64,000 nucleotides of DNA. It comes from a virus. The stretch lies in the IMG/VR virus record IMGVR_UViG_3300045988_112808. One strand, given 5' to 3'. The notes beneath the pieces were generated by a model, which saw only the letters and a list, made by a program, of their open reading frames with translations, did not search any database and was not told where the DNA came from. Positions 1 to 64,000 of the stretch are shown here, one piece after another. A program made the position numbers and the translations under genes. The number at the start of each line of letters is the position of its first letter. Position 1 is the stretch's first letter.

Positions 1-11
1 AACTTATCAAT

Positions 12-3000
12 ATGGCATCTGAGGGAAGTTACAAAGCTGCGTTAAACACTAACATGGATAAGTTTGTAGGTGATCTTGACCAGCAAATAGACATGCTTCT
101 TCCCCATTATTACAAGAAAGAGGTAGAAGATTATAATTTCGGTCAGAAGCTTTTTAAGGATACCGGTAATTTCTTATGGAATGACGTCCTTGGTAATGGT
201 ATGTCTTTTACCGTAGGAGCCATGATATCAGCGTACATGACCGGAGGACTTGGGGTTGGATCATTGGGCAATATAGGCGCTAAATTAGGTGGAAGAATCG
301 GAGCTAAGTTGGCAGCAAGGCAAGCTGCCAATAGGGGCATAGGAAACCTTAAAAGCGTGTTTAACGACTATGTAAGAAAAGGAGTTGCCACCGGAAGAAA
401 TGTAGGGGAGGCGGCTAAGACCATGACGTTGCTGGCTACCAGTGCCGGATTCGAGTCATCGGTTGAAGCAAATTCTTTTATGAAGCAATCCGAGTCTGAT
501 TTCAAGGATTATTATCGTAAGATTTATGGTCGTGATCCCAATGCAGAGGAAATGGCTGTTTTTCGTAATTCTAATGCTGATGTAGGTAGTGCTATATTTG
601 CCGCCAATATGGGTATAGTAGGATTATCCAACTGGCTTCTTTTTGGTAAGTATATAGGGTTAGGAGGCAAGGCTATACCTGGTTTGGAAAAGAAGCTCAA
701 CAAGCATTTATTTGGATTAGGGACGGAAGTTGCGAAGCCGGGAGAGATGGCTATTAAAATAACCAATCCCAATATAGGACAGAAGATAGCAGGCAATGTT
801 TTCAATATCATGAAAAGACCGGTATCTGAAGGATTATGGGAAGAAGGATCTCAAGGTGCTGTCCAGAATACGGCTGAGGAATATGTTAAGTCAAGATATG
901 ACAATGTTGCTATGAACGGGGCCGTTGATGTTCTTGATGCTATTTCTGAAGGATTTAAAAAACAATATACGTCTAAAGAAGGATGGACTGAAATAGGAAT
1001 CGGTGCTATTATCGGTTCTTTGTTTGGTATGAGGGAAGGCCTCTTTGGAGTGAAAGAGTATAGTAATAATCAGATATTGCTGGAAAGGCAAGTAAATGAA
1101 TATAACAAAGCATCTTCTAATCTTAATACGGCGGCTTTGAATACGTTGAAAAAGTCAATGAGTTTAGGGCCTCAAGTTCGTTCCGATGCTCAGTCTATGA
1201 CCGGCAAGGAGCTTGATGATGCAATGTTTGAAAAGATGTCGATTGACAACCAAATGGGAACCTTAGAGGATTCGGCTGAAAATTTCAGGCAGATGGTTGA
1301 TATGATGCCTATTTCGGAAATAGCCGAAGCCAACGGAATGTCTTTGGAAGAGGCAAAGAAATACAAGGATTCTATTATTGATAATTATAATAATCGTCTT
1401 TCGGATTTCAGATCTGCCCAGAGTTTTGCCGAAGATCTTATAGGTGATGATTCTAAGATTGAGTTTAGAAAATACGTGGCTCGTAATGCTTTTCTTGGTC
1501 TTCAATCGGAATCAAGAATGAAAGACATAGCTTCTGTCATAGAAACGCTTTCGGGTCAGCCTCGCGTGGCATATGCACTAAGTACGTTCTCCCGGCTGTC
1601 GGACAGGGCAAGGGAGCGGGCGATGGCTATCCGTGGCATACGGTCAAGGATAGAAGAGCTTGAATCCGAAATAGAAGATCTTGCTACTCGTCCTCGTAAC
1701 GTAGATGGAAAAGACCCACAAGCTGAATCCATACAACGAAAAACCAAAGAATTGGAAGATCTTAGAACCAATTATAACAATTCGTTGTCTGAGTTATCAA
1801 CGTTAATAGGAAAAGAGTTTTCGATAGAAGAGTTGGTAAGTAAAACCGAATCTGTTTTATCATCGCCTCTTTCTCCCATAAGTTCACAAGATGTAATAGA
1901 AGCCTATGATACGCTTGTGGCTTTTGATGATTATTTTAATGTAAAATCAAGACAGGAAAAGAAGTTTACAGCCAAAGACAAAGCCATGAGATCCTTGGTA
2001 AATGAATACCGAAGGAGTTTGATGGACTATAGGAATATGAATAACTTCTTGTCTAAGATGCTTGATAAAAGATTCTTAGCTGAGGAAAACAGGGGATTTT
2101 CAAAAGCGCTGTCTTCTCTATGGTCTACTCCTTATAAGGGGGATGATAAGGTTCCTGATTTTGCAGAGCCTAATAAAGTTGGTGAATATGACACTGATGA
2201 GGTAGTAGATCAAGCTGTGTCAGAAGGTAAGATTTCGGAAGACGAAGCTTGGACTATCAAGGCTTTTATGCATGCTCTTGATAAAGTAAGGGAAGATAGG
2301 ATGAAGGAAGCAGAAGACGATATAAAAGAGTCACCGCTTACGGAGTCTGTATCGGATGAAGATTATGAGGCTGCTATGGATAATCCTATTATGGTTCCGG
2401 TTGTAAGGCAGTCTATAATTGATAAACTATATACAGGTAATGCCGATCTTCTTACTGCGAGAGAAAAAGATGTGTATGATAAATACAAACAAGATTTTGA
2501 TGATTATGTATCGTCTTTAGGTGATAGTCCTGTTAATCTCATTAAATCATTATCTGAAAAGGCTGACAGGCTTACAAGTCCGAGATCAGTATATGAGGAA
2601 AATAAAGCTATTATTGATATGGCTAAGTCTAATTTGGAGCCAGATCAAAGAAAGGAGCTTGATGATGCTATTTCTTCGTATGTTGATATAATGAACAGAC
2701 GGGATAAAGGGGAGAAGGTTGACGAAGATAAGCTTGCCGATTCGGTATTTACCATAGAAGATCTTGGCCAAGTTGGAAACATCACAGATCTCCTTCCTTA
2801 TATCGAACAAAACAGGATTATTGATAAAGGTCGTATTTCCGAATCTACGTTAAGTAATTTTGGGGAGGATGATGCTAATATAGATTCTCTTGTAAATGAG
2901 TTAGACGAATCTGATAATACACCTGGAGCTAACATAGATAGTGCCCAGAATCCAGAGACGTTGATGGTAAGAAGAATCTCCAATGATGGCAATGAAAGGT

Positions 3001-6000
3001 ATGAAATTGCAGGTCTTAGAGCTGATAAATTTATATCTTCTATAAAATCATTGGTTCCTATTCAAATAAGCTCTGAAACGAACGCTAATGGTACTAAAAG
3101 GTATTCTCTTAACATAGGTGGAGAAACGGCTACTATAATTGAACTGCCTTATCATGCGAGATGGTCTATAGACAAAGAATCGGCTCGTGTTCTTAACCGT
3201 TACACAGACGTGTCTATTCAGGACGTGGGTAATTCCTATTCTTTGGTTTATAAGCGTCTTGATTCAGATGAGTTGGTTCCGTACAGAACAGGTGTCGGAT
3301 TTGGAGAGAATGAGGTAGATAAAATAGATCAGGAAGCATTATCTTCTTTGAAAAAAGGAGATAAGGTTAATCTCGAAATAGATGTAAATGATACCTATAA
3401 TCAGTCTCTTTTTGCCGAATACAATGATGCTGTTCAGTCCGGAGATAAAAAAAGAATAGAATCTGCTGAAAATAAACTGGTATCCAATATGGTTATCAAG
3501 GTCATGAGTGGAAACAGATTCGTTTCTGTTGTAAAAGCTGACACAGGGGGCATAGATGGTATAAGTAAGATAAGAAGAGCGGCTTTCAACAAGTGGAAGA
3601 AGGACGCCGGCCGGTCGGCTACCATCGGCGTCGGCACGCATGTTGTTGCCCAGACCCTTCCCGGAAGACCGGTGTTTAACATGAAGGTAAACGGTCAAGG
3701 ATATGGCCAGGTAGAAAATCTCCCCATTACCGAAAAAGGTGCTGAAAAAGTATCTGATGTCGGATATGTATTAAATGGCAAAGTCGTGCTTAAGAACGGA
3801 TCTAAATACACAGGCTTCCCATTTGCTTATTCTATATTAAATGACAAGGGGAATAATTACAAAAATGTAAGAGTTCCGGTAGTTGTCATCAAAGGTAAAA
3901 ACGGTCTTAATTATCTTTTCCCAGTTAGTCTACGTTCTGTAGAATCAGAGGAAGGGCAGAAATGGATGTCTTTTATAGATATGCTACTTGAATCTGGTGA
4001 TTCTGAATTGCTACAGATGGGTCAAGATGATATACAAGATCTTAATGCGTATCTAACCAAGTTAGGTCTTGATCCGGCTTCGTATCAAGTATCGTATTTG
4101 AATCCTATTTCAGGTCTTAGAAAAGCTCGTGAGGCTATAGAAGAATTATCTACAGTTCCTGATGTTGTTAAGTGGGTAGAAGATGGAAGTAGGAGCGTGA
4201 AAGACATTGTGACGTCTGAAGTAGAATCTGGAATAGATTTCGAAGGTGAGATGTTTGTTGCTCCTAAGATCAGGATCCAGTTTGGTAAATCATCTTCAAG
4301 ACCTAAATCACTTATAGAGGATGATCTTCCTTTCTCTGATGAGGGTAAGACCGTTACTTCTAAGGAAGACGTGGAAGTTTATGAAGAGGAAATGCCAGAG
4401 GAAGGGGCTGCCCGGGAGACTCAGCCGGCGCCATTAGCTCAGCCGGCTCCTGCGGCACAAGATGCGCAGTCTTTACCTGGCAAGAAGCGTACCTCCAGGA
4501 AAAACTTCTCTCTTATGTTAAACGAAATAGAATCTCATATAGAAAAAGAGGGATTGCCGCCTTATGCTAATATTTTTGATTTTATAGCAAGGAAGATTGT
4601 AGGAGGTGATTTGAGGTTTCTTCGTGAGAGAGGTAATCCTAAAAGCCTTAAGGAGGAAATGGGATTAGAACCTAAAGGAACAGTAGGTGATAAAATATCC
4701 ACTCCTTCCGGTAAAGGTGGTAAGACTTTAGAAGAATACGTTTCTTGGCTTCGTTCTCAAACAGATCAGGTAGTCGAGGATTATGTTGGGCCAAGATCTG
4801 ACGAACAAATTATATCAGAGTTGAAAAACTTTTTGAAATATATTAATTTTGTTCCAAGCAAGGCTTTGAATTATTCTCTTAGAGTCAATGGCATGGATAC
4901 CCTAAAAGAATATGGCACAAAAGAGGAAGTAGAAAAAATGGAATCTGATATCAATAGTTTGGTTTCTAAAGTTTTGCCTACGATGGACAACCAAACTATA
5001 GAAGATGTTTCTACTGTAATAAAATCAAACAACTTGCCCGCCATATGGGGGCCCGTGGAAAGCCTTGATATGACAAACGAGGAAAAAATAGAGTTTTTGA
5101 ATAACGTAGCAGATTTCCTTAGCGGCATACCAGAGTATGATGCTGTCGTGGAGTCTATAGAGTCAGAATCAGATAATATTTTAAATGATGGAAAAGAAGG
5201 AAGTGCAGAAGGCGGTGCAGTACGCACTGAGGAAGATGGCGATAAAAAGGGAGATGGAGAAGGCAAAGGACAATCCAGAACAAATGTCGAAGTTGAAAGA
5301 AATGTCGAATTACCTGGATCTGAAGAAGGAAGAGTAGATAACTATAGGAAGAACGGAGATAAGTTCTCTGACATTGCTGAAGTTACTTTATGGCTACTTA
5401 GAAGGGCTGCCGGCATAACCTCTATCCCGGAAGGAGAAGAGGCTTATGTAGAGGGAGATGAGGTTAATAGTATTATGACCGATATGGAATCAAGGTATGG
5501 TATAGACACCATCAATCACTCGCATACGACTAAGGCTATAAGGGATCTTAACGGCGTATCAGGTTATAAAGTAGAATACGGCTTAACCTTTTTGACATAC
5601 GATCCTTTTATTAGAATATCCAATCTAAGGAAAGGATCTAAGGCTGCGAAAGACGAACCTCGTATATCCGAAGAGTCGCTTACTCACATATCAAGGGTGA
5701 CAACCCCTTATTTCCTGTACGGCGGCGATGAAGCATATACATCTGTTCCGGCTAAGGTAGAACCTATACCGGAGAAGATAATGGGTCGTAATGGCATTAA
5801 ATTTGGTATGAGTGTAGTCGAGTTAACCAAATTAGGGTACAAAAAAGCTGGTGGAAACTGGATATATAAATTCTATATGAACTCAGGTGTGTATGATTTG
5901 TATAATATCAGTACCGGTGAAGCGTTTAGGGCAAAACCGGATCTTGGAGTTAAGATAAGTTCCAGTGCATTCATCCGCTCTTTATCTCAATCTGGTAGAA

Positions 6001-6113
6001 AAATACAAAATATGATGAGTAACATGAGTCAGGAAGAGATAGATAGGAATAAGAATCTTGTAGAAGGTTCTGATAATTCGGATTCGATAAATGAGTTAAA
6101 TAAAGAGTGTTGA
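12..6113 (+). CDS. giant virion-associated/ejected-type protein (2033 aa), function unassigned; may be 5'-truncated by the window edge
   Basis: Single uninterrupted 6.1-kb ORF; the frame stays open back to base 3 of the window. Gly-rich hydrophobic segment near the N-terminus (GGLGVGSLGNIGAKLGG), long acidic/coiled-coil stretches, PA-rich linker (QPAPLAQPAPAAQ). The virion/cargo role is inferred from size and context only. Confidence 0.85.
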   Translation: MASEGSYKAALNTNMDKFVGDLDQQIDMLLPHYYKKEVEDYNFGQKLFKDTGNFLWNDVLGNGMSFTVGAMISAYMTGGLGVGSLGNIGAKLGGRIGAKLAARQAANRGIGNLKSVFNDYVRKGVATGRNVGEAAKTMTLLATSAGFESSVEANSFMKQSESDFKDYYRKIYGRDPNAEEMAVFRNSNADVGSAIFAANMGIVGLSNWLLFGKYIGLGGKAIPGLEKKLNKHLFGLGTEVAKPGEMAIKITNPNIGQKIAGNVFNIMKRPVSEGLWEEGSQGAVQNTAEEYVKSRYDNVAMNGAVDVLDAISEGFKKQYTSKEGWTEIGIGAIIGSLFGMREGLFGVKEYSNNQILLERQVNEYNKASSNLNTAALNTLKKSMSLGPQVRSDAQSMTGKELDDAMFEKMSIDNQMGTLEDSAENFRQMVDMMPISEIAEANGMSLEEAKKYKDSIIDNYNNRLSDFRSAQSFAEDLIGDDSKIEFRKYVARNAFLGLQSESRMKDIASVIETLSGQPRVAYALSTFSRLSDRARERAMAIRGIRSRIEELESEIEDLATRPRNVDGKDPQAESIQRKTKELEDLRTNYNNSLSELSTLIGKEFSIEELVSKTESVLSSPLSPISSQDVIEAYDTLVAFDDYFNVKSRQEKKFTAKDKAMRSLVNEYRRSLMDYRNMNNFLSKMLDKRFLAEENRGFSKALSSLWSTPYKGDDKVPDFAEPNKVGEYDTDEVVDQAVSEGKISEDEAWTIKAFMHALDKVREDRMKEAEDDIKESPLTESVSDEDYEAAMDNPIMVPVVRQSIIDKLYTGNADLLTAREKDVYDKYKQDFDDYVSSLGDSPVNLIKSLSEKADRLTSPRSVYEENKAIIDMAKSNLEPDQRKELDDAISSYVDIMNRRDKGEKVDEDKLADSVFTIEDLGQVGNITDLLPYIEQNRIIDKGRISESTLSNFGEDDANIDSLVNELDESDNTPGANIDSAQNPETLMVRRISNDGNERYEIAGLRADKFISSIKSLVPIQISSETNANGTKRYSLNIGGETATIIELPYHARWSIDKESARVLNRYTDVSIQDVGNSYSLVYKRLDSDELVPYRTGVGFGENEVDKIDQEALSSLKKGDKVNLEIDVNDTYNQSLFAEYNDAVQSGDKKRIESAENKLVSNMVIKVMSGNRFVSVVKADTGGIDGISKIRRAAFNKWKKDAGRSATIGVGTHVVAQTLPGRPVFNMKVNGQGYGQVENLPITEKGAEKVSDVGYVLNGKVVLKNGSKYTGFPFAYSILNDKGNNYKNVRVPVVVIKGKNGLNYLFPVSLRSVESEEGQKWMSFIDMLLESGDSELLQMGQDDIQDLNAYLTKLGLDPASYQVSYLNPISGLRKAREAIEELSTVPDVVKWVEDGSRSVKDIVTSEVESGIDFEGEMFVAPKIRIQFGKSSSRPKSLIEDDLPFSDEGKTVTSKEDVEVYEEEMPEEGAARETQPAPLAQPAPAAQDAQSLPGKKRTSRKNFSLMLNEIESHIEKEGLPPYANIFDFIARKIVGGDLRFLRERGNPKSLKEEMGLEPKGTVGDKISTPSGKGGKTLEEYVSWLRSQTDQVVEDYVGPRSDEQIISELKNFLKYINFVPSKALNYSLRVNGMDTLKEYGTKEEVEKMESDINSLVSKVLPTMDNQTIEDVSTVIKSNNLPAIWGPVESLDMTNEEKIEFLNNVADFLSGIPEYDAVVESIESESDNILNDGKEGSAEGGAVRTEEDGDKKGDGEGKGQSRTNVEVERNVELPGSEEGRVDNYRKNGDKFSDIAEVTLWLLRRAAGITSIPEGEEAYVEGDEVNSIMTDMESRYGIDTINHSHTTKAIRDLNGVSGYKVEYGLTFLTYDPFIRISNLRKGSKAAKDEPRISEESLTHISRVTTPYFLYGGDEAYTSVPAKVEPIPEKIMGRNGIKFGMSVVELTKLGYKKAGGNWIYKFYMNSGVYDLYNISTGEAFRAKPDLGVKISSSAFIRSLSQSGRKIQNMMSNMSQEEIDRNKNLVEGSDNSDSINELNKEC

Positions 6114-6115
6114 GT

Positions 6116-6646
6116 ATGAGAAGGAGATTTTTTAATGCTGCGGATAATTTCGTGGGAGGATGTTATAATAAGTTATCTAATGAGGATATAAAAAGGCTTG
6201 GAGGGAAAAGACCTTATGTATGTCAGTTTAATAAAATTCATGTACATATAGGACCTGTGTTAAAAGATCATGATTCTGATGTTAGTTACATAATGTTTAA
6301 TAGTTATTGGAATCAGGGTGGTTATGAATCTATGGTTTATAATCATAGCAATAATGGTATTTTTATATTAGGTGAAAACAAAATTGGTAACATAGAAGAT
6401 CATATACAAGATCTAACATATTGGTACGAATATGATCCAAGCATTAATGAAAATTATTGTTATTTTTATTATGAGGCTAATAACAGCGGAAATGCTATCA
6501 AGTTGAATGGTGAGTTTGGTGAGACCAGTACTGTTTTCAACATTCCCAGCTTGGAAGTCACCACTCTTCGTGATGGCAGTTTGAGTTTTCCGGAGATTTA
6601 TATAGAAGGAATTTGGGATCCGTCATTGTATAAGTCGGTTTTATAA
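6116..6646 (+). CDS. small protein with N-terminal MRRRF motif (176 aa from the ATG at 6116)
   Basis: The ORF track starts at GTG 6107; the ATG at 6116 gives MRRRFFNAADN. It lies 2 nt after the giant ORF stop. The same MRRRF start occurs at 20542 and 21164. Confidence 0.7.
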   Translation: MRRRFFNAADNFVGGCYNKLSNEDIKRLGGKRPYVCQFNKIHVHIGPVLKDHDSDVSYIMFNSYWNQGGYESMVYNHSNNGIFILGENKIGNIEDHIQDLTYWYEYDPSINENYCYFYYEANNSGNAIKLNGEFGETSTVFNIPSLEVTTLRDGSLSFPEIYIEGIWDPSLYKSVL

Positions 6647-6655
6647 TTAACTTTG
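6627..6655 (+). promoter_or_regulatory. candidate Bacteroidota-type promoter (TTG-N18-TAacTTTG)
   Basis: TAACTTTG at 6648-6655 matches the TAnnTTTG -7 box, 17 nt before ATG 6673. It overlaps a 10-bp perfect palindrome (6645-6654 / 6660-6669). Confidence 0.4.
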
Positions 6656-6672
6656 CAAAAAAGTTAATTACA

Positions 6673-8928
6673 ATGGGTGTCAAATGTCAGATAGAAAAAA
6701 AGGAAAATGAAATAAAACGGGTTAAGGCTCCTAACGGGGAGCCTTCCGTTCTTTACGAAAGTGCCTTAAAATTATTAGGAAACAGCGAGCGGGCTCTTCA
6801 GGTATGGGCTAAGGCTTACACTCTTGGTTTTTTGTCGTATTACGGTCATTGGAATAACCCGGCTCCAGGGGAGATGTTTAACACCGATCCCAATGGCGAA
6901 CCTCTTTTAGAAGACGTGCTGTCGTATATGAAGCGTCAGGCTTATTTTTCCGATCCCTTAACGGCTCAGGATGTTAAGGATGTAAGAGATGTTATGATAT
7001 CCAATTCCATATATAGCATACGATCTCTTATTAATAGAGTTAGAGGCTCTTTTTATGTGGATGGTAATCTTATCCTAAATGAAGAAAATCTAAGGAGATC
7101 CGGCTTGTACAATGAGACAGAGATAAGTAGGATATTAGATAATCCTTCTGTACTTAATGAGGTCAGCTCTTTTATGAGGTTATTATTAGATTATTCCAAT
7201 AACGAACACGATCTCGGGAAAGAGTCTTACTTCACAACCGTAGAAAAACCATACGGTCCTGTTGTGTATAAAAATGGCGTCTTCAATAAATTAGGAAAGA
7301 GAGCATCATATAATCCGGCTGAAGTTTACGAGGTTATAAAAAATACAGTAGGAGGTATTAGTGTTGCTTCAGAGTTTGATGCTGCTTTCGAATCTTTATC
7401 TGATTCATATCCGGAGTTAGTTGAAAGATATCAGTCGGATAAGAGTTTTGCCTTGTCGCTGTTCAACGAATTTTCGAATATGAACATCGTTCCGGTTGTG
7501 GCTTTAGAAGATAATAATATCGTAGAAGGGAAGAGACGGTCATTGTCAAAGTTGCAAGATTATGCTTATTATAGCCCTATTAATGCTGAGTCATTACGGG
7601 CTCGTATATCAGCCTTTCTAAATAGGGTTAATGCTGATACAGAAGAAGACCTTAGAAGTATGATATGGGACGTAGAAGAGGCTTGTGTAGGTCTTGGTAT
7701 AGATATCGTAGGGGCGTCTAAAGCATACGACGGAACAGAAGAATCGCTGAATAAAATTGATAGCTTGATGTTGGATCTCGATATTTATGTAGCAAGGCAC
7801 AACGATGACACTTATGCTCCTACCTTAGCTTCTGCTATTGATAATGTTCTTGGAGATAGCAGGGATCGCCGTGTTATGTTTCTGCCAGAGTATATGGATA
7901 ATATGAATATCGTTTATATGGAATCTGACATAGATCCGGTATCGGCATTTGAAAATCATTCTCTGCTTTATCTTGGTGGAAACCTATATCATAAGGTAGA
8001 AAGAGATAATTTAGGTGATTTGTACGATATAGCTGCCGAGCTTGCCAAGCGGAGTCTAACTTATTTCCCACCTGGTATCTATCCTGAATATTGTTTTAAG
8101 GATGGTGTTTTAGATAAGCGCCGCGTGGAAAACGTAGATAGTAAGGTCCTTGCTGATTCTATTAAAAAATACATCCTGTCTTATACCGATTCTCAGAATA
8201 CGGAAGAGATGAATGCTACCAGATTGGCGTTCGGTCATCTTGTTATTCCTGAAAGTCCGTATGTTAATGAAGAACGGGAGTTTAGCCGATACATAAACAG
8301 AAAGCAGGACAAAGAGAATCCTTTACTCTTATTCGATTTATACCAATCTTATCTTGAAAATAAGCTTCATAATACGGAAGTGTATGAAGGGGCATACAAG
8401 TATCTTGATTTCAAACCGGATCATTTGCTGGGTCTTACCGTTTCAGATCCGGATACGTTAAAACAAATTGAACTATCTTTGGCAGGTAATGATCGTGAGC
8501 AGTTATTTGAGTATAGCATGAGCAGCACCGATCCTTCTTTTACAGATCTGTTCTATTTGGATTATTATGATATGTTATATGCCGGTTCTGATTTCTATCA
8601 CGATCTTTTTACAAAACATCCTAATCTCTTAAATGAGGTTCGGGGTCATAACATAACTAATCAGGATGATAATGTTATCGTAGAAGGTTTGTATGATAAT
8701 TTTATCAGAATAGGAAACATAGTGTTCACTAAAGTCGGCGAAAGTAGTTCCGGCTCTATCTACCAAAATCTGACAGGAACCGAATCGGAGGTGAAATACG
8801 ATTCTACTCAGAAGGCTAAGACGGTAGAAACCGATTACGCTCCATACCAAAACAGATCTGGCTTGACGCAAGATATGATCGTAAGCAAGTCTGAATTGGA
8901 TGATCTTAACAAATTAGAATGCAAATAA
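6673..8928 (+). CDS. large virion-block protein (751 aa), function unassigned
   Basis: Long ORF between the giant genes. Its N-terminal ~60 aa share a motif pattern with the N-terminus of the 2137-aa ORF (G-x-x-S-x-L-Y/F ... ERA ... F/Y-G-x-W). Confidence 0.85.
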   Translation: MGVKCQIEKKENEIKRVKAPNGEPSVLYESALKLLGNSERALQVWAKAYTLGFLSYYGHWNNPAPGEMFNTDPNGEPLLEDVLSYMKRQAYFSDPLTAQDVKDVRDVMISNSIYSIRSLINRVRGSFYVDGNLILNEENLRRSGLYNETEISRILDNPSVLNEVSSFMRLLLDYSNNEHDLGKESYFTTVEKPYGPVVYKNGVFNKLGKRASYNPAEVYEVIKNTVGGISVASEFDAAFESLSDSYPELVERYQSDKSFALSLFNEFSNMNIVPVVALEDNNIVEGKRRSLSKLQDYAYYSPINAESLRARISAFLNRVNADTEEDLRSMIWDVEEACVGLGIDIVGASKAYDGTEESLNKIDSLMLDLDIYVARHNDDTYAPTLASAIDNVLGDSRDRRVMFLPEYMDNMNIVYMESDIDPVSAFENHSLLYLGGNLYHKVERDNLGDLYDIAAELAKRSLTYFPPGIYPEYCFKDGVLDKRRVENVDSKVLADSIKKYILSYTDSQNTEEMNATRLAFGHLVIPESPYVNEEREFSRYINRKQDKENPLLLFDLYQSYLENKLHNTEVYEGAYKYLDFKPDHLLGLTVSDPDTLKQIELSLAGNDREQLFEYSMSSTDPSFTDLFYLDYYDMLYAGSDFYHDLFTKHPNLLNEVRGHNITNQDDNVIVEGLYDNFIRIGNIVFTKVGESSSGSIYQNLTGTESEVKYDSTQKAKTVETDYAPYQNRSGLTQDMIVSKSELDDLNKLECK

Positions 8929-8970
8929 TTTTTGTACACATATATAGTTTTTTTATAATTACAATTTGGG

Positions 8971-9000
8971 AAGTGGGGCTTGTGAAAGTCTCACTTTTCT
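8971..9000 (+). terminator. rho-independent terminator candidate
   Basis: AAGTGGGGC (8971-8979) pairs with GTCTCACTT (8988-8996), including two G-U pairs. It is followed by TTCTT and lies 43 nt after stop 8928. Confidence 0.5.
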
Positions 9001-9068
9001 TATATATGCACGTATATCAATAACATACAAGAAAAGTTAGATTTTCATTGTTTATGAATTATTTTTGT

Positions 9069-9076
9069 TAAGTTTG
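9069..9076 (+). promoter_or_regulatory. candidate -7 promoter box TAagTTTG
   Basis: Matches TAnnTTTG in the intergenic region upstream of ORF 9151; the -33 element is weak. Confidence 0.3.
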
Positions 9077-9150
9077 CAATATTAGTTTCAGGAAGGGATT
9101 ATGGAAATAAGGAAAAAGTAAGAACCGAACGTAACTAATAACAGTAGGAA

Positions 9151-9348
9151 ATGAGAATCAGTACCATCAAACGTAACAACAGCATTCATCTTATGTATAA
9201 AAACATTATGAATGATTTAGGTCAATTAAGAACTGTAGTTTCAAAATCCTATATTTATAATCTGATACAAAATCAAACCGGATTAAGTATCAGAACTATA
9301 TCCCATGTCTTGAATCACACAAAAGAACAGGATACAGATTCTTTGTGA
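9151..9348 (+). CDS. small HTH-like protein (65 aa or shorter)
   Basis: The segment TGLSIRTISHVLNH resembles a helix-turn-helix recognition region. Followed by a hairpin terminator. The start is uncertain (internal Met at residues 15 and 20). Confidence 0.4.
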   Translation: MRISTIKRNNSIHLMYKNIMNDLGQLRTVVSKSYIYNLIQNQTGLSIRTISHVLNHTKEQDTDSL

Positions 9349-9431
9349 AAGGCATACATTTTCCTACATTTGTGTGTTCTTTAGTTTTTAGATTTAAGTT
9401 TTTCATGGTATTAGTTTAGATTAGTGTAGAT

Positions 9432-9466
9432 CAGGGCTCGCAGTGATGCGGGCCCTGGTTTGATTT
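9432..9466 (+). terminator. rho-independent terminator candidate
   Basis: CAGGGC-T-CGC ... GCG-G-GCCCTG stem (9432-9457) followed by GTTTGATTT. Confidence 0.55.
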
Positions 9467-9482
9467 AAAAAGTATTAAAATA

Positions 9483-9513
9483 TTTGCTATTTAAAATCCT
9501 GTTCCTATCTTTG
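9483..9513 (+). promoter_or_regulatory. Bacteroidota-type promoter (TTTG-N19-TAtcTTTG)
   Basis: TTTG at 9483-9486 and TATCTTTG at 9506-9513 with 19-nt spacing match the -33/-7 consensus. It would give a ~115-nt leader before ATG 9636. Confidence 0.55.
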
Positions 9514-9635
9514 CTCCAGAAACAATGAACAACGAGATCCCACCTCTGGTTGTTTGATGTTGAAAGATATTTTTGGCTCATTAGGGTTTGTCATAGTGGG
9601 ATCTGACATTCTCTTTTGGGCCTATTTTTTTTATC

Positions 9636-10202
9636 ATGGATAAAGTTTCTGTTTTTGAAAGTTCGGATTTTGGAGAGCTTAGAATTATTGTAGATCCAAA
9701 AGGAGATGTTTGGTTTGTGGCGTCAGATGTGGCTAAATCTCTTGGATATATAAATGCTAAAGATGCGGTAAAAAGACATGTAGATGATGATGATTCTATG
9801 CTTTTGCAAGTATCTGATAATCAATGGGGCGTAAAACGATCTATATTGAAAACCAGATATATAGATAGTATAAGAATAATTAATGAATCTGGTTTATATT
9901 CTCTTATATTATCTTCAAAATTAGAGTCTGCTAAGAGATTTAAGAAATGGGTAACATCTGAGGTTCTTCCTTCTATTCGTAAAACAGGAGAATATAAAAC
10001 AAGTTCCGGTGGAAAGGGAATTTTGGTCCCTGACTTTTCTAATCCGGCAGATGCAGCAAGAGCCTGGGCTGATCAATATGAAGCTGCTCAAAAAGCTATA
10101 GCCGAAAAGTCGCAGGCAGAGGCAGAAGCCGGCGTTCTGATGGGACGTACATGGGGTACGGTGGTGGTATTTACGACCATTACGGTATGCATGAGAAGAT
10201 GA
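9636..10202 (+). CDS. Bro-N domain protein (BRO/KilAC-type antirepressor family)
   Basis: N-terminal pattern FGELRIIV..G..WFVASDVAKSLGY....DAVKRHV ... INESGLYSLILSSKLESAKRFKKWVTSEVLPSIRKTGEY is the classic Bro-N signature. The last 17 codons overlap the next gene and look non-native. Confidence 0.85.
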   Translation: MDKVSVFESSDFGELRIIVDPKGDVWFVASDVAKSLGYINAKDAVKRHVDDDDSMLLQVSDNQWGVKRSILKTRYIDSIRIINESGLYSLILSSKLESAKRFKKWVTSEVLPSIRKTGEYKTSSGGKGILVPDFSNPADAARAWADQYEAAQKAIAEKSQAEAEAGVLMGRTWGTVVVFTTITVCMRR

Positions 10203-10795
10203 AGGAAATGGAAGAGCGAGAAAACGAGCTGGAAGAAAGGGAAAGAAGGCTCGAAGAGCGCGAACGTCGTCATGAAATGGAAGACCGGGAATACCGGAGG
10301 ATGGGTTACGAATCCTACCCGACCGATTACTATGGAGACGACAGATACTACGGTGACGGACCTCAGATGCGCAGAGGTCGCGGACGTGGCAGAGGTCGTT
10401 CTTATTGAGGAGCAGACGCAGAGGATCCAGCTTATCAGAAATATGTAGATACTTACGGCTACCATTTTTCTAATGCTCTCGCTGATGAGGCGGTAAAGAA
10501 GATGGTCAACGTCGATGGATCCAAGAGGATCTGGAAGCAGCCGGAAATAAAAGATATTTTTGAAAAGTGCGGAGCGAAGAAGCCGGATAAAGCGACATGG
10601 GGCGATGTCCAATATGTCTTTGCAATGTACTATTCGGATGGTTTTCCGAAGGTCTTCAAATGTGAGAACGAGTTGGTGAAAGCTACGTTAATGTATTTGG
10701 ATGATCCGGATGCTCCCGAAGGAGTAGCCTTTATAAGATGGCTTGCCGTGCAAGATTACCTCGGCGAAAAAATAAACTGGAAGGATCTGACCTGA
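10151..10795 (+). pseudogene. single gene split by an in-frame TGA (10406-10408): RG/Y/G-rich disordered N-terminal part plus a conserved-looking C-terminal domain
   Basis: ORFs 10151-10408 and 10502-10795 are in the same frame. The stretch 10409-10501 is open and encodes ...YHFSNALADEAVKKM, contiguous with MVNVDGSKRIW...FAMYYSDG. Only the one TGA interrupts the frame. Confidence 0.55.
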
Positions 10796-10898
10796 GATCC
10801 AGACCCAGGTCCTTCCGGTGGTGCGGGAGCCATAGTAAAAAATATGATTCCCGCATTCCCGTTTTTCCCGTTTGGAAAAAAAGAATAAAAATGTTATA

Positions 10899-10938
10899 CC
10901 GGTCGGCGGGCAATAGAATACCCGTGGCCGGTTTGTTT
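10899..10938 (+). terminator. weak terminator candidate
   Basis: CCGG..CGGG / CCCG..CCGG interrupted stem (10899-10931) followed by TTTGTTT. Confidence 0.3.
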
Positions 10939-10957
10939 CACATAACTTTTTTTTGAC

Positions 10958-11134
10958 ATGAATATAGCACACGAATCTAAATCGAATAAAACCCCATTGT
11001 ATTTAATAGGAGAGTTGATTGGCGTACCGAATACGGTTATGGACTCAGCATTGCATGAACTGAAAGATAGAATAGACAAAGACCCTAAATATAAAGATGT
11101 TAAAAATTGGCTCGAATCTTTACCCAAGATCTGA
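10958..11134 (+). CDS. small hypothetical protein (58 aa, below the ORF-track cutoff)
   Basis: ATG 10958 to TGA 11132-11134 (MNIAHESKSNKTPLYLIGEL...). A strong terminator follows 22 nt downstream. Confidence 0.4.
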   Translation: MNIAHESKSNKTPLYLIGELIGVPNTVMDSALHELKDRIDKDPKYKDVKNWLESLPKI

Positions 11135-11156
11135 ACCTATTTTTCCCAATACCAGG

Positions 11157-11190
11157 CCCGATGCGATTTTAACGTATCGGGTTTTTATTT
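11157..11190 (+). terminator. rho-independent terminator
   Basis: CCCGATGCG (11157-11165) / CGTATCGGG (11173-11181), 9 bp with one G-U pair, 7-nt loop, then TTTTTATTTT. Confidence 0.75.
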
Positions 11191-11236
11191 TAATTCATAT
11201 TGTTTTATTTTAAATCTAATTAATTCATAAATGTCG

Positions 11237-11244
11237 TACATTTG
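11237..11244 (+). promoter_or_regulatory. candidate -7 promoter box TAcaTTTG
   Basis: Matches TAnnTTTG 17 nt upstream of ATG 11262, directly after a terminator. Confidence 0.4.
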
Positions 11245-11261
11245 TTGAAAAAGTATTCTAT

Positions 11262-11489
11262 ATGGAAAATAAGGAAGATTACGTTGGTTACGAAGATCAA
11301 GAACTGTGTAACCGGTATTACAAAGAGGCCGAAGCCATGAGGCAAAAGCAGGACTGGTATCGGCTTAGGGCTGTCCCTGCTCCGGCCAAGGGAACGCCAT
11401 CGCCCGGCTGGGGTCAGCTTGGACGTGGAAATGAAGTTCGTGTCAAGTACGTTAGCATCAATTCAGGATTAGGAGGGGACAGATTATGA
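11262..11489 (+). CDS. hypothetical protein (75 aa)
   Basis: First ORF after the promoter box. Its stop overlaps the next start (ATGA at 11486). Contains a GC-rich patch at about 11330-11440. Confidence 0.6.
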   Translation: MENKEDYVGYEDQELCNRYYKEAEAMRQKQDWYRLRAVPAPAKGTPSPGWGQLGRGNEVRVKYVSINSGLGGDRL

Positions 11490-11701
11490 CCGTAGAAGAA
11501 TTGGCTAATAAAAGATACGGTGGCGAATTTGTTTTTATGCTTGGTCATTTGGAAGGTGTAACAAGATTCGTTTTTGAATGTTTCGATCCCAGACCTGATC
11601 ACGAAGGTAAAAATACTTATATGGTTTCCTATTTTGATAAGCGCATCCGTAGAAGAGATGTAGTAGATGTGCCATGTTATATGAGTGTTTTAGCAAAATA
11701 A
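11486..11701 (+). CDS. hypothetical protein (71 aa)
   Basis: ATGA-coupled to the upstream ORF; same-strand operon context. Confidence 0.6.
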   Translation: MTVEELANKRYGGEFVFMLGHLEGVTRFVFECFDPRPDHEGKNTYMVSYFDKRIRRRDVVDVPCYMSVLAK

Positions 11702-11721
11702 ATTAAAATATTGTAAATATC

Positions 11722-12243
11722 ATGGTTAGAATCGCATATTTCGGAACCGATGGCTGCCCCGGTCATCACGTTATTCCAATACGAGGTAAATTCACAGAAG
11801 AGGATATTAAGGTAATAGAATCTGTAGATTGTGATGATTTCTATAAGGTGTTTGACGTTATGCGTTTTAAGATAGCTGAGTTTAAAGGATGGACGATATT
11901 GGGAATCCCGGCAAGCTTAGACGATCATAGACCTGGGAGCAAAACCGTTATCTTCATAGAGGGTAAAGCTAACGAAGCTGATTTTATGGAAGTCATACAA
12001 GAGTATTCTTTTCTTAAAAATAAGGTAAAGAAACTTATCGAATTGTATCATGATGGAGAATGGCTTGCGACTGGTAAATTGAATCAAGATCCGCCTACTA
12101 ACAAGGAGCGGTTTCAATTTATGTTAGACAAGGATGATAAACTGGTGGTGGTTCCTGGAACGTGGCATGGTAGGTTCAAGAAAGAATGGCCTACTGAAGA
12201 AGAAAAGAAGCATATTGGTAAAAACGGTATTTTAAATTATTGA
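11722..12243 (+). CDS. hypothetical protein (173 aa)
   Basis: ORF-track ORF; tight same-strand packing (20-nt and 3-nt gaps). Confidence 0.7.
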   Translation: MVRIAYFGTDGCPGHHVIPIRGKFTEEDIKVIESVDCDDFYKVFDVMRFKIAEFKGWTILGIPASLDDHRPGSKTVIFIEGKANEADFMEVIQEYSFLKNKVKKLIELYHDGEWLATGKLNQDPPTNKERFQFMLDKDDKLVVVPGTWHGRFKKEWPTEEEKKHIGKNGILNY

Positions 12244-12246
12244 TTT

Positions 12247-12552
12247 ATGTGTGATAAGGAAATTGTTGTATGCGCAGCTATATGGGTTCAAGATCACAAG
12301 AACAAGCCTCACGGTCCAGTAAACATACCATCCGGAACCGTATTTTGTGGATTGAGACATTGTTCCATAATATCTCAACTTGCGGCATACGGTATAGCCC
12401 ATAAAAACCGCAGTGTTCAAGGATTTTTGACGAGCAAGAACCGGTTTTTAACAAGAGAGGAAGCATCTGAACTTGTTAAGAGCAATAATCAGGAAATGGT
12501 AGTAGATAGGAGTGCTATTAGAGAACAATTGTATTCAGAAGATCTATATTAA
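12247..12552 (+). CDS. hypothetical protein (101 aa)
   Basis: ORF-track ORF, 3 nt after the previous stop. The motif GLRHCSII...QGFLTSKNRFLTREEA recurs in small phage proteins by recollection only. Confidence 0.65.
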   Translation: MCDKEIVVCAAIWVQDHKNKPHGPVNIPSGTVFCGLRHCSIISQLAAYGIAHKNRSVQGFLTSKNRFLTREEASELVKSNNQEMVVDRSAIREQLYSEDLY

Positions 12553-12570
12553 CTAAAAAAACAAAACAAC

Positions 12571-12924
12571 ATGGGGTTTAAAATCAAAAAGTCAATCACT
12601 TATGATATGATGGACGACAGTCGGGTAGAGTATGAATTTGATAATACCAATGATTTAAATCATATCATATTTAAAGGTAATTGTAGAGAACCTTTTTCAT
12701 TTAGCAGAGTACTTGTTGAAGAATTAATTAAGACATTTGAAACCATACGGGATAGATACTTTGATAATTATGAACTTAAGGTCTATCTTTACAATTGCAT
12801 AATTCAACTGAGCGTAAATCCAAAGGATCCCAGTGAATCCTTTTTTGGCGTATATGATAGAGATGAGATGAAATTGATATACGGAATAAAGATCAGTATT
12901 CTGAAAGGAATGTTTGGCATATGA
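12571..12924 (+). CDS. hypothetical protein (117 aa)
   Basis: ORF-track ORF; its stop overlaps the next start (ATGA at 12921). Confidence 0.65.
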   Translation: MGFKIKKSITYDMMDDSRVEYEFDNTNDLNHIIFKGNCREPFSFSRVLVEELIKTFETIRDRYFDNYELKVYLYNCIIQLSVNPKDPSESFFGVYDRDEMKLIYGIKISILKGMFGI

Positions 12925-13238
12925 TGACTAAACAAGATATACAAGCAGCGGCATCGTATATTTTCCGAAGCAGTTTTGTCTCGGAGGACCAGGCAAGGAA
13001 AGCAATGGTAAGAGCCGGCAATAACGCTACCAAGATCCTCGTCAAGACCTTTAGAGGCAAGTTGTTCAAGAAAGCTTTTGAAAGAGCCCGTAGAGGAAAG
13101 GATATCAGTTCTTTTGAAAAACAGGAAAAAGAAAGTGGTTTCAATTTTCTACATAATCCTAATAATGGTCGTATGCAAAGCGGTCATATTATAATAGATG
13201 GAATTGGTCTGTTTAAACAAATAATTCATGAAAGGTAA
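12921..13238 (+). CDS. hypothetical basic protein (105 aa)
   Basis: ATGA-coupled to the upstream ORF; Lys/Arg-rich. Confidence 0.6.
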   Translation: MMTKQDIQAAASYIFRSSFVSEDQARKAMVRAGNNATKILVKTFRGKLFKKAFERARRGKDISSFEKQEKESGFNFLHNPNNGRMQSGHIIIDGIGLFKQIIHER

Positions 13239-13398
13239 AAAAGTTGATATTCGTTTAGGCAGAGGTCTGGCGAATCAGATTAAGATAAACAAAACCATCC
13301 CAGTGTCTCATAAACCAAAAGAAGAACGTCGAATGATGTTTATTTGTGGTGATGATATTGCTTCTCTTATAAAGCGGTTTGAAAACGAATCAAAGTAA
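13228..13398 (+). CDS. small hypothetical protein (56 aa, below the ORF-track cutoff)
   Basis: ATG 13228 to TAA 13396-13398 (MKGKKVDIRLGRGLANQIK...). Overlaps the previous gene by 11 nt; a hairpin terminator follows 10 nt downstream. Confidence 0.35.
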   Translation: MKGKKVDIRLGRGLANQIKINKTIPVSHKPKEERRMMFICGDDIASLIKRFENESK

Positions 13399-13407
13399 TA
13401 TAAAGTA

Positions 13408-13434
13408 GGACATGTATCTTGTCCGATTTTTTTT
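13408..13434 (+). terminator. rho-independent terminator
   Basis: GGACA (13408-13412) / TGTCC (13420-13424), 7-nt loop, then GA plus T8 (13427-13434). Confidence 0.6.
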
Positions 13435-13447
13435 ATATATTTGTGGC

Positions 13448-13771
13448 ATGTCAAGAGGTTATTATTGGATACCACAAACAGATGAAACGTTAAATGGCAG
13501 AAGCTATTACGTGGCTAAGATAGTAGGAGATATCACGTTTGATACTAAACGAAAAAGAATCGTATTTCAAGCTGATAGGTATTTCCCTGTAGGATCTGTT
13601 TTCCATTTTACGCACAATTGCTTCAACTATATCATAACTTGCCGACTTCGCAAGCCGGGGCTTTGGTTTGAAGCCAGGAGAGAGGATTCAGGCCCTATTT
13701 GCCCTGAAGATATTGAGCGCTTTGAATCGGGAAGGTTTATACACCGAGATGGGTACATGCATTACATATAA
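13448..13771 (+). CDS. hypothetical protein (107 aa from the ATG at 13448)
   Basis: The ORF-track start at 13412 lies inside the terminator loop, so ATG 13448 (MSRGYYWIPQ...) is preferred. A TATATTTG box (13436-13443) ends 4 nt before it, so the mRNA may be leaderless. Confidence 0.6.
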   Translation: MSRGYYWIPQTDETLNGRSYYVAKIVGDITFDTKRKRIVFQADRYFPVGSVFHFTHNCFNYIITCRLRKPGLWFEARREDSGPICPEDIERFESGRFIHRDGYMHYI

Positions 13772-13823
13772 GCTGAACTTGACGATTTTTCGTAAGATTA
13801 TAATTTTTTTTCATATTATTTTT

Positions 13824-13861
13824 AAGCCATCAGACTGAGAAGTTAGGTGGCTTTATTTTTT
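13824..13861 (+). terminator. rho-independent terminator
   Basis: AAGCCATC (13824-13831) / GGTGGCTT (13846-13853), 8 bp with one G-U pair, then TATTTTTT. Confidence 0.65.
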
Positions 13862-13882
13862 ATGATATGCTTGATTTTTAAC

Positions 13883-13890
13883 TACCTTTG
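13883..13890 (+). promoter_or_regulatory. candidate -7 promoter box TAccTTTG
   Basis: Matches TAnnTTTG 23 nt upstream of ATG 13914, directly after a terminator. Confidence 0.4.
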
Positions 13891-13913
13891 TCTCATAACA
13901 AAAATGTTTTACT

Positions 13914-16900
13914 ATGACATCAGCGTGTATTATTAAAAGAGATAATAAAAAGAAAGTTGTTTCTGTCTCTACCATATCAGGGGACAGGTCTATGTTATTT
14001 GATAAAATAGCATCTATTCCTCTTATGGAGAACAGGGAACGGGCCACTACTGTTTTTAAAACCGTATTTTCTAATAAGTTCTTAAAGGCTTTTGGCGACT
14101 GGAGAAAGAGAGTGCCTATCAACAAACCGGCTTATAATAAGGTAAAATCCAACATCGATCTTATTCCGGAAGCCTATAGAGAAAGGGTGTTGGATAAGGC
14201 TTCTAAGATGAGTAATCCTGTTCTTGTGTCAAAATCAGATGTACCTTATGAAATCCAAGAATCGGGCTTTGGATTCTACAGCCAAAATCTGGGTGATAAT
14301 ATTATGTTGGTGGATGCTATGGTCCCGTCAAGTATTTCCGTACCGGAAGGACCGGGAATAGACGCCGGGCAGTATCTACAAGATGCTATATCTTCGGACT
14401 TCACTCCCGTATCTATGGTACAGGATAAGGGTGTTAATTATATGGTTATAAAAGATGGTCTTAAGATATTTAGCCCAGAGGAGTTACCAGAAACAGATTC
14501 TAATCCTGTGGGTGTAACGTATCAGACCGGAGAGCCTCGTTTGTTTTTCATGAACGATCGTAGTCAATTATTTGAAGATTACGGAGAAGCTCTTCGCTCT
14601 GGCGGGAATGATATTAGAATAGGGTTCTTATCAGGCACCGTTCAAGAATCTACCGTGGATGGCGTGGAAGACATTACTTACAAAGCTGGAAAGTATGTTC
14701 TTAATAATCCCAAGTCTTTTATACCGGTCATGACCGCGTCTGCTTCTACTTCTTTATCAACAAAAGGTGGTATAATTAACTACCTTATAAAGAAAGGTCT
14801 TTTGTCCGGATCTAAGATATTCGATCCTGAAACAAGAAGCTATTATCTTACAGGAGAAGGACATACAGGACAAATTAGACTTTTCAATTCAGCCTTATCC
14901 TACACCGAGCTCCGTAATCATTTTGGTTCCGATGTTTCCATGAACGACCAAGGTATGATAACCATAAGCTCGTTGGATAATAGTAAGGTAACTATGAGGC
15001 TCGCCACCGGAGGAACGGAAAGGGTTAGCAAAGAGCAGATAAAGAACGATCTTAAGTCAGGAAGATACAATGAATTGGACGCCAAGTACGATCATTTTGA
15101 TGCGCTTGTAGTTTCATTCATATTAGAAGACAACGATCTTTATGCTGATACTAAAGCTAAGATCGTATCAGATTATAGCAGGCAGGAACGTGATCAACGA
15201 AATTCTATTGTCGAGATACTGAAAACTCTTGGCGTTAGTGTCATAGGTATGACCGACTATATAGAGAAGTACCAAACCAAATACGGGCATGAACCTTCTG
15301 CTAAGGCATTGGCGGATATTGCCAATAACGTAATAGCAGTTGGTGAAGATGCTACTTTATCTGATTTAGTAGAAGAAACAGCCCACTTCCTTGTAGAGGC
15401 ATACAGAGATCAGAATGCCGTTGAGGCTGTTCTGCAAGATGTAGAAGGTACGGAAGAGTGGAACCAGTATGCAGGTCAGTATTATAATACATACGGTAAG
15501 GTATATGAAGGAGCTGAGCTTGATAATGCTGTTAGGAGAGAAATTCTTGGAAAGATCCTCGCCATGGAGATGCAGACCGGCACAGCACAGGCGCCGGTAG
15601 AGCCCACCTCCTTCCTGGGGCGCGTCCGGCAGCTTCTCTCTGGAATCGTAAGCTGGCTTAAATCAGCTTTATCAACCCAAAGACAAGATTTGAATAACGT
15701 TATTAAAAACATTCGTGATCTTGCCATTACTGACATAGATAAAGGATTTGACACTTCTCTGTTAAAGGATAATGACTTTACATTATACTCCCTTTCTTCT
15801 ATGAACAAGAACAAGTTTCTTGAGTCTAAGATCAGATCACTAAGAAAAACATTAAGAGACTTACGTCAGATAAGCTCTGATAGGGCTGTAACTACGTCTA
15901 TGACCCTTGCTCAGCTTAAGACCATAGAAGATAAGATAAATAAGGTAGAGACCGAAATAGACAAGAATGAGATGGCGGCTGCCATGAACAGCATGATCTC
16001 CACAGCCGAAGCTCAGGTTAGATACTTAAGTAATGTGGTGAACACCATCCTTCATGGTGATACCAAAGACGGTAAGCTTCACTTCAATACCAATGATCGA
16101 AAGAACGTAGATATTATCAACAATCAGGTTCTTCCGATCATGAACGATCTTCGAGGATATATCCGTAACAGAAGTACCGAATTTGATGAACGTGAAAAGC
16201 AGGATTATACAAATAGGATCAATACCGTCATTGCCGACATCAATGGTATTCAGTCTGATATTAAATCAGTACAAGACCTTGATGAAAGTACGTTGCTTGA
16301 TAAGTTAATGAACGAACTTCATGTGCCGGCAGATAAGGTAAAGAGAGTAAAAGAATTTTTTGACAAGGTTCAACACGATGTTTCTTGGATAAGTAGGTGG
16401 TTTGGTATATTAGAGCATTCTTCCAGCCCGTTCAATAACGCTCTTGGAGCTATGATTGCCAAAGACAATTACAATGCGATGGTGAATGCCCAGCCCGCCA
16501 TATCCGACTTCCTGGCATATGCTAAAAAGCATGGTTTTAACAAATCTGAATTTGAAAAACTGCTTCAGAAAGTAGACGGCAAAACTTCCAATTACCTTCG
16601 TAGTGCTCTTGATATGGCTAAATACGATCGTAATAAGAAGCTGGCGCAGATGCGAGCGTTTGCGACTGCCATGAACATAGAGATATCAGAAGAAGAAATT
16701 GGTGATGTGGTTGACAATAACCGTAATTACGTATTTAAAAGAGAAGTAGTTGACAAGGACGGAAATACGGTTACTGAAAACGCTAAATTTAAACCATCGT
16801 CCGATAGGGTTAATACCGATATTTTTACCATCGAGCAGGAAAAGATCTATACGGAGCAGATGGAAAAGTGGGATGCTGAAAATTCAGAATTGGAATTTAG

Positions 16901-19900
16901 TGAAAGTTATGCCACAAGAATGGAATCCATATACAAAAAGGCTGAAGAAGAATTAGGACATCCGGTTTCTCAAACAACCAAAGAATACCTTAATGCCTTA
17001 TCCCGGCAAAAACGGATATTGAGGCAGCCTTTTATTGATAGCGGTGGTAATTTTGATGAGGTTGCCTACTATAAGAGTAGTAACTACGAAGAAGAAGGAC
17101 TGCTTCGTAAACAACGTAAGGAGGCAGCTTCGGAATACATATATGTAGGAACCAGGAGAGTGGAAAAAACCGGCGACCAACTTAAGATGGCCAAAGAAAT
17201 ACAAGCCATAAATGAAGTTTGGAGAAAAGAATCAAATAATGCCACTAATGCCGTATCAGAATCGTTTTTGCAAAAATTAAGAACGATTCAGAGCGAGTCT
17301 GGAGGAGAAGCTGCGCTGAAGACGCTTATGTTGGGGGGTCACCTGTCATTCAACGATCGGTTTTGGAATGACGTAGAATCGGAACAGTCGGCGCGTACCG
17401 AATCAAATAACAAGGCTTCGTATCTTAAAATGGCGCATGATATCATTAGTTCTACGACAAGTGATAGAGATGCGACTGACGTGGACTCGATTGTAAAAGA
17501 TATAGAAAAAAATAAGGCCATTATCAAGGAAATAATCGGAAACAATCGCGATGTGGCTGATATCGGAGAAATCAATGAAGCGACATTTACCTCATCTGAA
17601 AGAGATGCTTTTAGGGCCGCATCTGAAGCTATTGAAGCCGATTACGCTATTTTGATAGATTATGCTAAGATGGTGGGTCTTGAAGATATTGATAAGTACC
17701 TTACTAAAAGCAGTAAGGCTGAAAACGAAGTAAATCAGTCTTATTTAAGTGCTCTTGCTGACTCTAAGGAAATTGAATGGCAGTTTGCACAGCGTCATAC
17801 TACTGCCAAAAAAGCCAAAAGGATTCAGGCTCTTAGAGATAAGTTATTCATGGCTCAAGATAACAGGTATATGTTTACCGTCTCTGAAACCAACTACTTG
17901 TCAGAAAAATTGGGAATAGATAAAAAGCTAGATCGTAGAGATTTTAGGAATGCGGTTAGAGCTAAGATGTCTGACATATTTGGACACGATAACGGAGTAG
18001 CTGAAGTGAACGATATCGTTAATGAATTTGCCAGGAGCCAGGTCTTTTCGTACTATAAACGCATGGCGCCTACCGGATATGCGGCTATGATCGACAAAAT
18101 CGGTCGAGGTGAGATAGATGTGGCGCAGATGGTTAAGGACGTACAAAACGGTACATCCACCCAAGATTATGGCATGGACATATCGTACCTGTCTTTCGAT
18201 CCTGCAAGGGCATGGGTGGCTGAATCTGAAGCCGAAAATAGCGGCCGTAATCCTGATTATGTAAAAGATCATGGGTATGGTCATCGCATGCCTAAGAAAA
18301 GCCTGTATCGTGATGAATCATATTTCAACGACTTCGGCATTAAGTATGATGCTGATGGTAATGAGGTTGCTACTAAAAACATAGAGCAGTGGAATATGAT
18401 TCAAAAACTCAAGGAAATAAAAAGACAATCCCTTGATCTATACAAAGAGCAGAGCCCGAACCTGTATGCTATTCCACAGATATCCAAACAAGATATAGAA
18501 CGTATAGAAGGGTTAGGTATCAGCCTTAAAAGTACGGTCAGGAACTTCGTATCCGACTTATGTCTTGACCGCGTAGATGACTCCCTGTATGGTAAAACAC
18601 GTCAGGGTGAGGTATATGATCCGGAAGATAGGGTTCGGTCCATACCTAAATACTACATATATGAATTAGAGAACCAAGATGATGTATCTCACGATTTTGG
18701 CTACTCTTATTCGATGCTTATGATGCAGTCATCGTTATATAACGAAAAGCAGAAGTCTATAGAGCTTGCCCAAGGACTGGAGCAGATGTTACTGAATAAA
18801 CAATTTGAGGGTGGTAAGAAGGCTGAAGCAACCCAAGCATATCAGATGTTCAGGGACTTCTTCAACGATCATTATTATGGCATTAGGATGAACACCAAAA
18901 AACTTACGGTGAACATCGGAGGATATACGGTAGACCTTACAAGAATTATGATGGCTGTTGAAAGGTTTATGTCGGTCATGAACTTGGCACTGTCTCCGTT
19001 TGTGGCAGCTACCGGCGCCCTTACCGGCCATATCAACCTCATCATGGAATCTGCCGTAGGACAGTATATAAGCAAAGACTCCCTTAAATACGCATCGGCT
19101 GAGTTTTCACGTCTTGCGCCATCTTGTATAGCAGAAACCGGAGACATAGATAGGAAAAGCAAATTATATGTCATAGGTGAGAGAATGGGGATATTCAATA
19201 TCCGAAATCGTATGTATGGTGCCGGATACAATAGAGCGGCCAGGACCTTAATGCGTTCGCCTATGTATGCTTTTATGGAAATCCTGAACTACCCTCTTGA
19301 TCCGCAGGTTATGATTGCTACTATGGACAATGTTCGTTATTACAAAGGCCGGTTCTACACGTTCCAAGATTTCAAGATGGAAAAAGAACGTAATAAAGAA
19401 CAGAGTACCATAAAAAGAGAATGGAATGCATTAAAAGATCGTACTTTATGGAGTATGGTAGACGTCGTGGATGGGAAGGTGGTTGTAAAGCCAGGATCGG
19501 GTGTTACTGTTGAGGAAGTTGAAACCCAGATGGCTATAACCAGAAATCAAGTTCGTAGCTTGTCGCAGATATGTAACGGATCTTTGAATGAAGAAAACCG
19601 AACTGCCGCATCGCGCAACTGGATAGCCAGGTTCATGACCGCCCACCGAGGATGGTTGGTGCTGGCGGCTCAACGTCTGTGGAAAAGACGTGGCTTCAAT
19701 TTCCAGACAATGCAAGAAGAGGAAGGACTGTCAATTACGTTAAAGAATATGATAGCCAAAACATTTAGCTTAGCTTCCGAGTCTGGTATGAAAAACATCA
19801 TAGATGCCTGGAACGAAAATAAAGACAATATGAATGAGGTAGAGAAAACCAATATAAAACGTCTCAGTGTCTATGCCGGCACGTTCCTTATCATGCAAGC

Positions 19901-20327
19901 CGTATCCATGCTTCTTGCCGGATGGCGTGATGATGATGAAAACGAAGAAAGTTGGCTTACTCAATTTGGATCCTATGTCGGATTCAGAACCATAAACGAA
20001 ATAGCTTCACAGATGCCGTTTATTATGGAGCTTAACGTTGTAGATATCATTAACGACCCGTTTGTCATGGGGCGGAAGTTGAAGGATCTTACTGATCTTA
20101 GGAATTACTCACTTGATAAAGTAACATCCGGCACATACAAAGGAGAGTTTAAGTTATTTAGGCAACTCGCCAAACAGACGTTTATCAAACAATGGTATAA
20201 TATCAAGACGCCGGAAGACGTAGCGCGCGCCTATAATTGGTGGCAGCAGACAAACAACAAGTCAATGATGTTCTTCATCGGCGCTACTCCTGATTCGGAA
20301 GGAGACGATGACGTTAGTTACAAATAG
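13914..20327 (+). CDS. giant virion-associated/ejected-type protein (2137 aa), function unassigned
   Basis: Uninterrupted 6.4-kb ORF with its own promoter box and terminator. Its N-terminal module is shared with ORF 6673. Hydrophobic segments near the C-terminus (MNLALSPFVAATGALTGHINLI; YAGTFLIMQAVSMLLAGW) suggest membrane insertion. No DxDxD RNAP motif seen. Confidence 0.85.
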   Translation: MTSACIIKRDNKKKVVSVSTISGDRSMLFDKIASIPLMENRERATTVFKTVFSNKFLKAFGDWRKRVPINKPAYNKVKSNIDLIPEAYRERVLDKASKMSNPVLVSKSDVPYEIQESGFGFYSQNLGDNIMLVDAMVPSSISVPEGPGIDAGQYLQDAISSDFTPVSMVQDKGVNYMVIKDGLKIFSPEELPETDSNPVGVTYQTGEPRLFFMNDRSQLFEDYGEALRSGGNDIRIGFLSGTVQESTVDGVEDITYKAGKYVLNNPKSFIPVMTASASTSLSTKGGIINYLIKKGLLSGSKIFDPETRSYYLTGEGHTGQIRLFNSALSYTELRNHFGSDVSMNDQGMITISSLDNSKVTMRLATGGTERVSKEQIKNDLKSGRYNELDAKYDHFDALVVSFILEDNDLYADTKAKIVSDYSRQERDQRNSIVEILKTLGVSVIGMTDYIEKYQTKYGHEPSAKALADIANNVIAVGEDATLSDLVEETAHFLVEAYRDQNAVEAVLQDVEGTEEWNQYAGQYYNTYGKVYEGAELDNAVRREILGKILAMEMQTGTAQAPVEPTSFLGRVRQLLSGIVSWLKSALSTQRQDLNNVIKNIRDLAITDIDKGFDTSLLKDNDFTLYSLSSMNKNKFLESKIRSLRKTLRDLRQISSDRAVTTSMTLAQLKTIEDKINKVETEIDKNEMAAAMNSMISTAEAQVRYLSNVVNTILHGDTKDGKLHFNTNDRKNVDIINNQVLPIMNDLRGYIRNRSTEFDEREKQDYTNRINTVIADINGIQSDIKSVQDLDESTLLDKLMNELHVPADKVKRVKEFFDKVQHDVSWISRWFGILEHSSSPFNNALGAMIAKDNYNAMVNAQPAISDFLAYAKKHGFNKSEFEKLLQKVDGKTSNYLRSALDMAKYDRNKKLAQMRAFATAMNIEISEEEIGDVVDNNRNYVFKREVVDKDGNTVTENAKFKPSSDRVNTDIFTIEQEKIYTEQMEKWDAENSELEFSESYATRMESIYKKAEEELGHPVSQTTKEYLNALSRQKRILRQPFIDSGGNFDEVAYYKSSNYEEEGLLRKQRKEAASEYIYVGTRRVEKTGDQLKMAKEIQAINEVWRKESNNATNAVSESFLQKLRTIQSESGGEAALKTLMLGGHLSFNDRFWNDVESEQSARTESNNKASYLKMAHDIISSTTSDRDATDVDSIVKDIEKNKAIIKEIIGNNRDVADIGEINEATFTSSERDAFRAASEAIEADYAILIDYAKMVGLEDIDKYLTKSSKAENEVNQSYLSALADSKEIEWQFAQRHTTAKKAKRIQALRDKLFMAQDNRYMFTVSETNYLSEKLGIDKKLDRRDFRNAVRAKMSDIFGHDNGVAEVNDIVNEFARSQVFSYYKRMAPTGYAAMIDKIGRGEIDVAQMVKDVQNGTSTQDYGMDISYLSFDPARAWVAESEAENSGRNPDYVKDHGYGHRMPKKSLYRDESYFNDFGIKYDADGNEVATKNIEQWNMIQKLKEIKRQSLDLYKEQSPNLYAIPQISKQDIERIEGLGISLKSTVRNFVSDLCLDRVDDSLYGKTRQGEVYDPEDRVRSIPKYYIYELENQDDVSHDFGYSYSMLMMQSSLYNEKQKSIELAQGLEQMLLNKQFEGGKKAEATQAYQMFRDFFNDHYYGIRMNTKKLTVNIGGYTVDLTRIMMAVERFMSVMNLALSPFVAATGALTGHINLIMESAVGQYISKDSLKYASAEFSRLAPSCIAETGDIDRKSKLYVIGERMGIFNIRNRMYGAGYNRAARTLMRSPMYAFMEILNYPLDPQVMIATMDNVRYYKGRFYTFQDFKMEKERNKEQSTIKREWNALKDRTLWSMVDVVDGKVVVKPGSGVTVEEVETQMAITRNQVRSLSQICNGSLNEENRTAASRNWIARFMTAHRGWLVLAAQRLWKRRGFNFQTMQEEEGLSITLKNMIAKTFSLASESGMKNIIDAWNENKDNMNEVEKTNIKRLSVYAGTFLIMQAVSMLLAGWRDDDENEESWLTQFGSYVGFRTINEIASQMPFIMELNVVDIINDPFVMGRKLKDLTDLRNYSLDKVTSGTYKGEFKLFRQLAKQTFIKQWYNIKTPEDVARAYNWWQQTNNKSMMFFIGATPDSEGDDDVSYK

Positions 20328-20464
20328 ACGAAGAATATCGGACTTGCATTGTTTTTGTATGATTCCAATATGTTATATTAGCATCGTCAAAGAGTAGATT
20401 GTACGTTTTTTTGTTCTTACTTGAAAGATTATGTAGGTTTAATTTTTTCTGAAATTGTTTTCTT

Positions 20465-20505
20465 ACCGGTTCTCAGTCAGAGATGATAGAGAACCGGTTT
20501 CTTTT
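20465..20505 (+). terminator. rho-independent terminator
   Basis: Perfect 10-bp stem ACCGGTTCTC (20465-20474) / GAGAACCGGT (20489-20498) followed by TTCTTTT. Confidence 0.7.
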
Positions 20506-20541
20506 ATGTTGTCAATTATTGCTATCTTGCAAACAAAAATC

Positions 20542-21159
20542 ATGAGACGAAGATTTCAAATAGGGATGGGGGTAAATCCCTCGCTTATAATCAATAAAGG
20601 CATATACATCCAACATGTAGATGGAGGATTATATACAAAAGAAAATTGGTCTAATAAAGGATATTCCAATGATCTATGCAATGGAATAGCTCTTGTAGAT
20701 AAAGTGTGTTTTGTTATAGCCACCGAATATATTGGCACATTTCGTTGGGGTAAGGATGGAAGAGTAGATAATGTATTTGCACAAAATAGTTCTTATATGG
20801 AGACCGTTAAAAAGGATTATTGGGGGCGTGAAAATCAGAATGCGTATCTTGAATATGATACCAGTAATGAAAATTACGCTTTTAATAAAGCTAATAGCTA
20901 TTTATTTAAAAATGGTCAAAATGGATATGTAGGTGGCGCCGGAGAGTTTTTTTTGATATCATTGTATGCGAATGAAATAAACGAATGCTTTTTAATGGTA
21001 GGAGGTACGATAATGAGTAATAAAATGTGGACATCCACTCAATCTACACAATTTACCTATTCGTGGTATTATGATATAAACATCCAAGGGGATCATTTGG
21101 ATACAAGTACAAGGAGTAATCCACGTTATGTCCGCCCCTTTACTGAATTAATTTTATGA
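20542..21159 (+). CDS. MRRRF-motif protein with a DUF1566-like C-terminal domain (205 aa from the ATG at 20542)
   Basis: The ORF-track TTG start at 20455 runs through the terminator, so ATG 20542 (MRRRFQIGMG) is preferred. The C-terminus ...GAGEFFLISLYANEINECF...MWTSTQS...SWYY...RYVRPF resembles the DUF1566 / Lcl C-terminal pattern. Confidence 0.7.
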   Translation: MRRRFQIGMGVNPSLIINKGIYIQHVDGGLYTKENWSNKGYSNDLCNGIALVDKVCFVIATEYIGTFRWGKDGRVDNVFAQNSSYMETVKKDYWGRENQNAYLEYDTSNENYAFNKANSYLFKNGQNGYVGGAGEFFLISLYANEINECFLMVGGTIMSNKMWTSTQSTQFTYSWYYDINIQGDHLDTSTRSNPRYVRPFTELIL

Positions 21160-21163
21160 AATT

Positions 21164-21901
21164 ATGAGAAGAAGATTTGAAAATAATGCTAAACTATATG
21201 AGTATAAGATAGTTAGCGATTGTATAGGGGGGGAGGTAATCGTAGAAGGAAAGAAAGTAGGCACCATTCCACAGGGCGGGCAATTTATCTTTCTGTCTAA
21301 AAAAGAACGGCTGGATTCCATAAGTGTCCAAGGCGGTGTTCCAATGGAAGATAGGCAAGAGATCGATAATAGGGTTGATACGACAGAGGAATTGCTTGAA
21401 CAGGATTCGGTGGTTCTTGCTGTTGCTTTAACAACCTCTCCTTATTATGGATTTAGAGTAAGTGTGATAGCACCTGATGAGTTTACGCTAAGAACAACCA
21501 ATAGGATTAATAGAACCTTTTTAATAACAAGCTTTACTCCACCTGCTGCTATATACGGTGTAAACTTTAGTGATCCTATTGTCCTTAATTATGATAGTTA
21601 CCAATATAAGATGCCAGATCTTGTAATTGATGGACCTCATGATAGAATAGTTAGGGCAGATCCTAATTTTACTTGGACTACAAGATGTACAGATGCCGAC
21701 TTTACACCTTTGCCATATCCAGAATCATGGTCTGGCCAAGGTTTAAATTCTATGTTCTTATCAGAAATGAAACGTCTTACTCCTGGTGATCATCATGTAT
21801 CATATACAGCTTATATTAAATTGGACTTGATAGATGATGGCGGAAGTAAAGTTCATACTGAATATCTGGTATTAGAAAAAACACTTAATTTTACGATATG
21901 A
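21164..21901 (+). CDS. MRRRF-motif protein (245 aa)
   Basis: Starts MRRRFENNAKL, 4 nt after the previous stop. It is the last plus-strand gene before the convergent hairpin. Confidence 0.75.
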   Translation: MRRRFENNAKLYEYKIVSDCIGGEVIVEGKKVGTIPQGGQFIFLSKKERLDSISVQGGVPMEDRQEIDNRVDTTEELLEQDSVVLAVALTTSPYYGFRVSVIAPDEFTLRTTNRINRTFLITSFTPPAAIYGVNFSDPIVLNYDSYQYKMPDLVIDGPHDRIVRADPNFTWTTRCTDADFTPLPYPESWSGQGLNSMFLSEMKRLTPGDHHVSYTAYIKLDLIDDGGSKVHTEYLVLEKTLNFTI

Positions 21902-21947
21902 CAACAATCCCCAACCGTACGCCTATTGTATGGTTGGGGATTGTTGT
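21901..21947. terminator. bidirectional terminator hairpin at the convergence of the two transcription blocks
   Basis: Perfect 16-bp inverted repeat ACAACAATCCCCAACC (21901-21916) / GGTTGGGGATTGTTGT (21932-21947), 15-nt loop, between stops at 21901 (+) and 21991 (-). Confidence 0.75.
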
Positions 21948-21990
21948 AGTTACCATCTTTTCTTGTATAAGCAGAACATGAAATAAGTTT

Positions 21991-22479
21991 CTAAGCATTA
22001 ACTTCATGACCTCCCCTATCCGTGAAAACTAAACCAATACCTTCTATGATATGTCCTACTACAGGAGCTTTGTCAAATTCCTCCTTCGTAGCCCAAGTAG
22101 CATTATCAGGCATCAGATCCTTGAATGCGTCCGAAACATCACCTTGACACCAGCAGTTATTTGATGTAACAATGCCTTTCCCTTCGATATTGATATACAT
22201 TTTTCTTCCACCACATCCAAGGCTGTTCCATCCGCTCGGTACGTTTTCCACCATAGGCTTAAGCACCCAGCTTACACCGTCTATCCTAACCCATCCCGGA
22301 TCGTCTTTGTGCTTGTCGTACAAGTTTTGCCAAAAAGAGCATTCGTAGCACCATCCCTTGTCTTCCATGATAGTTCTTATCTCACACCTTTCAAATCCAT
22401 CTGCATCCAACGTGTGCGGAGAATGAGGCTGGTGAGGGGTGCCACATTTTGGACATACGAGTTTTAAATTATCTTTCAT
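21991..22479 (-). CDS. hypothetical Cys/Trp-rich protein (162 aa)
   Basis: ORF-track ORF. N-terminal CPKC zinc-ribbon-like motif. Last gene of the minus-strand block. Confidence 0.7.
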   Translation of the reverse strand: MKDNLKLVCPKCGTPHQPHSPHTLDADGFERCEIRTIMEDKGWCYECSFWQNLYDKHKDDPGWVRIDGVSWVLKPMVENVPSGWNSLGCGGRKMYINIEGKGIVTSNNCWCQGDVSDAFKDLMPDNATWATKEEFDKAPVVGHIIEGIGLVFTDRGGHEVNA

Positions 22480-22683
22480 ATTGCTTTACTTTTACGATTT
22501 TAATAGAATCACCAATATTGTATTCTCCTTGGTATCCAACGAATTTTATAATTCTATTATTTTTAAATATTGAAACTCTTTCGTCTTCACCATAATATAT
22601 CACACGTCCACCATCTAAAGGAAGTAGATCATATATAACCCATCCTTCATTAACCTGATCATCAATAAAATAAAATACCTCAT
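22469..22683 (-). pseudogene. small gene with an apparent 1-nt frame break near its start
   Basis: ATG 22683 opens a 22-codon frame. The -1 frame carries a 66-codon protein-like ORF with no start (..DDQVNEGWVIYDLLPLDGGRVIYYGEDERV..) that ends in an overlap with the ATG of the next gene. The frames meet at two T4 runs. Confidence 0.4.
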
Positions 22684-22690
22684 ATTATTT

Positions 22691-22882
22691 TCAACATAAA
22701 AATTTGTAACCTGGTTTTACTGCCTCTGCTTCTTCTTTTGTATCAAACATTAAGGTAGTGACAGCTCCTATGCCTTCACAAACGTAAGATACTTTTACCC
22801 ACCACCTGAAAATTCCCGATCCGTAATCATCATAATACGGCTCGGAAAGGACCTCTTCTACGTACCCATCTAAGTAATTCAT
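22691..22882 (-). CDS. hypothetical protein (63 aa)
   Basis: ATGA overlap with the upstream stop; AAGGAGG lies 7 nt upstream of the ATG. Confidence 0.6.
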   Translation of the reverse strand: MNYLDGYVEEVLSEPYYDDYGSGIFRWWVKVSYVCEGIGAVTTLMFDTKEEAEAVKPGYKFLC

Positions 22883-23616
22883 GATCGCTCCTCCTTATTT
22901 TCAGATTCTGCCTCTTCGAGTATGCTGATCACCTTATCAACAATATCCGAATCAGACATTTTCTCAATAAAAACATCCATTGCCTTAGTTATGTCATTGG
23001 CTTCTTTTTCTTCAAGAGCAATCTCTCCACCGGTAATAGCATCAGATAATGATGTAGATAAGTGTCTTATCTTATCAATGCTCATAAACGTAAATGGATT
23101 ACCACCCCAGCCTCCACCCATTTCTTTCATAATCTGATATCCACCTGAAATAAGTCTGCCTGATGTCGTGGCCAAGGAGGATACGATTAGGGACAGCACC
23201 GCCACCTCCGTCCGCTCCTCCGACACGCCCTTCGACCACACGGCTGCCCTTATAGCGCCGGCCAGGTCGTCTATGTATGGCATGAGGCAATCTTCCATCG
23301 CTTGTGTTATATCAGCTATAACCTCACTACGCTCTTTATTTATGTAGTAGATAGAAGCATTGTACCTCTTTATCTCTTTGTCCATGTCATTTAAAAGACG
23401 CTTGATATTGTGCTTATACATAGGACTGGTTTTAATTACTTCCTTTAGCTTAAGAATGTAATTATAAGCCTGGTCGTTTACAAACAACGTCATGGTCTCA
23501 ACCGTTGAATGAAGCGTGTTAAGACTGTTAAGAATCTTATCGAAATTGTTTATCAAATAAGCTCTTATGGCTTTTGCTGCGTAGTTAATGTTATTAAAAT
23601 TATTCATTTTATTCAT
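22879..23616 (-). CDS. hypothetical protein (245 aa from the ATG at 23616)
   Basis: The ORF-track start is TTG 23625; the first ATG is at 23616. Contains a GC3-rich island at about 23165-23270. Lies immediately downstream of tnpB. Confidence 0.7.
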   Translation of the reverse strand: MNKMNNFNNINYAAKAIRAYLINNFDKILNSLNTLHSTVETMTLFVNDQAYNYILKLKEVIKTSPMYKHNIKRLLNDMDKEIKRYNASIYYINKERSEVIADITQAMEDCLMPYIDDLAGAIRAAVWSKGVSEERTEVAVLSLIVSSLATTSGRLISGGYQIMKEMGGGWGGNPFTFMSIDKIRHLSTSLSDAITGGEIALEEKEANDITKAMDVFIEKMSDSDIVDKVISILEEAESENKEERS

Positions 23617-23632
23617 TAGATTCAACCTTATA

Positions 23633-24820
23633 TCACAAAATATTTATTCTAACCGGATTAAACACAAATCCACTATCGATTATCTTTCCAATGAAAGAAT
23701 CACCGATTACTTTTCTTGCTATTCCAATTGCTCCATTAATATCTGCATTGATCAGCTTCCCAATAGAACTTTGAAACAATCCGCGTTTCTTCCTTCTACC
23801 TAAGTAGGATTCTTGTTTCTTTAGAGGTTCAAAAGCAAGATGGTCAATCTTTGATGTGTAAGATTCCTCATGAGTAATTACCTCTATCCCTAAAAGATTT
23901 GCTTTGTAAACAATCTTATCAATCAATTTAGAATGAGGAATAGAAACAAAATGTTGGTTATTCCTTTTACCGATATTTATCTCGTTTTTCCATTCTTTGT
24001 TTAATCCAATGATGATTGTTCCTATATTGTTAGATTTACAAAAGTCTACAATGTATCTACTGATTTTATGCAATTTGTCTTCTATCCAACAATTTCTAAA
24101 CAAAGTAATTTTTCTTATTCTATTTGAAGTTCCCTTATTACCAACAAAAGACATCAACTTAGCTTTCTTCTTATTGTACCACTGATTTACTGATTTCATA
24201 ACCCGTCCGTTTATAATGAAAGAATTAACTACATTACTAATACATGAACATAAATTATTCAATCCTAAATCAATCGAAAGAAAATTGTCTTTGTTTAAAC
24301 CAAGATCAGTTTCCTTTCTTTCATAAACTACCTCTACTACATAACATGTAGCTTGAGGGATTATTCTAACTTGTTTTAGTTTGTCTTTCTTTACATTTGT
24401 TTTGATAGGTTTGATTATATCTTTAACAAAATAAATACAATTATCACCCTTTACCCTACAATTGCAGTTGGTGAAAACAACCATGTTTTGTTTCTTACCT
24501 TGTTTGTATGATGGAAGGTGAGGTCTATGATTTCCGTATTTAGAAGGATTCTTTTCAAAATCCTTCTTGAGTTTTATCCAGGATTTTATGTTTTTAAATA
24601 CCTGTTTAATCACCTGTTGGGATACATGATTAGGTAAATTCCTGAAATCGAATTGGTTTTCTTTGCAAAGTTTGTTTGATAAATCAAATTCCTTTAAATA
24701 GTTACCTGAAAAGATTCCTTGACGAATGTTGTAAAGAACATAATTATATAACAAGCCGGATTTGAAGCAAATATCCTCAAACCGGTTGTCTTTAACTATA
24801 TGCCTTTCAACTAATCTCAT
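23633..24820 (-). CDS. tnpB: TnpB-like RNA-guided endonuclease (IS200/IS605 OrfB family), zinc-finger-less subtype
   Basis: 395 aa. RuvC-like triad: D in LSIDLGLNN, E in HEESYTSK, D in INADINGAIGIARK. Cys-free linker SKIDHLAFEP..YLGRRKKRGLFQS between RuvC-II and RuvC-III. N-terminal half is typical of OrfB. Confidence 0.85.
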   Translation of the reverse strand: MRLVERHIVKDNRFEDICFKSGLLYNYVLYNIRQGIFSGNYLKEFDLSNKLCKENQFDFRNLPNHVSQQVIKQVFKNIKSWIKLKKDFEKNPSKYGNHRPHLPSYKQGKKQNMVVFTNCNCRVKGDNCIYFVKDIIKPIKTNVKKDKLKQVRIIPQATCYVVEVVYERKETDLGLNKDNFLSIDLGLNNLCSCISNVVNSFIINGRVMKSVNQWYNKKKAKLMSFVGNKGTSNRIRKITLFRNCWIEDKLHKISRYIVDFCKSNNIGTIIIGLNKEWKNEINIGKRNNQHFVSIPHSKLIDKIVYKANLLGIEVITHEESYTSKIDHLAFEPLKKQESYLGRRKKRGLFQSSIGKLINADINGAIGIARKVIGDSFIGKIIDSGFVFNPVRINIL

Positions 24821-24837
24821 TTGAATGATTTATATCG

Positions 24838-24869
24838 TAAATGTAATCGTTATTTGTAAAATAATCAAA
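24838..24869 (-). promoter_or_regulatory. near-consensus Bacteroidota-type promoter upstream of tnpB (TTTG-N20-TAcaTTTA)
   Basis: The minus strand reads TTTG (24869-24866), then 20 nt, then TACATTTA (24845-24838). ATG at 24820. Confidence 0.4.
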
Positions 24870-24873
24870 TTAT

Positions 24874-25416
24874 TCAATCATCGCATTCAAATTTTAGATT
24901 TTCAAGTTCGTGTATTTGTAACTTAAGAGACTTAATTAAATTCGTTCTCTGTTCCTCTGCATGTTTTAAAGCCTCTTCCTTGCTTTCAAAAGCACAATCC
25001 CCTATCTGATAAGGGGTGTAACGACCAGGAGTGTCGGCTAATAAAAGACCACCACAATCTTCTATTCTGGCTTTTACCTTTCTTATTTTCCCATCTTTTA
25101 GACACATGTCTGTAACCCATACGAATTTACCATATAATTTATCATACTCTTCTAATCTCTCTTCTTGCAATTCATACCATTTCGGCTTAGGAAATCTTAA
25201 TGTGAATTTAACCTCAGTATCTTTTTCTAAGACATTAATATCGTATGCTTCCGGCCACAGCTCTTTTATGCTGTCTTCGTCTTCGGCATACGCTACAAGT
25301 ATGAATGAATCATCGGATTCACCACTACACCAATATGGATATTTTATAGGCCATTTGACTGGACGGTAGTCGTTACCGCAGTCGGATTTTTTAATGTAAA
25401 ATCTTGCTCTAATCAT
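24874..25416 (-). CDS. hypothetical protein (180 aa)
   Basis: ORF-track ORF; 7-nt gap to the upstream gene. Confidence 0.7.
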   Translation of the reverse strand: MIRARFYIKKSDCGNDYRPVKWPIKYPYWCSGESDDSFILVAYAEDEDSIKELWPEAYDINVLEKDTEVKFTLRFPKPKWYELQEERLEEYDKLYGKFVWVTDMCLKDGKIRKVKARIEDCGGLLLADTPGRYTPYQIGDCAFESKEEALKHAEEQRTNLIKSLKLQIHELENLKFECDD

Positions 25417-25423
25417 ATCGTTA

Positions 25424-25735
25424 TTAATCTAATAATTTTTCTATTTTAATTGATTTTGATGATAGATACATATTCCACGTTCCTCTGCCTCTATCACCTT
25501 TTTCGTTTTGTTTTTGGATTGTCAAGTACAGATCTCCGTCTTCACATACTTCAACTTTTTTCAAGAAGCCTATCATTTCATCTCCTGCTTCGTGTAAAAT
25601 ACGGATCTTATCTCCTTCTTTTAACCCATAATTGGAATCAAAATATTCTTTTTTGATTCTATCAATATTGTCTTTATGGTTTTTTATAGCATAAAGCTCT
25701 TTTCTTAATAAATAATTTAGTTGTTCTATTGTCAT
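25424..25735 (-). CDS. hypothetical protein (103 aa)
   Basis: ATGA-type overlap with the upstream gene (25732-25735). Confidence 0.65.
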   Translation of the reverse strand: MTIEQLNYLLRKELYAIKNHKDNIDRIKKEYFDSNYGLKEGDKIRILHEAGDEMIGFLKKVEVCEDGDLYLTIQKQNEKGDRGRGTWNMYLSSKSIKIEKLLD

Positions 25736-26289
25736 TTCTTTTCCTCCTTATTTAATGGCATTAACCCTTTTCCGTGCTTGTCATACCACAGCATAGCTAT
25801 GCAGTTCCATGCACATTGTGCAAGATGAAAACATCCTGTATCGGAATCCACTCTTTCCCCTTTCATGTATTCCATTAGGTGTCGAAACATCGCAGCACGG
25901 TACCGTTCAATGCCATTGTCAAGATTCTGCCAAGTATTAGGACCGTACTTTTTGGCTCCGGCATGATAGACTTTTACAATGTCCTCAATTTCTTCCATCG
26001 GAAGCAAATCCCATCGTAGTTTATCGTCAATGATGTCATTTTTCACCGATTTGTTTTCTCTGGATACTTTGACAGGAATAATACCCATAATGTCCGTTCC
26101 TACGATAAACGTCTCTCCATTGCAACAAACCTCCGCATATTCATCATCTACCTCTATGTCTGATACTGCCTCCACTATAGCTCCTCTGGCTATTTCTAAT
26201 TCGGAACTGATTACATCACTTTCCAACATGCGAAAAATAGATCCTTTTGGATAAAGGATGTTTTTAGTATTATTGTCCATCTTTTCCAT
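25732..26289 (-). CDS. protein with a MazG-like / DUF5664-type (dATP/dGTP pyrophosphohydrolase N-terminal-like) domain
   Basis: The C-terminal half LRWDLLP...IVKVYHAGAKKYGPNTWQNL..GIERYRAAMFRHL...DSDTGCFHLAQCAWNCIAM fits the K-Y-G..N-W / R-H / D..G..H-L-A pattern recalled for that family. Confidence 0.45.
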   Translation of the reverse strand: MEKMDNNTKNILYPKGSIFRMLESDVISSELEIARGAIVEAVSDIEVDDEYAEVCCNGETFIVGTDIMGIIPVKVSRENKSVKNDIIDDKLRWDLLPMEEIEDIVKVYHAGAKKYGPNTWQNLDNGIERYRAAMFRHLMEYMKGERVDSDTGCFHLAQCAWNCIAMLWYDKHGKGLMPLNKEEKK

Positions 26290-26333
26290 TGTTTTATCGT
26301 TGTTTTAATCGCTTGATATAATAATATAATCCA

Positions 26334-26672
26334 TCATTCTCCTGTAAAGCGGTCAAATTCTTCTCCGCTCATGACAATGCGGTTAATGATAATTATGCCG
26401 TTATCGCTATAATCATCATCTTTAATTCCCATATCATCAAGCTCTTTCTTTAAGTCTTCAAATGTGGGACCTTTCTTGTCTTTAGAAAATAAAGTAGCAT
26501 GTACAACCTTTCCGTTGTTTAGTTTTACTCTCACGGTATAGAGATATCCTTTTTCTTCTTCATCCTTTTTATTGATACCATCAAGGATGCTATTTATCAT
26601 ATCCTTGTTCTCACGTGATAGGTTGGGTATAGCTATTTTGACCTTGAATCTAAATACTTCGTTTTCGTTCAT
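26334..26672 (-). CDS. hypothetical protein (112 aa)
   Basis: ORF-track ORF; start overlaps the upstream stop. Confidence 0.65.
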   Translation of the reverse strand: MNENEVFRFKVKIAIPNLSRENKDMINSILDGINKKDEEEKGYLYTVRVKLNNGKVVHATLFSKDKKGPTFEDLKKELDDMGIKDDDYSDNGIIIINRIVMSGEEFDRFTGE

Positions 26673-26956
26673 GACTTTCTGTTTTTATTGTTTTCAAAAT
26701 ATTGTCTTACGGCTTCTATGGCTTTATCATCATCAAAAACTTCTTCAAACTCCGTGTAGAACCTATCTCGCTCCATGCAGAATGTGTTTTTCCCTTCCGG
26801 TATAGGACGGAACACAACCATCCTCTCTTTGTCGTGATTGGTTCCTATTATGTTATTATCTAAGATAATAGAATACCTTCTTGAACTTTTGTTGATAACA
26901 ACATCATGTTGAAGACCATACAATTTAAGTATTTCCCTTAATTCATTTGTTTTCAT
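26669..26956 (-). CDS. hypothetical protein (95 aa)
   Basis: ORF-track ORF; abuts the upstream gene with no gap. Confidence 0.65.
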   Translation of the reverse strand: MKTNELREILKLYGLQHDVVINKSSRRYSIILDNNIIGTNHDKERMVVFRPIPEGKNTFCMERDRFYTEFEEVFDDDKAIEAVRQYFENNKNRKS

Positions 26957-27313
26957 TTATATTACTCCTTCCAAATTTACTTTAATAGAACCATTTATGG
27001 TTTTAATGCTCCCATCTATGGTTGAAATCACATCATCTATATCATTTATAATACTTTCCATGTCATCAACCACCTCCTCCATATCAGTTACAGCCTGATC
27101 TGATTCCCAATATCTTTCTGAGTCTTGTAACGATTCCGGTATATTATCTCTCGCCTCAGTCTCTTCGTCTAAAATCATATCAACATCATCTTTGGCTGAA
27201 TTTATGTTGCACTTCAACTCCGATAACTTTGATTTGATGTATTCAAAATCTGTTTTATACTTATTTACGTTGTTAATAACATCCGATATTTTTTTTCTTC
27301 TCTTGTTGTTCAT
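26957..27313 (-). CDS. hypothetical acidic coiled-coil protein (118 aa)
   Basis: ATGA overlap with the helicase stop; Asp/Glu-rich. Confidence 0.65.
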   Translation of the reverse strand: MNNKRRKKISDVINNVNKYKTDFEYIKSKLSELKCNINSAKDDVDMILDEETEARDNIPESLQDSERYWESDQAVTDMEEVVDDMESIINDIDDVISTIDGSIKTINGSIKVNLEGVI

Positions 27314-28731
27314 GCTTTTATCCTATTATAATATTCTATAACCTTTTCTTTTCTATCTCCTGGTTTTACTGCCATATTCTCAGCCAAGAACCTAAAATAC
27401 GACACCGGTATGTCCTTGAATCTAATTCCTTCATATTTTCCAAACCACATTATTATACTATCAAGATCGTCTTCTCTCCTACCATCTCCATTCACAGATT
27501 TAAGCGAGGCTGCCCGACGAAGGATCTCGTCTTTGGTAATAATATCACCCATCCTTATATTAGACAGAAGTTGATCGCCAGCAAACATACACCAGCCCTT
27601 AGAAGGGAATTGCTCGATTGTCAGGTCTTCTATCCGACCAAAGCGTCTCATGTTGTCGCAGCAATCAACTATCAGCGCCTCTTTCTTGTCAGGATGGATG
27701 CGGACGGCGCGGCCTAATATTTGGTAATAAGTTGAATATGAGAAAGTTGGTCGACCAAACATCACACAATCAAGTTCAGGAAAATCAAATCCGGTAGCAA
27801 GCGTTGAATAATTAAAAACCACCTTCAACTTACCTTCTTTGAAATCGGATATGATTTGCTCTCTTTTCTTTTTGGTTGTTAGCGATGTTACGACACCGGT
27901 TATGGCTCCCATCCTGGCATTCATGAACTCTGATATTCTATTACATGATTCGATAGAATCCATGCAAACCAAAATGGCTTTACGCTCGTTCATAAGTTGA
28001 AGAAGGCGCTTGTAGATAGAGTTGTTTAAGCCGTTTCGTACAATACTTTCTTTAATAGATTCGTTGGTGTATTCGGCTCCGGTACTGTTTAACATCAGAG
28101 CCGATTCATCAAACGACCATCGTTCGTACTTAAGTGGACACCAAAACCCTTGAGAAGTTAGTTCTTGTATTTGAGTCACATGAACTATTTTCTTGAAGAA
28201 GTTATGCTCGTCTTTCGTCAGCATATTGAGCTTGCTATAGTTCCCTTCCAGCATGGAACTGTAGGTTCGGAGGCGGCAGGGAGTGGCGGTGAAGCCCAGT
28301 ACCTTCGCCTCTGGGAACCTGTTCATAAACTCCATAAATTCAGAACCTTCTTCAGGAGAATATCCTGAATGACATTCGTCTATCAATAAGGTATCTATCC
28401 CTATATCCTTCAACCTCGCTACATCTTTCTTTATGCTCTTTAATGTTGCATAAGTCATAGCCGACAGCTCCTTTATACCACATGAAGCAGAATATATAGT
28501 AGGTTTAGAACCGAATGATACGGCCTTTGCATAATTCTGCTCCAGAATCTCTTTTGAGGGCTGTAATACTAATGTCGGTCTATTTATTTCATGTGCTATC
28601 TTGGATATCAGAAGGCTCTTTCCACATCCGCATGGGGCTACGATTATGCCAGGCTTCTTAGATCTTCCTGTAAGAAACTTAAGCCCGGCATCTACTGCTT
28701 CTTTTTGGTAAGGTCTAAGTTCAAAGCCCAT
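27310..28731 (-). CDS. superfamily-2 DNA helicase (DEAH-type) with a C-terminal DUF3820-like tail
   Basis: Walker A APCGCGKS, motif II LLIDECH, motif III GFTATP, motif VI YQILGRAVR. The C-terminus MWFGKYEGIRFKDIPVSYFRFL resembles the KYKG..l..P..Yl.Wl module. Confidence 0.85.
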   Translation of the reverse strand: MGFELRPYQKEAVDAGLKFLTGRSKKPGIIVAPCGCGKSLLISKIAHEINRPTLVLQPSKEILEQNYAKAVSFGSKPTIYSASCGIKELSAMTYATLKSIKKDVARLKDIGIDTLLIDECHSGYSPEEGSEFMEFMNRFPEAKVLGFTATPCRLRTYSSMLEGNYSKLNMLTKDEHNFFKKIVHVTQIQELTSQGFWCPLKYERWSFDESALMLNSTGAEYTNESIKESIVRNGLNNSIYKRLLQLMNERKAILVCMDSIESCNRISEFMNARMGAITGVVTSLTTKKKREQIISDFKEGKLKVVFNYSTLATGFDFPELDCVMFGRPTFSYSTYYQILGRAVRIHPDKKEALIVDCCDNMRRFGRIEDLTIEQFPSKGWCMFAGDQLLSNIRMGDIITKDEILRRAASLKSVNGDGRREDDLDSIIMWFGKYEGIRFKDIPVSYFRFLAENMAVKPGDRKEKVIEYYNRIKA

Positions 28732-29107
28732 CGCAATCTATTATATTATTTTTTGAAAGTTCTATTATCGCCTCTTTCAACATCTCCCTTGCTTTATTCT
28801 CATTATCTTCAAACAGGCATACACTGCATGTAGCACCTTTGGAGGGGTAGTCTCTGTAGGCTTCTGCTCTTTCTACAACGTACTCACAACAATAGTCGTG
28901 ACTCATGTCTTTTGCTATACTTATAAAATGATCTTCTCCATCCATCAACACGCAATATTCAGCATCGTTTTCGCATGCAATAACACCTTTGTTTTTTAAA
29001 ATGGATAGCACTTTATTTCCAAAAAGTCCAATATAGACCCATATATCTTTCCCTGCATTTTTGTAAAAAATATCCATTCCTTCTTTGATTGTGACTTTCT
29101 TTTCCAT
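28721..29107 (-). CDS. hypothetical protein (128 aa)
   Basis: ORF-track ORF overlapping the helicase start by 11 nt. Confidence 0.65.
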   Translation of the reverse strand: MEKKVTIKEGMDIFYKNAGKDIWVYIGLFGNKVLSILKNKGVIACENDAEYCVLMDGEDHFISIAKDMSHDYCCEYVVERAEAYRDYPSKGATCSVCLFEDNENKAREMLKEAIIELSKNNIIDCDGL

Positions 29108-29113
29108 AATCCC

Positions 29114-29437
29114 TTATTTTATATCAGTAATTAAAACATATATTTTAGCAATATCTTCAAGACTCACAGAAGAACGTATATATAGTTTTTCTTCGTACTC
29201 ATATAGAGCGTACCCTTCTTTTATGTCTAATATCTTAATCACATGCTTGCCTCTTTCAAATGGATCCTCAAAGTAGCTCTTATGTTCGTATCTTTGACCT
29301 ACTTTGATTTTGTCAGTTTTCTTCTTCATCTTATAACGCTCTACTGCTCTACCTGTTTTTATGAAAGCTGTCGTGAGTAAGTATAATAAAACTAAATACA
29401 AAAGGATCGCTACTCCACATATTAGATCTTCTTTCAT
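29114..29437 (-). CDS. small membrane-anchored protein (107 aa from the ATG at 29437)
   Basis: The internal ATG 29437 forms a TAATG overlap with the upstream 56-aa ORF. Hydrophobic helix ICGVAILLYLVLLYLLTTAFI. Confidence 0.6.
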   Translation of the reverse strand: MKEDLICGVAILLYLVLLYLLTTAFIKTGRAVERYKMKKKTDKIKVGQRYEHKSYFEDPFERGKHVIKILDIKEGYALYEYEEKLYIRSSVSLEDIAKIYVLITDIK

Positions 29438-29607
29438 TACACTCCTTTTAAATAGTTGAACCATATATCCTCCAGCTTCTCCTGAAGCTCAAACGCTTTC
29501 TTGAAATTCCCGCATCTTACAGCAACGTCTCTCATGTATTCTACGTTTATAACTTCCGGATCTTGCCGGTATTTCGTTCTTAACTTTTGAACATCCTCGT
29601 ATTTCAT
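29437..29607 (-). CDS. small hypothetical protein (56 aa, below the ORF-track cutoff)
   Basis: ATG 29607 forms an ATGA overlap with the nuclease stop (MKYEDVQKLRTKYRQDPEV...). Fills an otherwise empty 140-nt gap. Confidence 0.5.
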   Translation of the reverse strand: MKYEDVQKLRTKYRQDPEVINVEYMRDVAVRCGNFKKAFELQEKLEDIWFNYLKGV

Positions 29608-30623
29608 CGTTTTATCTTTTTAGACGGATCCCAATCTGAAGAGAAAGGGCATTCGTTTTTGTTATGTAATCCAAAGTCACAATAATAACACAGCGCCGAC
29701 GGGCAGGGTAGCTTGTTTTGCGAAACAGGCTGGCTTAGGGTGGCGCGCCGCTTGCTATACCTGGCTTCTTCTGCTCCCTGGATGTACGCTTGAAATGCTT
29801 TTACACTATTATCTTCAAAATCATACATTTTAGACAAAGTGTCATTTAGCATCTCTATAGATTTTGTTTTACGTTCCTCATCTACCTTAACCTTTTGGTA
29901 CTGTCTGGTCCTGGTAAAGAAATAGATGTTCATATCTGGCATAACTCCGCCATATCTTCTATAGATGTAAAATGAATATATAGGATGCTGTAAATTTGTT
30001 TCCAACTTCTTAGAGTCAAAAACCTTATTACCGGATTTCCAATCTATGACATAATGGTGAACTACGTTCTTGCTTTTTATAGCCAGATGAAGATCCACCG
30101 ATCCTACTATGTACACATGAGTATGAACGTCACCATTTATATCAACAGGCTTAGGAAGACGGTACGGCAGCACAAAATCTTCTTCGACTCCAACTATAGC
30201 GCCGTGTCTAATAAGTTTCTCACAGGGATTAAGATCACTATCAGCTATCATAAACCTATTCCCGTCTTTTTTAAATAGATCTACAATCCAAGCAAGAAGC
30301 TCTCCAGATTGCTTCATGGCTATCATCATATTTTCCGGTGATTGCCAAGGTATGTCTTCCTGGTAAGCATAGTAACTTATTGCTTCTCCAAGGTCTTTAC
30401 CAGAAGGCTGTCTTCCGTTCTTAAAAAAGTATTCCAGTGTCTTATGGATAACCGTACCATAAGACGTAGCTTCTTGTTTTTCCGTAGACCTTTTGCCCTC
30501 TACGTAAGTCTTATACCATTTCATTGGACAGGTAAGAAACGTATCTATCTGGGAATAAGATATGGCAAGACGTTTTACACCATTAAACTCCTTATATAGC
30601 AAATGCGTTTCCGGGACCATCAT
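29604..30623 (-). CDS. PD-(D/E)XK nuclease, Cas4/RecB-like, with a Cys cluster
   Basis: N-terminal Cys (FLTCPMKW), GTVIHKTLE, VGSVDLHL, VIDWKSG (D-x-K), QHPIYSFY (QxxxY), C-terminal CPSALCYYCDFGLHNKNEC. Confidence 0.7.
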   Translation of the reverse strand: MMVPETHLLYKEFNGVKRLAISYSQIDTFLTCPMKWYKTYVEGKRSTEKQEATSYGTVIHKTLEYFFKNGRQPSGKDLGEAISYYAYQEDIPWQSPENMMIAMKQSGELLAWIVDLFKKDGNRFMIADSDLNPCEKLIRHGAIVGVEEDFVLPYRLPKPVDINGDVHTHVYIVGSVDLHLAIKSKNVVHHYVIDWKSGNKVFDSKKLETNLQHPIYSFYIYRRYGGVMPDMNIYFFTRTRQYQKVKVDEERKTKSIEMLNDTLSKMYDFEDNSVKAFQAYIQGAEEARYSKRRATLSQPVSQNKLPCPSALCYYCDFGLHNKNECPFSSDWDPSKKIKR

Positions 30624-30979
30624 AAGTCATTGTCTTTAAATCCTTCCGGGTAATATACGACATACTTCTTACCGTCTTCTGGTGTCATGGCAAACTGCAT
30701 GTAGTTATTACGATTACGATGCTTGCCATCTAATCCTCGCTTCCAATACAGAATCCCATCTATATCCACATAAGACCGTCCGCGTTCGGCTCTAACTACG
30801 TCCGTGTGTAGCAGATACCCGTCGGAAGACACGATCCACACTTTATCCCCTTTGTTTAAATAAGATATTCTTTTTCTTACAACAACCTTTTTCTTATTAT
30901 CTAATGCAAATTCCTCATCGGTCATACTCTTCATCCTCCTCTTCTTCTGTTTCAAAATCAATTCCATAACACTGATCAT
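30620..30979 (-). CDS. hypothetical protein (119 aa, or 101 aa from Met19)
   Basis: ATGA overlap with the nuclease start. The true start may be MTDEEF (30925), because a 36-codon acidic ORF (30914-31024) overlaps upstream. Confidence 0.6.
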   Translation of the reverse strand: MISVMELILKQKKRRMKSMTDEEFALDNKKKVVVRKRISYLNKGDKVWIVSSDGYLLHTDVVRAERGRSYVDIDGILYWKRGLDGKHRNRNNYMQFAMTPEDGKKYVVYYPEGFKDNDL

Positions 30980-31113
30980 AATGCTTGGTCAGTTCTTCTG
31001 GTTCTAAATCTTGTCCAAAATCCATGTTAAAAATATCGTAATTAGTAAAGCACTTAAAATCACTGTTCCCGCAGGCAGGAAATCTATGAATGCTGCTTTT
31101 ATTTCTTCAATTA

Positions 31114-31135
31114 GGCCCAAGTGTAACCTTGGGCC
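31114..31135. other. perfect 8-bp GC-rich palindromic hairpin downstream of the flotillin gene
   Basis: GGCCCAAG (31114-31121) / CTTGGGCC (31128-31135). No U-tract on the minus strand, so terminator function is uncertain. Confidence 0.4.
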
Positions 31136-31142
31136 ATTGTAT

Positions 31143-32843
31143 TTATTTTTTGTCATCTCCTTTTAATTTCTTTAAAGTATCTGCAATCGGAAGCTGATCA
31201 ATGACTCCCAATGCCGGAGCGACGGTCTTGACAACATTGTTAAGGAAATTACCGGTACTGTTCTGACCGCCGTCAAATACCGTGATATTTCCGAGATTAA
31301 TGTGCTCAAATGCTTTAACCTGTTCTCCAGCAATTTCTTTCCACTGATTAACCATCTTGTACTGGATGGCGATCTGAGGATTGGATTCTGCTGCTTCCAC
31401 CATAGCCTTAAATCCGTCGGCTTCTGCCATTAACGACTTTTTCTTACCTTCGGCTTCTGCCTCCAGCTTCATCTGAATAGCTTTTGCCTCTGCCTCAGCT
31501 TTTGCCAAATGTGCTGATGCCTCAGCCTCAGCCCGGCGTTTGATCTTCTCGGCCTCGGCATCAGCTTGCAAGATAGCCTCTTCCTTCTGGGTTTCAGCCG
31601 GCACAATCTTTTCAGCCTTAAGCGCAGCCTGAACTTTCTTAGCCTTAGCTTCTTCCACTTCTTTGTCTGCAAGCTCTTTTGCTGTTTTTACGGCCGCTTC
31701 CGATTTAACTTTTTCTTCTCCGGCCTTCTTTTCTGATTGAGCTTTGATAATCTGCAATTCTGATACTGACACAGCAACCTCCTTCTGGGCATTGTTGTAT
31801 CCTATAGACGCATTTTTCTCAGCCTCAGCCTTCTTAATCTGAGCTTCAGAGTTTTGTATTGCTATAGCTGCTTCCTTGTCAGCTTCAGCCTTGTTCTTTC
31901 CGACTTCTTCCATCCTTTCAGCCTCGGCTTTATTTACTTCAAGTTCTGCCTTAGATCTTACGATCGCCGATTCCTTGTCGGTTAAAGTTTTTGCGATAAC
32001 CGCAGCCCTATCTCTATCTGCTTGAGCTACACCAATCTGTTTTTCTTTATCGGTTAAAGCCAAAGCTATTTCTTTTTCTTTCTTCGTTTCAGCTACTATT
32101 GTTTCCTTTTCTTTTTCAGTACAAGCAATTTGAATCTCTTGTTCTTTTTTGGTATTAGCCACAGCCGTTTCTTTCTCCTTCTGCTGTACAGCAATCTTAA
32201 TAGCCCCCAGCTTCTCCTGTTCTTCGATATTAGCCTGTGCTTCGTTCAGAGCCCTACTTTCAGCCTCCTTACCAAGGTTCATAATATAACCGGCTTCGTC
32301 TCTAATGTCACTGATGTTGATGTTCAGGAGGTAAAGACCTAACTTGTTAAGCTCGTTATCAATGTTCTTTCTTGCCTTATCCAAAAACTCATCCCTGTCA
32401 GAATTAAGTTTTTCGATTGTCATTTCAGCAATAATCAAACGCATCTGACCGTAAACGATGTCCGTAATAAGATTTTCAGTAGATTCGGTATCCATTCCCA
32501 AAAGTCTTTCTGCCGCATTTTGCATGATCTCTGGATTTGTACTGATAGCTACTGTAATAGTCGTAGGAACATCTACTCTAATATTCTGAGATGACAAAGC
32601 ACCGGTAAGCTTGCAATCTATTTGCATAGGCTCCATTGACAAAACATCATAGCTTTGAATAATAGGCAAGACAAATGCCGCTCCACCATGATATAATTTC
32701 GCCGATTTCTTTTCCCCACCTGTCTTACCATAAACGACCAAGACCTGATTAGGCTTACATCTACGATACCTTGATAAGACTCCGATGATTGTCAAAATAA
32801 TCACTACAGCTAAGATAGCTGACACGTACATGATTGTTGTCAT
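31143..32843 (-). CDS. flotillin-family SPFH/Band-7 protein (YqiK/FloT-like)
   Basis: 566 aa. N-terminal TM anchor, PHB-domain motifs (NQVLVVYGK...GGAAFVLPIIQSYDVLSMEP), about 250 aa of Ala/Glu/Lys coiled coil, flotillin-type C-terminus. Confidence 0.85.
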   Translation of the reverse strand: MTTIMYVSAILAVVIILTIIGVLSRYRRCKPNQVLVVYGKTGGEKKSAKLYHGGAAFVLPIIQSYDVLSMEPMQIDCKLTGALSSQNIRVDVPTTITVAISTNPEIMQNAAERLLGMDTESTENLITDIVYGQMRLIIAEMTIEKLNSDRDEFLDKARKNIDNELNKLGLYLLNINISDIRDEAGYIMNLGKEAESRALNEAQANIEEQEKLGAIKIAVQQKEKETAVANTKKEQEIQIACTEKEKETIVAETKKEKEIALALTDKEKQIGVAQADRDRAAVIAKTLTDKESAIVRSKAELEVNKAEAERMEEVGKNKAEADKEAAIAIQNSEAQIKKAEAEKNASIGYNNAQKEVAVSVSELQIIKAQSEKKAGEEKVKSEAAVKTAKELADKEVEEAKAKKVQAALKAEKIVPAETQKEEAILQADAEAEKIKRRAEAEASAHLAKAEAEAKAIQMKLEAEAEGKKKSLMAEADGFKAMVEAAESNPQIAIQYKMVNQWKEIAGEQVKAFEHINLGNITVFDGGQNSTGNFLNNVVKTVAPALGVIDQLPIADTLKKLKGDDKK

Positions 32844-32875
32844 AACTTTTAAAATTTAATTGTTGATAAAAAAAA

Positions 32876-33364
32876 TTAGATACTTAGTTCTCCTTCTTCG
32901 TATTTTATATTCACCTTGTCACCGTTTTTGTAAGTTTTTCCAGACAAGCATCTTACTCTCATTTGCTCCTGTCTTCCATTTTTCGAAATATTTACCATAT
33001 AATGATTCTTCCCTGATCTAAATACTATCTCCACCTCTCTGCCATTTAAATCTTCCGGACATTCGTACACCATTTCTTGCTTTAACTTAAGAAGTAACTT
33101 ATATACGTAAAACAAAACGATAAAGAAAAACGACCCTATCACAACCCCTACTAAATGAGAACCCGAAAAGTAGGTAGTCCAGCTATATCCAAGAATAAAA
33201 TGTGTTATACCCTTAAATGATATGATGTCTGATAAAGACATGCTTAAATCAGAAGCATTGTCAATATCCGTATCCAGATCAGATCCTAATATCGACAACA
33301 AAAACTGTATAACAAAAGCAAATGATGCTATTAAAGCCATGCATAAAATTATATCACTTCCCAT
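32876..33364 (-). CDS. NfeD/YqiJ-like membrane protein
   Basis: 162 aa. TM helices, acidic loop GSDLDTDIDNASD, beta-rich C-terminal domain GREVEIVFRSG...GDKVNIKYEEGELSI. Sits 32 nt upstream of the flotillin gene, as in bacterial nfeD-flotillin operons. Confidence 0.6.
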   Translation of the reverse strand: MGSDIILCMALIASFAFVIQFLLSILGSDLDTDIDNASDLSMSLSDIISFKGITHFILGYSWTTYFSGSHLVGVVIGSFFFIVLFYVYKLLLKLKQEMVYECPEDLNGREVEIVFRSGKNHYMVNISKNGRQEQMRVRCLSGKTYKNGDKVNIKYEEGELSI

Positions 33365-33605
33365 ACCCTTCTGTTATTATTTTGTAAACAAGATCAGTCA
33401 TATCTTTGATGGTCTCCATATCATAATCAATAATAACAATATTGAATTTTTGTTCCACCATCACTTCCAGTTCAATTTGATCAACAGAATCTAATCCAAG
33501 TTCTTTAAACGTCACATCTTCTTCATGAACTATATCTATTTCCGAATTAAGAAACTGAGTAATAATTATATCCTCTATTATCTTTCTGATTCTTACTTTT
33601 TCCAT
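33354..33605 (-). CDS. acyl carrier protein-like (phosphopantetheine-binding) protein
   Basis: 83 aa. LGLDSVDQIELEVMVEQKF matches the ACP G-x-D-S-L/V-D-x-V/I-E-L signature with the attachment Ser. Overlaps the neighbours on both sides. Confidence 0.75.
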   Translation of the reverse strand: MEKVRIRKIIEDIIITQFLNSEIDIVHEEDVTFKELGLDSVDQIELEVMVEQKFNIVIIDYDMETIKDMTDLVYKIITEGYGK

Positions 33606-34306
33606 TGCTTTCTAATTTTGTTAAATAAATACGTTTTTATGTTTTTCAATCGCTCTTTGTCTGTTTCAGAACTTCCGGTAAACAAATAATCCGGATTGCC
33701 TTTAGCTGGCGGCGTAGGCAATTTAGATACGGCAAACAACCAATCCATTTCCTTATTCTTCTTAGACTCCAAATAAGGCTCGGTAGCGATCTTAAATTTT
33801 TCAGCTATTAAGTCAAAGAGCTTTGAATTTTTAAGGTTCATATGAACTGAAAAAGCCTGAGAAGGCGGTTTCCATATGAAGTTGCATAAGCTCATTGTAT
33901 AATCTCCTGACTCTGCTATATAAGATTCCGTTACCTGAAGTATGACCTCTTTCTTGAATGAGGTGTTACCCATAAACCAACACAATCTGGATTCCGCTTC
34001 TTTTCTGCTGACACCTATGTCTTTTGAATATGATTCGTACATTCCTATCATAATCTTCAACGTTTCCAGAACCTCGTCTGTCATCTCCGGTGTCTCTATA
34101 TAATTCACAAAAGACGTTCCTTTGTTGGTCAATCTCATCACGCCTGATTTTAATTTCTCAACCAGGCCAAGCTCTATATACCTCCCAGCATCTTCTTCCG
34201 GCATGGCTTCGATCATAACCGAATCCTTCTGTCTTATGGCAAGAAGATTAGCAAGATCATTAGGAGTCATGTCTGATGCTGCAAGTTGTCTGAAATTGAT
34301 GTACAT
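33593..34306 (-). CDS. hypothetical protein (237 aa)
   Basis: ORF-track ORF overlapping the ACP start by 13 nt. Confidence 0.7.
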   Translation of the reverse strand: MYINFRQLAASDMTPNDLANLLAIRQKDSVMIEAMPEEDAGRYIELGLVEKLKSGVMRLTNKGTSFVNYIETPEMTDEVLETLKIMIGMYESYSKDIGVSRKEAESRLCWFMGNTSFKKEVILQVTESYIAESGDYTMSLCNFIWKPPSQAFSVHMNLKNSKLFDLIAEKFKIATEPYLESKKNKEMDWLFAVSKLPTPPAKGNPDYLFTGSSETDKERLKNIKTYLFNKIRKQWKK

Positions 34307-34308
34307 TC

Positions 34309-34506
34309 TTAATCAGCTTTAATGAAAATAACATCCTTGTTATCTTGTCTATCAATATGTTCACATGGACCAATAATCATGTCTGTACATGAACAATAAT
34401 TGTATTTTTCAAATATACACCTATCGCATGTATCACCTTCCACACATTTTAATCTTACAAGTCCGGCAGTAAACACTTCTCCTACTTTAAATTCCTTCTT
34501 TTCCAT
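34309..34506 (-). CDS. small Cys-rich protein (65 aa)
   Basis: CVEGDTCDRC...CSC...CEH pattern; AAGGAGG 5 nt upstream of the ATG. Confidence 0.6.
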   Translation of the reverse strand: MEKKEFKVGEVFTAGLVRLKCVEGDTCDRCIFEKYNYCSCTDMIIGPCEHIDRQDNKDVIFIKAD

Positions 34507-34521
34507 ATTCCCTCCTTGTTT

Positions 34522-35124
34522 TTAACTGTTGTACCCTTCTTTAATAATCGAATTTCTACCGGTAGATACCGACTGTCGAAGATCGTCATGTACAGAATCT
34601 ACCGTAGAATACTTGTTTCTGGTTGTAAAAATCACTTCCAGCATCTCCTTGTAATCACCTAAAGCTACTTCGTATCTCGGATCTACTTTGGCTTTTCTTT
34701 CAGCCTCGGCATTACTTTTAGCCAGTTCTCGATCAAGAAGATCTTCTTTGATTCGGTCAGCAATCATATCAAGTTCTTTTTTAATAACTTCTCCTGCTGC
34801 CCGAAGTTGACCTTCTACGTCACCAAGCTGGTCTTGGACGGTTCCTATTTCTTTCTTTAGACGATCGTATTCGTTAATCATACCCATATCACCAGCATAG
34901 CCAGAAAAGTCCTTGATTATTCTGGTTCCTTCTTTAAGGAGCTCAATAACTCGTCTTTTACGTTCTCTGCTTATTAAAGACGGAAGACGATAATTCATAT
35001 CCGCCACCGCCTTATCATGTATGGAGTTGATTAAAAACATCTCTCTTTCATCCCCTGCAAACTCAGTAAGAACCAAAAGGAACTTACTTATCAGGTATTC
35101 GTTTTCTTCTACTGTTAGTCTCAT
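34522..35124 (-). CDS. hypothetical coiled-coil protein (200 aa)
   Basis: ORF-track ORF, 15 nt downstream of the helicase gene. Confidence 0.7.
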   Translation of the reverse strand: MRLTVEENEYLISKFLLVLTEFAGDEREMFLINSIHDKAVADMNYRLPSLISRERKRRVIELLKEGTRIIKDFSGYAGDMGMINEYDRLKKEIGTVQDQLGDVEGQLRAAGEVIKKELDMIADRIKEDLLDRELAKSNAEAERKAKVDPRYEVALGDYKEMLEVIFTTRNKYSTVDSVHDDLRQSVSTGRNSIIKEGYNS

Positions 35125-35139
35125 GGTTCTTATTTTTTT

Positions 35140-36267
35140 TTAATACAATGACTGTTCTTCTTTTGTCTCTTGTTCCTGATTGTCCGTAACGTCTTCCACA
35201 GTATAGAGCTTAGGCGGCGTCGGCGGCTGGTTGGGGTTCACGAACTTCGTCCCGCCCTCCCCGTACATCCATCCATGTCCCGGCAGTATCTCTGGGTGGA
35301 TTGTATTAGTAAGCTCTTCCATACTAACTTGCCTTACCTTCAGTATATGATGAAACACAAGTCCGGCTGTCCTGAATGATGTTTTGTTTTCAGTTTTAAA
35401 CCTATCAAGAGTCTGATACCAATCTTTCCCAAATATCATATACTTATCCAGCCCGTACCTACGAGGATTGTGCAAACCTATCATTAACGTACATAACTGA
35501 CCCAGCGTATCAGATTGGTAAAAATCAGAAAGACGCGGAGGTTGCTCTTGTGGGCTTTTTATCCTTCCTTCTATCTCTCTGTTGAATTGGGATATGATGA
35601 GGAAAAATATGTTTTTATATACTAATTTAGCTTCGTTCATAACCGCCACCAAATCATCTATAGCCGACTTAGGATCTAATCCCATTCTTTTTATCAAAGC
35701 AATATGATCGACTTTAAATATTATAAGACGTTTGTCTTTGTGTTTGGTAGCTATATGATACACAGCCGCCTCAAACTCTTTTACCGTACACGGAGCATCG
35801 ATGTATATTATATTATTCCTGATTTCACCTTGAAGGATTTCAAACATCCTCATCTCTTCTACTGTATTAGAATCTTGCCTTCTTAATATTTCAGGAGCTC
35901 GCTTTTTCATATCTTGGCTCATTCTACGAAGAAGAAGATCTTGAGGATTCATTTCGAACTCGCAATTAACAAGAAAATAATCTTCTGCTTGCGGGTTGAT
36001 CATCGGATTCATCACATTTTCCAATATCTTTTGGGCCACATACGATTTACCTACAGATGGCCGGGCTCCTATGGCAATAGCGTGCTGAGGAAAAATACCT
36101 CCAAGCAAAGCCTCATCAATATAATCGTATCCGGTTTTAGCGGGGATAGGCTCTCCCCGCCTGTATTTCAAGATATTCTCATACGCCTCTTCCATAACCT
36201 GTTTAGAGGTTTTGAATATCCTTCTTATATCTATTTTATTTTTCAGATCCTCTTGCATTTTTGTCAC
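35140..36267 (-). CDS. dnaB: DnaB-family replicative helicase (C-terminal RecA-like domain)
   Basis: Walker A GARPSVGKSYVAQ, Walker B IIFKVDHIALI, ISQFNREIEGR (DnaB LSQLNR-like). Confidence 0.8.
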   Translation of the reverse strand: MTKMQEDLKNKIDIRRIFKTSKQVMEEAYENILKYRRGEPIPAKTGYDYIDEALLGGIFPQHAIAIGARPSVGKSYVAQKILENVMNPMINPQAEDYFLVNCEFEMNPQDLLLRRMSQDMKKRAPEILRRQDSNTVEEMRMFEILQGEIRNNIIYIDAPCTVKEFEAAVYHIATKHKDKRLIIFKVDHIALIKRMGLDPKSAIDDLVAVMNEAKLVYKNIFFLIISQFNREIEGRIKSPQEQPPRLSDFYQSDTLGQLCTLMIGLHNPRRYGLDKYMIFGKDWYQTLDRFKTENKTSFRTAGLVFHHILKVRQVSMEELTNTIHPEILPGHGWMYGEGGTKFVNPNQPPTPPKLYTVEDVTDNQEQETKEEQSLY

Positions 36268-36514
36268 CTTTCGTATCCGATTTGGATCCCCTATTAGCTT
36301 TTACTGATTTATACCTAAGACCGTTCTTGGTATGAGAACAATCCTTTCCTTTTCTCCAGCCCTTACCCTTCTTCTTGTCCGTTTCGTAGTTTTTACGACC
36401 AAGCTCTCGGCGTTTGGCTTTCTGTTCCGGTCTGGCATTTATCTCCTTGTCCTTTTTAGCCTTTTTCTTCCTGGCTTCGGGATGAGTCCTGTAGTACTCT
36501 GTCGATCTACCCAT
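36236..36514 (-). CDS. highly basic small protein (92 aa)
   Basis: Lys/Arg-rich (RKKKAKKDKEINARPEQKAKRRELGRKN). Overlaps the dnaB start by 32 nt. First gene after promoter box 36546-36553. Confidence 0.6.
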   Translation of the reverse strand: MGRSTEYYRTHPEARKKKAKKDKEINARPEQKAKRRELGRKNYETDKKKGKGWRKGKDCSHTKNGLRYKSVKANRGSKSDTKGDKNARGSEK

Positions 36515-36545
36515 GTGCTTATATTTTTTTTGATTAATAATAGCA

Positions 36546-36575
36546 CAAAGATAGGCAATTCACGCCCTATTTCAA
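36546..36575 (-). promoter_or_regulatory. candidate Bacteroidota-type promoter (TTG-N19-TAtcTTTG)
   Basis: The minus strand reads TTG (36575-36573), then 19 nt, then TATCTTTG (36553-36546), 31 nt upstream of ATG 36514. Confidence 0.45.
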
Positions 36576-37133
36576 CCTGCCGTAGCTCATATCAGGATCA
36601 CACCAGACATACCCGTCTTTCTCATCATGAAGATACTCAGGACATCCTCTACATGCGCTACTGCCTGACACTATTTGATTGTTTTTATTAGGGCACTTAT
36701 CTCCAGGTTTATGCCATTCTATTCTCGAACCTGATCGTTCTTTGTTTACATGACAGAACTGAAAGACTTTTCCCATCGTCTTCTCGCCAAACATACCTAT
36801 ATGTGTGTACTCTTCCGGTATAAAGAGAAATTCAGATAAATCTTTATACATCCTTTTCCGTTCCTCCGGCGTAGACCATAGTCTATCAAGTTCGGCATGG
36901 ACTCTTATCTTAAGAGACCTCAGTGATGGCCCCGCAAGCCGGCCTTTAGCTTTTCCCTTATTCGGCCCTGATTCATGAACACCGACATAAGCATTGCATG
37001 GTTTACACATCATAACCATCCCTAAGCCTTTTCTGCTATATATTTTATCGGCATTAACCAGCTCAGTTTCTCTTCCGCAATAAGGGCAAATTTCGCCTCT
37101 TAAAACCCGTTGTTGCCGCTCATTAAGTTCCAT
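36567..37133 (-). CDS. zinc-ribbon protein, DUF3268-like N-terminal domain
   Basis: CPYCG...MMCKPCNAYVGVHE....GRLAGPSLRSLKIRVHAELDRLW matches the recalled DUF3268 pattern; an extra Cys-rich C-terminus follows. Confidence 0.5.
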   Translation of the reverse strand: MELNERQQRVLRGEICPYCGRETELVNADKIYSRKGLGMVMMCKPCNAYVGVHESGPNKGKAKGRLAGPSLRSLKIRVHAELDRLWSTPEERKRMYKDLSEFLFIPEEYTHIGMFGEKTMGKVFQFCHVNKERSGSRIEWHKPGDKCPNKNNQIVSGSSACRGCPEYLHDEKDGYVWCDPDMSYGRLK

Positions 37134-37375
37134 ACCCTATTCTTTTGTTTTTCTTTAAACTTTTCATACAAACTGCTTTCAGTTTCCATTTCTGAGATCT
37201 CTACCTCTACGTCCTCTCTTTTGAAAATTACTTTCTTGACTGTCGGATACGCGCATTTAGAGATACGAATAGCATTACGAATAGCGTAAACAAAATACGT
37301 TTCTGGTGACGATTCGATCACCACTACCTCGTTTAAAGTGTTTTTGTAATTTTCCATATTATCTACTTGCTTCAA
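37100..37375 (-). CDS. hypothetical protein (91 aa)
   Basis: ORF-track ORF; overlapping neighbours on the same strand. Confidence 0.6.
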   Translation of the reverse strand: MKQVDNMENYKNTLNEVVVIESSPETYFVYAIRNAIRISKCAYPTVKKVIFKREDVEVEISEMETESSLYEKFKEKQKNRVWNLMSGNNGF

Positions 37376-37712
37376 TTATATAACCCGGATGATCTTCACA
37401 CGCCTCTTTGTATTTGATAAGAAACTTAAGAAATGAATCATAAGACCCCCATCCGTTTTCCGGCTCGTATCTCAAAAGACTTTTTCTCTTAGAGATCATA
37501 ATACATATACCTTTTGTAAGTACATTCTTCATCTCATTGGTATATATTTCTTTATACAATTCTTCTGGTCTCCAAACATAATCGTACAGCGTTTCTTTAT
37601 TTTCCGATACGAATATTCTTTGTGCCATCTTGTTCATGTTGTGGGTGATGTTTGCAACCCATTCACGATCCTCTTCTTTCTTCTTGTTCTTAATATAAAC
37701 ATCCAGGCTCAT
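37359..37712 (-). CDS. hypothetical protein (117 aa)
   Basis: ORF-track ORF overlapping the primase stop by 23 nt. Confidence 0.6.
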   Translation of the reverse strand: MSLDVYIKNKKKEEDREWVANITHNMNKMAQRIFVSENKETLYDYVWRPEELYKEIYTNEMKNVLTKGICIMISKRKSLLRYEPENGWGSYDSFLKFLIKYKEACEDHPGYIIEASR

Positions 37713-38703
37713 GATATTTTTCTTTTATCTTGTTACTAATTATCAAATCTGCCACATCATCTCCGTCTCCTACATTTTCAACATTTTGAAGATAGTCCGA
37801 TACTTTTATCCTTGACTTCATCATCATCTCATCTATCTTTTTACTCCATGTCTCAAATGCTCGTCCTTTGTCCGGAAAAGCTACAGTCTTTCTATCTTTT
37901 AAAACATCTATCACTTCCGGCCTTAGATTCTGCAACCCTCCGGTGGCCACAAATAATTCATCTGGTTTATTCACAGCGCATATAATAGCCGTCTTTTCTG
38001 ATTCCACCAGATTAACCACCTTATCCGGATACTGGCTTAGAAGATGCTCCCCGAACAGGCATTGTCTAAACAAGAAGTCCCTTGCATGCAACGAGTGATA
38101 AAACATAACATGAGGCCGCTCATTGTCACCGTCTTTTTCTTTCACTCTTTTTACATCAATCTCATTCCCCTGGCTGTCGGTCTTTATACAAAAGTCCATG
38201 ATCTTGCCGGTTCTGCATACAAAATCTTTGTCTATCTGCCAGAATATACAACACCCTTTCCATCCCCATAAGTCCATTGTTCCGACATGATACCTTCTGA
38301 ACACATCAGATACCCTTTCTTTTCCCCATAGAGACGATAAAAATCTAAATACGGTGTTTCTATCGTCTGGAACCACAGTCCTCTCAAACTCGCTAAAAGG
38401 TATGTAATTTACAACGTCAGGATTTACAGGAGGACGATAAGCTCTTATACACTTGTTTCCCGAAATCCAAAGATCTTTGTCACCTACATCCTTGCCGGTA
38501 GGTCGTTTATCGTAACCGCAAGTCCGTTCATGATCGCATCTTCCGAACTCGTTTCCAACAACCTGACCTGTTGCCACATCAATATAAGGGGTGAGGCACC
38601 GGCTTTTCCCGCAGGCCGGGCAGGTTAGCTTCAGCCGGCTCCTGCCGGGTCTGCGGTCAAGTTGAAACCGGGGTACGTTTTCGTATTTTCTAAAATCAAG
38701 CAT
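37690..38703 (-). CDS. DNA primase (zinc-finger plus Toprim domain)
   Basis: CPACGKSRC...GRCDHERTCGY zinc-binding region. Toprim-like LVESEKTAIICAV and TVAFPDKG motifs. Confidence 0.65.
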   Translation of the reverse strand: MLDFRKYENVPRFQLDRRPGRSRLKLTCPACGKSRCLTPYIDVATGQVVGNEFGRCDHERTCGYDKRPTGKDVGDKDLWISGNKCIRAYRPPVNPDVVNYIPFSEFERTVVPDDRNTVFRFLSSLWGKERVSDVFRRYHVGTMDLWGWKGCCIFWQIDKDFVCRTGKIMDFCIKTDSQGNEIDVKRVKEKDGDNERPHVMFYHSLHARDFLFRQCLFGEHLLSQYPDKVVNLVESEKTAIICAVNKPDELFVATGGLQNLRPEVIDVLKDRKTVAFPDKGRAFETWSKKIDEMMMKSRIKVSDYLQNVENVGDGDDVADLIISNKIKEKYHEPGCLY

Positions 38704-39046
38704 TTTTAACTCCTCTCATTGCCTCTATGACTCTATCTGCTATAGTTATAGACCATGACACCACATCTGGTACATATACTCCGCAATCTATTTCACCTTT
38801 TCTATTTTGTGCTTTAACAAACTCAATAGAATAAGCCTTAATAAGATCGAATCTACGTTGCTCCCAGTCTACATCTTTGTTTTCGTCATTTACAGGAAGG
38901 GTATCGAGATAAAAATTTAAACTCTCACTTATCACATTCCCATTATCACCATAGAACTGTATTCTGTCATGGTCGCTTCTTGTAGTTGAGCTACTGAAAG
39001 TGATTACGTCTATTATCTCTCCTGTTCTTCTAATTTTTCTTTTCAT
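38696..39046 (-). CDS. hypothetical protein with a DWEQRR module (116 aa)
   Basis: DVDWEQRRFDLIKAYSIEF; the same motif appears in the C-terminal extension of methyltransferase 47599-48261. Confidence 0.65.
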   Translation of the reverse strand: MKRKIRRTGEIIDVITFSSSTTRSDHDRIQFYGDNGNVISESLNFYLDTLPVNDENKDVDWEQRRFDLIKAYSIEFVKAQNRKGEIDCGVYVPDVVSWSITIADRVIEAMRGVKNA

Positions 39047-39276
39047 ACTCTTCTTGTATTTCTGACCAATATAGGCATTATTATTTCGATGGTCTTGCCA
39101 TATTTCTTATGAGATGCAAGTACACATATTGCATATTTATCTCCTATTTTCAAATCTTTCGATAATCTTAATCTCGAACCCCTTTTGATGTTAATAAAAT
39201 AATAACCAAAAGGATTGATGCATATCGGTTTTACGATTTCTATATAATCTCCTTCAGGAATAACAATATCGTTCAT
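39043..39276 (-). CDS. hypothetical protein (77 aa)
   Basis: ATGA-type overlaps on both sides. Confidence 0.6.
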   Translation of the reverse strand: MNDIVIPEGDYIEIVKPICINPFGYYFINIKRGSRLRLSKDLKIGDKYAICVLASHKKYGKTIEIIMPILVRNTRRV

Positions 39277-40592
39277 ATTATGAATCTTTTAGACATTTCC
39301 TCTGCAATATCATACACGACCGTATGATCCTCTTCATTGTACGGCTTATTGATATTCAGCACTCCTTTTCTCACTTTGAACTTCTTATCTTTTCTAAGGT
39401 GATTCAACATACCTTGTTGGAACACGCAGTCCGCTTTCTCCATAGCAGCATTTTTATCAGACCATTCTTTTAGCGTATAACCTTTACTGTTCGTGCTTTT
39501 TGGAGAAAAATTCATAATACGTGCATCAATTCCGTACCAGTTTTTAACCATTCTTCTTTCAGCCTCCAATTGAAAAGCGTGTTCATTTCGTATGTCACCT
39601 GATTTAAAATCTAAGATAACAATCTCTTCTTTCTCCACTTCTCTCACTTCCTTCTTCGGATCACCTTTTTTGAACTGCCCTGTGGCCCTTTGATACACGG
39701 CTCCAAAATAACCTTCTTCTTTGTATTTGAATGTCATTTCAACCATCGCATCTATCGGCGTAGCTACCAAATAGTCCTCTAATGACAATATTCTTTCAAT
39801 CATCATCGGCTTAACCTTATACTCCGAACAAAACTTAGCAAACTTCATAACTCTGACAATCATATCATCAAGATCATCTATGCTACCAAAGAATTTGTCA
39901 AGATTCTTTTTTGATATTTTAAGCTTGCCTTCTTGCACTGTCTTAACTATAAAACTTCGATTTAAGACCATATCTCTACCTGTCAAGTACAATCCGTATA
40001 GGTAGTGCATGATCGTTCCTTTATCTGCATCATATTCTGATACTTCTTCCGGATTGCGACCAATCATCCTCATCTCCTGTCTCCATTCTTGAAGAGCCGT
40101 CTTGTCATCTACGAATCCGTCTCTGATCATGGTTGTTACCGAGGCGTATATCTTGGCTGTCCCATCGTCCATCTTTCTTACATAAAAACGATTACCGTCT
40201 AATGTCAATCTTACGAATTTGGGAGTCTCGATCTTCTTTAACTCATCACAGATATAAAACGGTTCTAACGTTTCCTGATTTTCTGTAAACGGATTCGAAT
40301 CCTCTTCTCCAGGGTTAGGAGCGGCTTCCTCCGCCGGAGCTTCCGGTTCCTCCTTCTGGGCCTGCTCTGGCTCAGGCGCCGGCTCTTCAACTACTGGAAC
40401 CTGTCCACCTCTTTCCGCTATGTCTCTGTTCTTTATTAAAGACATAACCTCCTTCTTCAACTGCTCCGGTGTTTGATTAGGATCTGACACCGACATCACA
40501 ACATCGTTCATTCTAAACAACGTATTTCCTTTTCCCTCCACCATAGGTACAAACCCTAAATCTGTCAATATTTTTATTTTCTGTTCTATCAT
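39273..40592 (-). CDS. PD-(D/E)XK-like nuclease candidate with a PA/E-rich linker (439 aa)
   Basis: GTIMHYLYG, PIDAMVEM, VILDFKSGD (D-x-K) and QLEAE motifs; low-complexity linker EEPAPEPEQAQKEEPEAPAEEAAP. Confidence 0.45.
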   Translation of the reverse strand: MIEQKIKILTDLGFVPMVEGKGNTLFRMNDVVMSVSDPNQTPEQLKKEVMSLIKNRDIAERGGQVPVVEEPAPEPEQAQKEEPEAPAEEAAPNPGEEDSNPFTENQETLEPFYICDELKKIETPKFVRLTLDGNRFYVRKMDDGTAKIYASVTTMIRDGFVDDKTALQEWRQEMRMIGRNPEEVSEYDADKGTIMHYLYGLYLTGRDMVLNRSFIVKTVQEGKLKISKKNLDKFFGSIDDLDDMIVRVMKFAKFCSEYKVKPMMIERILSLEDYLVATPIDAMVEMTFKYKEEGYFGAVYQRATGQFKKGDPKKEVREVEKEEIVILDFKSGDIRNEHAFQLEAERRMVKNWYGIDARIMNFSPKSTNSKGYTLKEWSDKNAAMEKADCVFQQGMLNHLRKDKKFKVRKGVLNINKPYNEEDHTVVYDIAEEMSKRFII

Positions 40593-40674
40593 CGCAATTT
40601 CTCAATTAATTCCTCTTTAACATAATACAACACAGTTACAGTCTCATCAATATCTGTGGCTGCTTTCTCAAATA

Positions 40675-41196
40675 CTATTTGGGGTTATATCTGTCAATTA
40701 TTTCAATAATCAACCTACCTCTTTCTTTAATCATTCCCCTGCTTTCCATATCCAGTACCTTCTTTACCGCATATTTCCACACAAAAGGAAATTCTGTTTC
40801 AAGTTTATCAAATTCTATCCGGTCAAGATACATGTCGAATACCGTATGCTCCGATTCATGTAGAAAAACTATATTATCTCTGCAAGTGGCAACCGACTTA
40901 TATATCCTTTTCGGAAGTATGTGACATACGTTACATACTGTAGGAAAATGAATAGCCCTACCAGTCATAGACATCCGAATACTATTTAGCTCTTCCAGCA
41001 TAAGACGAAAAAACCCGGATAAATCCGGGCTCTCTAACTTTTTCTTCTTGCTGCTGTTTTTAATGGATGTAATTCTGTTTTTCTTCTTCGGAGTCAACTC
41101 TTTGCTCCTGCAAGCCTGGCATAAGCCATGACTTCTTATCATCACTTTTCGTCCGCATCGTTCGCAGACGTATAGCTTCTTTTCCTTGCTTTCCAT
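40675..41196 (-). CDS. zinc-ribbon protein, possible HNH/NinG-like nuclease
   Basis: CERCGRK...GLCQACR N-terminus, basic linker, and C-terminal NVCHILPKR...NIVFLHESEH pattern. Weak assignment. Confidence 0.35.
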   Translation of the reverse strand: MESKEKKLYVCERCGRKVMIRSHGLCQACRSKELTPKKKNRITSIKNSSKKKKLESPDLSGFFRLMLEELNSIRMSMTGRAIHFPTVCNVCHILPKRIYKSVATCRDNIVFLHESEHTVFDMYLDRIEFDKLETEFPFVWKYAVKKVLDMESRGMIKERGRLIIEIIDRYNPK

Positions 41197-41381
41197 TCGA
41201 ATAATAATGATATTATTGAAAAGAACAATCCCGCTGAAGCCAGTAGATAAGGTACGTTCATTAATAATTTAGATACCTCGTCTGTCTTAATCACTATCAA
41301 AAGGAAAGCGCCTGCTGAAAGCAATGATATTATCGCCACAACAAGCGCTATGTTGGAAACTACATCAGCCTTACTCTTCAC
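41142..41381 (-). CDS. small two-helix membrane protein (79 aa)
   Basis: Two hydrophobic helices (IALVVAIISLLSAGAFLLIVI; YLLASAGLFFSIISLLF). Confidence 0.6.
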   Translation of the reverse strand: MKSKADVVSNIALVVAIISLLSAGAFLLIVIKTDEVSKLLMNVPYLLASAGLFFSIISLLFEWKARKRSYTSANDADEK

Positions 41382-41841
41382 TCTTCTTCTCGCCTAATTT
41401 TTCAGCTCCCTTCTGAAGATCGTATTTGAATACGTCAATGATCTTCGTTTCAGCAATAGCTTCGCAATTCCAGTCTCCTAACGTGCCCTGCATACCTTTA
41501 GTTAACACAGCCTCAGCGTCTTTCGGATTGCCGGCCTGGACATACATATAGCATGGCGTTTTCTTTTCTTTACCTTTCTTTTCATCCAGTGTAATGTAAT
41601 TCACCTTACACTTATACCAGTACTCAGCTTCTCCGTTGAAGAAGATTTCCGACACTTTAATAGGATTTATTTTAATAATGTCGAACACTTGAAATAAATC
41701 CTTGAAAATCTCTAAAGATCTTGATTCTGCCTCTGTATAAGACAAGGCATCTACCAAATACTTTTCAGTTACTTTCTTTTTTTTGCCGTTCTCGATATTA
41801 TCAATCTCGGCTTTTACCGTAATTTCAAACCAGCGATTCAT
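41371..41841 (-). CDS. DUF4494-like protein (156 aa)
   Basis: WFEITVKAE...KKKKVTEKYLVDALSYTEAESR...YWYKCKVNYITLDEKKGKEKK..YMYVQA...ETKIIDVF fits the recalled DUF4494 pattern of Bacteroidota. Confidence 0.5.
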   Translation of the reverse strand: MNRWFEITVKAEIDNIENGKKKKVTEKYLVDALSYTEAESRSLEIFKDLFQVFDIIKINPIKVSEIFFNGEAEYWYKCKVNYITLDEKKGKEKKTPCYMYVQAGNPKDAEAVLTKGMQGTLGDWNCEAIAETKIIDVFKYDLQKGAEKLGEKKSEE

Positions 41842-41852
41842 TGTATTAATAT

Positions 41853-42107
41853 TTAATTAGTTGATTTCTTTCCTTTCTCTATACTATTTTTAAATCTTTC
41901 AGAACACCACTGCAAAACATCCATCATCATCATCTCATTATTAGATAAGATGCCTTTTATAATTAACGCCAATTGATGCTGTGACATTCTTAGGCTCATA
42001 TCAAATCTTCTTTCCTCTTCATTTACTATCGTGGCTACGAAATACTTACACCCCTCTAAGTGCGTCAGGGCTTCAATCATAGCTTCTTTTATCTCTTTTT
42101 CTTCCAT
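41853..42107 (-). CDS. hypothetical protein (84 aa)
   Basis: ORF-track ORF preceded by a TATCTTTG box. Confidence 0.6.
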   Translation of the reverse strand: MEEKEIKEAMIEALTHLEGCKYFVATIVNEEERRFDMSLRMSQHQLALIIKGILSNNEMMMMDVLQWCSERFKNSIEKGKKSTN

Positions 42108-42124
42108 TCTGTTTGTTTTTTGGA

Positions 42125-42132
42125 CAAAGATA
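42125..42132 (-). promoter_or_regulatory. candidate -7 promoter box TAtcTTTG
   Basis: The minus strand reads TATCTTTG, 17 nt upstream of ATG 42107. Confidence 0.35.
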
Positions 42133-42183
42133 TGTCTTTTGATAATAAAAAAAGATTCAAAATGATTTAATTTAGCTTAATTA

Positions 42184-42849
42184 CTACTCTTTTGATTCGT
42201 CCGGCATAGGCATGTCAAACTTTTTCCTGATAAACGATTCTGTTTCTTCATTGAATGGATAGGCCTCCTTAATAAAATTCATAGCTACCTCCATATCACC
42301 GTCTGCTATATCTTTATACCTTTCAAAGATACCAACCAGGTCATTGTTATATGAACGCTCTTGTTTTATGTTGTACACGTATCTCAACACCCTGTCTTTA
42401 ATTTCATTGGCTTTTTTCACAGTATCATTGAAGGAATTTATACTTTCCAATTCTGGATCTTTGCTTTCCTTGTTTACCTTATCAAACTCTTCTTTGCTAT
42501 ACCCCGCTTCCCCTTTAATAGCCGGGCAAACACTTTCTTTTATGATCCAAAACTGTTCATACGATCCTGTCAGAAACCTTGATTTTATTTTAAATGCATT
42601 ATATTTAACAAGCAAATTAGCCACCTCAGTTGCACCTTCTATGGTTCTAAAACCGATGCCGATATCTTCTAACATAAATACTGGAACTCCAGTTCTTGGA
42701 TACACGACTTCTTTTTTGTTCTTTATATTCCAGTTTTTAGCTTCAATTGGAATACCTTTACCAGCAAGCTCTTTGTCTATATACAGACTTATCTCTTCGT
42801 CTGTCAATGCCACAATCTCATCTCTGCTTAAATCAAAAACTGTTTTCAT
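42184..42849 (-). CDS. hypothetical protein (221 aa)
   Basis: ORF-track ORF; the overlapping plus-strand ORF 42344-42871 is judged antisense noise. Confidence 0.7.
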   Translation of the reverse strand: MKTVFDLSRDEIVALTDEEISLYIDKELAGKGIPIEAKNWNIKNKKEVVYPRTGVPVFMLEDIGIGFRTIEGATEVANLLVKYNAFKIKSRFLTGSYEQFWIIKESVCPAIKGEAGYSKEEFDKVNKESKDPELESINSFNDTVKKANEIKDRVLRYVYNIKQERSYNNDLVGIFERYKDIADGDMEVAMNFIKEAYPFNEETESFIRKKFDMPMPDESKE

Positions 42850-43049
42850 TTCTTTTTATTTATTAAATTAAACAATCTACCTCTTTGTTCAGGCTCCGTA
42901 TATTCTACCCATATATCGGCTGCCACATTTCTAAGAAATTCCATAAAGTCTTGATGATCCCTGTATTCAGCAGAATCAACTTTTCTCACAAAACTTAGAA
43001 TTTCCTTTAACATCTTATTGTTTTCTTCAAGAAGTTCTCTGTCGGTCAT
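42846..43049 (-). CDS. hypothetical protein (67 aa)
   Basis: ATGA overlap with the downstream gene. Confidence 0.6.
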   Translation of the reverse strand: MTDRELLEENNKMLKEILSFVRKVDSAEYRDHQDFMEFLRNVAADIWVEYTEPEQRGRLFNLINKKK

Positions 43050-43055
43050 AACCTT

Positions 43056-43304
43056 TCAAATTTTCTTCTTATGGTGTTGATTCTTTACCGCTCTGGCTAC
43101 CTCCGACAACTCCACGTCCCTTTCCATTGTTACCCGAAAATCTTCTTCTGTTAAAGAAAAAGACATAGTTAATGTAGGAGTATCCTTAAAATACCAATCA
43201 CATAATTCTTTTAACTCTTTACGTTCATCCTAGTTTTTACATTTATGAATGGTAAGGTAATTCATTCTTTCCTCTTTTTCTTTGTCTGTTAAATCTTTTT
43301 TCAT
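43056..43304 (-). pseudogene. 82-codon gene interrupted by one in-frame TAG (43232-43230)
   Basis: ATG 43304 to TGA 43058-43056 reads MKKDLTDKEKEERMNYLTIHKCKN-TAG-DERKELKELCDWYFKDTPTL...HHKKKI. Fills a 290-nt gap in the ORF track. Confidence 0.5.
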
Positions 43305-43337
43305 AATTCTAACTTTTAAAATTGAGTATATAATTAC

Positions 43338-43604
43338 CTAAGGTAATAGATCATCCAAATAAGCCCATGATTCCATTTCATCTAATCTGCATAAAATACA
43401 TCCTGGACGGCTGGATATAAAAGTTCTGTTCTCTTCCAATATACCCATAATTGGATTCTTTGATCCTATTGTTGATTTCTTAGGGAGAAACACAATAAAA
43501 CGGTGGCAATCTGGAATTACTGTTATAGAATGCCACACGCTGTTAATGCGCCATTCTGCACCAGCTTTAAAAAGAGGAACAGCAAATTCTATATCTTGTT
43601 TCAT
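43338..43604 (-). CDS. hypothetical protein (88 aa)
   Basis: ORF-track ORF. Confidence 0.6.
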   Translation of the reverse strand: MKQDIEFAVPLFKAGAEWRINSVWHSITVIPDCHRFIVFLPKKSTIGSKNPIMGILEENRTFISSRPGCILCRLDEMESWAYLDDLLP

Positions 43605-43648
43605 GTCTTATTATTGTTTAATTAATTTAAATATTTTTAGTTTTGAAA

Positions 43649-43894
43649 TTATTTAATATGCTTATCGGCTGGATTGATTATCAATCCATCGTCACATGAA
43701 GGGAATGATATGTTAGATTCTCCATTATCAAGATTAGTCAGTTTAACCGTTCCAGCATATTCATCATCCACAAAAAACAATTGACCCGAAGAAACCACAA
43801 ACCTGCATTGATATGCATTCATCATTGCTCCAAGTTGTCTAATCTTAGTTTTAATCTCTAAAAGTTGAGCGTTGTTGATTATATTCTTATTCAT
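43649..43894 (-). CDS. hypothetical protein (81 aa)
   Basis: ORF-track ORF. Confidence 0.6.
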   Translation of the reverse strand: MNKNIINNAQLLEIKTKIRQLGAMMNAYQCRFVVSSGQLFFVDDEYAGTVKLTNLDNGESNISFPSCDDGLIINPADKHIK

Positions 43895-43899
43895 ATTTT

Positions 43900-44040
43900 A
43901 TTAAAGTTTATCTATTATTTTGTCACCCATTTCCTGCCATTCATCACTCACGCTTATAACCAATCCTATGACAGTTGATGATAATAACAATGTAAAAATA
44001 AGCCATAACAGAAAGCAGATAAAAACACATACATACCTCA
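43900..44040 (-). CDS. small hydrophobic membrane peptide (46 aa, below the ORF-track cutoff)
   Basis: ATG 44040 to TAA 43902-43900: MRYVCVFICFLLWLIFTLLLSSTVIGLVISV... Fills a 150-nt gap. Confidence 0.45.
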
Positions 44041-44047
44041 TGATTTT

Positions 44048-44794
44048 TTAGTTGTTAGATAAAAGCAAAATCGGTTCATTTGACTCCGCAATTGCTTTTA
44101 TTTGTTCTGGATTGACAAAACTCTTAACTTGTTCGCTTATATTACAAATGGACTTGATCATATCAACGAATAATTTCGAGGTACATTCGTTACACTCCAC
44201 TTCCATTACCTGTTTATGTCTATTGTATGATATGCTCGTTACACAATTCAGCCAGTGCGCATAAGTTCCTTTTTCTGTATTTAACCTGCCGTATTCTACT
44301 TTTGTCTCTCCATTTCCATATTCAATTACTCTTTTTAGAAATGGTTTTGCATAAACACTAAAACCGAAAGGTTGGGTGTTTAAGGCATCTAAACGGGAAG
44401 TTCCATCTCTCCATTTTCCATTTTCATCGCCTCCTGTCCATTCCTTAGAGGGGTTAGGGACAATATTTCCGTTTTTGTCATAGGAAAACGTGCAATTCGT
44501 TTCCAGTTGATACTTAATAACAGGCACTTCTTCTACTATTTTATAACTCAAACATCTCTTCAGAACTTCCCTGATTTGACTTTCCAAATCAGAAAGTGCT
44601 ATACTATTGAAATATCCTTCGTTGCCTAATCTGTTTGTAGGTAATTTGATCCCATAAGAATGAATCTTGTCCACATCTTCTTTTGACAAGGTAGTGGTAA
44701 ACACTCCTTCTTTGGTGACATTCACTTTAACAGTTACAGACAAACTGTTATTAGCGTTCTTTTCCGTTATATTTAGTGTTGTTAATGCTGCCAT
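44048..44794 (-). CDS. hypothetical protein (248 aa)
   Basis: ORF-track ORF. Confidence 0.7.
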   Translation of the reverse strand: MAALTTLNITEKNANNSLSVTVKVNVTKEGVFTTTLSKEDVDKIHSYGIKLPTNRLGNEGYFNSIALSDLESQIREVLKRCLSYKIVEEVPVIKYQLETNCTFSYDKNGNIVPNPSKEWTGGDENGKWRDGTSRLDALNTQPFGFSVYAKPFLKRVIEYGNGETKVEYGRLNTEKGTYAHWLNCVTSISYNRHKQVMEVECNECTSKLFVDMIKSICNISEQVKSFVNPEQIKAIAESNEPILLLSNN

Positions 44795-44812
44795 AATCAG
44801 ATCTTTTTAAAA

Positions 44813-45059
44813 TCAATTCGAATAAATATAATACATTCCTGCTTCATATACCTTATGTACATCAGGGTCATTCTTGTCTTCCGGTTCCAATTCACTCTCT
44901 TCACAAGTATAATTCAGAGTTGTAGTACATATCCTCGTCTGTTTTCTCCAAGGAACAATCTTTCATTAGATTCATATTTTCTCCCCATACTGCAACTTCT
45001 TGTCGTTGCTCTTCTTCTGTCATAAGGGATATTTTGTCTTTTAATTCTTTCCAGGTCAT
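44813..45059 (-). pseudogene. small gene with an apparent +1 frame break
   Basis: ATG 45059 gives 52 codons (..DEDMYYNSELYL) ending at TGA 44903-44901. The +1 frame continues with the protein-like CEESELEPEDKNDPDVHKVYEAGMYYIYSN to TGA 44815-44813. Confidence 0.4.
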
Positions 45060-45083
45060 GATTTCTAAAATATGATCAATAAT

Positions 45084-45467
45084 TCATTCTACATCAAAAA
45101 GTTGATCTAACACCAATAATTCGGCATCCATGTCTTCATCTTTCGGGAAACGAACTTTTATGTTTCCGAACTTAGATGTCTTAAACAAGATATAGGGGTT
45201 CATATCTTCGGCAGTCACCGGCTTATACTCCTTAACTTCCGACATCTTGAGATACCAGTCACCTATTTTTACAAACCCCGAAAAGATAGAACACAGATGC
45301 GCTTTCACGGACAGTATTTCCCTTTTATCTTTAAGGGGTATAATTTCCTCCTTCCCTCTTATCCTGATTGACAGGAAAGGACGAATGTTGTCTGTTTCAT
45401 TTTGGAATCTGAAGCCTGTTATGGCTTGCTTGGGGATTCTTCTTCCCATTAATATAAAATAGCTCAT
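45084..45467 (-). CDS. hypothetical protein (127 aa)
   Basis: ORF-track ORF. Confidence 0.65.
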   Translation of the reverse strand: MSYFILMGRRIPKQAITGFRFQNETDNIRPFLSIRIRGKEEIIPLKDKREILSVKAHLCSIFSGFVKIGDWYLKMSEVKEYKPVTAEDMNPYILFKTSKFGNIKVRFPKDEDMDAELLVLDQLFDVE

Positions 45468-45469
45468 TG

Positions 45470-45811
45470 TTATAAGTGATTTTGTTTTATATCAGGTAAG
45501 TAATTTGTAATAACATCAAGTGATATCCATAACTCTGGCTCTATGCTGTTTTTTATTCTATCACTAAAAAGCGAATTATCATCACAATCACAATGAGAGA
45601 TTGTGATATAACAATCTTGATAATCCCACCAATGAGCCGATTTAAAATCGTCCCCTCCATTCCAGAATCCTATTCTTATACCTCTTGGGTTGAAATCTTC
45701 ATCTATCCAACTTGGATGATAAGCCAACACTTCTTCTCCCTCTGGAGGTTTTTCCTCTTTGTATTTCTTCCAGTTCATATCACTTTTAATTAGTTGGACA
45801 CAAATGTACAA
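45470..45811 (-). CDS. hypothetical protein, DUF551-like N-terminal pattern (113 aa)
   Basis: WKKYKEEKPPEGEEVLAY resembles the DUF551 W...e.P..g..vL motif. Weak assignment. Confidence 0.55.
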   Translation of the reverse strand: MYICVQLIKSDMNWKKYKEEKPPEGEEVLAYHPSWIDEDFNPRGIRIGFWNGGDDFKSAHWWDYQDCYITISHCDCDDNSLFSDRIKNSIEPELWISLDVITNYLPDIKQNHL

Positions 45812-46590
45812 ATTTTATTAAGATACCCTTCTGTCATCTCTATGAAATTCACACAATCTAATTTGCTTAACTTGTAAATCAATGCCGGATTGTGTACTAT
45901 GGCTATAATTTGTGTTTGTGGTTTATGGAATGACAATACATTATAAATTTGCATTATGTTGTCAATGTCAAGATTCCTGTCTGGCTCATCCATGAGAACC
46001 GTGTATTCAAAACTGCTTTCTGTTAATGTTATGCGGTTTCTTTCATAATACTTCAACAGGTTATCAATTCTTTTAATCCAAAACGCATTTGATTTTTTCT
46101 TGTATTCTACAAGATCTTGTATTGGAAATGTATAATCCTTTTGACCGAACATTAAATTGAAAAGTGATTCCAATGACAACACCACTTTCTCTCCATAAGA
46201 TCTTCGAATATTATTCACATACAAATCTAAGTTGCTGATGTTTTTCAATACGCTATCTCGATTCATCTCCGCCGATGGCAATAAACGGAATACTTTCCCT
46301 GCATAATCGGATGATATGTCAATCCCATCAAGAACCTTGTCATCATCATCATCAAATATAGGTGGAAAATCCAGTGCCTCGATCGGTATTTCAGAACACA
46401 TGGATTTCTCACATAACGCATACATTGATATGATGTTAAGCAAGGTTGATTTTCCACTACCGTTTTTACCTATAATTACATTCACTCCTGGCTTGAAAAT
46501 AAATTCTCTGCCATTTTCAAATGCTTCTATATTAGAAACGTATTCAAATGGAGTTTTTGTATTGTCTTTTATTTTTACCGATGTTATCAT
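45790..46590 (-). CDS. ABC/AAA-type ATPase (266 aa)
   Basis: Walker A GKNGSGKSTLLN, Walker B VLMDEPDRNLD, H-loop-like AIVHNP. Confidence 0.7.
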   Translation of the reverse strand: MITSVKIKDNTKTPFEYVSNIEAFENGREFIFKPGVNVIIGKNGSGKSTLLNIISMYALCEKSMCSEIPIEALDFPPIFDDDDDKVLDGIDISSDYAGKVFRLLPSAEMNRDSVLKNISNLDLYVNNIRRSYGEKVVLSLESLFNLMFGQKDYTFPIQDLVEYKKKSNAFWIKRIDNLLKYYERNRITLTESSFEYTVLMDEPDRNLDIDNIMQIYNVLSFHKPQTQIIAIVHNPALIYKLSKLDCVNFIEMTEGYLNKICTFVSN

Positions 46591-46602
46591 ATGTAATCCT
46601 TT

Positions 46603-47442
46603 TTAAAAATCAATTACCGCCCGAACCCTGTAACTATTGTACTCAATGTTGCTGTGCGTGCCGCCAATGGAGAAGCTCACGAACCATGCGCTGACCTTGC
46701 TGTACTCGGTACTGGACCAATACCGCGCCGAGGAGAGGGGAGATGCCGAAACATAAGCGAATGCTTTGTTTAGTTCGTCCATATGATGGGCCATTAAATT
46801 TAATTGACCAAGAGATGGTATATACTCGTCATCTTCCAGCAGATTTCTCAATTTTGGATTTCTGGCTACAAGGCGTTCCGTATTGCCGCGTCCGTCAATA
46901 TCAAACAGCGCATCACATTCACGTTCGTAATATGTCTCACTTCCGGATTCTTTACGGCTATCATTGTCAAGCAACCGTACACTATCATGCTCCTCCAGCG
47001 AGATAGCAAACGATACGTCTTTGTGTTTTAATCCGATATAACGCACATTCTCTTTAATATTCTCTCCAGTAAACGGCTCAGCGTGTCCGTTTCCGTAGAT
47101 TAGATACAAACCATCTTTTCTTGATGGTACTCTATTTTCACATACACATCTTTCATTTTTGGGACTTACAATTATGTTCAACTCATTCAACACATGATCT
47201 TTTATAACCTCCTTACATATTTTACCTACAAAACCATAGCCTTCTTTTTGTTTAAGTTCGTCATTCACCATACATCTAATCCAATGCTCTATCTGATTGT
47301 TTCCTCCGTATGTATTAAGCATACACTGTTTTACGAGTTTTTCCAATAATGGCTCTATGTTTTTGATTATATCTTCTTTGGTAAGGTGAAGTTCATTTAA
47401 TATGCAGATCCTTACCGCCTTGTATTCTTTACTTGCGCTCAT
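46603..47442 (-). CDS. protein with a DUF1566-like C-terminal domain (279 aa)
   Basis: IPSLGQLNLMAHHMDELNKAF...ARYWSSTEYSKVSAWFVSFSIGG....YRVRAV matches the DUF1566 / Lcl C-terminal pattern. This domain is encoded by GC-rich island 46615-46750. Confidence 0.65.
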   Translation of the reverse strand: MSASKEYKAVRICILNELHLTKEDIIKNIEPLLEKLVKQCMLNTYGGNNQIEHWIRCMVNDELKQKEGYGFVGKICKEVIKDHVLNELNIIVSPKNERCVCENRVPSRKDGLYLIYGNGHAEPFTGENIKENVRYIGLKHKDVSFAISLEEHDSVRLLDNDSRKESGSETYYERECDALFDIDGRGNTERLVARNPKLRNLLEDDEYIPSLGQLNLMAHHMDELNKAFAYVSASPLSSARYWSSTEYSKVSAWFVSFSIGGTHSNIEYNSYRVRAVIDF

Positions 47443-47449
47443 AATATAT

Positions 47450-47602
47450 CTACTTAATACTGTGAATTATATTTTTTTTCTCTCTCCCACTATCTTCCCC
47501 TATAGGATTATTCCATCCGTATTTTACAGCCGTAGCTTTAAATAGAGGAAGTCTATAAAATCTATAATCATTCTCAAGATGAGTATATACTGTTGATTTC
47601 AT
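47450..47602 (-). CDS. small hypothetical protein (50 aa, below the ORF-track cutoff)
   Basis: ATG 47602 forms an ATGA overlap with the methyltransferase stop and ends at TAG 47452-47450. Fills a 156-nt gap. Confidence 0.4.
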   Translation of the reverse strand: MKSTVYTHLENDYRFYRLPLFKATAVKYGWNNPIGEDSGREKKNIIHSIK

Positions 47603-48261
47603 TTCAGTTCTTTAATTAAAGCATCCGCATATATTACAGCTAATTCAGCCGCCTTATCACACGCTTCCAATATTAATTCACCGTGAGGTCCACGTCCCGA
47701 TACGGATGTGATCGGAAGTATGGTTTTTGCTATCTCGTATCTACGTTGTTCCCAATCTACATGGGTGTTACACGGTTCTTGATTGACCTGTATATATCTT
47801 CCTTCAATATTAGAAGATCTTAATGTTTCCGCATTCTCTTCGCCGAATGCAACCAGAATAGACCCACATCCTGGACTTTCACCTATTGTTCCATCTTCTC
47901 TGTGGAATTTTATCCTTCCTTTCATGAACAATATACCTTTTGCTTTCGGGAATACAACATTCTGAAACATCTTATTGTCAAGACGATTAAAAAGAAGAGC
48001 TATTCCATTATTGTGCTCTACCATACGAGTAATAAAATGCTCTATAGTCGGTCTTGAATAAGGTGGGTTTAACCATACCCTTCCTTCCCATTTTTGTTTT
48101 AATCCATCTTGCTCTTTGTTATACATAACCCTGGCTGTCCTCCATAACGGACGCATAGGCGCACATGGATCTAAATCAAATTCCCCTAAAGCGTCTATAA
48201 TTTCTTTAGGTGTGTACCATTCATCTGTACTGTTTTTAGATTTCTCAAATGATGTATTCAT
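47599..48261 (-). CDS. DNA N6-adenine methyltransferase (phage Dam family) with a C-terminal DWEQRR extension
   Basis: DEWYTPKEIIDALGEFDLDPCAP...WEGRVWLNPPYSRP (NPPY catalytic motif); the C-terminal about 60 aa contain VDWEQRRYEIAK. Confidence 0.8.
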   Translation of the reverse strand: MNTSFEKSKNSTDEWYTPKEIIDALGEFDLDPCAPMRPLWRTARVMYNKEQDGLKQKWEGRVWLNPPYSRPTIEHFITRMVEHNNGIALLFNRLDNKMFQNVVFPKAKGILFMKGRIKFHREDGTIGESPGCGSILVAFGEENAETLRSSNIEGRYIQVNQEPCNTHVDWEQRRYEIAKTILPITSVSGRGPHGELILEACDKAAELAVIYADALIKELK

Positions 48262-48279
48262 ATATCTATGTTTTATAAG

Positions 48280-48942
48280 TTAATCCCATCCTCCAGTAGT
48301 GTACAAAGATACATCTTCCTCCTCTACGTTTACCCCTTTAATAGCCTGTAGAAGTTTTTTCTTTGTCTCCCGGCACATATTGTAACCATATCCTTTATAC
48401 CGATATGAGCGCTCCCATGTGCTTACTGGAAAAGGAATATTTTCGTCAATGACCAGCCTCTTCATATGAAGATGTTCGAAGAATTTCTCATGATAGAGTA
48501 GTTTGTACTCGTATGCTACTATGCTTGCGGATGAGAATGGAAAATAATCATCTTCTTTTTCTTCGTATTTGGGCTCCTTATAGTAAGCCATTTTTGTCAC
48601 AGTAAAATCGAAGCTTCTAAGAATCTCTTTCGGCTTTCCAAACTCTGACTCTATGAACTCTATCCATACCTTTTCTCCCTCTTTCTGGAACGCACATACC
48701 TTCTCATTTCTGTACTTAAATTTCCATCCTTCTTTCTGATGTTTTTCATCATTGAACGAATCAATAGCCTCCTGAAAATCGCTTTCACTTTCAAAGAAAA
48801 TATCAATGTCTTTTACTCTTTCTCCGGAAAGGATATTTTTAAAACATCCACCAGCTATGAATCCTTTGTGGCCTTCCATATACTTGTCAAGCCATCTTAT
48901 TTGCCAGAAATTATCTGGAGTATCTATTACAAAATTATTCAT
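48280..48942 (-). CDS. Pol-beta-superfamily nucleotidyltransferase-domain protein (220 aa)
   Basis: IAGGCFKNILSGERVKDIDIFF fits the hG[GS]-x9-13-DhD minimal NTase signature. Substrate unknown. Confidence 0.5.
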   Translation of the reverse strand: MNNFVIDTPDNFWQIRWLDKYMEGHKGFIAGGCFKNILSGERVKDIDIFFESESDFQEAIDSFNDEKHQKEGWKFKYRNEKVCAFQKEGEKVWIEFIESEFGKPKEILRSFDFTVTKMAYYKEPKYEEKEDDYFPFSSASIVAYEYKLLYHEKFFEHLHMKRLVIDENIPFPVSTWERSYRYKGYGYNMCRETKKKLLQAIKGVNVEEEDVSLYTTGGWD

Positions 48943-48960
48943 ATTGTTTATGTTTTGCCG

Positions 48961-49215
48961 TTACCAAGCGAGATAAAAATTCCGCTTCACAATAATACAA
49001 TGAGTGTAATTACTCAGGTCGATTCCGTTGTCCGTAAATGCATCCAGGACCCGTTTTTCCACGTATTTGAGTTTTACTGTTATCCCCTTCTTAAACACTT
49101 CTATTAACTTCTCATTGCACTCAATAGGTCCAATAAGACAGTATCTATTCGAAGGACTGTCTGATATACAATATGTCTGACATCCTAACATGTTGCTTAA
49201 AATTACTTCGTTCAT
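48961..49215 (-). CDS. hypothetical protein (84 aa)
   Basis: ORF-track ORF. Confidence 0.6.
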   Translation of the reverse strand: MNEVILSNMLGCQTYCISDSPSNRYCLIGPIECNEKLIEVFKKGITVKLKYVEKRVLDAFTDNGIDLSNYTHCIIVKRNFYLAW

Positions 49216-49222
49216 AATTTCT

Positions 49223-49699
49223 CTATGATTCTAATATGGTGTCTACAAACTCCGTTATTTTATCAACGGATTCTTTTGATAAGGTATATCTTCTCCAATC
49301 CCATCTAAAATGCGCTTTTGGGAGATTTTTAGTAGAATATTTTTCATTTCCGTCCTTGTTAGTCCATTCGTAATTATCCTCTGGATCCGCCACTTTTATC
49401 CCCGATTTAGGTCCGTTACGAAAGCTATATAGCATTCTTATAACCGATTCAAAATCCGAACCTATATCAAATAGCATATGATACGCCTTGTTTATTAAAG
49501 CCCTATCAGCTTGTTCCAAGTCTTCACCAAACAACTCTCTTACACTCCAATTTTTCATTTCTGAATAACGAATGAAATTAAGTTTCCCTTTTTCTATATT
49601 AGGATTTTTTCTTGATAATACAAGCTCCAAATCTTTCACAAATGATTCTTTTAGCTTCTGTTGTCCTAACAAGGCGGTGTATTTACTTACTATATCCAT
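49223..49699 (-). CDS. hypothetical protein (158 aa)
   Basis: ORF-track ORF; its start shares a base with the upstream stop. Confidence 0.65.
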   Translation of the reverse strand: MDIVSKYTALLGQQKLKESFVKDLELVLSRKNPNIEKGKLNFIRYSEMKNWSVRELFGEDLEQADRALINKAYHMLFDIGSDFESVIRMLYSFRNGPKSGIKVADPEDNYEWTNKDGNEKYSTKNLPKAHFRWDWRRYTLSKESVDKITEFVDTILES

Positions 49700-49999
49700 T
49701 ATCCAAAGTTTTTTAATATTACTCCAAACGAATCATATTTAACCCCTAATATATCATGTGCCTTTTGGGATCCACATTCACATTTTCCTACCTTCTGTCC
49801 TGATCCACACCCGCATAAGCCTATTCCCCAATGGTTGATACAGTGGTCGCAGCAGTAGGACTGGTGAAGCCATGTGGCATCACCAGTATCCAAATCCAAT
49901 TTTTTCAAATGTTTCCCAAAACATGCTATTCGAAGCACTATTATCAAATCTGATAGTGACTGCACCGCATTTACATTTTTGTATGTATTCTATTTTCAT
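49699..49999 (-). pseudogene. Cys-rich small gene with an apparent 1-nt frame break at an A6 run
   Basis: ATG 49999 gives MKIEYIQKCKCGAVTIRFDNSASNSMFWETFEK.., stopping at 49882-49880. The +1 frame carries ..DTGDATWLHQSYCCDHCINHWGIGLCGCGSGQKVGKCECG to 49699. The frames meet at T6 (plus strand) 49900-49905. The ORF-track GTG start at 49965 gives an unnatural N-terminus. Confidence 0.5.
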
Positions 50000-50059
50000 A
50001 TATGTTCCATTTTCAAAATATCTGGGGACAGATATTCTTGCAACTCCAATTTGCGTACA

Positions 50060-50791
50060 TTAAAGCGCCTCATCAGTTCCTAAAAGATGCTCGTTACCCT
50101 CAAAATGAATACAATAATCCCATAATGTTCCATTGGAACATTCGTACTTATAAGGCAATCCATTATAATCGTCCACAATTTCCCTTGCAAACAAACTGAT
50201 ATTCCATTTTTTATTTCCTTCTTTTCTTACCAGCACTTTATCAAACGGCTTAAACTCATATTTCGGTTTTTCTTCAATCCCGAAGAAGCGTTTCAGATAC
50301 TCTTTAGCTTCAGGTTCTTTGCTTGCCTTTAATGCGTCAACCAACTTTTGTCTTTCGGACTCAGTGGCAAATCTGTATTTTTCTATCTGATTTTCCCAAG
50401 CAGATAAACCATCTTCTATTTTAAGAATACCTTTTTGATTTAAAGAGGCATAAAAAGACGTTAAATATTTCCCATGTGTATTTAAAATAAAGATATAGCT
50501 ACCATCTTTATTACTTAACACCTCTCCATCTTTAAATGTAATATATTCTGGAACTTCAAGAAGGAGGCGATTTTCGCTGCTAAGTGCTTTTCCTGTAGCA
50601 GAAAACCAATCTGCCGATACAGAAATCGAATGAATTACAACCAATAACGGACAATTTGACGAATTGTCTTCATATACGATTTCTGCTCTATTTTGTCCTT
50701 TCTCTGTCACAATCCGACCTGCTATTTCCCCTATGTTTATTTTTTTCGCCATTTCTAAATCAAACGGAATTGTTACTGTTTTCTGTTCCAT
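50060..50791 (-). CDS. hypothetical protein, tandem paralogue A (243 aa)
   Basis: Shares N-terminal (PFDLEMAKKINIGEI) and C-terminal (FKPFDKVLVR...W..SLF......CIHFEGNEHLLGT) blocks with ORF 50796-51536. Confidence 0.75.
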   Translation of the reverse strand: MEQKTVTIPFDLEMAKKINIGEIAGRIVTEKGQNRAEIVYEDNSSNCPLLVVIHSISVSADWFSATGKALSSENRLLLEVPEYITFKDGEVLSNKDGSYIFILNTHGKYLTSFYASLNQKGILKIEDGLSAWENQIEKYRFATESERQKLVDALKASKEPEAKEYLKRFFGIEEKPKYEFKPFDKVLVRKEGNKKWNISLFAREIVDDYNGLPYKYECSNGTLWDYCIHFEGNEHLLGTDEAL

Positions 50792-50795
50792 AATC

Positions 50796-51536
50796 TTATT
50801 TGTTTTTATTAGTTCCTAAAAGATGTTCGTTCCCTTCGTATGGGATACACTGACTAAATCCTACCCCTCCTAAGCATTCGTATTTATTATCTCCTACTGA
50901 TTCTCTGGAAAATAGATGCAATTTCCACCTCTCTTGGTTAGTTCTTCTCACCAGCACTCGTTCAAATGGTTTGAAGTCGCGTTTCGGCATCTCATCTAAT
51001 AGATACTCATATTCACTTAAATATCGTTTTATTATATCTATTTTTCTACTGTCTTCCGCTTTTATAATCTTTTCTGCTAAAAATTTCTTCTCTTCCTCTA
51101 TAGCCTTTCTTACATGCCGTTTTTTATCTTCATCATACACATCAGTCCATAATCCGCTATGATCAAACTCAATATCTCCAGATGTTACCATTCCACATAT
51201 ACTTCCCATTACCCCTTTGGTAATAAGTCCATCATATATAAATTGACATCCTTTAGTGCTTGTTAATACATCTCCTTTCTTAAAATACGCTCCAGCCTCT
51301 ACCCTCAATTCCAGAGTGGCGTCAGCAAAAGTACAACCTTCTGTGTTAGCATATATAGCACTTATCCCATATCCATCTTTTTTTACAAAAAGTAAATTAT
51401 AAGGACTTGTACAGTCTTTCGACTCATATACAAATTCTATTTCAATATCATTAATTAATACCGAACCTTCTATTTCTCCGCTTTTAATTTTTCTCGCCGT
51501 ATTTAAATCAAACGGAACAATAATTGGATTTTCCAT
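50796..51536 (-). CDS. hypothetical protein, tandem paralogue B (246 aa)
   Basis: PFDLNTARKIKSGEI ... FKPFERVLVR...W.LHLF......CIPYEGNEHLLGT; 4-nt gap to paralogue A. Confidence 0.75.
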   Translation of the reverse strand: MENPIIVPFDLNTARKIKSGEIEGSVLINDIEIEFVYESKDCTSPYNLLFVKKDGYGISAIYANTEGCTFADATLELRVEAGAYFKKGDVLTSTKGCQFIYDGLITKGVMGSICGMVTSGDIEFDHSGLWTDVYDEDKKRHVRKAIEEEKKFLAEKIIKAEDSRKIDIIKRYLSEYEYLLDEMPKRDFKPFERVLVRRTNQERWKLHLFSRESVGDNKYECLGGVGFSQCIPYEGNEHLLGTNKNK

Positions 51537-51554
51537 ATCTTTTCGTTTTTAATT

Positions 51555-51588
51555 GTTATAAAACAGGATGGGTTACTTACGCCCATCC
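51555..51588 (-). terminator. rho-independent terminator (minus strand)
   Basis: GGATGGG / CCCATCC 7-bp stem (51566-51572 / 51582-51588) followed on the minus strand by TGTTTTAT. The TAA of the frame-corrected upstream gene lies in its loop. Confidence 0.6.
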
Positions 51589-52630
51589 CAGTTGTTTCGC
51601 AATACTTTCCATCTCGCTATATGCAATCCGGTGGCATCCAGCGGTTAACAAATCGTTTTCGTACCGATTTAGACTCCACTGGTGGCCGGTGACGTCCTCC
51701 ACCAGACCGTGCCGAAACTCGGCGCATTGCCGACACAGCCCGCCACAGTTTTCTGGCTTCTGCTATTCCAATCTTTATCTGTTTACTTGTCTCAATAATA
51801 TTTCCTTTTATACGAATCCAGGCGTTAGGTTTTTCACCAGGAATATAGAAAGGTGTATTCAAGAAATTGATTTCTCCTGACTTCCACTCTTCCAGTTTTT
51901 CATCAAAATCCTTGTAACGGGCTTCTTCTTCCTTTCTTAATCTCTCTAATTTTATTCTTTCTCTTTCTTCCTCACCCTTTCTCCATCTTTCAGATCTTTC
52001 TGAATACTTAATCCATGTACCTTCCCCGCAAACTTCATCAACAATCACATTTACGGTCCCTAACACTTTTAATCCTTGATGATCTAATAAAATTTGAAAG
52101 ATGCGTTTTAATTCATGTACGTGCTTACGCTTGATACTATCTCCGCTCTTGGATAATTCATGATTGGTTCCAAGCCAATCATTAGCACTCTTTTTAAGGA
52201 TACTCTTAGCAGTCCCCATGTTAAAGAACTGAATGTAATCCATCATATTCCCAAAAGCGCCCCAAATATCTGTATAAGATAATTCTGTTTTAGCTCTTTT
52301 GTATTTTTCAATAGACTTCTTAATTGATTCCAGTTTGCTGGCAACAAACCTCATATTACCAGTATCCGATATATTATCCCCTACACTGAAAACCATTGCC
52401 CAAGTTGGTATCGCATTACGAACATAGCATTGATGTTTGCTCGTAGTAGCAGAATAATAATCTTCATTTATCAGGTATGCTTTCTTCCCTTGTTTGTTTT
52501 TTACTATTCTCCCGACTTCAAAGTGATGCCCATAAGAATAAATACTTGTACCTTCAAAGAAGAAATTGCTCCCTGATGCTGATTCTTCTTGTTCATGAGC
52601 CCACAAGTGAGCGACCATTGAATTGTTCAT
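51577..52630 (-). pseudogene. conserved phage protein (AHLWAHE...FFFEG.SIYSYGHHF family) with an apparent 1-nt frame break before its C-terminal domain
   Basis: The ORF-track frame ends in an Arg-rich tail with no recognisable motif (to 51617). The +1 frame, open 51762-51577, encodes CGGLCRQCAEFRHGLVEDVTGHQWSLNRYENDLLTAGCHRIAYSEMESIAKQLGWA. The frames meet at an A4 run (plus-strand T4 51749-51752). Confidence 0.55.
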
Positions 52631-52642
52631 ATAAATATCTTT

Positions 52643-53050
52643 TTAATTGTTTAACTTACCTTTATCATATGACATTCTCTTTTCGTATTTTTCAATACGT
52701 TCGGTTATCATATCGCAGAAGACTTGCCCCTCTTTTTCGGAACCTCTGAAGTAACCAACCATCTTCAGGATATTTCCGTCAAATTCATGGACAAACTTGT
52801 TATAATAATGTTCACCCATTACCCGTCCGTATTTTTCTACGAACAAATCCTTGTCCAGTGATTCATCCTTAAAGCAACGGTTGTAATCCCATCTTACGAT
52901 ACGAAACAATGTTTCAAAATTCAATCTTTCCATATCTTGTATTTTATGGATTTCCTCACATTCTTCATCCGTTAATCCAGTGTAATCATCATTGATTAAC
53001 GGACAAGCCCAACAAGATGGCAACCTGTATCTTATTACTTTTATGCTCAT
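52643..53050 (-). CDS. hypothetical protein (135 aa)
   Basis: ORF-track ORF; its stop overlaps the next start (ATGA). Confidence 0.65.
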   Translation of the reverse strand: MSIKVIRYRLPSCWACPLINDDYTGLTDEECEEIHKIQDMERLNFETLFRIVRWDYNRCFKDESLDKDLFVEKYGRVMGEHYYNKFVHEFDGNILKMVGYFRGSEKEGQVFCDMITERIEKYEKRMSYDKGKLNN

Positions 53051-53439
53051 AGTTTTATTAATCTACAGTTACTATCTTCAAATACCGGAACCTTCCCTTG
53101 TTCTCTAAAATAAGCAGTGGCCACCTTGAAAGCATAAAGCGGATTTACTTTCTGGATTTCTTGTTGTGATTTATAGAAAGATACTGGCTGGCATACATAG
53201 AAATTTTCATTGCCAAGGCAACCGAAAAGCCAATCCATATCGGATCCACCGCAATTAGTACCTCCAAGTACGATTATATCGCACCCGGTCTTTCTTGTTC
53301 CCAAAATAAATGTCTTGTTCTTATTCTCTGGCTGCATAAATATCTCCCTGTCGATTATAAACCAGTCACTCTGGCAGCTCTCTACATCCCGGCGAACGAT
53401 TTCGTCAATTTCATGGGCATATTCTTCTTGTGTTTTCAT
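53047..53439 (-). CDS. hypothetical protein (130 aa from the ATG at 53439)
   Basis: The first 19 codons of the ORF-track model look non-native; MKTQEEYAHEIDEIV starts at 53439. Confidence 0.6.
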   Translation of the reverse strand: MKTQEEYAHEIDEIVRRDVESCQSDWFIIDREIFMQPENKNKTFILGTRKTGCDIIVLGGTNCGGSDMDWLFGCLGNENFYVCQPVSFYKSQQEIQKVNPLYAFKVATAYFREQGKVPVFEDSNCRLIKL

Positions 53440-53548
53440 AAGATATGTTATTAAAAAATGATAACTGAATGTATTTCTTAAAAGAAACTCCAACAAAATG
53501 TTACGATAAATTCTCCCATCCCGTATTCAGCAAGTTGCTTAAATGATT

Positions 53549-53890
53549 CTATCCCATTACAATAATAAAAACATCATCATTATCATCATCGTTGATACTC
53601 AGCGATAGTTTGATTGTCGCTCTTTTATCGTCTCCTGTCTCCTTCCATACAATCTGACATTCTACGTATTCAGGCTCCTTACCTGTTCTTTCTACAAATT
53701 CATGAAATCTTAAATCAATTTCATGTTTGACTTCTTCAACGTTAGATATTATTACCTCATTTTCACAATCCCCGCAAATAGCATGCGCGAAAGATCCATC
53801 AAAATAATCTATTATTTCTCTGGTATTCGGATTTACTATGGCTTCACAAGCAACCTTTGTTCCACCACATCTTGTACATATATATCCCAT
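53549..53890 (-). CDS. zinc-ribbon protein (113 aa)
   Basis: CTRCGG...C and CGDCENE Cys pairs. Confidence 0.6.
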   Translation of the reverse strand: MGYICTRCGGTKVACEAIVNPNTREIIDYFDGSFAHAICGDCENEVIISNVEEVKHEIDLRFHEFVERTGKEPEYVECQIVWKETGDDKRATIKLSLSINDDDNDDVFIIVMG

Positions 53891-53892
53891 AA

Positions 53893-54088
53893 TTATCTTC
53901 TTTTAAAATGTTCAATAATTTCATCTACTGTAACCTTACGCCATGTGATGCAGCCCGCGTCTCCCCTGAACCGGAGCTCTTCGCACTTTACCCCACCTGT
54001 CTCCTGTGGCGTCCGTCACTATCAGCCGTTGACCTGAATCAGTATTATTTGTAATTCTTTGGTGTTCTTTCTGATAATACACCCTCAT
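53893..54088 (-). pseudogene. small gene with an apparent 1-nt frame break at a G4 run inside a GC-rich island
   Basis: ATG 54088 gives MRVYYQKEHQRITNNTDSGQRLIVTDATGDRWG... The +1 frame gives VKCEELRFRGDAGCITWRKVTVDEIIEHFKRR, ending at 53895-53893 just before the next start. The junction is at plus-strand C4 53991-53994. Confidence 0.45.
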
Positions 54089-54103
54089 GATCTCCCCATC
54101 TCC

Positions 54104-54904
54104 TTATTCTTTCAAGTTATGTTTTTTCATTATTTCTTCTATCAATTCGTCTGTTTCCATATAATAATCCCAACAGGAATCAACCTCTTCCCATTCTTCT
54201 CCCTCTTCATCCTCCCTGGATTCATCTTTGTATTTCTTGACAAATTTCACTTTCTTTTCAAGCACATACCCCTTTACATCTCCCCACATCCACATACCTA
54301 TGAATTTCACTTCATCATCAATCAATTTGTCAATTTGGGTTTTCCAATCGGAAGTATTATTACTAACCATTTTTGTGTACCTCTCCTTTGTACAGAAAGC
54401 TATACCTTTAACATAATCCCATTGACTGTATCCTGTTGTGGACCATTCTTTGACAAATATATCTTTGCCTAAGTCTGAAAGAATCTGAATCAATTCTTTA
54501 CATCCTAAGTCTTCTATAAATTCATACGTATAATCATACGTGTAAAGATCTGATGGAGAAATGCTAAAAATTTCTTTATAATACCACATTTTATCATGGT
54601 TATCATATCTCAGTTGATAACCGTCAATCTTGCCTTTCTTAAAATAATTCAGCAAGTCTTTCCATTTAACATATTTACTAATAAGTTTATGTAGTGCATC
54701 TATAAGCGAGTGTCGACTATCTCCGTATTTACCAAATACTTCTCTCCAATCGCACACATCTTGCAGTTGGTATGAATCGCTATATTCCCATAAGAAATAT
54801 GCTGCCATATCCCAACTTTCACAAGGACATATACTGTCAGTATCATAGTATATTTTTATACGATAATTCCCTACTTCTTTTGTTGTAATAAGTCTGTCTT
54901 CCAT
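54104..54904 (-). CDS. hypothetical protein (266 aa)
   Basis: ORF-track ORF; the N-terminal IKIYYDTDSICPCESWD resembles a recurrent phage/plasmid motif of unknown function. Confidence 0.7.
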   Translation of the reverse strand: MEDRLITTKEVGNYRIKIYYDTDSICPCESWDMAAYFLWEYSDSYQLQDVCDWREVFGKYGDSRHSLIDALHKLISKYVKWKDLLNYFKKGKIDGYQLRYDNHDKMWYYKEIFSISPSDLYTYDYTYEFIEDLGCKELIQILSDLGKDIFVKEWSTTGYSQWDYVKGIAFCTKERYTKMVSNNTSDWKTQIDKLIDDEVKFIGMWMWGDVKGYVLEKKVKFVKKYKDESREDEEGEEWEEVDSCWDYYMETDELIEEIMKKHNLKE

Positions 54905-54917
54905 GTTTTTTTATATT

Positions 54918-55370
54918 TTAAATAGTTTTTAACTTCTCATCAATAAATGCATCTATTACATCATAGTATGAACCATTAAAATCATAATTTTCATATTTTT
55001 CCGTAAACTCTTTAGCCCACTCTCGAATGATGTTAAATGCCTGTTCCCTGCTATATTCTTTTGGTCCTGTTAGATACTCCACAGCTTCCACCGATAACTC
55101 TTGCAGATTTCGTAAGTAATTTAAACCAATGCTATATGGTAGCTTACCTACTTCTATACATACATGATGATCTTGTTTAAAGGCGTCCTGCAAGTCTTCA
55201 GGACTCTCTATCAATGACTCAGACTCATCATCTACCCTCACCTTGTATAACTCAAAATCTTCATTTTCTGCCGACACCCATATCTTGTAGGCTTTTTCGT
55301 TGGACAATCTTTTCCAAACAAATCCGTCGCTGAATACAATCAGGCTACCTGTTACTATCGTTCCTTTCAT
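54918..55370 (-). CDS. hypothetical protein (150 aa)
   Basis: ORF-track ORF; ATGA overlap upstream. Confidence 0.65.
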   Translation of the reverse strand: MKGTIVTGSLIVFSDGFVWKRLSNEKAYKIWVSAENEDFELYKVRVDDESESLIESPEDLQDAFKQDHHVCIEVGKLPYSIGLNYLRNLQELSVEAVEYLTGPKEYSREQAFNIIREWAKEFTEKYENYDFNGSYYDVIDAFIDEKLKTI

Positions 55371-55651
55371 TTTTCTTCCTCCTCATTATCCCATCCTAAA
55401 CAAGAATCTAAATGTGAAATAAAAATTGTAGCTCCCTTATTTTCTTCCACAGTAGGATACTCTACCTCATAATAGTCAAATTCAGAGCTCTCTAATCCGA
55501 CCCTATCTTCATCCCATCCATTTTTGGTTCCATCCTCTGCCATTTCTTTAAGCTTTTCCAAAGCCTCTTCTGGTGTTTCTGCTTCAATGGATAATCTATC
55601 TTTCATCCATCCATAAACTCTTCTTTCTACTTCAAATATAAATTCTTTCAT
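55367..55651 (-). CDS. hypothetical acidic protein (94 aa)
   Basis: ORF-track ORF. Confidence 0.6.
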   Translation of the reverse strand: MKEFIFEVERRVYGWMKDRLSIEAETPEEALEKLKEMAEDGTKNGWDEDRVGLESSEFDYYEVEYPTVEENKGATIFISHLDSCLGWDNEEEEK

Positions 55652-55691
55652 TTCGCTATTTTTTTTTGTTTATTATATTTCACATCTTGTA

Positions 55692-56012
55692 TCAAATAAC
55701 CTCCTTGGAAGCATTATTTAATGGTGATTCCTTCAATCTCTTTAGATTAAATCCTATCATATTCCCACACTGTGGACACTTAAAACCATAAGGTTCACTA
55801 ACCATCCTGTCACTTCTGTTGCACATCATACAGTATGGTCGCCATCCGTCATACCATGTCCCTCCCTTGGCTTCCTTCAATCTTCTCAACTTTTCTTTTT
55901 CTGGAAGATCTATATTCTGTTTTAGTGTTTCCATTAATCTGTTGTTTACCGTGATAATATCAATATCTGAGACATCAAAACATAATACGGCTATTTTGAT
56001 TTTCGCTTCCAT
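55692..56012 (-). CDS. zinc-ribbon protein (106 aa)
   Basis: CMMC...CPQCG motif. Confidence 0.6.
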   Translation of the reverse strand: MEAKIKIAVLCFDVSDIDIITVNNRLMETLKQNIDLPEKEKLRRLKEAKGGTWYDGWRPYCMMCNRSDRMVSEPYGFKCPQCGNMIGFNLKRLKESPLNNASKEVI

Positions 56013-56018
56013 GATTGT

Positions 56019-56198
56019 TTATTGTTCTACATCAATAATCCCATACTCTGCTACTTCCAACACATCCTGCACTATTTCCGGATAGTCAGTCGTATCTAAC
56101 GAAGCATCTTGAACGTATGCTTCCGCTAATTTCTTGGCTTCTTCAAACGATTCGGCTTGTATATATAAATCAAGCGTCAATGAAAACGGATATAACAT
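56019..56198 (-). CDS. small acidic protein (59 aa, just below the ORF-track cutoff)
   Basis: ATG 56198 to TAA 56021-56019: MLYPFSLTLDLYIQAESFEEAKKLAEAYVQD... Fills a 188-nt gap. Confidence 0.55.
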   Translation of the reverse strand: MLYPFSLTLDLYIQAESFEEAKKLAEAYVQDASLDTTDYPEIVQDVLEVAEYGIIDVEQ

Positions 56199-56200
56199 AG

Positions 56201-56515
56201 CTAATCTGTTATTCTGTAATAATAATCAAGTTCTTCTCCCTTAAAGTTGTTCATGGCATACTCGTCAGCTTCCCGCCACAACCGGTCATACAATGCAGCC
56301 AGTTCACGATTGCTTTTATAATGTTGCCAGATTTTATGATTCAATACCAGCGTCAATTCTGTAAAGAACTTATAATCGTCTTTCCATTCGCTGAACGCAC
56401 GTTTGTAGGTATCTTTGACACCTGCTATACCATACTTGTCGGCTATGCTGAAATCTTCCCAAAAGGTAGTTATCAGGTCATAGCCATTCTCCTGCATAAA
56501 TTCTCGAAATGTCAT
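56201..56515 (-). CDS. hypothetical protein (104 aa)
   Basis: ORF-track ORF; TTFWEDFSIADKYG...LVLNHKIW pattern recalled from mobile-element genes of unknown function. Confidence 0.65.
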   Translation of the reverse strand: MTFREFMQENGYDLITTFWEDFSIADKYGIAGVKDTYKRAFSEWKDDYKFFTELTLVLNHKIWQHYKSNRELAALYDRLWREADEYAMNNFKGEELDYYYRITD

Positions 56516-56522
56516 ATCCTAA

Positions 56523-57218
56523 CTATTTAAAGGCAATTCCATAATTACTCCAAAACTTTACTTGTTGAGACAAATTCCACGGCATAGTGTTGTATGCTTG
56601 AAAATATTCCCACTCGATTTTATCCTCAAAGCCGGGACAATGATGTTTGACGTAAGCATAAAACTCATCATGCTTCTGTTTTGCAAAATCATCCCCTTCT
56701 TCATCCAGCATGACAATTTTTGGTTTGTTTGCCTCCCGACATTGTTTTGCGGTTTGATAGAATCGCCGAAAGTGTTCGGCATAATACTCGTTTCCGCTAT
56801 AATCAACGAAGGTAACTTTACCTCCATAAATTTTGCAAACCCTTAAAGGTTCCCGTGTTGCTCTCTTTACCGGTCTTGAACCATCCCATAGCCAACCACA
56901 GAACTGTATGCCATCCCAGACAAGATACGGTAAGTATTTTAAAGAAAAAGACTCTATATTCAACACCTCATATTGTACAGGATTAGTTTCTTGTGCTGCA
57001 TCTTCAGCGGTTTTGTATATGGGCATACTTACCTTAAATTTTTCCTCTCCCAATTTGCTGCCAAACCAAAAGATATGTTCGGTATCCACGTTGTTTCCAC
57101 AAATACCGGTATCTTTTATTCTCATGCCGCGATATTCTGCTTCACGAATCACTCCGTTTCTGTGCATAAATACCCTTGTTCCAAAGGGGAACGGGTAAAC
57201 TGATACTTTTCTTTCCAT
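56523..57218 (-). CDS. hypothetical protein (231 aa)
   Basis: ORF-track ORF; the overlapping shorter ORFs on both strands are judged spurious. Confidence 0.7.
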   Translation of the reverse strand: MERKVSVYPFPFGTRVFMHRNGVIREAEYRGMRIKDTGICGNNVDTEHIFWFGSKLGEEKFKVSMPIYKTAEDAAQETNPVQYEVLNIESFSLKYLPYLVWDGIQFCGWLWDGSRPVKRATREPLRVCKIYGGKVTFVDYSGNEYYAEHFRRFYQTAKQCREANKPKIVMLDEEGDDFAKQKHDEFYAYVKHHCPGFEDKIEWEYFQAYNTMPWNLSQQVKFWSNYGIAFK

Positions 57219-57268
57219 ATTGTTTTATTTATAAATTAAAATTCAGCAATATAACTATATACATAATT

Positions 57269-58024
57269 TTATTTTCCCCAGCACCAAAAATTTACAGCGT
57301 ATTTCCCGGTAGTTATAAATATCTTACCTCCTCCTATCTCCGCAAGTATGTTCTTTCCAAATATCCTTGTAAGAAGCGGTATATACTTTGCATCTATAGG
57401 TAAATCCTGGATTTCTTTTATAGGTCTATATGGCACAAACGCTTTGTTCTCATATACCATCTCAATATACAATCCATCCGGTGATTCAAACACGTCTTTC
57501 CCTTTCTGTCTCATCCCAGATCGTATTATCCGTTCTTTCCAAGATTGAATATATGATTTTCTAAGGGTCTCATTTATCTTATTAATGACCTCTTCCTTAA
57601 ATTCGTAATACTCATATATACGACCTTTGTAGTCAGCTATCATTTCTTCAATCTTACTTTCGGATGCCCATAATCCATAATACACATAGCAATCCAATAA
57701 TCTATCTACTGAAGAAACACCAATCAGTACCATTTTAGAAAGTGGATTTCCCTCTTTTTCCAATTCTTCTCTTGCTCTGTCTGTCACCGCATCCCACCAT
57801 TGCCCTTCACACTTCTCTATCTCCCCGTTGTCAAGTACGATATCGAACTTTCTACCTCCGAAAGCTTCTCTTCTCTCATTTCTCTTTGCAAGGAAATCAT
57901 AGAATACACCTCCTATCCTTCCAATAATGGTATCATCTCCGTACTTTGTGCTAATTTTATCAGGCATTTCGTCGAAGACAAGAAACTTCGATTTTCCTGA
58001 TTCTACTAAGTATAATAGCTTCAT
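57269..58024 (-). CDS. hypothetical protein (251 aa)
   Basis: ORF-track ORF. Confidence 0.7.
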   Translation of the reverse strand: MKLLYLVESGKSKFLVFDEMPDKISTKYGDDTIIGRIGGVFYDFLAKRNERREAFGGRKFDIVLDNGEIEKCEGQWWDAVTDRAREELEKEGNPLSKMVLIGVSSVDRLLDCYVYYGLWASESKIEEMIADYKGRIYEYYEFKEEVINKINETLRKSYIQSWKERIIRSGMRQKGKDVFESPDGLYIEMVYENKAFVPYRPIKEIQDLPIDAKYIPLLTRIFGKNILAEIGGGKIFITTGKYAVNFWCWGK

Positions 58025-58035
58025 GATTTATCTCT

Positions 58036-58515
58036 TTAGATGTAAGTTATGCTGCCAACATTAATCTGCATTATATCGTTTTCCAGCGTAATGAAATTAT
58101 TTTGTTTTATGGGTCCAAACATCAATCCATATACACTTACTGTATTAAACAGCCTAACAGTGTGAAAATCTTCATTTAGCTCTACCCTGTTTTTATCCCA
58201 ATATCCCAAATCGTTGATAGTTGCCGGGAATCCTCCTACGTCGTTATGCCTGTAGTAATCGTTTTTATTGAAAACGATTCCCTTTATTAACAGGTTACCG
58301 ATGCTTTTCATGTTGAATCCGGACAACGCGATCTGCTCTGAGATATAACTAATCAAACAGTTATGATACGTGTTTGGCCTATCTCCTCTCTCGTTAATAA
58401 TTTTCTTCCATTTCTTCGTTAATGGAACCCTAATATCCATATATGTACCAAATACGACTATGTTAGGACATTCTCCTTCAAACTTCGTTAAATCTTCTAC
58501 TTTCATAATTAACAA
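58036..58515 (-). CDS. hypothetical protein (159 aa)
   Basis: ORF-track ORF. Confidence 0.65.
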   Translation of the reverse strand: MLIMKVEDLTKFEGECPNIVVFGTYMDIRVPLTKKWKKIINERGDRPNTYHNCLISYISEQIALSGFNMKSIGNLLIKGIVFNKNDYYRHNDVGGFPATINDLGYWDKNRVELNEDFHTVRLFNTVSVYGLMFGPIKQNNFITLENDIMQINVGSITYI

Positions 58516-58608
58516 ACATTTGTATTGTTTTCGTTGTTCACTATCTGATTAATGTATGATCCTGGCCACGAACAGCCAGGCTGACCTCATAGCAGGACGG
58601 GCGCTGCC

Positions 58609-58797
58609 CTACTCTAGCTGTTCTACCCACTCTCTGTACCCTACGTTAAAACCAATAGGATCATACCTTTTGATCATAGTACCATAATTCTCTCTACCGC
58701 AATACCTGTTTTTTCCTCCAATAATCCATCTCTCATCGTCTCTATCTGGAGATATGGAGTTAAGATACTTTTCATAATCCTTTCTACTCTTTCCCAT
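58609..58797 (-). CDS. hypothetical protein (62 aa)
   Basis: ORF-track ORF ending in TAG, immediately followed by a GC-rich twin hairpin. Confidence 0.6.
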   Translation of the reverse strand: MGKSRKDYEKYLNSISPDRDDERWIIGGKNRYCGRENYGTMIKRYDPIGFNVGYREWVEQLE

Positions 58798-59143
58798 CTT
58801 TGTCTTGATTTAAACAATAGTTAATAAAATAAGCAACCTGTTCATTTTCCCCTGTATTATCAAAATCACCTAAAGTCATATCATCATAATCCAGCAGAAC
58901 CATACGAAAACCGTTTTTTTTGACATACACCTCCGTTAAAAACATAGGAATCCCAGCAATTTCTATTATCACCGGAAACTGATCATCAAAGTCAAACGCA
59001 TTATTATCTTCTCCCCATTTTTTAAATTTTAGCTTTATACTTCCACCGTTCTCCACTAATGCCTCTTTGATGTACTTTAATCTTTTTGCATTCAGATCAA
59101 TCTCTGCTTTTTCTATTTCTTTGTACAATTCATTCAGATCCAT
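58784..59143 (-). CDS. hypothetical protein (119 aa)
   Basis: ORF-track ORF; overlapping neighbours. Confidence 0.65.
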   Translation of the reverse strand: MDLNELYKEIEKAEIDLNAKRLKYIKEALVENGGSIKLKFKKWGEDNNAFDFDDQFPVIIEIAGIPMFLTEVYVKKNGFRMVLLDYDDMTLGDFDNTGENEQVAYFINYCLNQDKDGKE

Positions 59144-59645
59144 ATTCCACTATATTTATGTTGTCAAATTTTTCTTTTATAACATCCAAGGCTCCACACT
59201 CGTTTGTTATCATAGCATGCATCCCTGGCTTCATTCTCCACAGATTAAAATACCTTGTCACATTCATAGTGGCATTAAATAATGATATTTCATATCTTGT
59301 GTTTCCATTTTTATCACGCCCTATGTTTTTAATATAACATATGTCTGGCTTGTATTTGAAATAATTAAAAAGCCTATACCATCCCTTCCCGTTACATGTT
59401 TCACGATTCCATATTCCAGCAAGCTTCCTATATCCCCTTACTGGTATTTTCTTTATTTCTTTTGGTACGATCTTGACATACTTTCCTTCTCCGATTGGTA
59501 TGGTCATATTACCTGCCTCTTCAGTACAAAAGTATTCTATTTCAGATGCCATTCCTTTATACACATAGAACCGGTATAAGTTCCCGTCAGGGTCTACCCG
59601 ATCCATGTAATATAATATCACTTTGTCTACTTTTATCTTTTTCAT
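59130..59645 (-). CDS. hypothetical protein (171 aa)
   Basis: ORF-track ORF; ATGA overlap upstream. Confidence 0.65.
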   Translation of the reverse strand: MKKIKVDKVILYYMDRVDPDGNLYRFYVYKGMASEIEYFCTEEAGNMTIPIGEGKYVKIVPKEIKKIPVRGYRKLAGIWNRETCNGKGWYRLFNYFKYKPDICYIKNIGRDKNGNTRYEISLFNATMNVTRYFNLWRMKPGMHAMITNECGALDVIKEKFDNINIVEYGSE

Positions 59646-59893
59646 TCCTTTATTCTACTTATCTTTAAATTGTTATTCCCACAGTATTCCTTCAGCCAAC
59701 TATCCGTTAGATAACGATTAACTCTATCGTATTTCTTTTTCGGACCCTTGCTCCAGAATTTCCATTCGTTTGTGATATTGTACCCATATTTATCAAACCA
59801 ATAGATATAATACACTACGTTACCATATAAATCCACTCTTTTTCTTTCCTGTATGACTACCTCGTAAGGTATCTTCTTGTCTCTTTTCTCCAT
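59642..59893 (-). CDS. hypothetical protein (83 aa)
   Basis: AGGAGG 6 nt upstream of the ATG; first gene after terminator 59915-59949. Confidence 0.6.
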   Translation of the reverse strand: MEKRDKKIPYEVVIQERKRVDLYGNVVYYIYWFDKYGYNITNEWKFWSKGPKKKYDRVNRYLTDSWLKEYCGNNNLKISRIKE

Positions 59894-59914
59894 CTTTGTC
59901 CTCCTTTATTGAAT

Positions 59915-59949
59915 AAAAAAACGGCACCTATCTTCGCAGACCAGTGCCG
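59915..59949 (-). terminator. rho-independent terminator (minus strand)
   Basis: CGGCAC (59949-59944 on the minus strand) / GTGCCG stem with a 16-nt loop, followed by T7 on the minus strand (plus-strand A7 59915-59921). Lies 22 nt after stop 59971. Confidence 0.65.
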
Positions 59950-59970
59950 GCAACTAACTTACATGGAAAA

Positions 59971-60381
59971 CTACTTAACCTCAACTAATTCTACAGAGCC
60001 GTAGAATTTAGTGAAGCTACCAACAAATTCTCTTATATTTTTATATTCTTCTGGTCGTTTTCTGTTACCATCTTTTATATAATTCACCCACAGTCTATCC
60101 TCTATGTTCTTAATCGCATTCTCTATCGTAAATTCGTCGCTGACGCTCATTAAACACGAAGACCCGGTTTTCTTATGTGGTTTATATATCCTTGAAAAAG
60201 ACCACATTTTTATTCTATCATATATATATCCGTTGTTGGGATAAACGAATCCTATCCGGCTGTCACCTTCTTTAGCGTAAAACACACCTGGCTCCTTCCC
60301 GCCCTTTCTATATACTACAAATCCTTTTTCTTTTAGGATATTAACCACTTTATCTAATTTATTTTCTACGTTCATTTTCAT
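59971..60381 (-). CDS. hypothetical protein (136 aa)
   Basis: ORF-track ORF. Confidence 0.65.
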   Translation of the reverse strand: MKMNVENKLDKVVNILKEKGFVVYRKGGKEPGVFYAKEGDSRIGFVYPNNGYIYDRIKMWSFSRIYKPHKKTGSSCLMSVSDEFTIENAIKNIEDRLWVNYIKDGNRKRPEEYKNIREFVGSFTKFYGSVELVEVK

Positions 60382-60832
60382 GCAAAAATTTAAAAACGAC
60401 TCTCATTATAGTTGCGAAGTTCTCTACCTTAATCCACTCATGAGCTACTGCTCTAAGTACAGACGTTTCATATGTTGGAATATTGTCTTCTTCAAGCACC
60501 TTACAAGAAGCCAGAACTCCTTCGGTCGGCTTTAGTCCACGGTCATGCAGCTCGCAGAGACCGTCTGGCCGGCGGAATGCGCACCACCCGTCTTTCTCTG
60601 TCGGCTGGATCATCGCTATTGGTTTTTCCTTCACTGCAAGATACCCTACCATCCACATTGTTTCTTTTAACCTATCAGCGTATCCGGCATCTATGATAGC
60701 CTCTATGTCTTTTGGCGTACCAATACAAGGAACCTTACACATGTTCTTGCATTTATCACATGTACAAGGTTGCTCCCATCTATTATGATCTATGCCTACC
60801 AACTTCTTTATCCGTTCTACTTCCTCTTTCAT
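60359..60832 (-). CDS. Cys-cluster protein, YkgJ-like (zinc/iron-chelating domain) candidate
   Basis: CTCDKCKNMCKVPC and GWCAFRRPDGLCELHDRGLKP resemble the CxxCxxCC ... C.F....g.C.i...RP pattern. Weak assignment. Confidence 0.4.
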   Translation of the reverse strand: MKEEVERIKKLVGIDHNRWEQPCTCDKCKNMCKVPCIGTPKDIEAIIDAGYADRLKETMWMVGYLAVKEKPIAMIQPTEKDGWCAFRRPDGLCELHDRGLKPTEGVLASCKVLEEDNIPTYETSVLRAVAHEWIKVENFATIMRVVFKFLHENERRK

Positions 60833-60833
60833 G

Positions 60834-61115
60834 TCACACTTCTTTCGTTAGTTTATCATAATATGCTTTCAATTCCGGTGAAGCATATTCCATAAATGCC
60901 TCAAATAAACATAGTACTTCTACTATCGCGTATATAGCGCACCCTTTCATCGTTGAAAGCTGTTCAAGATCATTACTGTACAGGCACGTAACATAAGCAC
61001 CTACATTAAATACATGTAAATCTATCCTTACGTATTCCATACATAAAGATAATGACTTAAACAAATCCTTTACATCATTCTTATCAAAGAGTTCTACAAA
61101 TTCTCTCAATTTCAT
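60834..61115 (-). CDS. hypothetical protein (93 aa)
   Basis: ORF-track ORF. Confidence 0.6.
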   Translation of the reverse strand: MKLREFVELFDKNDVKDLFKSLSLCMEYVRIDLHVFNVGAYVTCLYSNDLEQLSTMKGCAIYAIVEVLCLFEAFMEYASPELKAYYDKLTKEV

Positions 61116-61495
61116 CTTACTACCCTTTCCACGTGTTTAATTAATACTACTGCCATCCCTTTGCCGGTTTTTATCGCACATTCCGATCCTTTTATCCATT
61201 CTACACATCCTACATACTTTTCTGTAGAATGAAAACCTGGATTGTATTTCCCGGATGTACTAAACTCTACCGTATCCCCTACCTTCAGATCCTCAAAAGC
61301 AATAGCCCATGTGGTCCAAATTCTATCATGTCTTCCAGGCTGAATGGCTCCGATTACGCCTTTCTTACGACCGTTTTTTATTGCCTTTAGTATTATCTTT
61401 CTATCACCTTCAATAAGGCTGCAAAAACACCCATAAAAGGTCAAATCAACCTGTTTTCCTCCTATTTCTTCTCTTATTTTTGTTATTCTGTTCAT
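61112..61495 (-). CDS. hypothetical protein (127 aa)
   Basis: ORF-track ORF; ATGA overlap downstream. Confidence 0.65.
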   Translation of the reverse strand: MNRITKIREEIGGKQVDLTFYGCFCSLIEGDRKIILKAIKNGRKKGVIGAIQPGRHDRIWTTWAIAFEDLKVGDTVEFSTSGKYNPGFHSTEKYVGCVEWIKGSECAIKTGKGMAVVLIKHVERVVR

Positions 61496-61739
61496 TTTCT
61501 GATTTTGTTTTATTTTTTTCTTTGTTTTTTCTATCTTCTATAGAAGATGATAATAACATTATCTTTTCTATGTTACTTTTTGACTGTAAAAAAGAATCGC
61601 ATTTCATTACTACTACGATCTTCTTAAGTTCCCCATTATCATACAGCGATACACGCATCATGTTTTGCGCCTCGTCCACTATCAGACCTGGAGTAGTCTT
61701 AGCCATTTTGCGTAGCTTATTATACTCCGGTCTTTCCAT
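61446..61739 (-). CDS. hypothetical protein with a Lys/Asn-rich tail (97 aa)
   Basis: ORF-track ORF; its last about 17 codons overlap the next gene. Confidence 0.55.
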   Translation of the reverse strand: MERPEYNKLRKMAKTTPGLIVDEAQNMMRVSLYDNGELKKIVVVMKCDSFLQSKSNIEKIMLLSSSIEDRKNKEKNKTKSENEQNNKNKRRNRRKTG

Positions 61740-62004
61740 TTCCTCTGTTTATTACTCTATAGTATTTATCTTTATCTCCCTCTTCCAACTTCTCCAAATA
61801 GAAAATTCCATCATGCAAATGAGACAAACAAAACCTGTATCCGTATTTCTGCGTTCTTCTTACATGATCCCGCAATCTTATCTCTTCACTTTTGTCTTGT
61901 ACTTTGATTTTAATACTGTCTCCTTCTTTGATTGTGTATAAAATAGTTTGAATCTCTTCTTTTTTCATCTTATAAAATATTTTAACGGCAGCACCTATAC
62001 TCAC
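61720..62004 (-). CDS. hypothetical protein (94 aa)
   Basis: ORF-track ORF. Confidence 0.6.
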   Translation of the reverse strand: MSIGAAVKIFYKMKKEEIQTILYTIKEGDSIKIKVQDKSEEIRLRDHVRRTQKYGYRFCLSHLHDGIFYLEKLEEGDKDKYYRVINRGNGKTGV

Positions 62005-62031
62005 GCACCACTACTGCCTTATGTTTAACAA

Positions 62032-62841
62032 TTAAATACTTAACTCTTCAATGGTCAAGCCTTTTTCTTTTGCCCATTTTAACATCGAGCATAATTCTGT
62101 TTCTGATTTATATTTCGGATCACGCCACGCCCATCCGAATTTATCCAGGACATGATGATATAATTCGTCGGCCTTTGCCGTGTAAATGTCTTTGAATAAA
62201 TGCTCCGAACCTTCCGGTATAAGCATCTCTGTTGTTGCAAAATCGGAATACGATAAACATCCGTAAGCATATTCTGTTATTTCACTCCACGCTTCTCCGG
62301 CTTTAAATCCAAATTCTTTTACAAAAGCCAAAGTTAGATACATATTTAATAATATTGTTACATCATATCCCGAATCTGACTTTCTTTCTATTATTTTCTT
62401 TTCAAATTCCTTTAAATCTTCAGGTCCTAAAAAGATGTATCCTGATACCGACCGATAATTAGCCTCCGCATACTTCTTGCATTTATCATCATTAACAATC
62501 TTACCAATGTTAGATAACATCTTTTGCCTCCATTCATCACAAAACTCTACCTCTACGTTTATCCAATCGGTACCATAATTGTATTCTTTTGGATGTCCGA
62601 CCGATATTACCTTTATGTTATTCACACCATATTCATAAAGGCGTTCGCCCACCTTATTCGCCCATTCCTGTACAAAAGGAATAAACTTATTGCAATAAGA
62701 ATCAAAATCAAAATCTAATTCCTCCTCATATTCCGGCATCTCTTCATAATCTTGTTCAAAGAAATAGCGAGGATCTGCTATTGTTTCATAGAAACTTACG
62801 TTAATGAAACAAAACTCGTTGGTTGTCGTTTTTAATATCAT
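62032..62841 (-). CDS. hypothetical acidic protein (269 aa)
   Basis: ORF-track ORF. Confidence 0.7.
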   Translation of the reverse strand: MILKTTTNEFCFINVSFYETIADPRYFFEQDYEEMPEYEEELDFDFDSYCNKFIPFVQEWANKVGERLYEYGVNNIKVISVGHPKEYNYGTDWINVEVEFCDEWRQKMLSNIGKIVNDDKCKKYAEANYRSVSGYIFLGPEDLKEFEKKIIERKSDSGYDVTILLNMYLTLAFVKEFGFKAGEAWSEITEYAYGCLSYSDFATTEMLIPEGSEHLFKDIYTAKADELYHHVLDKFGWAWRDPKYKSETELCSMLKWAKEKGLTIEELSI

Positions 62842-63092
62842 AGCTTTTTGTATTTACGTACATTTTTCTTGCCATAGAATCTACACATGGCACGAATCTG
62901 ACTATAAAATACTTTTGTCCTCCTGGCCTCAAAGTATTTAAACATTTCTTCATTCTTTGTTTCCCACACGTAATCCGTTTGAGAACTCATGTGATTTTTG
63001 TCCTTGCGTGAATAATGGTAATATGATACCACAACACGTTTCGCACCATTCTTTACAGGTACGATATTCACATCTATGTTATTATCTGTCAT
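62838..63092 (-). CDS. hypothetical protein (84 aa)
   Basis: ORF-track ORF; ATGA overlap downstream. Confidence 0.6.
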   Translation of the reverse strand: MTDNNIDVNIVPVKNGAKRVVVSYYHYSRKDKNHMSSQTDYVWETKNEEMFKYFEARRTKVFYSQIRAMCRFYGKKNVRKYKKL

Positions 63093-63123
63093 ATTATTAT
63101 CGTTTTATATATTATACAAATAC

Positions 63124-63157
63124 AAAGAGCGCATACCTTCACAGGCCGGCGCTCTTT
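63124..63157 (-). terminator. hairpin / terminator candidate
   Basis: AAAGAGCGC (63124-63132) / GCGCTCTTT (63149-63157), 9-bp perfect inverted repeat, 55 nt after stop 63212. Only a moderately T-rich tail on the minus strand. Confidence 0.45.
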
Positions 63158-63211
63158 TCAATAAAAATGAAAAAACTAACATTACATAAACATATTGTTT
63201 TCTGCTCTTTA

Positions 63212-63445
63212 TTACAATACTTTTGTCCCACAATTGTTATATCGTCCGTACTCTTTTTTCGTATCATTCAAGATTTCAAACACCATCTTCTTATGATCTT
63301 TGTTTGGTAACTTGTCTTTAACAGCCGATATCACGCTCGCTATAGACGTAAAGCCTGAATCTGTTATTGAACACAACAACAAACCTCTGTCGTCGTCTGT
63401 GCTTATCGCTGACGCCTTTATAATATCATTCCTATATATTCTCAT
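63212..63445 (-). CDS. hypothetical protein (77 aa)
   Basis: ORF-track ORF. Confidence 0.6.
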   Translation of the reverse strand: MRIYRNDIIKASAISTDDDRGLLLCSITDSGFTSIASVISAVKDKLPNKDHKKMVFEILNDTKKEYGRYNNCGTKVL

Positions 63446-63623
63446 AATCTTTCGTTTTATTGTCTACAAACTTATCTATATCGTCTCTTATTCTTTTTAG
63501 CACTCCGGCTATAATTTCCGGCATCTCTCCTTCGGTACGGTTCAGAGTTTCTATCACCCCATCAATCCTACCAATTTGACGCCATAAGAAATTGGCGTCT
63601 TTCGCATTAAATTCCCTCATCAT
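63432..63623 (-). CDS. hypothetical protein (63 aa)
   Basis: ORF-track ORF. Confidence 0.6.
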   Translation of the reverse strand: MMREFNAKDANFLWRQIGRIDGVIETLNRTEGEMPEIIAGVLKRIRDDIDKFVDNKTKDYENI

Positions 63624-63854
63624 GTCTTATTTTACAGTAAACAACTTGCTTTTTTAAGCACCAGTCTTGCGATTCTGAGAGTGAACACCGTTCGGAGTTG
63701 TTAAAAAATATACAATCTTTGCAGAACATAAGAGGATCTTCGTCGTCACCAACTACTTTGACATCATACTCTATACCATACAATTTTAATCTAAATACAT
63801 CTCCTGTTTTTTAGAAGACAAATCCATGTTCGGACCGAATGTTATTACTTCCAT
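63607..63854 (-). pseudogene. small Cys-containing gene with an apparent 1-nt frame break at an A6 run
   Basis: ATG 63854 gives MEVITFGPNMDLSSKK.., stopping after 22 codons. The -1 frame continues TGDVFRLKLYGIEYDVKVVGDDEDPLMFCKDCIFFNNSERCSLSESQDWCLKK... to TAA 63609-63607. The junction is at plus-strand T6 63807-63812. Confidence 0.45.
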
Positions 63855-63879
63855 ATAATTATGTTTTATTGTTTGTGAG

Positions 63880-63975
63880 ATGCCCAGAATCGAACCAGGA
63901 CCGGCACATACATACCGGCACGCCGCGCCATCCCTCTATGATACACAAATAGACATGCCTATTCTCACGAACCGA
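63880..63975 (-). other. GC-rich intergenic island with a tRNA-like T-arm and short direct repeats; not a canonical tRNA
   Basis: The minus strand contains CCTGG-TTCGATT-CTGGG (a T-arm-like stem-loop with two G-U pairs that forms only in the minus-strand RNA). It also has the direct repeats GTGCCGGT x2 and GGCATGTC x2. I could not build a full cloverleaf. Confidence 0.3.
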
Positions 63976-64000
63976 CATGCCAAAACCCAAAACTTAATTT

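Follow-up and report, generated by a model that had tools for sequence, protein, structure and literature searches.

Discrete GC-rich islands of about 100 bp in an AT-rich crAss-like phage and its close relatives

Occurrence and base composition of the islands

The 64,000-nt stretch analyzed here (IMG/VR record IMGVR_UViG_3300045988_112808, hereafter the window) derives from an AT-rich, human-gut crAss-like phage of 37.5% GC with 93% identity to the GenBank phage csAssE-Sib (Sib). It carries short GC-rich islands that are confirmed to lie far beyond chance, to be specific to its clade, and to be indifferent to codon position and gene boundaries. Selection on the base composition itself is the explanation favored here, tentatively, with a probability of about 0.4. 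The islands are about 75–120 bp long, occur at a density of about one discrete 100-bp patch per 2.7 kb and lie mostly within ordinary genes; a link with gene starts or ends was looked for and none was found.

A sliding 80-nt scan of the window gave a mean GC of 0.375 and an SD of 0.072 (binomial SD, 0.054); the distribution is heavy-tailed on the right, and 19 islands reached a GC of at least 0.58 over 80 nt, with peaks of 0.60–0.71. In the complete Sib genome there were 56 islands, against 1–4 in shuffled sequences. Log-odds segmentation resolved the islands into discrete units (median 95 nt) of uniform size, with sharp edges about 100 bp apart. The original prediction, made by eye, had listed 19 intervals, 16 of which were recovered (GC 0.56–0.69), while those at 10100–10400 (0.54, a 388-nt region), 10800–10935 (0.49) and 63885–63960 (0.54) proved weaker or broader. 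The islands at 1546–1649 and 31486–31604 were not on that list. The islands lie outside the normal variance of the genome. The G:C ratio within them is 1.17, more balanced than the background value of 1.6. They are spaced a little more evenly than expected at random (CV 0.72, P = 0.027), although the evidence for regularity is weak.

Control phages of similar GC content essentially lack such islands. At a threshold of mean + 0.25, T4 and crAss001 each gave 0.0 and Cellulophaga phage phi17:2 gave 0.2 islands per 10 kb, compared with 2.0 in the window and 2.1 in Sib. When the threshold was loosened to mean + 0.20, the peaks in phi17:2 mostly fell in its tRNA cluster.

The suggested shift of synonymous codon choice toward G/C-ending codons was borne out strongly. 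Genome-wide GC3 is 0.36, and 83 windows of 27 codons reached a GC3 of 0.75 or more, whereas 50 rounds of synonymous-codon resampling yielded 0.2 on average and 7 at most; at a cutoff of 0.70 the numbers were 164 and 4.8. GC3 at island peaks is 0.78–0.89, codon positions 1 and 2 are also raised (GC 0.48–0.63 vs. 0.40), and at least 10 islands with a GC3 of 0.70–0.89 encode ordinary or catalytic residues. In three islands for which the expectation from amino acids was calculated (1546–1649, 3602–3674 and 4394–4499), amino-acid composition accounts for roughly half of the excess in GC; the islands are not explained by it alone.

Positions of the islands

The 2033-aa gene at 12–6113 (+) contains two islands found by GC scan and segmentation. 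The one at 1546–1649 has a GC of 0.62, compared with 0.49 predicted from its amino acids (z = 4.0), and the one at 3602–3674 (GC3 0.78) has 0.69 compared with 0.56 (z = 4.1). The stretch at 4394–4499 encodes a Pro/Ala/Gln linker (EGAARETQPAPLAQPAPAAQDAQS); its GC of 0.65 (0.59 predicted, z = 2.1; GC3 only 0.54) is largely driven by amino-acid composition. The same is partly true of 40301–40418, which encodes a Pro/Glu/Ala linker in a replication-factor gene (39273–40592, −), and Pro/Ala linkers had indeed been put forward as the source of some islands. A broad region of a different kind (10044–10431, +) encodes the C-terminal portion of a low-complexity protein rich in Arg, Gly, Glu and Tyr, also termed RGG-rich; relative to Sib, a ~2.5-kb deletion with its junction at about 10114–10126 has removed the N-terminus of this protein. 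The island at 11325–11428 takes up about half of a 75-aa gene (11262–11489, +) and, like that at 19598–19694, was detected by GC scan, GC3 and segmentation. The latter lies in a 2137-aa gene (13914–20327, +) together with 15557–15657 (GC3 0.89) and a weaker island, 20202–20282, that involves mainly third codon positions (GC3 0.78; positions 1 and 2, GC 0.37). The strongest of all (23154–23271; GC 0.71, GC3 0.89) is in a gene for a 248-aa hypothetical protein (22879–23625, −).

Further along, the island at 28243–28321 covers helicase motif III (GFTATPCRLRTY) of the gene at 27310–28731 (−), where the predicted count of 19 G/C-ending codons among 25 (28246–28320) was exact. This island is shared with the related lineage L166, which also uses GC-ending codons here, while in L168 AT-ending codons specify the same residues. 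The island near the C-terminus of a PD-(D/E)XK nuclease (29689–29789; gene 29604–30623, −) is specific to the window lineage; it is lacking in L166, and L168 and L173 have an N-terminal island instead. Two more are common to L166, one in an Ala/Glu-rich coiled-coil region of a flotillin-like gene (31486–31604; gene 31143–32843, −) and one over the N-terminal Zn-ribbon of the primase (38588–38677; gene 37690–38703, −), with a folding z of about −3. At the C-terminus of the DnaB-like helicase (35213–35299, GC3 0.85; gene 35140–36267, −) the island position is common to L175, L166 and L173, and the sequence has diverged. The island at 60510–60616, in a 157-aa gene (60359–60832, −), was found by GC scan, GC3 and segmentation.

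Two islands lie largely or entirely between genes: 53939–54036, in a 213-nt gap that holds only a doubtful 50-aa ORF and is missing from Sib, and 58561–58645, which is flanked by a 10-bp inverted repeat. The island at 51672–51748 (−) is in the 3′ part of the gene at 51617–52630 (−), and the window allele is frameshifted relative to Sib; the lesion was placed as a ~8-nt deletion in a by-eye nucleotide alignment, and at least three haplotype classes (GC 0.45–0.58) occur in the population. Frame anomalies had been reported at three islands; these are real, but each has a separate local cause and they are not a property of islands.

The island at 46651–46748 (−), at the C-terminus of an Lcl_C-like protein (46603–47442, −), is hypervariable among members of the population, with codon changes of the NNC type, and so resembles the variable repeat (VR) of a diversity-generating retroelement (DGR). 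Such repeats are GC-richer patches of ~100–130 bp at the 3′ end of the target gene, and Sib carries an annotated DGR (RT, TR and VR); however, a search for a template repeat matching 46651–46748 found none. The likeness is limited to this one Lcl_C-like C-terminus; polymorphism in the other islands is of the ordinary kind, and they can lie at any point in a gene.

Conservation among related phages

Sib, L166, L173 and L168 carry islands, as does the window, whereas the more distant relative L176 carries none. The primase, DnaB, helicase and flotillin islands recur in L166. Densities at mean + 0.25 are 2.0–2.4 per 10 kb in the window, Sib, L166 and L168, and 3.8 in L173; deeper sub-clades have similar densities at other positions. 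Identity at four-fold sites is only 0.35 for the background and 0.41 for shared islands, so these sites are saturated. Evolution has preserved the base composition and position of the islands and not their sequence. Assembly chimerism, one of the causes originally considered, is not supported, since the same islands were recovered in the GenBank genome of Sib and from IMG/VR, ENA and Logan in more than 150 independently assembled contigs, where they follow the phylogeny. An origin as insertions was rejected, since the islands align to their homologues without gaps and encode conserved motifs.

Mutation, polymorphism and recombination

New mutations in islands are AT-biased, as elsewhere. The per-site rate ratio of rare S>W to W>S variants is 1.5 in islands and 1.9 in the background, and a ratio of 1.5 implies an equilibrium GC near 0.40, not 0.62. 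With SNPs that are linked and were polarized by the major allele, synonymous S>W variants in islands were skewed to low frequency relative to the background (Fisher OR 2.05, p = 3.5e-5), and the frequency spectra of S>W and W>S variants inside islands did not differ significantly (p = 0.28).

This fixation bias would also be expected if GC-biased gene conversion or repair at fixed initiation sites built short, functionless GC tracts, with recurrent nicks or breaks (from nucleases or replication restarts) being mended from co-infecting genomes with a bias toward G/C. Such a process is unlikely, but survives better than the other alternatives. The islands resemble the GC-biased gene-conversion tracts at recombination hotspots in mammals, birds and yeast in being short and G/C-enriched at all codon positions, in the drag on amino-acid usage toward Gly/Ala/Arg/Pro, in the bias against fixation of GC-to-AT changes and in the turnover of positions between sub-clades. 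Rare variants are also ~1.4–1.7 times denser per site in islands, and the population recombines heavily (r2 about 0.13 at about 400 nt everywhere). Against this, recombination at islands is not detectably raised: linkage disequilibrium across them is not lowered (mean r2 0.124 vs. 0.131, p = 0.69), and a marginal enrichment of mosaic breakpoints within 50 nt (26 vs. 20.7 expected, P = 0.048) disappeared at the other paddings tested, although power to detect 100-bp hotspots is limited by the very low linkage population-wide. Known tracts are 1–2 kb gradients, whereas the islands are ~100 bp, sharp-edged without gradual decay and slightly regular in spacing, and their positions outlive synonymous saturation. 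The setting is a phage, with no known hotspot-defining factor and no motif found that would define a nicking or cutting site.

Folding, motifs and known elements

Improbable, too, is the idea that the islands are structured RNA elements in transcripts (small RNAs, decay barriers or regulatory structures) whose structure is kept and not their sequence. Their size (~75–120 nt) and GC contrast match those of tRNA and other small structured RNA genes in AT-rich genomes, including the tRNA-gene peaks of the Cellulophaga control; the balanced G:C ratio is in keeping with this, and two islands outfold their own shuffles (38578–38687, z about −3; 40289–40398, z about −2.9). However, the mean folding z of the islands, −0.45 and −0.49, is the same as in random windows (−0.36 and −0.59). 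Islands do fold ~1.7 times more stably than the background (about −34 vs. −19 kcal/mol per 110 nt), but they gain nothing over composition-matched shuffles, in keeping with the favored reading that composition alone counts. Folding of the two intergenic islands was not significant, covariation of the DnaB island across four lineages was not meaningful (covariation term −0.5), searches at the islands gave no match to Rfam families or tRNA genes, and most islands lie within translated ORFs. A search for a motif or repeat common to the islands found none. A specific RNA or DNA structure or a protein-binding motif, as first suggested, therefore finds no support.

Yeast mitochondrial GC clusters and byp elements, Rickettsia palindromic elements and enterobacterial REP/BIME are likewise short, GC-rich and scattered through AT-rich or average genomes, sometimes inside coding regions, and REP elements work via stability, as mRNA-decay barriers and gyrase sites. 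Unlike the islands, with their gapless alignments and lack of shared sequence or hairpin excess, these are families of repeated palindromes that arise by insertion. None of the known elements, RNA families or transfer processes explains the islands, and the original statement that no described mechanism produces this pattern still stands, as literature searches gave nothing relevant.

A mosaic origin and mixed causes as unlikely readings

Still less probable, and already largely refuted, are mosaic patches acquired from higher-GC relatives by short-tract recombination, or undecayed relics of a GC-richer ancestor. Relatives with 40–43% GC do exist in the clade (L169, L174 and L175; gene-wide GC3 0.57–0.69), and polymorphism at the 51.7-kb island includes AT-richer alleles, found in Sib and some of the contigs. 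The islands, though, are no closer in sequence to the GC-rich relatives than their flanks are, exceed them in GC3, gave no matches when sought in other GenBank phages, and occur with unremarkable diversity in every close relative. Given AT-biased mutation within islands and saturated four-fold sites in the lineages that share them, a relic or old import would have decayed. Gene conversion from higher-GC relatives, another of the causes first proposed, is not supported, on the same grounds.

The least probable reading, in which chance and pseudogene debris would combine with a DGR variable region and with GC driven by amino acids in Pro/Ala/Gly/Arg-rich segments, holds for the four or five special cases named above (two linkers, the RGG-rich protein, the VR-like region and the frameshifted gene) and draws on the share of GC excess due to amino acids, but is refuted as a complete explanation by the enormous synonymous-site excess, the islands over ordinary or catalytic residues, the count in Sib relative to shuffles, the nearly island-free controls, the uniform size and the positions conserved across lineages.

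Possible selection on composition

The best-supported cause, also among the original suggestions, is selection acting in some form on the DNA or RNA. Under the favored reading, natural selection would maintain the high G+C of the ~75–120-bp patches, and not their sequence, in a genome otherwise drifting toward AT. The push of amino acids toward Gly/Ala/Arg/Pro is a cost that counts against selection, and it is explained equally well by GC-biased repair. A general need for stability is also doubtful, since other AT-rich phages manage without such islands. A property that rests only on composition over ~100 bp is thermodynamic stability, whether of the DNA duplex, an RNA:DNA hybrid or the transcript, and we propose that the islands may function as sequence-nonspecific "stability clamps", with about one in every 2.7 kb. 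As such, they might serve as stable priming or R-loop zones for replication, as barriers to strand opening or topoisomerase sites, or as barriers to exonucleolytic mRNA decay.

Genome context

The window has a GC content of 37.5% and is 94.6% coding by our own ORF map, and its genes switch from the plus to the minus strand at about 22 kb. It carries two giant virion genes and a replication module (SF2 helicase, PD-(D/E)XK nuclease, DnaB-like helicase and primase). OR575929, 'phage csAssE-Sib' (hereafter Sib), is 93% identical to it over 83% of the window length; this phage from the human gut has a genome of 151,256 bp, annotated with structural names of the crAss type (muzzle, ring, portal), and hundreds of contigs near-identical to the window are found in IMG/VR. 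The motif CTAG occurs at three sites in the 64-kb window, against about 112 expected, and at two in the 151-kb Sib genome, and this near-absence suggests that restriction sites or the TAG codon are strongly avoided. GGCC and GATC also occur less often than expected, and among 4-bp palindromes only CCGG and GCGC are in excess.

Presence/absence polymorphism is frequent in the population (23590-24870, 31030-32870, 25420, 26960, 30970, 35120 and 53660-59460). A gene for a cytosine-5 methyltransferase is absent from about 55 of 80 relatives and one for a flotillin-like protein from about 15, some relatives have insertions of 0.36-1.3 kb at one or more of four sites, and a 5.8-kb segment of the window is missing from Sib.

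GC-rich islands are discrete and exceed genome variance

The GC content of 80-nt windows has a standard deviation of 0.072, compared with a binomial value of 0.054, and a heavy right tail. Nineteen islands with GC of at least 0.58 are present in the window, with peaks of 0.60-0.71, and segmentation resolved them as discrete units (median 95 nt) in which both flanks drop directly to baseline GC. The complete Sib genome has 56, or one per 2.7 kb, compared with 1-4 in shuffled sequence. At a peak threshold of 0.25 above the genome mean, T4 and crAss001 (34% GC) have no islands. In GenBank the helicase has its nearest relative in Cellulophaga phi17:2 (34% identity), where islands at this threshold number 0.2 per 10 kb; when the threshold is relaxed to mean + 0.20, the peaks listed for that phage fall mostly in its tRNA cluster.

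The shift extends to codon choice. Among windows of 27 codons, 83 have a GC3 of at least 0.75, compared with 0.2 predicted by resampling synonymous codons from the usage of the genome itself, which places the islands beyond normal genome variance, as the original prediction had proposed. The reported count for helicase motif III, 19 of 25 codons ending in G or C, is exact. Codon positions 1 and 2 are also affected (GC of 0.48-0.63 inside islands vs 0.40). Amino acid content accounts for about half of the GC excess in the three islands tested, and so is insufficient by itself to produce them; the one tested case in which nearly all of the excess comes from amino acids is the Pro/Ala linker at 4394-4499. 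Pro/Ala/Glu linkers coincide with islands both there and at 40301-40418.

The suspicion that the islands reflect chimeric assembly can be set aside, since Sib and some 160 IMG/VR contigs reproduce the same islands in frame, and the sharing of islands by contigs of other lineages from ENA and Logan is consistent with phylogeny. Sib GC equals window GC at each island, and all of the approximately 80 + 80 population contigs carry them, with a nucleotide diversity like that of the flanks. The island phenomenon is robust; its mechanism is one that we infer.

Islands at gene anomalies and in intergenic gaps

At 10.1-10.4 kb, the GC-rich stretch is the C-terminal part of an Arg/Gly/Glu-rich protein, which has 125 aa in Sib. 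A deletion of about 2.5 kb relative to Sib (Sib 96.2-98.7 kb) has its junction at about 10114-10126. An antirepressor-like gene is cut short there and the RGG-rich protein has lost its N-terminus, and this loss explains the frame anomaly seen at the site. The island at 51672-51748 lies in a gene (51617-52630, minus strand) that is frameshifted relative to an intact Sib gene. The frameshift is the majority haplotype, carried by the window and most population contigs, and nucleotide alignment by eye places the lesion as a deletion of about 8 nt within 51700-51760. The C-terminal domain downstream of it (DVTGHQWSLNRYENDLLTAGCHRIAYSEMESIAKQLGWA) is still conserved, in the other frame, and the locus may represent a split gene, a programmed frameshift or a recent lesion. 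Two islands, at 53939-54036 and 58561-58645, are in gaps between genes within the 5.8-kb segment that Sib lacks.

Motifs, insertions and mobile elements

A shared motif had been considered possible, and motif discovery across the islands returned only a weak excess of CCGGC/AGCCGG. CCGGC occurs 63 times in islands, against 26 expected, without strand bias, and this enrichment is possibly a codon effect. No repeat family links the islands, none has a second copy in the window, and among GenBank phages they match the sibling genome only. Repeated mobile GC-rich elements (REP/BIME, RPE, mitochondrial GC clusters, MITEs) were rejected on this basis, as they would have to be copies without a recognizable common sequence. 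Insertion is likewise ruled out by codon alignments that are essentially gap-free over conserved residues: those across the islands of helicase motif III and the primase Zn-ribbon have no gaps, that of the DnaB island has a single gapped codon column at its 3' end, and the residues encoded by the islands are conserved also in lineages without the island. There is no preferred distance between islands and gene starts, and their spacing is slightly more even than random (CV 0.72, P=0.027).

Many close relatives carry a helicase of 817 aa that is interrupted between residues 36 and 37, in Walker A, by a 344-aa intein with Hint and homing endonuclease domains (PF05203); the window allele (27310-28731, minus strand) is without it. 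The insertion point corresponds to about 28624 in the window, some 300 nt from the helicase island (residues ~133-168), so that this island is neither an intein site nor a co-conversion tract. Population indel sites appear to adjoin some islands and not most. In two related lineages, L168 (18628-18731) and L173 (19488-19603), a GC island is present at the helicase N-terminus (residues ~5-45), adjoining the Walker A position that holds the intein in other lineages; this nearness may be coincidence.

The gene at 46603-47442 (minus strand) specifies an Lcl_C-like protein (E=6.6e-4, below Pfam's cut-off) with a C-terminal variable part at 46651-46748. Population haplotypes read by eye differ there by codon exchanges such as AGC/GTC, TAC/AGC, TTC/TAC and GGC/CTC. 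Such NNC-type swaps at a C-terminus are typical of the variable repeat of a diversity-generating retroelement (DGR), but no template was found, and this may be an orphan or trans-served variable repeat. The annotated template repeat of Sib (46215-46310) matches only its annotated variable repeat, and nothing in the full 151 kb of Sib pairs with its copy of the 46.6-kb island. With neither the window nor Sib containing a cognate template repeat, the islands as a group do not qualify as DGR variable repeats. The 3'-end location and NNC/NNT variation are not seen in other islands, and adenine-specific mutagenesis of the DGR type was rejected as the cause of the islands because T is depleted along with A on the sense strand.

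Island position and composition are conserved among relatives

Syntenic contigs from graded relatives were retrieved via primase homologues. In lineage L166, which shares 73-83% amino acid identity with the window, islands in the primase, DnaB, helicase and flotillin genes coincide in the alignment with those of the window, and L175 and L173 likewise carry the island at the DnaB C-terminus. Identity between the window and L166 at four-fold sites is 0.35 in the background and 0.41 in shared islands, which amounts to saturation. The aligned islands have many synonymous differences, and their codons still end in G or C. Composition and position are thus conserved and sequence is not. The deeper sub-clades, L168 and L173, share other island positions (the PD-(D/E)XK N-terminus, the middle of the replication factor and a shifted primase site), and their island density is similar or higher; helicase motif III of L168 uses AT-ending codons. 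No islands were found in the more distant L176 (42% primase identity, 34% GC). L169 and L174 have 43% GC and are uniformly GC3-rich, with gene GC3 of 0.57-0.69. Across the clade, genome GC spans 0.33-0.43 and gene-wide GC3 0.25-0.69 (L169, L174 and L175 vs L166, L168, L173 and L176), so that close phage lineages differ by large compositional shifts.

Population variation indicates a fixation bias

Population SNPs were classed by major allele. Per-site rates of rare variants in islands are 0.159 for G/C-to-A/T changes (S>W) and 0.105 for the reverse (W>S), a ratio of 1.5 compared with 1.9 in the background, and mutation alone would bring island GC to about 40%. A reduced supply of mutations to islands was discounted, as the density of rare variants is higher there. 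Relative to the background, low frequencies are over-represented among synonymous S>W variants in islands (OR 2.05, p=3.5e-5), and W>S variants in islands show no comparable confinement. The combination of AT-biased mutation and S>W variants held at low frequency indicates a fixation bias that preserves GC in the islands, an outcome predicted equally by GC-biased gene conversion and by selection for GC.

The phage population recombines very heavily: population alignments of window positions 16-61 kb give a mean r2 of about 0.13 between common SNPs some 400 nt apart, and 323 distinct mosaic breakpoints were counted in 45 kb.

Explanations for the islands

Composition over about 100 bp appears to be kept regardless of strand, frame and gene boundaries, and for this reason a thermodynamic property is suspected. 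The folding energy of islands, per 110 nt, is about -34 kcal/mol, compared with about -19 in background windows, and sequences of island composition all fold equally well; the stability of the DNA duplex and of RNA:DNA hybrids is trivially dependent on composition alone in the same way. We tentatively favor selection for local nucleic acid stability (probability roughly 0.4). The process served may be, among others, the priming of replication, R-loop formation, the regulation of DNA opening or topology, or the protection of transcripts. A broader and more doubtful proposition is that the islands are functional elements of a new class, for which base composition is the only defining feature. 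They would be GC 'stability clamps', each about 100 bp long and recurring every few kb through coding sequence, kept by selection and serving a genome-wide physical process, and codon choice, and even amino acid choice, would be sacrificed to hold them in position.

The main rival, GC-biased repair at fixed sites, is appreciably less probable than stability selection. It would explain both the fixation bias and the amino acid cost, but no recombination signal or site-defining motif was detected. When HMM-derived mosaic breakpoints were compared with circularly shifted islands, P was 0.23, 0.048 and 0.20 at pads of 0, 50 and 150 nt, so that breakpoint density near islands is raised marginally at most, and linkage disequilibrium across islands is like that of controls (mean r2 0.124 vs 0.131, p=0.69). 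A local rise in recombination was thus undetected by either approach, both of limited power.

Structured RNAs embedded in transcripts, relics of GC-rich relatives and a heterogeneous mixture are all less likely than stability selection or GC-biased repair. The first is improbable as a general account. ARAGORN predicted no tRNA genes, and Rfam gave no match at gathering thresholds over the whole window and none at E<=1 over 53.8-58.8 kb. Folding beyond that due to composition, which had been raised as a possible cause, was not borne out: against dinucleotide shuffles of the two strands, the 19 islands have mean z-scores of -0.45/-0.49 and random windows -0.36/-0.59, and the two intergenic islands are unremarkable (z -0.6 to -1.4). 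The covariation term of the DnaB island is -0.5, from four lineages only and with low power. A structured non-coding RNA or tRNA identity was judged unlikely on these grounds (no family match, no folding excess, no covariation in the DnaB island). One stretch picked solely as a background folding control, 17000-17109 (plus strand) inside a gene for a 2137-aa protein, folds unusually well, with an MFE of -31.5 kcal/mol (z=-3.2) that none of 200 shuffles equaled.

Imports or relics from GC-rich relatives are more improbable again. Gene conversion patches from higher-GC relatives had been suggested, and when aligned with L169, L174 and L175 the islands are not particularly similar to them; mosaic import is also opposed by the lack of matches in other phages and by islands held in common across saturated divergence. 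A purely heterogeneous mixture of causes is the least probable account.

No description of islands of this kind was found in the searchable literature, and known analogues each fail at least one defining test.

Implications

If selection acts within genes on elements defined only by composition, nucleic acid physics rather than the proteins would shape part of the synonymous variation, and even of the non-synonymous, in this clade of very abundant gut phages, and codon usage studies, detection of horizontal transfer and selection scans would misread such islands. If GC-biased repair is the cause, no known example would be as sharp or on as small a scale, and none would have been known before from a virus. 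Selection for local stability, if true, would offer a concrete, recodable target for learning how uncultured 150-kb crAss-like phages replicate, transcribe or protect their genomes.

Follow-up and report, generated by a model that had tools for sequence, protein, structure and literature searches.

A short MRRRF start heads exchangeable genes of an epsilon crAss-like phage and may dock tail-fibre-type modules

Why should small phage proteins that are otherwise dissimilar begin with the same five residues? The question arises from a 64,000-nucleotide stretch of viral DNA (IMG/VR record IMGVR_UViG_3300045988_112808; the window, meaning the whole stretch that was analysed). A sequence-only reading of it had noted three small ORFs that start with MRRRF, each downstream of a giant virion gene, and had suggested an adaptor or anchor peptide for exchangeable tail or receptor-binding modules or, alternatively, a conserved translation-initiation context. 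The source is an epsilon crAss-like phage (Epsilonunovirus) with ~92% identity to crAssE-Sib, its sole relative in the INPHARED phage collection. The human gut virome is rich in epsilon crAss-like phages, which are uncultured, and to our knowledge a DGR-diversified protein is all that is known of their host recognition. We confirmed the three MRRRF starts at 6116, 20542 and 21164 (Table 1, genes A, B and C).

Table 1. Positions of tagged genes, neighbouring genes, inverted repeats and poly-G tracts in the window
Feature	Position	Strand	Description
Giant virion gene 1	12..6113	+	5' end clipped by window start; upstream flank of slot 1
Gene A	6116..6646	+	176 aa, MRRRFFNAADN; tag 6116-6130; cassette slot 1
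751-aa gene	6673..8928	+	cassette slot 1 ends (3') exactly at its ATG
Giant virion gene 2	13914..20327	+	2137 aa; upstream neighbour of B and C
Inverted repeat, 15-nt arms, then T-rich stretch	20465..20498	+	between giant gene 2 and B
Gene B	20542..21159	+	205 aa, MRRRFQIGMG; tag 20542-20556
Poly-G tract G5 in B	20568-20572	+	26 nt past ATG
Gene C	21164..21901	+	245 aa, MRRRFENNAKL; tag 21164-21178
Poly-G tract G7 in C	21227-21233	+	sole G or C run of at least 7 in window
Inverted repeat, 20-nt arms	21901..21947	+	directly 3' of C, between convergent genes; 3' boundary of slot 3

All six frames of the 64 kb together contain MRRRF just three times, and each copy opens an ORF. Amino acid frequencies of the window itself predict 0.0004 such starts among its 74 long ORFs, giving a probability of ~1e-11 for three or more. 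The bodies of A, B and C are unrelated past the first 6-16 residues by both BLASTP and profile-profile comparison, which bears out the dissimilarity noted before. PHROG and Pfam scans of all three returned nothing significant, and A also lacks a PDB match. For B, a PDB search with its profile gave no matches, the AF2 model (pLDDT 29, from a 7-sequence alignment) is unusable, and a weak Lcl_C/DUF1566 match (E 1.3) falls far under the 34.9-bit cut-off, as does that of the related tagged family F8 (E 0.034). C consists of a PEGA-like N-domain of ~65 aa and a variable C-terminal part. Its residues 4-40 can be aligned with P0232, in which PEGA repeats occur 13 times; it has no direct Pfam hit (PEGA profile PF08308 included), and its first 38 residues are in common with another tagged family, F2 (E 3e-4).

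The reported position behind giant genes stands in part. The ATG of A (6116) lies 2 nt past the TGA of the giant ORF ending at 6113 and thus abuts it directly, but that of B (20542) comes 214 nt past the end of the 2137-aa ORF (20327), behind a hairpin and T-rich stretch, and that of C (21164) follows the stop of B by 4 nt. The hairpin is terminator-like; a consensus terminator scan made no call at this repeat. A 2033-aa ORF does precede A, but it is incomplete, its crAssE-Sib counterpart being 2208 aa and annotated as a structural protein. Giant gene 1 matches phrog_32390 and giant gene 2 matches phrog_37651 (virion structural protein, E 8e-77); both products have acidic C-terminal tails. PDB sequence searches with the giant proteins and the 751-aa protein gave no matches. 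Judged by synteny with crAss001 gp45-gp50, the flanking giant genes more likely encode ejected internal proteins than fibres. Probable ejected cargo by this synteny includes a virion RNA polymerase (PMC11054128), and a D-x-D-x-D polymerase motif sought in the giant genes to place that enzyme was not found. Ejected proteins as flanks would fit a cargo role of the tagged products equally well, which speaks against docking. The idea that frameshifting fuses A to giant gene 1 was set aside: a stop lies 5 codons upstream in the frame of A, and in the case of B there is the 214-nt gap with its hairpin. As crAss001 has no structural protein with an RRR tag, its solved virion offers no direct model for the tag. 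More MRRRF genes occupy a third locus, outside the window, that is not downstream of a giant gene. The suggested association with giant genes looks positional, with transcription-unit ends serving as cassette slots, rather than functional.

Comparison with ~280 related loci revealed at least eight unrelated protein bodies behind the tag, in three cassette slots. In relatives, slot 1 is occupied by A (43 intact) or by F2, an unrelated body of 192 aa that begins MRRRYEDV (17 intact); slot 3 has either C or the unrelated F4 (149 aa). A candidate lipoprotein signal in F4 (…VFAC|S) was rejected, its Cys not being conserved (P0063). A and F2 part after ATGAGAAGGAGAT, and C and F4 after ...TTTGAAAATA. 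Downstream, sequence 3' of A differs from that 3' of F2 up to the ATG of the 751-aa gene, and genomes carrying C or F4 become homologous again from the 21901-21947 hairpin. Hybrid tags were also found: here the promoter of B and its CGA codon run straight into a C or F4 body, B itself having been deleted. Hybrid tags and between-tag deletions show recombination within the 15 nt, with the tag sequence used as the joint between slots. The tagged genes are cassettes, one substituting for another exactly from the tag onwards, in agreement with the exchangeable modules first suggested.

The residues of the tag are kept where its codons vary. The four codons after ATG read AGA AGG AGA TTT in A, AGA CGA AGA TTT in B, AGA AGA AGA TTT in C and AGG CGT CGT TTC in F6, a tagged family encoded outside the window; F/Y and R/K swaps are seen as well. 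Orthologues retain the motif, as do homologues of 28-60% identity. Among 120 F6 homologues (45-96% identity), 34 start with MRRRF and 30 with MLRRR, others having MSRRR, MRRRL/V/Y, MKRRA, MNERRR and similar starts; degenerate tags of distant homologues include MLRRRT, MSRRRF and MNERRRLL. C homologues (28-53% identity) start with MRRRY/F/L, MSLLRRRM or MRRRS, and distant ones keep the tag and N-domain with divergent C-termini. In a lineage known only from two short contigs, with giant gene 1 at 54% identity, MRRRF/MRRRY genes still lie 3' of it; a search started from this fragment of the giant gene, P0080, brought up nothing from IMG/VR beyond the same clade. Two points weigh against docking: some family members are without RRR (for example MQNKKK and MGKKN), and some B alleles (P0001) have the tag in another frame, with TTG called as their start, so the tag is not indispensable for every body. 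Its general form is M-x(0-4)-[RK]-R-R-hydrophobic, a short, flexible, basic N-terminal peptide. Codon comparison indicates that the tag is conserved as peptide, not as DNA, and is under selection at that level. Literature searches for MRRRF found nothing relevant.

Homopolymer tracts accompany the tags. In relatives the tract of B ranges from G4 to G9 and that of C from G5 to G11, F6 has a G7-G11 tract 18 nt upstream of its ATG, and A carries a T6 run (6128-6133) within its tag. In 3.7 Mb of loci, the interval from -60 to +150 nt around tags contains 43 of the 55 G runs of at least 7. Tract length differs between identical 600-nt flanks in B (5/6/8 and 5/9), C (8/9) and F6 (10/11 and 8/9). The G8 and G9 alleles of C have ORFs of 24-45 aa in place of 245, ~60% of the C ORFs of relatives are truncated, and poly-G puts tagged frames off in most assemblies. 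In several of these genes, hypervariable poly-G tracts determine whether tag and body share a reading frame; differences between assemblies could in part be sequencing or assembly error. Literature searches turned up no relevant work on phase variation or homopolymers of crAss-like phages.

What the bodies may do is best indicated by F6, which has a Pfam Gly_rich_2 match (E 3.6e-16) and an AF2 model of pLDDT 90.5 with residues 1-4 below 50 and a first strand from residue 12. Top Foldseek matches of the model were 7ypx, the fibre of Pam3 (E 5e-6), and 9d93, the tail tip of Bxb1; a PDB sequence search with the F6 profile returned nothing. Gly_rich_2 is absent from A, B and C even at E up to 10. 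The evidence of a fibre fold belongs to F6 and not to A, B or C, a point that weighs against a docking role. In other phages, tagged genes sit 3' of collagen-like fibre genes and 5' of lysis genes. Three such contigs (L290, L295 and L296) carry a tagged Gly-rich gene directly 3' of a 570-1112 aa fibre gene, the C-terminal domain of which recurs in a crAssE-Sib collagen-repeat protein. An unrelated 180-kb contig has a tandem array of C, F6 and F2 homologues, all with MLR[RK]x tags, and a Mu-like prophage has homologues of the same families with MNRRK, MSRRRF and MNIRRF tags. Tags of one genome thus resemble each other more than tags of orthologues do, as co-evolution with a single partner would predict; gene conversion alone could also explain this similarity. 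The fibre- or adhesin-type folds of related families and their place directly 3' of fibre genes uphold the proposed link of the modules to tails, and the tagged genes most likely encode tail-fibre tip proteins. Hosts are probably Bacteroidales, from low G+C and published prophage matches.

We put at about even the chance that the tag is an arm docking exchangeable distal fibre or adhesin modules, which are varied by cassettes and poly-G switching and whose position by giant genes is incidental. The tagged set is polyphyletic, comprising small free-standing proteins of phages in human-gut metagenomes that would act as distal tail-fibre or adhesin-type modules. The tag would dock them non-covalently on a common virion site, likeliest the conserved C-terminal domain of a collagen-like fibre or its partner protein, much as T-even gp38 adhesins cap gp37. 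One phage could then show alternative binding domains, switched on or off stochastically, and the neighbourhood of giant genes would probably be just a permissive cassette slot at a transcription-unit end. Five to 11 residues are very short for an attachment element, an observation that runs against docking. The finding points to three further layers of variation: a tag on interchangeable candidate adhesins, cassette exchange at the tag, and adjacent homopolymer switches. A, B, C and their alternates are concrete candidates for virion proteins and host range, and a tag that proved to dock would offer a way to engineer the specificity of Bacteroidales phages. More tentatively, and in our judgement doubtful, a universal RRR plug of gut phages, probably of Bacteroidales and crAss-like ones among them, may fit unrelated binding domains to one tail socket, with cassette shuffling and poly-G switches. 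If so, a single genotype would release virions with different, stochastically chosen adhesin sets, a phage counterpart to the phase-variable capsules of the hosts.

Other roles of the tag account for parts of these data. A packaging signal that sends small, fast-evolving proteins to the capsid or tail lumen, for ejection with DNA and giant proteins, would suit hypervariable bodies with an N-terminus in common and genes adjoining probable ejected cargo (by crAss001 synteny); a basic arm might attach to DNA or to acidic cargo, and the tails of both giant proteins are acidic. We consider it unlikely, given the fibre or tail-tip fold of F6, the placement of tagged genes 3' of fibre and 5' of lysis genes in other phages, the position of the third slot among tail genes, and a lack of any recognised cleavage motif or gene for a prohead protease around the epsilon loci. 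The conserved element might instead be DNA or RNA, either a purine-rich start context without Shine-Dalgarno or a dedicated recombination site for cassettes. Hybrid-tag recombinants and between-tag deletions do show the 15 nt as joint, and most tags use AGA/AGG. Yet the entirely different codons of F6 encode the same peptide with four synonymous differences, homologues move RRR 1-4 codons from the ATG and substitute amino acids conservatively, and the context occurs in just 3 of ~74 long ORFs of the window. A nucleic acid element is accordingly quite improbable, and the initiation context once offered as an alternative is disfavoured.

Recombination at the tag, together with the likeness of tags within a genome, would also be expected of a functionless start copied between slots by intragenomic recombination and gene conversion. 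This we hold to be very improbable, because F6 of crAssE-Sib has different codons from other families for the same peptide and because the RRR core is kept across phage types without common flanking DNA. The least probable of the alternatives is action in the host cell, as a twin-arginine-like export signal or as a basic patch binding nucleic acid or acidic polysaccharide. The Tat consensus has an RRxF core to which R-R-R-F conforms, the F6 start reads RRRFLIK, and the motif spans several phage types, all in low-G+C gut contigs. However, no family has a signal-peptide-like hydrophobic stretch past the tag (maximum 12-residue Kyte-Doolittle mean over residues 5-41, -0.06 to 1.67 in eight families, most below 1.4), the residues that follow are often acidic (ENN, EDV, ENI), and the F6 model is folded from residue 12.

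Docking by the tag, the reading we prefer, can be set against known systems. Tat signal peptides have an N-terminal RRxF core too, but the missing hydrophobic region past the motif means that the tagged proteins are not Tat members. T4 internal proteins are hypervariable and carry an N-terminal capsid-targeting sequence. They resemble the tagged set in bearing a short conserved N-terminal peptide on unrelated, fast-evolving small proteins from polymorphic loci, and differ in that no cleavage site or protease is evident here and the one good model obtained for a tagged family shows a fibre fold. As far as the account of Sorensen 2021 in PMC12633550 goes, Campylobacter Fletchervirus phages have hypermutable poly-G in receptor-binding genes; alike are runs of 7-11 G in putative host-recognition genes and frame shifts on length change, and different are the phage group, the host phylum and the location of our tracts right behind the N-terminal tag or 18 nt upstream of the F6 ATG. 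The closest parallels are T-even gp38-type adhesins and Pam3 gp24, the latter a small glycine-rich fibre or adhesin encoded beside the fibre gene. Here the element in common amounts to ~5-11 residues rather than a domain, several unrelated folds stand behind it (Gly-rich, PEGA-like, possibly lectin-like and others), and A, B and C are without similarity to either protein. Pam3 gp24 has a TNF-like plus polyglycine fold, as in the F6 family (PMC9608196). Like gp38 and gp24, the tagged products are small separate proteins, in which the conserved N-terminus would serve attachment and the variable remainder receptor binding; they are subject to modular exchange, and in L290, L295 and L296 their genes likewise lie directly 3' of the fibre gene.

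Three small genes of the window, designated A, B and C, encode proteins that begin with MRRRF, placed exactly as a sequence-only reading had reported, and the pentapeptide was absent elsewhere in all six frames of the 64 kb. From the window's own residue frequencies, 0.0004 long ORFs with an MRRRF start are expected versus 3 observed (P ~1e-11); the feature is thus real and non-random. The remainder (body) of each protein, likewise described as dissimilar in that reading, was unrelated to the others past the first 6–16 residues by BLASTP and profile-profile comparison. An exception among tagged bodies was a weak similarity over ~38 residues between C and F2, one of several further tagged families (F2, F4, F6, F7 and F8) of related phages. 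A, B and C sit where the virion arm ends; from 21991 onward all window genes lie on the opposite strand with replication functions, and none of these has a tagged start. Window positions 5000–22500 are ~92% identical to phage csAssE-Sib (OR575929, 151 kb, human gut; its locus is L002 here), an epsilon crAss-like phage of the proposed genus Epsilonunovirus with Parabacteroides as possible host (Babkin et al., PMC11054128). The MRRRF motif is not mentioned in that report.

Tagged genes of the window, occupants of cassette slots in IMG/VR loci of the clade, and length ranges of poly-G tracts
Feature	Window position	Length	N-terminus or occupants
A	6116-6646	176 aa	MRRRFFNAADN
B	20542-21159	205 aa	MRRRFQIGMG
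C	21164-21901	245 aa	MRRRFENNAKL
Slot 1			A (43 intact) or F2 (17 intact)
Slot 2			B
Slot 3			C or F4
C tract		G5-G11	
B tract		G4-G9	
F6 tract, upstream of ATG		G7-G11	

Codons following the tag ATG differ among genes: AGA AGG AGA TTT in A, AGA CGA AGA TTT in B, AGA AGA AGA TTT in C and AGG CGT CGT TTC in F6. Substitutions replace Phe by Tyr (TAC or TAT) and Arg by Lys (AAA). Among the best 120 F6 homologues (45–96% identity), starts were MRRRF (34), MLRRR (30) and MSRRR (8), alongside MMRRR, MRRRL/V/Y, MKRRA, MNERRR and others; a few lacked the arginines. Homologues of C, collected by scanning all of 1.84 billion representatives with HMMER, begin with MRRRY, MRRRF, MRRRL, MSLLRRRM or MRRRS down to 28% identity, and in a lineage where giant gene 1 is just 54% identical, MRRRF or MRRRY genes still lie immediately downstream of it. 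Varied codons and retention of the tag in remote homologues thus place conservation at the peptide level. What is conserved is a basic peptide lying close to the N-terminus, three arginines plus a hydrophobic residue, whose spacing from Met varies slightly. A conserved translation-initiation context, raised earlier as an alternative, is disfavored because the same peptide arises from different codons and the spacing of RRR from Met varies.

Tagged cassettes are replaced and recombined at the tag. Giant gene 1 of csAssE-Sib is followed by a gene that begins with MRRRYEDV and is unrelated to A, and B is followed there by one that begins with MRRRFENIKTV and is unrelated to C. Tagged ORFs from 160 IMG/VR loci within this clade comprised five unrelated families, and a third locus, outside the window and upstream of the muzzle gene, carries up to three more in tandem (F6, F7 and F8). 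Alternative cassettes part ways within the tag or straight after it, A and F2 after ATGAGAAGGAGAT and C and F4 after ...TTTGAAAATA, and on the 3' side they rejoin precisely at the ATG start codon of the following gene (6673) or at a hairpin (21901–21947). In B-less genomes, a C or F4 body is joined to the B upstream region and the CGA codon of B, and chimeric B/C and B/F4 proteins were found in relatives; thus, the 15 nt encoding the tag demonstrably serve as a recombination joint.

Beyond the clade no relative of protein A was detectable, nor did A match any domain. B and F8 gave only sub-threshold matches to Lcl_C/DUF1566. C is composed of the tag, an N-domain of ~65 residues and a C-terminal part. 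The N-domain is conserved in distant homologues, common to F2, and alignable to PEGA repeats of large surface-type proteins; the C-terminal part varies among homologues, one of which (P0215) resembles C up to residue 78 and differs thereafter. The clearest evidence on the nature of the tagged proteins comes from F6, which matches Pfam Gly_rich_2 and yielded an AF2 model (77-sequence alignment) with a pLDDT of 90.5. Best structural matches were the cyanophage Pam3 fibre gp24 and mycobacteriophage Bxb1 tail tip chains, followed by the ALK/LTK glycine-rich domain, and F6-like folds among viral predicted structures are mostly labeled glycine-rich, collagen-like or tail-fibre protein. Because the model gives residues 1–4 scores <50 and places its first strand from residue 12 onward, the F6 tag is predicted to be a free arm. 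Pam3 gp24 docks to the baseplate via its N-terminal part (PMC9608196).

The same tagged families travel together beside fibre genes in unrelated phages. In two crAss-like or related contigs (L290 and L295), a collagen-like fibre gene (~1050–1100 aa) precedes a tagged Gly-rich gene, whose start overlaps the fibre gene stop in L295 and lies one base past the fibre gene end in L290; downstream are a ~340-aa protein and then a holin. Gene order is the same in contig L296, with a preceding gene of 570 aa. A Mu-like prophage protein of 1245 aa and the csAssE-Sib collagen-repeat protein also contain the C-terminal domain of the L290/L295 fibre, and the collagen-repeat gene adjoins a homologue of the ~340-aa neighbor. 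Based on these homologies, the csAssE-Sib collagen-repeat protein (WOZ57261) and its 370-aa neighbor WOZ57262 (L002 2830–5007, or csAssE-Sib 37.8–40.0 kb, outside the window) are candidate docking partners. A 180-kb contig, L297, encodes tandem homologues of C, F6 and F2, every one starting MLR[RK]x, and the Mu-like prophage encodes two Gly-rich proteins and an F2 homologue with starts MNRRK, MSRRRF and MNIRRF. Tags of unrelated proteins of one genome are more alike than those of orthologues across genomes, a pattern consistent with the tags of each phage co-evolving with a single partner; gene conversion may be a further contributor. No such tags occur in crAss001, a crAss-like phage with a solved virion. 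TnpB/IS605 OrfB genes adjoin tagged cassettes (L292 8001–10383; L002 23987–25126 and 29191–30414) and flank the csAssE-Sib F6 region, in another epsilon-like contig a C-like gene lies inverted beside a TnpB, and the gene call for one F6 homologue (P0205) fuses it to TnpB domains.

We propose that tagged proteins serve as distal modules of the fibre or adhesin type, with a basic arm that would dock them at a common site, probably either the C-terminal domain conserved among the fibres or the fibre's neighbor. The earlier suggestion of a tag for exchangeable modules beside giant virion genes holds in part, in that the peptide is conserved and cassettes swap at it, but the giant proteins are probably not the partners, given synteny with crAss001, a hairpin between giant gene 2 and B, and the position of the third tagged locus (F6–F8) away from the end of a giant gene. 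By the same synteny, giant genes more likely encode ejected internal proteins. T4 internal proteins are a model for a packaging tag on ejected proteins, and the position of the tagged genes keeps alive a comparable packaging signal as the main rival; the fibre fold of F6 and the fibre-gene context in other phages oppose this reading, which we consider unlikely. A Tat-like signal was ruled out since no hydrophobic region follows the tag.

Giant protein 1 (…INELNKEC, 6087–6113) and a 751-aa protein (…LDDLNKLECK, 8899–8928) end in similar motifs, and both giant proteins have acidic C-terminal tails. Between the two giant virion genes lies a small-gene block (9151–13771) encoding a BRO-N/antirepressor-like protein (9636–10202); the csAssE-Sib block is longer, with extra genes.

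Homopolymer polymorphism couples or uncouples tag and body. The sole G or C run of at least 7 in the window is a G7 63 nt into C (21227–21233), and that of the csAssE-Sib genome is a G11 located 18 nt ahead of the F6 ATG (L002 28257–28267); B contains a G5 (20568–20572). Related loci totaling 3.7 Mb contain 55 G runs of at least 7, of which 43 map between -60 and +150 nt relative to a tag. Tract lengths are unequal even where 600-nt flanks are identical, and a frameshift reduces the ORF to 24–45 aa in ~60% of distinct C alleles. Assembly error may inflate the length spectrum; placement next to tags is independent of it. In the distant lineage with the 54%-identical giant gene 1, an F2-like gene carries an out-of-frame G15, and a second tagged gene has a G9.

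Other homopolymers were also observed. The A tag holds a T6 run (6128–6133, AGA TTT TTT), and T7 in three related loci, giving MRRRFF and then a stop, may be an extra switch or assembly error. An A-run just 5' of the ATG of B (20520–20541) ranges from A5 to ~A10 in relatives, which have two alternative sequences upstream of B; in one allele class (P0001 and P0057) an upstream TTG or ATG, not the tag, shares the reading frame of the body. Giant gene 2 contains a G6 (17333–17338) that is G7 or more in nine related loci and would then disrupt the 2137-aa frame unless compensated; its csAssE-Sib counterpart is annotated as two overlapping CDS.

We found no literature report of contingency-type poly-G tracts in crAss-like phages. 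Tract placement and length variation bear a contingency-locus signature. According to work cited in PMC12633550, Campylobacter Fletchervirus phages likewise have poly-G tracts, in receptor-binding genes. Modular cassettes of adhesins that share a conserved N-terminus and contingency switches made of poly-G are both known themes, here set in an abundant, uncultured gut phage group.

Follow-up and report, generated by a model that had tools for sequence, protein, structure and literature searches.

Does a TGA in the middle of an open reading frame end one phage gene and set it apart from a second, or does it lie inside a single gene that some ribosomes read through? The question arises in a 64,000-nt stretch of viral DNA (IMG/VR record IMGVR_UViG_3300045988_112808; hereafter the window), in which the frame of ORF 10151–10408 closes at TGA 10406–10408 and then remains open for a further 128 codons, up to TGA 10793–10795. 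A preliminary description, made from the letters alone, had reported this ORF and its terminal TGA, and our re-translation matched it exactly (MGYGGGIYDHYGM...RGRGRGRGRSY); its statement that the same frame stays open to 10795 also held, with no intervening stop. The earliest in-frame ATG, GTG or TTG past the first TGA is ATG 10502.

The window has a low GC content (∼36–40%), with very large structural ORFs on the plus strand and a long block of genes on the minus strand. Its closest relative in GenBank, the human-gut phage csAssE-Sib (OR575929, 151 kb), has a genome that was published as that of the epsilon crAss-like phage crAssE-Sib in a paper that does not discuss the phage's stop codons or genetic code (PMC11054128). 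The host is likely a member of the Bacteroidales.

Parts of the gene and its 5′ truncation

The features of the locus are collected in Table 1.

Table 1. Coordinates (window numbering) of the features around the in-frame TGA
Feature	Position	Strand	Content or evidence
Chimeric Bro-N antirepressor ORF	9636..10202	+	Cut after the linker by a 2.64-kb deletion, then out-of-frame RG gene
Deletion junction	10114..10126	+	13-nt microhomology GGCAGAGGCAGA, common to the antirepressor gene and the RG gene
N-terminal part, 5′-truncated	10151..10405	+	Gly/Tyr stretch, ER-rich helix, Tyr/Asp/Gly stretch, RGRGRGRGR tail
Conserved in-frame TGA, candidate readthrough site	10406..10408	+	Linker/domain boundary
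31 codons without an in-frame start	10409..10501	+	DUF7841 helices 1–3 and Y..HG.HF motif
DUF7841 all-alpha domain, 128 codons and terminal TGA	10409..10795	+	Pfam, AlphaFold, BFVD
Internal ATG (domain Met32), probably not a dedicated start	10502..10504	+	Part of the M.N.DG motif

The part downstream of the TGA belongs to Pfam family DUF7841 (PF25223). It scores 60.5 bits against a gathering cut-off of 25.2 (E = 2.3e-16) and carries the family-invariant positions (Y..HG.HF ... D ... DPDG-type motif), and the match spans profile positions 7–112 of 114 and residues 97–212 of the concatenated translation. It sets in within a few residues of the TGA, ∼27 profile positions ahead of Met 10502, in agreement with the preliminary description, which had placed the beginning of the conserved block upstream of that ATG. 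The AlphaFold model of the domain has seven helices and is all-alpha (pLDDT 97, pTM 0.91), and its structural matches in BFVD are DUF7841 proteins that crAss-like phages encode.

The 31 codons ahead of Met 10502 encode the first three of these helices together with Y..HG.HF, the most conserved motif of the family. Across 63 aligned sequences headed by that of the window, no variation was found at Y12, H19 and D66, and the nearly invariant positions include G17, F20, L24 and N34; of the 16 positions that the family conserves most, five (Y12, G17, H19, F20, and L24) lie inside these 31 codons. Many crAss-like phages have relatives of the DUF7841 protein, as do cultured phages of Bacteroides fragilis and of Parabacteroides distasonis. 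The preliminary description had named homologues with a low-complexity N-terminus from phages and from Firmicutes: distant DUF7841 proteins bear this out for phages, whereas the relatives seen were all from phages of Bacteroidales and crAss-like phages, with none from Firmicutes. Our literature search found no paper mentioning DUF7841 or this TGA site.

AlphaFold models the N-terminal part as a single long helix between low-confidence segments. In the full-length model, the RGRGRGRGR tail falls within a segment of pLDDT 45–57; its RG repeats are clustered and it is predicted to be disordered, and the likeness to disordered RG/RGG-motif proteins appears to be one of composition alone. The stop column lies exactly at the border between this low-confidence RG-rich linker and helix 1 of the domain.

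The copy in the window is missing its 5′ end. In csAssE-Sib, the gene starts 37 codons upstream of the equivalent of ATG 10151, with MIVYDLNSGHREYPGYDEIEDRRGGGRGRSRRSDGTYM... (MIVYDLNSG...), and alignment with that genome shows 2.64 kb to be missing from the window: the C-terminal half of the antirepressor (Bro-N, Pfam E = 6.4e-27), three more genes and the beginning of the RG gene. An identical junction is present in eight IMG/VR contigs of 82–143 kb, and the deletion is thus a real haplotype or sub-lineage and not a misassembly. The alignment indicates that ATG 10151 is an internal Met of the ancestral protein, whose native start lies elsewhere; as that start and the first 37 codons are deleted here, expression of the window's own copy is uncertain. 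Rearranged forms of the locus, a deletion hotspot, are numerous.

The TGA column in diverged relatives

TGA occupies the same column in all of the more than 300 loci fetched from IMG/VR, metagenomes and ENA/Logan, which fall into six sub-lineages with a mutual protein identity of only 50–86%. It was found in 80 of 80 IMG/VR loci of the csAssE-Sib type and in 80 of 80 of the P0028 type (53% protein identity), in all six P0001-type loci, in the L329/L330 lineage, and in 79 of 79 informative metagenome loci, which include two further lineages at 70–73% identity. Between TGA lineages, nucleotide identity at the locus is 68–78% and dS is 0.6–1.0 or saturated. The distance from the TGA to the GYHF motif is always 17 codons. 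The codons around the TGA vary by lineage (TAT TGA GGA GCA; TCT TAT TGA GGA GAA; CGC TGA GGA GAA; CGT TGA ACA AAA; TAC TGA GGA GCA; TAC TGA GGG GCG), and only the TGA itself is invariant. A fresh nonsense mutation and an assembly error, both considered in the preliminary description, are at odds with a TGA whose fixation extends over six diverged sub-lineages and more than 300 independent contigs.

Sense codons at this column are rare. Locus L011 has CGA (Arg), with a matching protein (P0257) on seven contigs, and TGG occurs in L093 and in the outgroup lineage P0076/L012; all of these codons are one mutation away from TGA. Inspection of the column in homologues, as the preliminary description had proposed, therefore gave Trp or Arg where the frame is uninterrupted and TGA otherwise. 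In a neighbor-joining tree without support values, the TGA lineages group into a single clade; the uninterrupted P0076 (TGG) and P0123 fall outside it, and the sense alleles of L011 (CGA) and L093 (TGG) are nested in the P0028-type clade. The parsimonious account would be that TGG changed to TGA once, at the base of the TGA clade, followed by long retention and occasional reversion. When the stop in the conserved context was replaced by TGG, CGG, CGA or AGA, scanning IMG/VR gave 30 matches, none from this family, the number of matches to the same context with TGA being a lower bound; a search of IMG/VR with P0076 gave no match.

Some database proteins proved misleading at this column. P0001 (86% identity) was rejected as a Trp-bearing full-length homologue: TGA is what each of its six contigs has at the column, and the protein is a code-4 gene call. 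P0017 and P0125 were rejected as stand-alone DUF7841 proteins, each beginning at a GTG that the gene caller chose inside the frame, the former on a deletion variant and the latter on a TGA-bearing locus.

Selection, genetic code and rival explanations

Between the Sib and P0001 types, both of which carry the TGA, dN/dS is 0.11 in the N-terminal part, 0.25 in the 31 codons from the TGA to the ATG (few sites) and 0.07 after the ATG. Within TGA lineages, these 31 codons hold 22 synonymous and 3 non-synonymous polymorphisms in total (10 and 2 variable sites, respectively, in the Sib type; 12 and 1 in the P0028 type), against a neutral expectation of ∼1 synonymous to 3.7 non-synonymous. No frameshifts or extra stops were found downstream of the TGA in the TGA-bearing loci compared, and the 31 codons contain no canonical in-frame start in the Sib type and no conserved one in the other types. 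These patterns of substitution indicate purifying selection on both halves at the protein level and in-frame translation of the 31 start-less codons that follow the TGA; the stop itself is real, ancient, and selectively retained.

The rest of the window uses TGA as an ordinary stop. It terminates 32 of the 82 likely genes (39%), including a structural gene of 2033 aa, and the ORFs of 2033, 2137, and 751 aa run uninterrupted. Candidates for other genes split by TGA, TAG or TAA in the window were only ordinary same-frame neighbors with their own ATG, and the RG/DUF7841 gene is the sole start-less pair split by TGA. A tRNA search found none in the window and six in positions 1–150,000 of csAssE-Sib (Cys-GCA, Arg-CCU, Gln-UUG, Met, Tyr, and Lys), with neither a UCA suppressor tRNA nor a tRNA-Trp among them; the UCA suppressor that the preliminary description had suggested looking for was thus absent from both. 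With no multiple in-frame TGAs, no UCA tRNA and TGA still in use as a terminator, genome-wide recoding is excluded for the window, and the Trp recoding or suppression put forward earlier found no backing. Backup stops within three codons after TGA-terminated genes (12/32 vs 8/37) did not differ significantly, and an excess of such stops was therefore rejected as a sign of general UGA leakiness.

The simplest rival explanation is that of two separate genes, in which the TGA is a plain terminator and DUF7841 is produced from Met 10502 or by non-canonical initiation or reinitiation after the stop. The locus is annotated in this way in csAssE-Sib (CDS 98663–99040 and 99134–99427), Met 10502 is invariant among relatives, and the stop would be retained just as well if the short protein has to end at it. 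However, this Met is kept as the M.N.DG residue in uninterrupted homologues too, so that its conservation is uninformative on initiation, and a start at Met32 would drop helices 1–3 and the Y..HG.HF motif and thus yield no intact domain. Protein-level selection acts on the 31 codons before it, which contain no in-frame ATG, GTG or TTG, the TTG and ATT triplets near the TGA being out of frame. Shine-Dalgarno sequences are rare among the genes of the window (7/64 vs an 18% background), which have an A-rich region at −14 to −11, whereas G/C-rich sequence precedes the TGA as well as ATG 10502 and does not resemble these A-rich start contexts. A Shine-Dalgarno-like GAGGAG overlapping the stop was discarded as a reinitiation signal, given that the window's genes do without such sites and that no in-frame start follows it. 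The preliminary description had named two separate genes in homologues as a finding that would overturn its reading; such pairs do exist, but only in the output of annotation pipelines, where they are driven by the stop, with no second start behind the split. Taken together, we consider two separate genes unlikely.

Reassignment or dedicated suppression, in which TGA would be read as Trp by a phage or host suppressor tRNA or by a readthrough-prone tRNA-Trp as incipient or residual recoding, has precedents in beta, delta, and zeta crAss-like phages, which read TGA as Trp with suppressor tRNAs and at times without a detectable phage suppressor (PMC7886860). The uninterrupted relatives have Trp at the column, the tRNA-Cys(GCA) of csAssE-Sib is near-cognate to UGA, and a tRNA-Trp(CCA) with a 4-bp anticodon stem, which raises UGA readthrough, is known beside the normal form in one Bacteroides species (PMC13092985). 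This explanation is nevertheless quite improbable in view of the share of genes that end in TGA, the lack of a second TGA-split gene in the window and the tRNA complement described above, and efficient suppression would lengthen a third of the phage's proteins. A decaying pseudogene, with an inactivating nonsense mutation that hitch-hikes (or, as a variant, an assembly error), would be compatible with the rearranged variants of this deletion hotspot and with the lost 5′ end of the window's copy, but it is made highly improbable by the presence of the stop in six diverged sub-lineages, on more than 300 contigs obtained from many samples, and by a downstream omega of 0.07–0.25 with neither frameshifts nor additional stops. 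We give equally little credence to other recoding events at the TGA. UGA is the selenocysteine codon, but the sense alleles encode Trp or Arg and never Cys, and neither a SECIS-like or conserved hairpin nor an Rfam hit was found. A stop hop could draw on the Tyr codon that precedes the stop in some lineages and a second Tyr codon nine codons downstream; against it, this landing codon is missing in L329, and the codon before the TGA (TAT, TAC, CGT, CGC) never equals the one after it (GGA, GGG, ACA). Only synonymous variation is present in the first nine codons after the TGA, which speaks against hopping and bypassing alike.

A leaky TGA compared with known systems

The explanation that we regard as probable is a single epsilon crAss-like phage gene with an evolutionarily maintained, leaky TGA between a disordered, RG-rich, coiled-coil N-terminal part and the globular domain DUF7841. 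The preliminary description had proposed one gene read through its TGA; the uninterrupted homologues (P0076 with TGG and the distant DUF7841 proteins) support the derivation of the two ORFs from one ancestral gene, and readthrough is the best explanation of the comparative data. The locus combines an in-frame stop between two same-frame coding segments, the second without a start of its own, with conservation of this stop across diverged relatives and purifying selection on the downstream ORF. As the stop has been retained against eight possible sense mutations over saturated divergence, termination itself can be argued to be under selection, in which case the ratio of short to long product would matter.

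Under the leaky-TGA model, most ribosomes would terminate at the TGA, and their product would be a short RG-rich coiled-coil protein, ∼125 aa long in intact relatives. A smaller share would read UGA by means of a near-cognate host tRNA, with tRNA-Trp the most likely one because Trp is the residue in uninterrupted relatives, and would continue into a fusion of ∼254 aa carrying DUF7841. The ratio of long to short product, both made from a single start, would be fixed and low, as for the coat and A1 proteins of Qbeta. That readthrough occurs, how efficient it is, which amino acid is inserted and what the two products do are all inferred.

A single-sequence RNA fold downstream of the TGA was no better than shuffled sequences (z = +0.93), and the alignment fold was weak (consensus −6.95 kcal/mol), with a 6-bp GAGGAG:CUUUUC pairing of doubtful meaning; neither fold contained a covarying or SECIS-like hairpin 3′ of the TGA, and an Rfam scan of positions 9000–12000 returned no recoding element. 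No extended nucleotide context around the TGA is conserved among lineages, the 3′ codon being GGA, GGG or ACA, and no stimulator beyond basal UGA leakiness is identified on that account. Most lineages have G at +4, and this does not count as a classically weak termination context in Escherichia coli.

It is possible, though we propose it tentatively, that a dedicated UGA readthrough site, kept by selection in epsilon crAss-like phages, which are abundant in the human gut, sets or modulates the ratio of the RG-rich short form to the DUF7841 long form. Candidate modulators, put forward as leads, would be a host tRNA-Trp variant with a 4-bp anticodon stem, of the type reported in bacteria (PMC13092985), and the tRNA-Cys(GCA) encoded by csAssE-Sib. 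If so, the ratio could report the translational state of the host (RF2 activity, or the variant or abundance of tRNA-Trp), and the phage could shift it with its own near-cognate tRNA-Cys(GCA).

With its UGA constant while the surroundings diverge, the locus is a clean comparative candidate, and it would offer a direct test case for recoding in Bacteroidota, whose Shine-Dalgarno-independent translation is little studied. It also bears on annotation, as pipelines turn the gene into two "hypothetical proteins" and code-4 gene calls on short contigs silently introduce Trp into protein databases (P0001, P0271); together, these would mislead checks of the site that use protein BLAST alone. The crAss-like phages to which the gene belongs account for a considerable part of the human gut virome (PMC7886860).

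Programmed stop-codon readthrough is a textbook feature of RNA viruses, including Qbeta, and is barely documented in bacteria and dsDNA phages. We know of no earlier case in a dsDNA phage or in a Bacteroidota translation system. The novelty would thus lie in readthrough recoding in a dsDNA crAss-like phage with Bacteroidota-type translation, readthrough itself being of a known kind.

The closest parallel is the coat/A1 pair of Qbeta, where UGA is read through with insertion of Trp about once in 15 times (PMC8067240). As predicted here, a single start and an in-frame UGA yield an abundant short product and a rare, C-terminally extended one with a common N-terminus, Trp is the likely inserted residue, and an elaborate stimulatory structure is unnecessary. 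Qbeta differs in being an ssRNA coliphage in which A1 is a minor capsid protein and a demonstrated product, whereas the present case is known from sequence alone and concerns an accessory gene of a ∼150-kb dsDNA crAss-like phage with probable Bacteroidales hosts, in which the extension is DUF7841.

Fixed-ratio recoding in dsDNA phages is known as frameshifting, as in the tail assembly chaperones G/GT and in 10A/10B of T7 gene 10 (reviewed in PMC5009743). These systems share with the present locus two nested products with a common N-terminus, one start, a set ratio and conserved recoding; they depend on a −1 or +1 shift at a slippery site, whereas the frame here stays the same and there is no slippery site.

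Reassignment of TGA to Trp or of TAG to Gln with suppressor tRNAs occurs in gut phages, crAss-like and others (PMC7886860, PMC9523058). The phage order, the TGA/Trp pair and the splitting of genes by gene callers are the same as here. Reassignment, however, extends to many genes, most of them late, is accompanied by suppressor tRNAs and removes the codon from use as a terminator, in contrast to a single site in one gene, a TGA that is a common terminator, and no suppressor found.

Among the DUF7841 proteins of crAss-like, Bacteroides, and Parabacteroides phages, of which the C-terminal 128 residues are a clear member, the N-terminal extension is typically short, charged and of low complexity. 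The other members are uninterrupted ORFs of 130–230 aa, and a long RG/coiled-coil N-terminal part set off by a TGA is found only in this epsilon-crAss clade.

Apparent tryptophan at the TGA column and a conceivable decoding tRNA

A homology check made on proteins alone would lead to the false inference that close homologues of the gene carry Trp at the column of its in-frame TGA. The "W" found at that column in database proteins (P0001, encoded at relatives' loci L005–L010, and P0271) is a product of gene calls made under genetic code 4, and these entries derive from short Logan/ENA contigs; in P0271, the terminal TGA was translated as W, too. The gene also appears, TGA included, on a 4-kb contig (NZ_JBHMEP010000030.1) of an assembly of the marine Vibrio olivae, as a copy of the P0028 type (one of the TGA-bearing lineages), most likely reflecting contamination with gut-phage DNA.

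The closest complete genome, csAssE-Sib, encodes, outside the window, a tRNA-Cys(GCA) whose position 33, usually U, appears to be C. Because tRNA-Cys is near-cognate to UGA, this phage tRNA is a conceivable contributor to readthrough at the TGA.

Rearrangement and base composition of the locus

The interval from the Bro-N antirepressor to DUF7841 is a hotspot for deletions in the window and in relatives, including L093 and L094. Dozens of variants, mostly represented by one contig each, fuse the DUF7841 domain or the RG-rich part to other genes at differing junctions, the partners including Bro-N, a Gly-rich membrane protein, a KilAC/ANT protein, and a TnpB-like ORF. Junctions frequently fall within GC-rich GGN/CGN/GAR repeats. 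The 2.64-kb deletion of the window, with 13 nt of microhomology, recurs in eight IMG/VR contigs.

Local GC content reaches 0.50–0.54 in two islands, compared to 0.29–0.36 in the flanks; the first coincides in position with Arg/Gly/Glu-rich coding sequence, and the second lies in an ORF. TnpB/IS605 OrfB-type genes, which may contribute to local rearrangements, adjoin the locus in several relatives, and others occur elsewhere in csAssE-Sib.

Coordinates of features at the RG/DUF7841 locus and in related sequences
Feature	Sequence	Coordinates	Strand
Deletion hotspot	Window	9636–10795	
Deletion microhomology	Window	10114–10126	
FopS-like match	Window	9396–9469	+
GC island 1	Window	10000–10900	
GC island 2	Window	11300–11500	
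ORF at GC island 2	Window	11262–11489	
TnpB/IS605 OrfB-type	L093 (TGG allele)	1910–3052	
TnpB/IS605 OrfB-type	L094 (relative)	7384–8616	
TnpB/IS605 OrfB-type	L329 (TGA lineage)	1–234	
TnpB/IS605 OrfB-type	csAssE-Sib	58986–60125	
TnpB/IS605 OrfB-type	csAssE-Sib	64190–65413	
tRNA-Cys(GCA)	csAssE-Sib (L002)	6666–6738	−

Expression signals in the window

An intergenic segment 5′ of the Bro-N gene matches FopS, an Rfam family of Bacteroidetes sRNAs, below threshold (32.2 bits against a gathering threshold of 56, E = 0.032). A second in-frame stop follows within three codons in 12 of 32 TGA-ended ORFs versus 8 of 37 TAA-ended ones, a difference short of significance that, should UGA be leaky in the host generally, hints at selection favouring backup stops after TGA. 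At the window's likely gene starts, Shine-Dalgarno motifs are absent as a rule (7/64 versus 18% background) and positions −14 to −11 are strongly enriched in A, a combination typical of Bacteroidota-type initiation.
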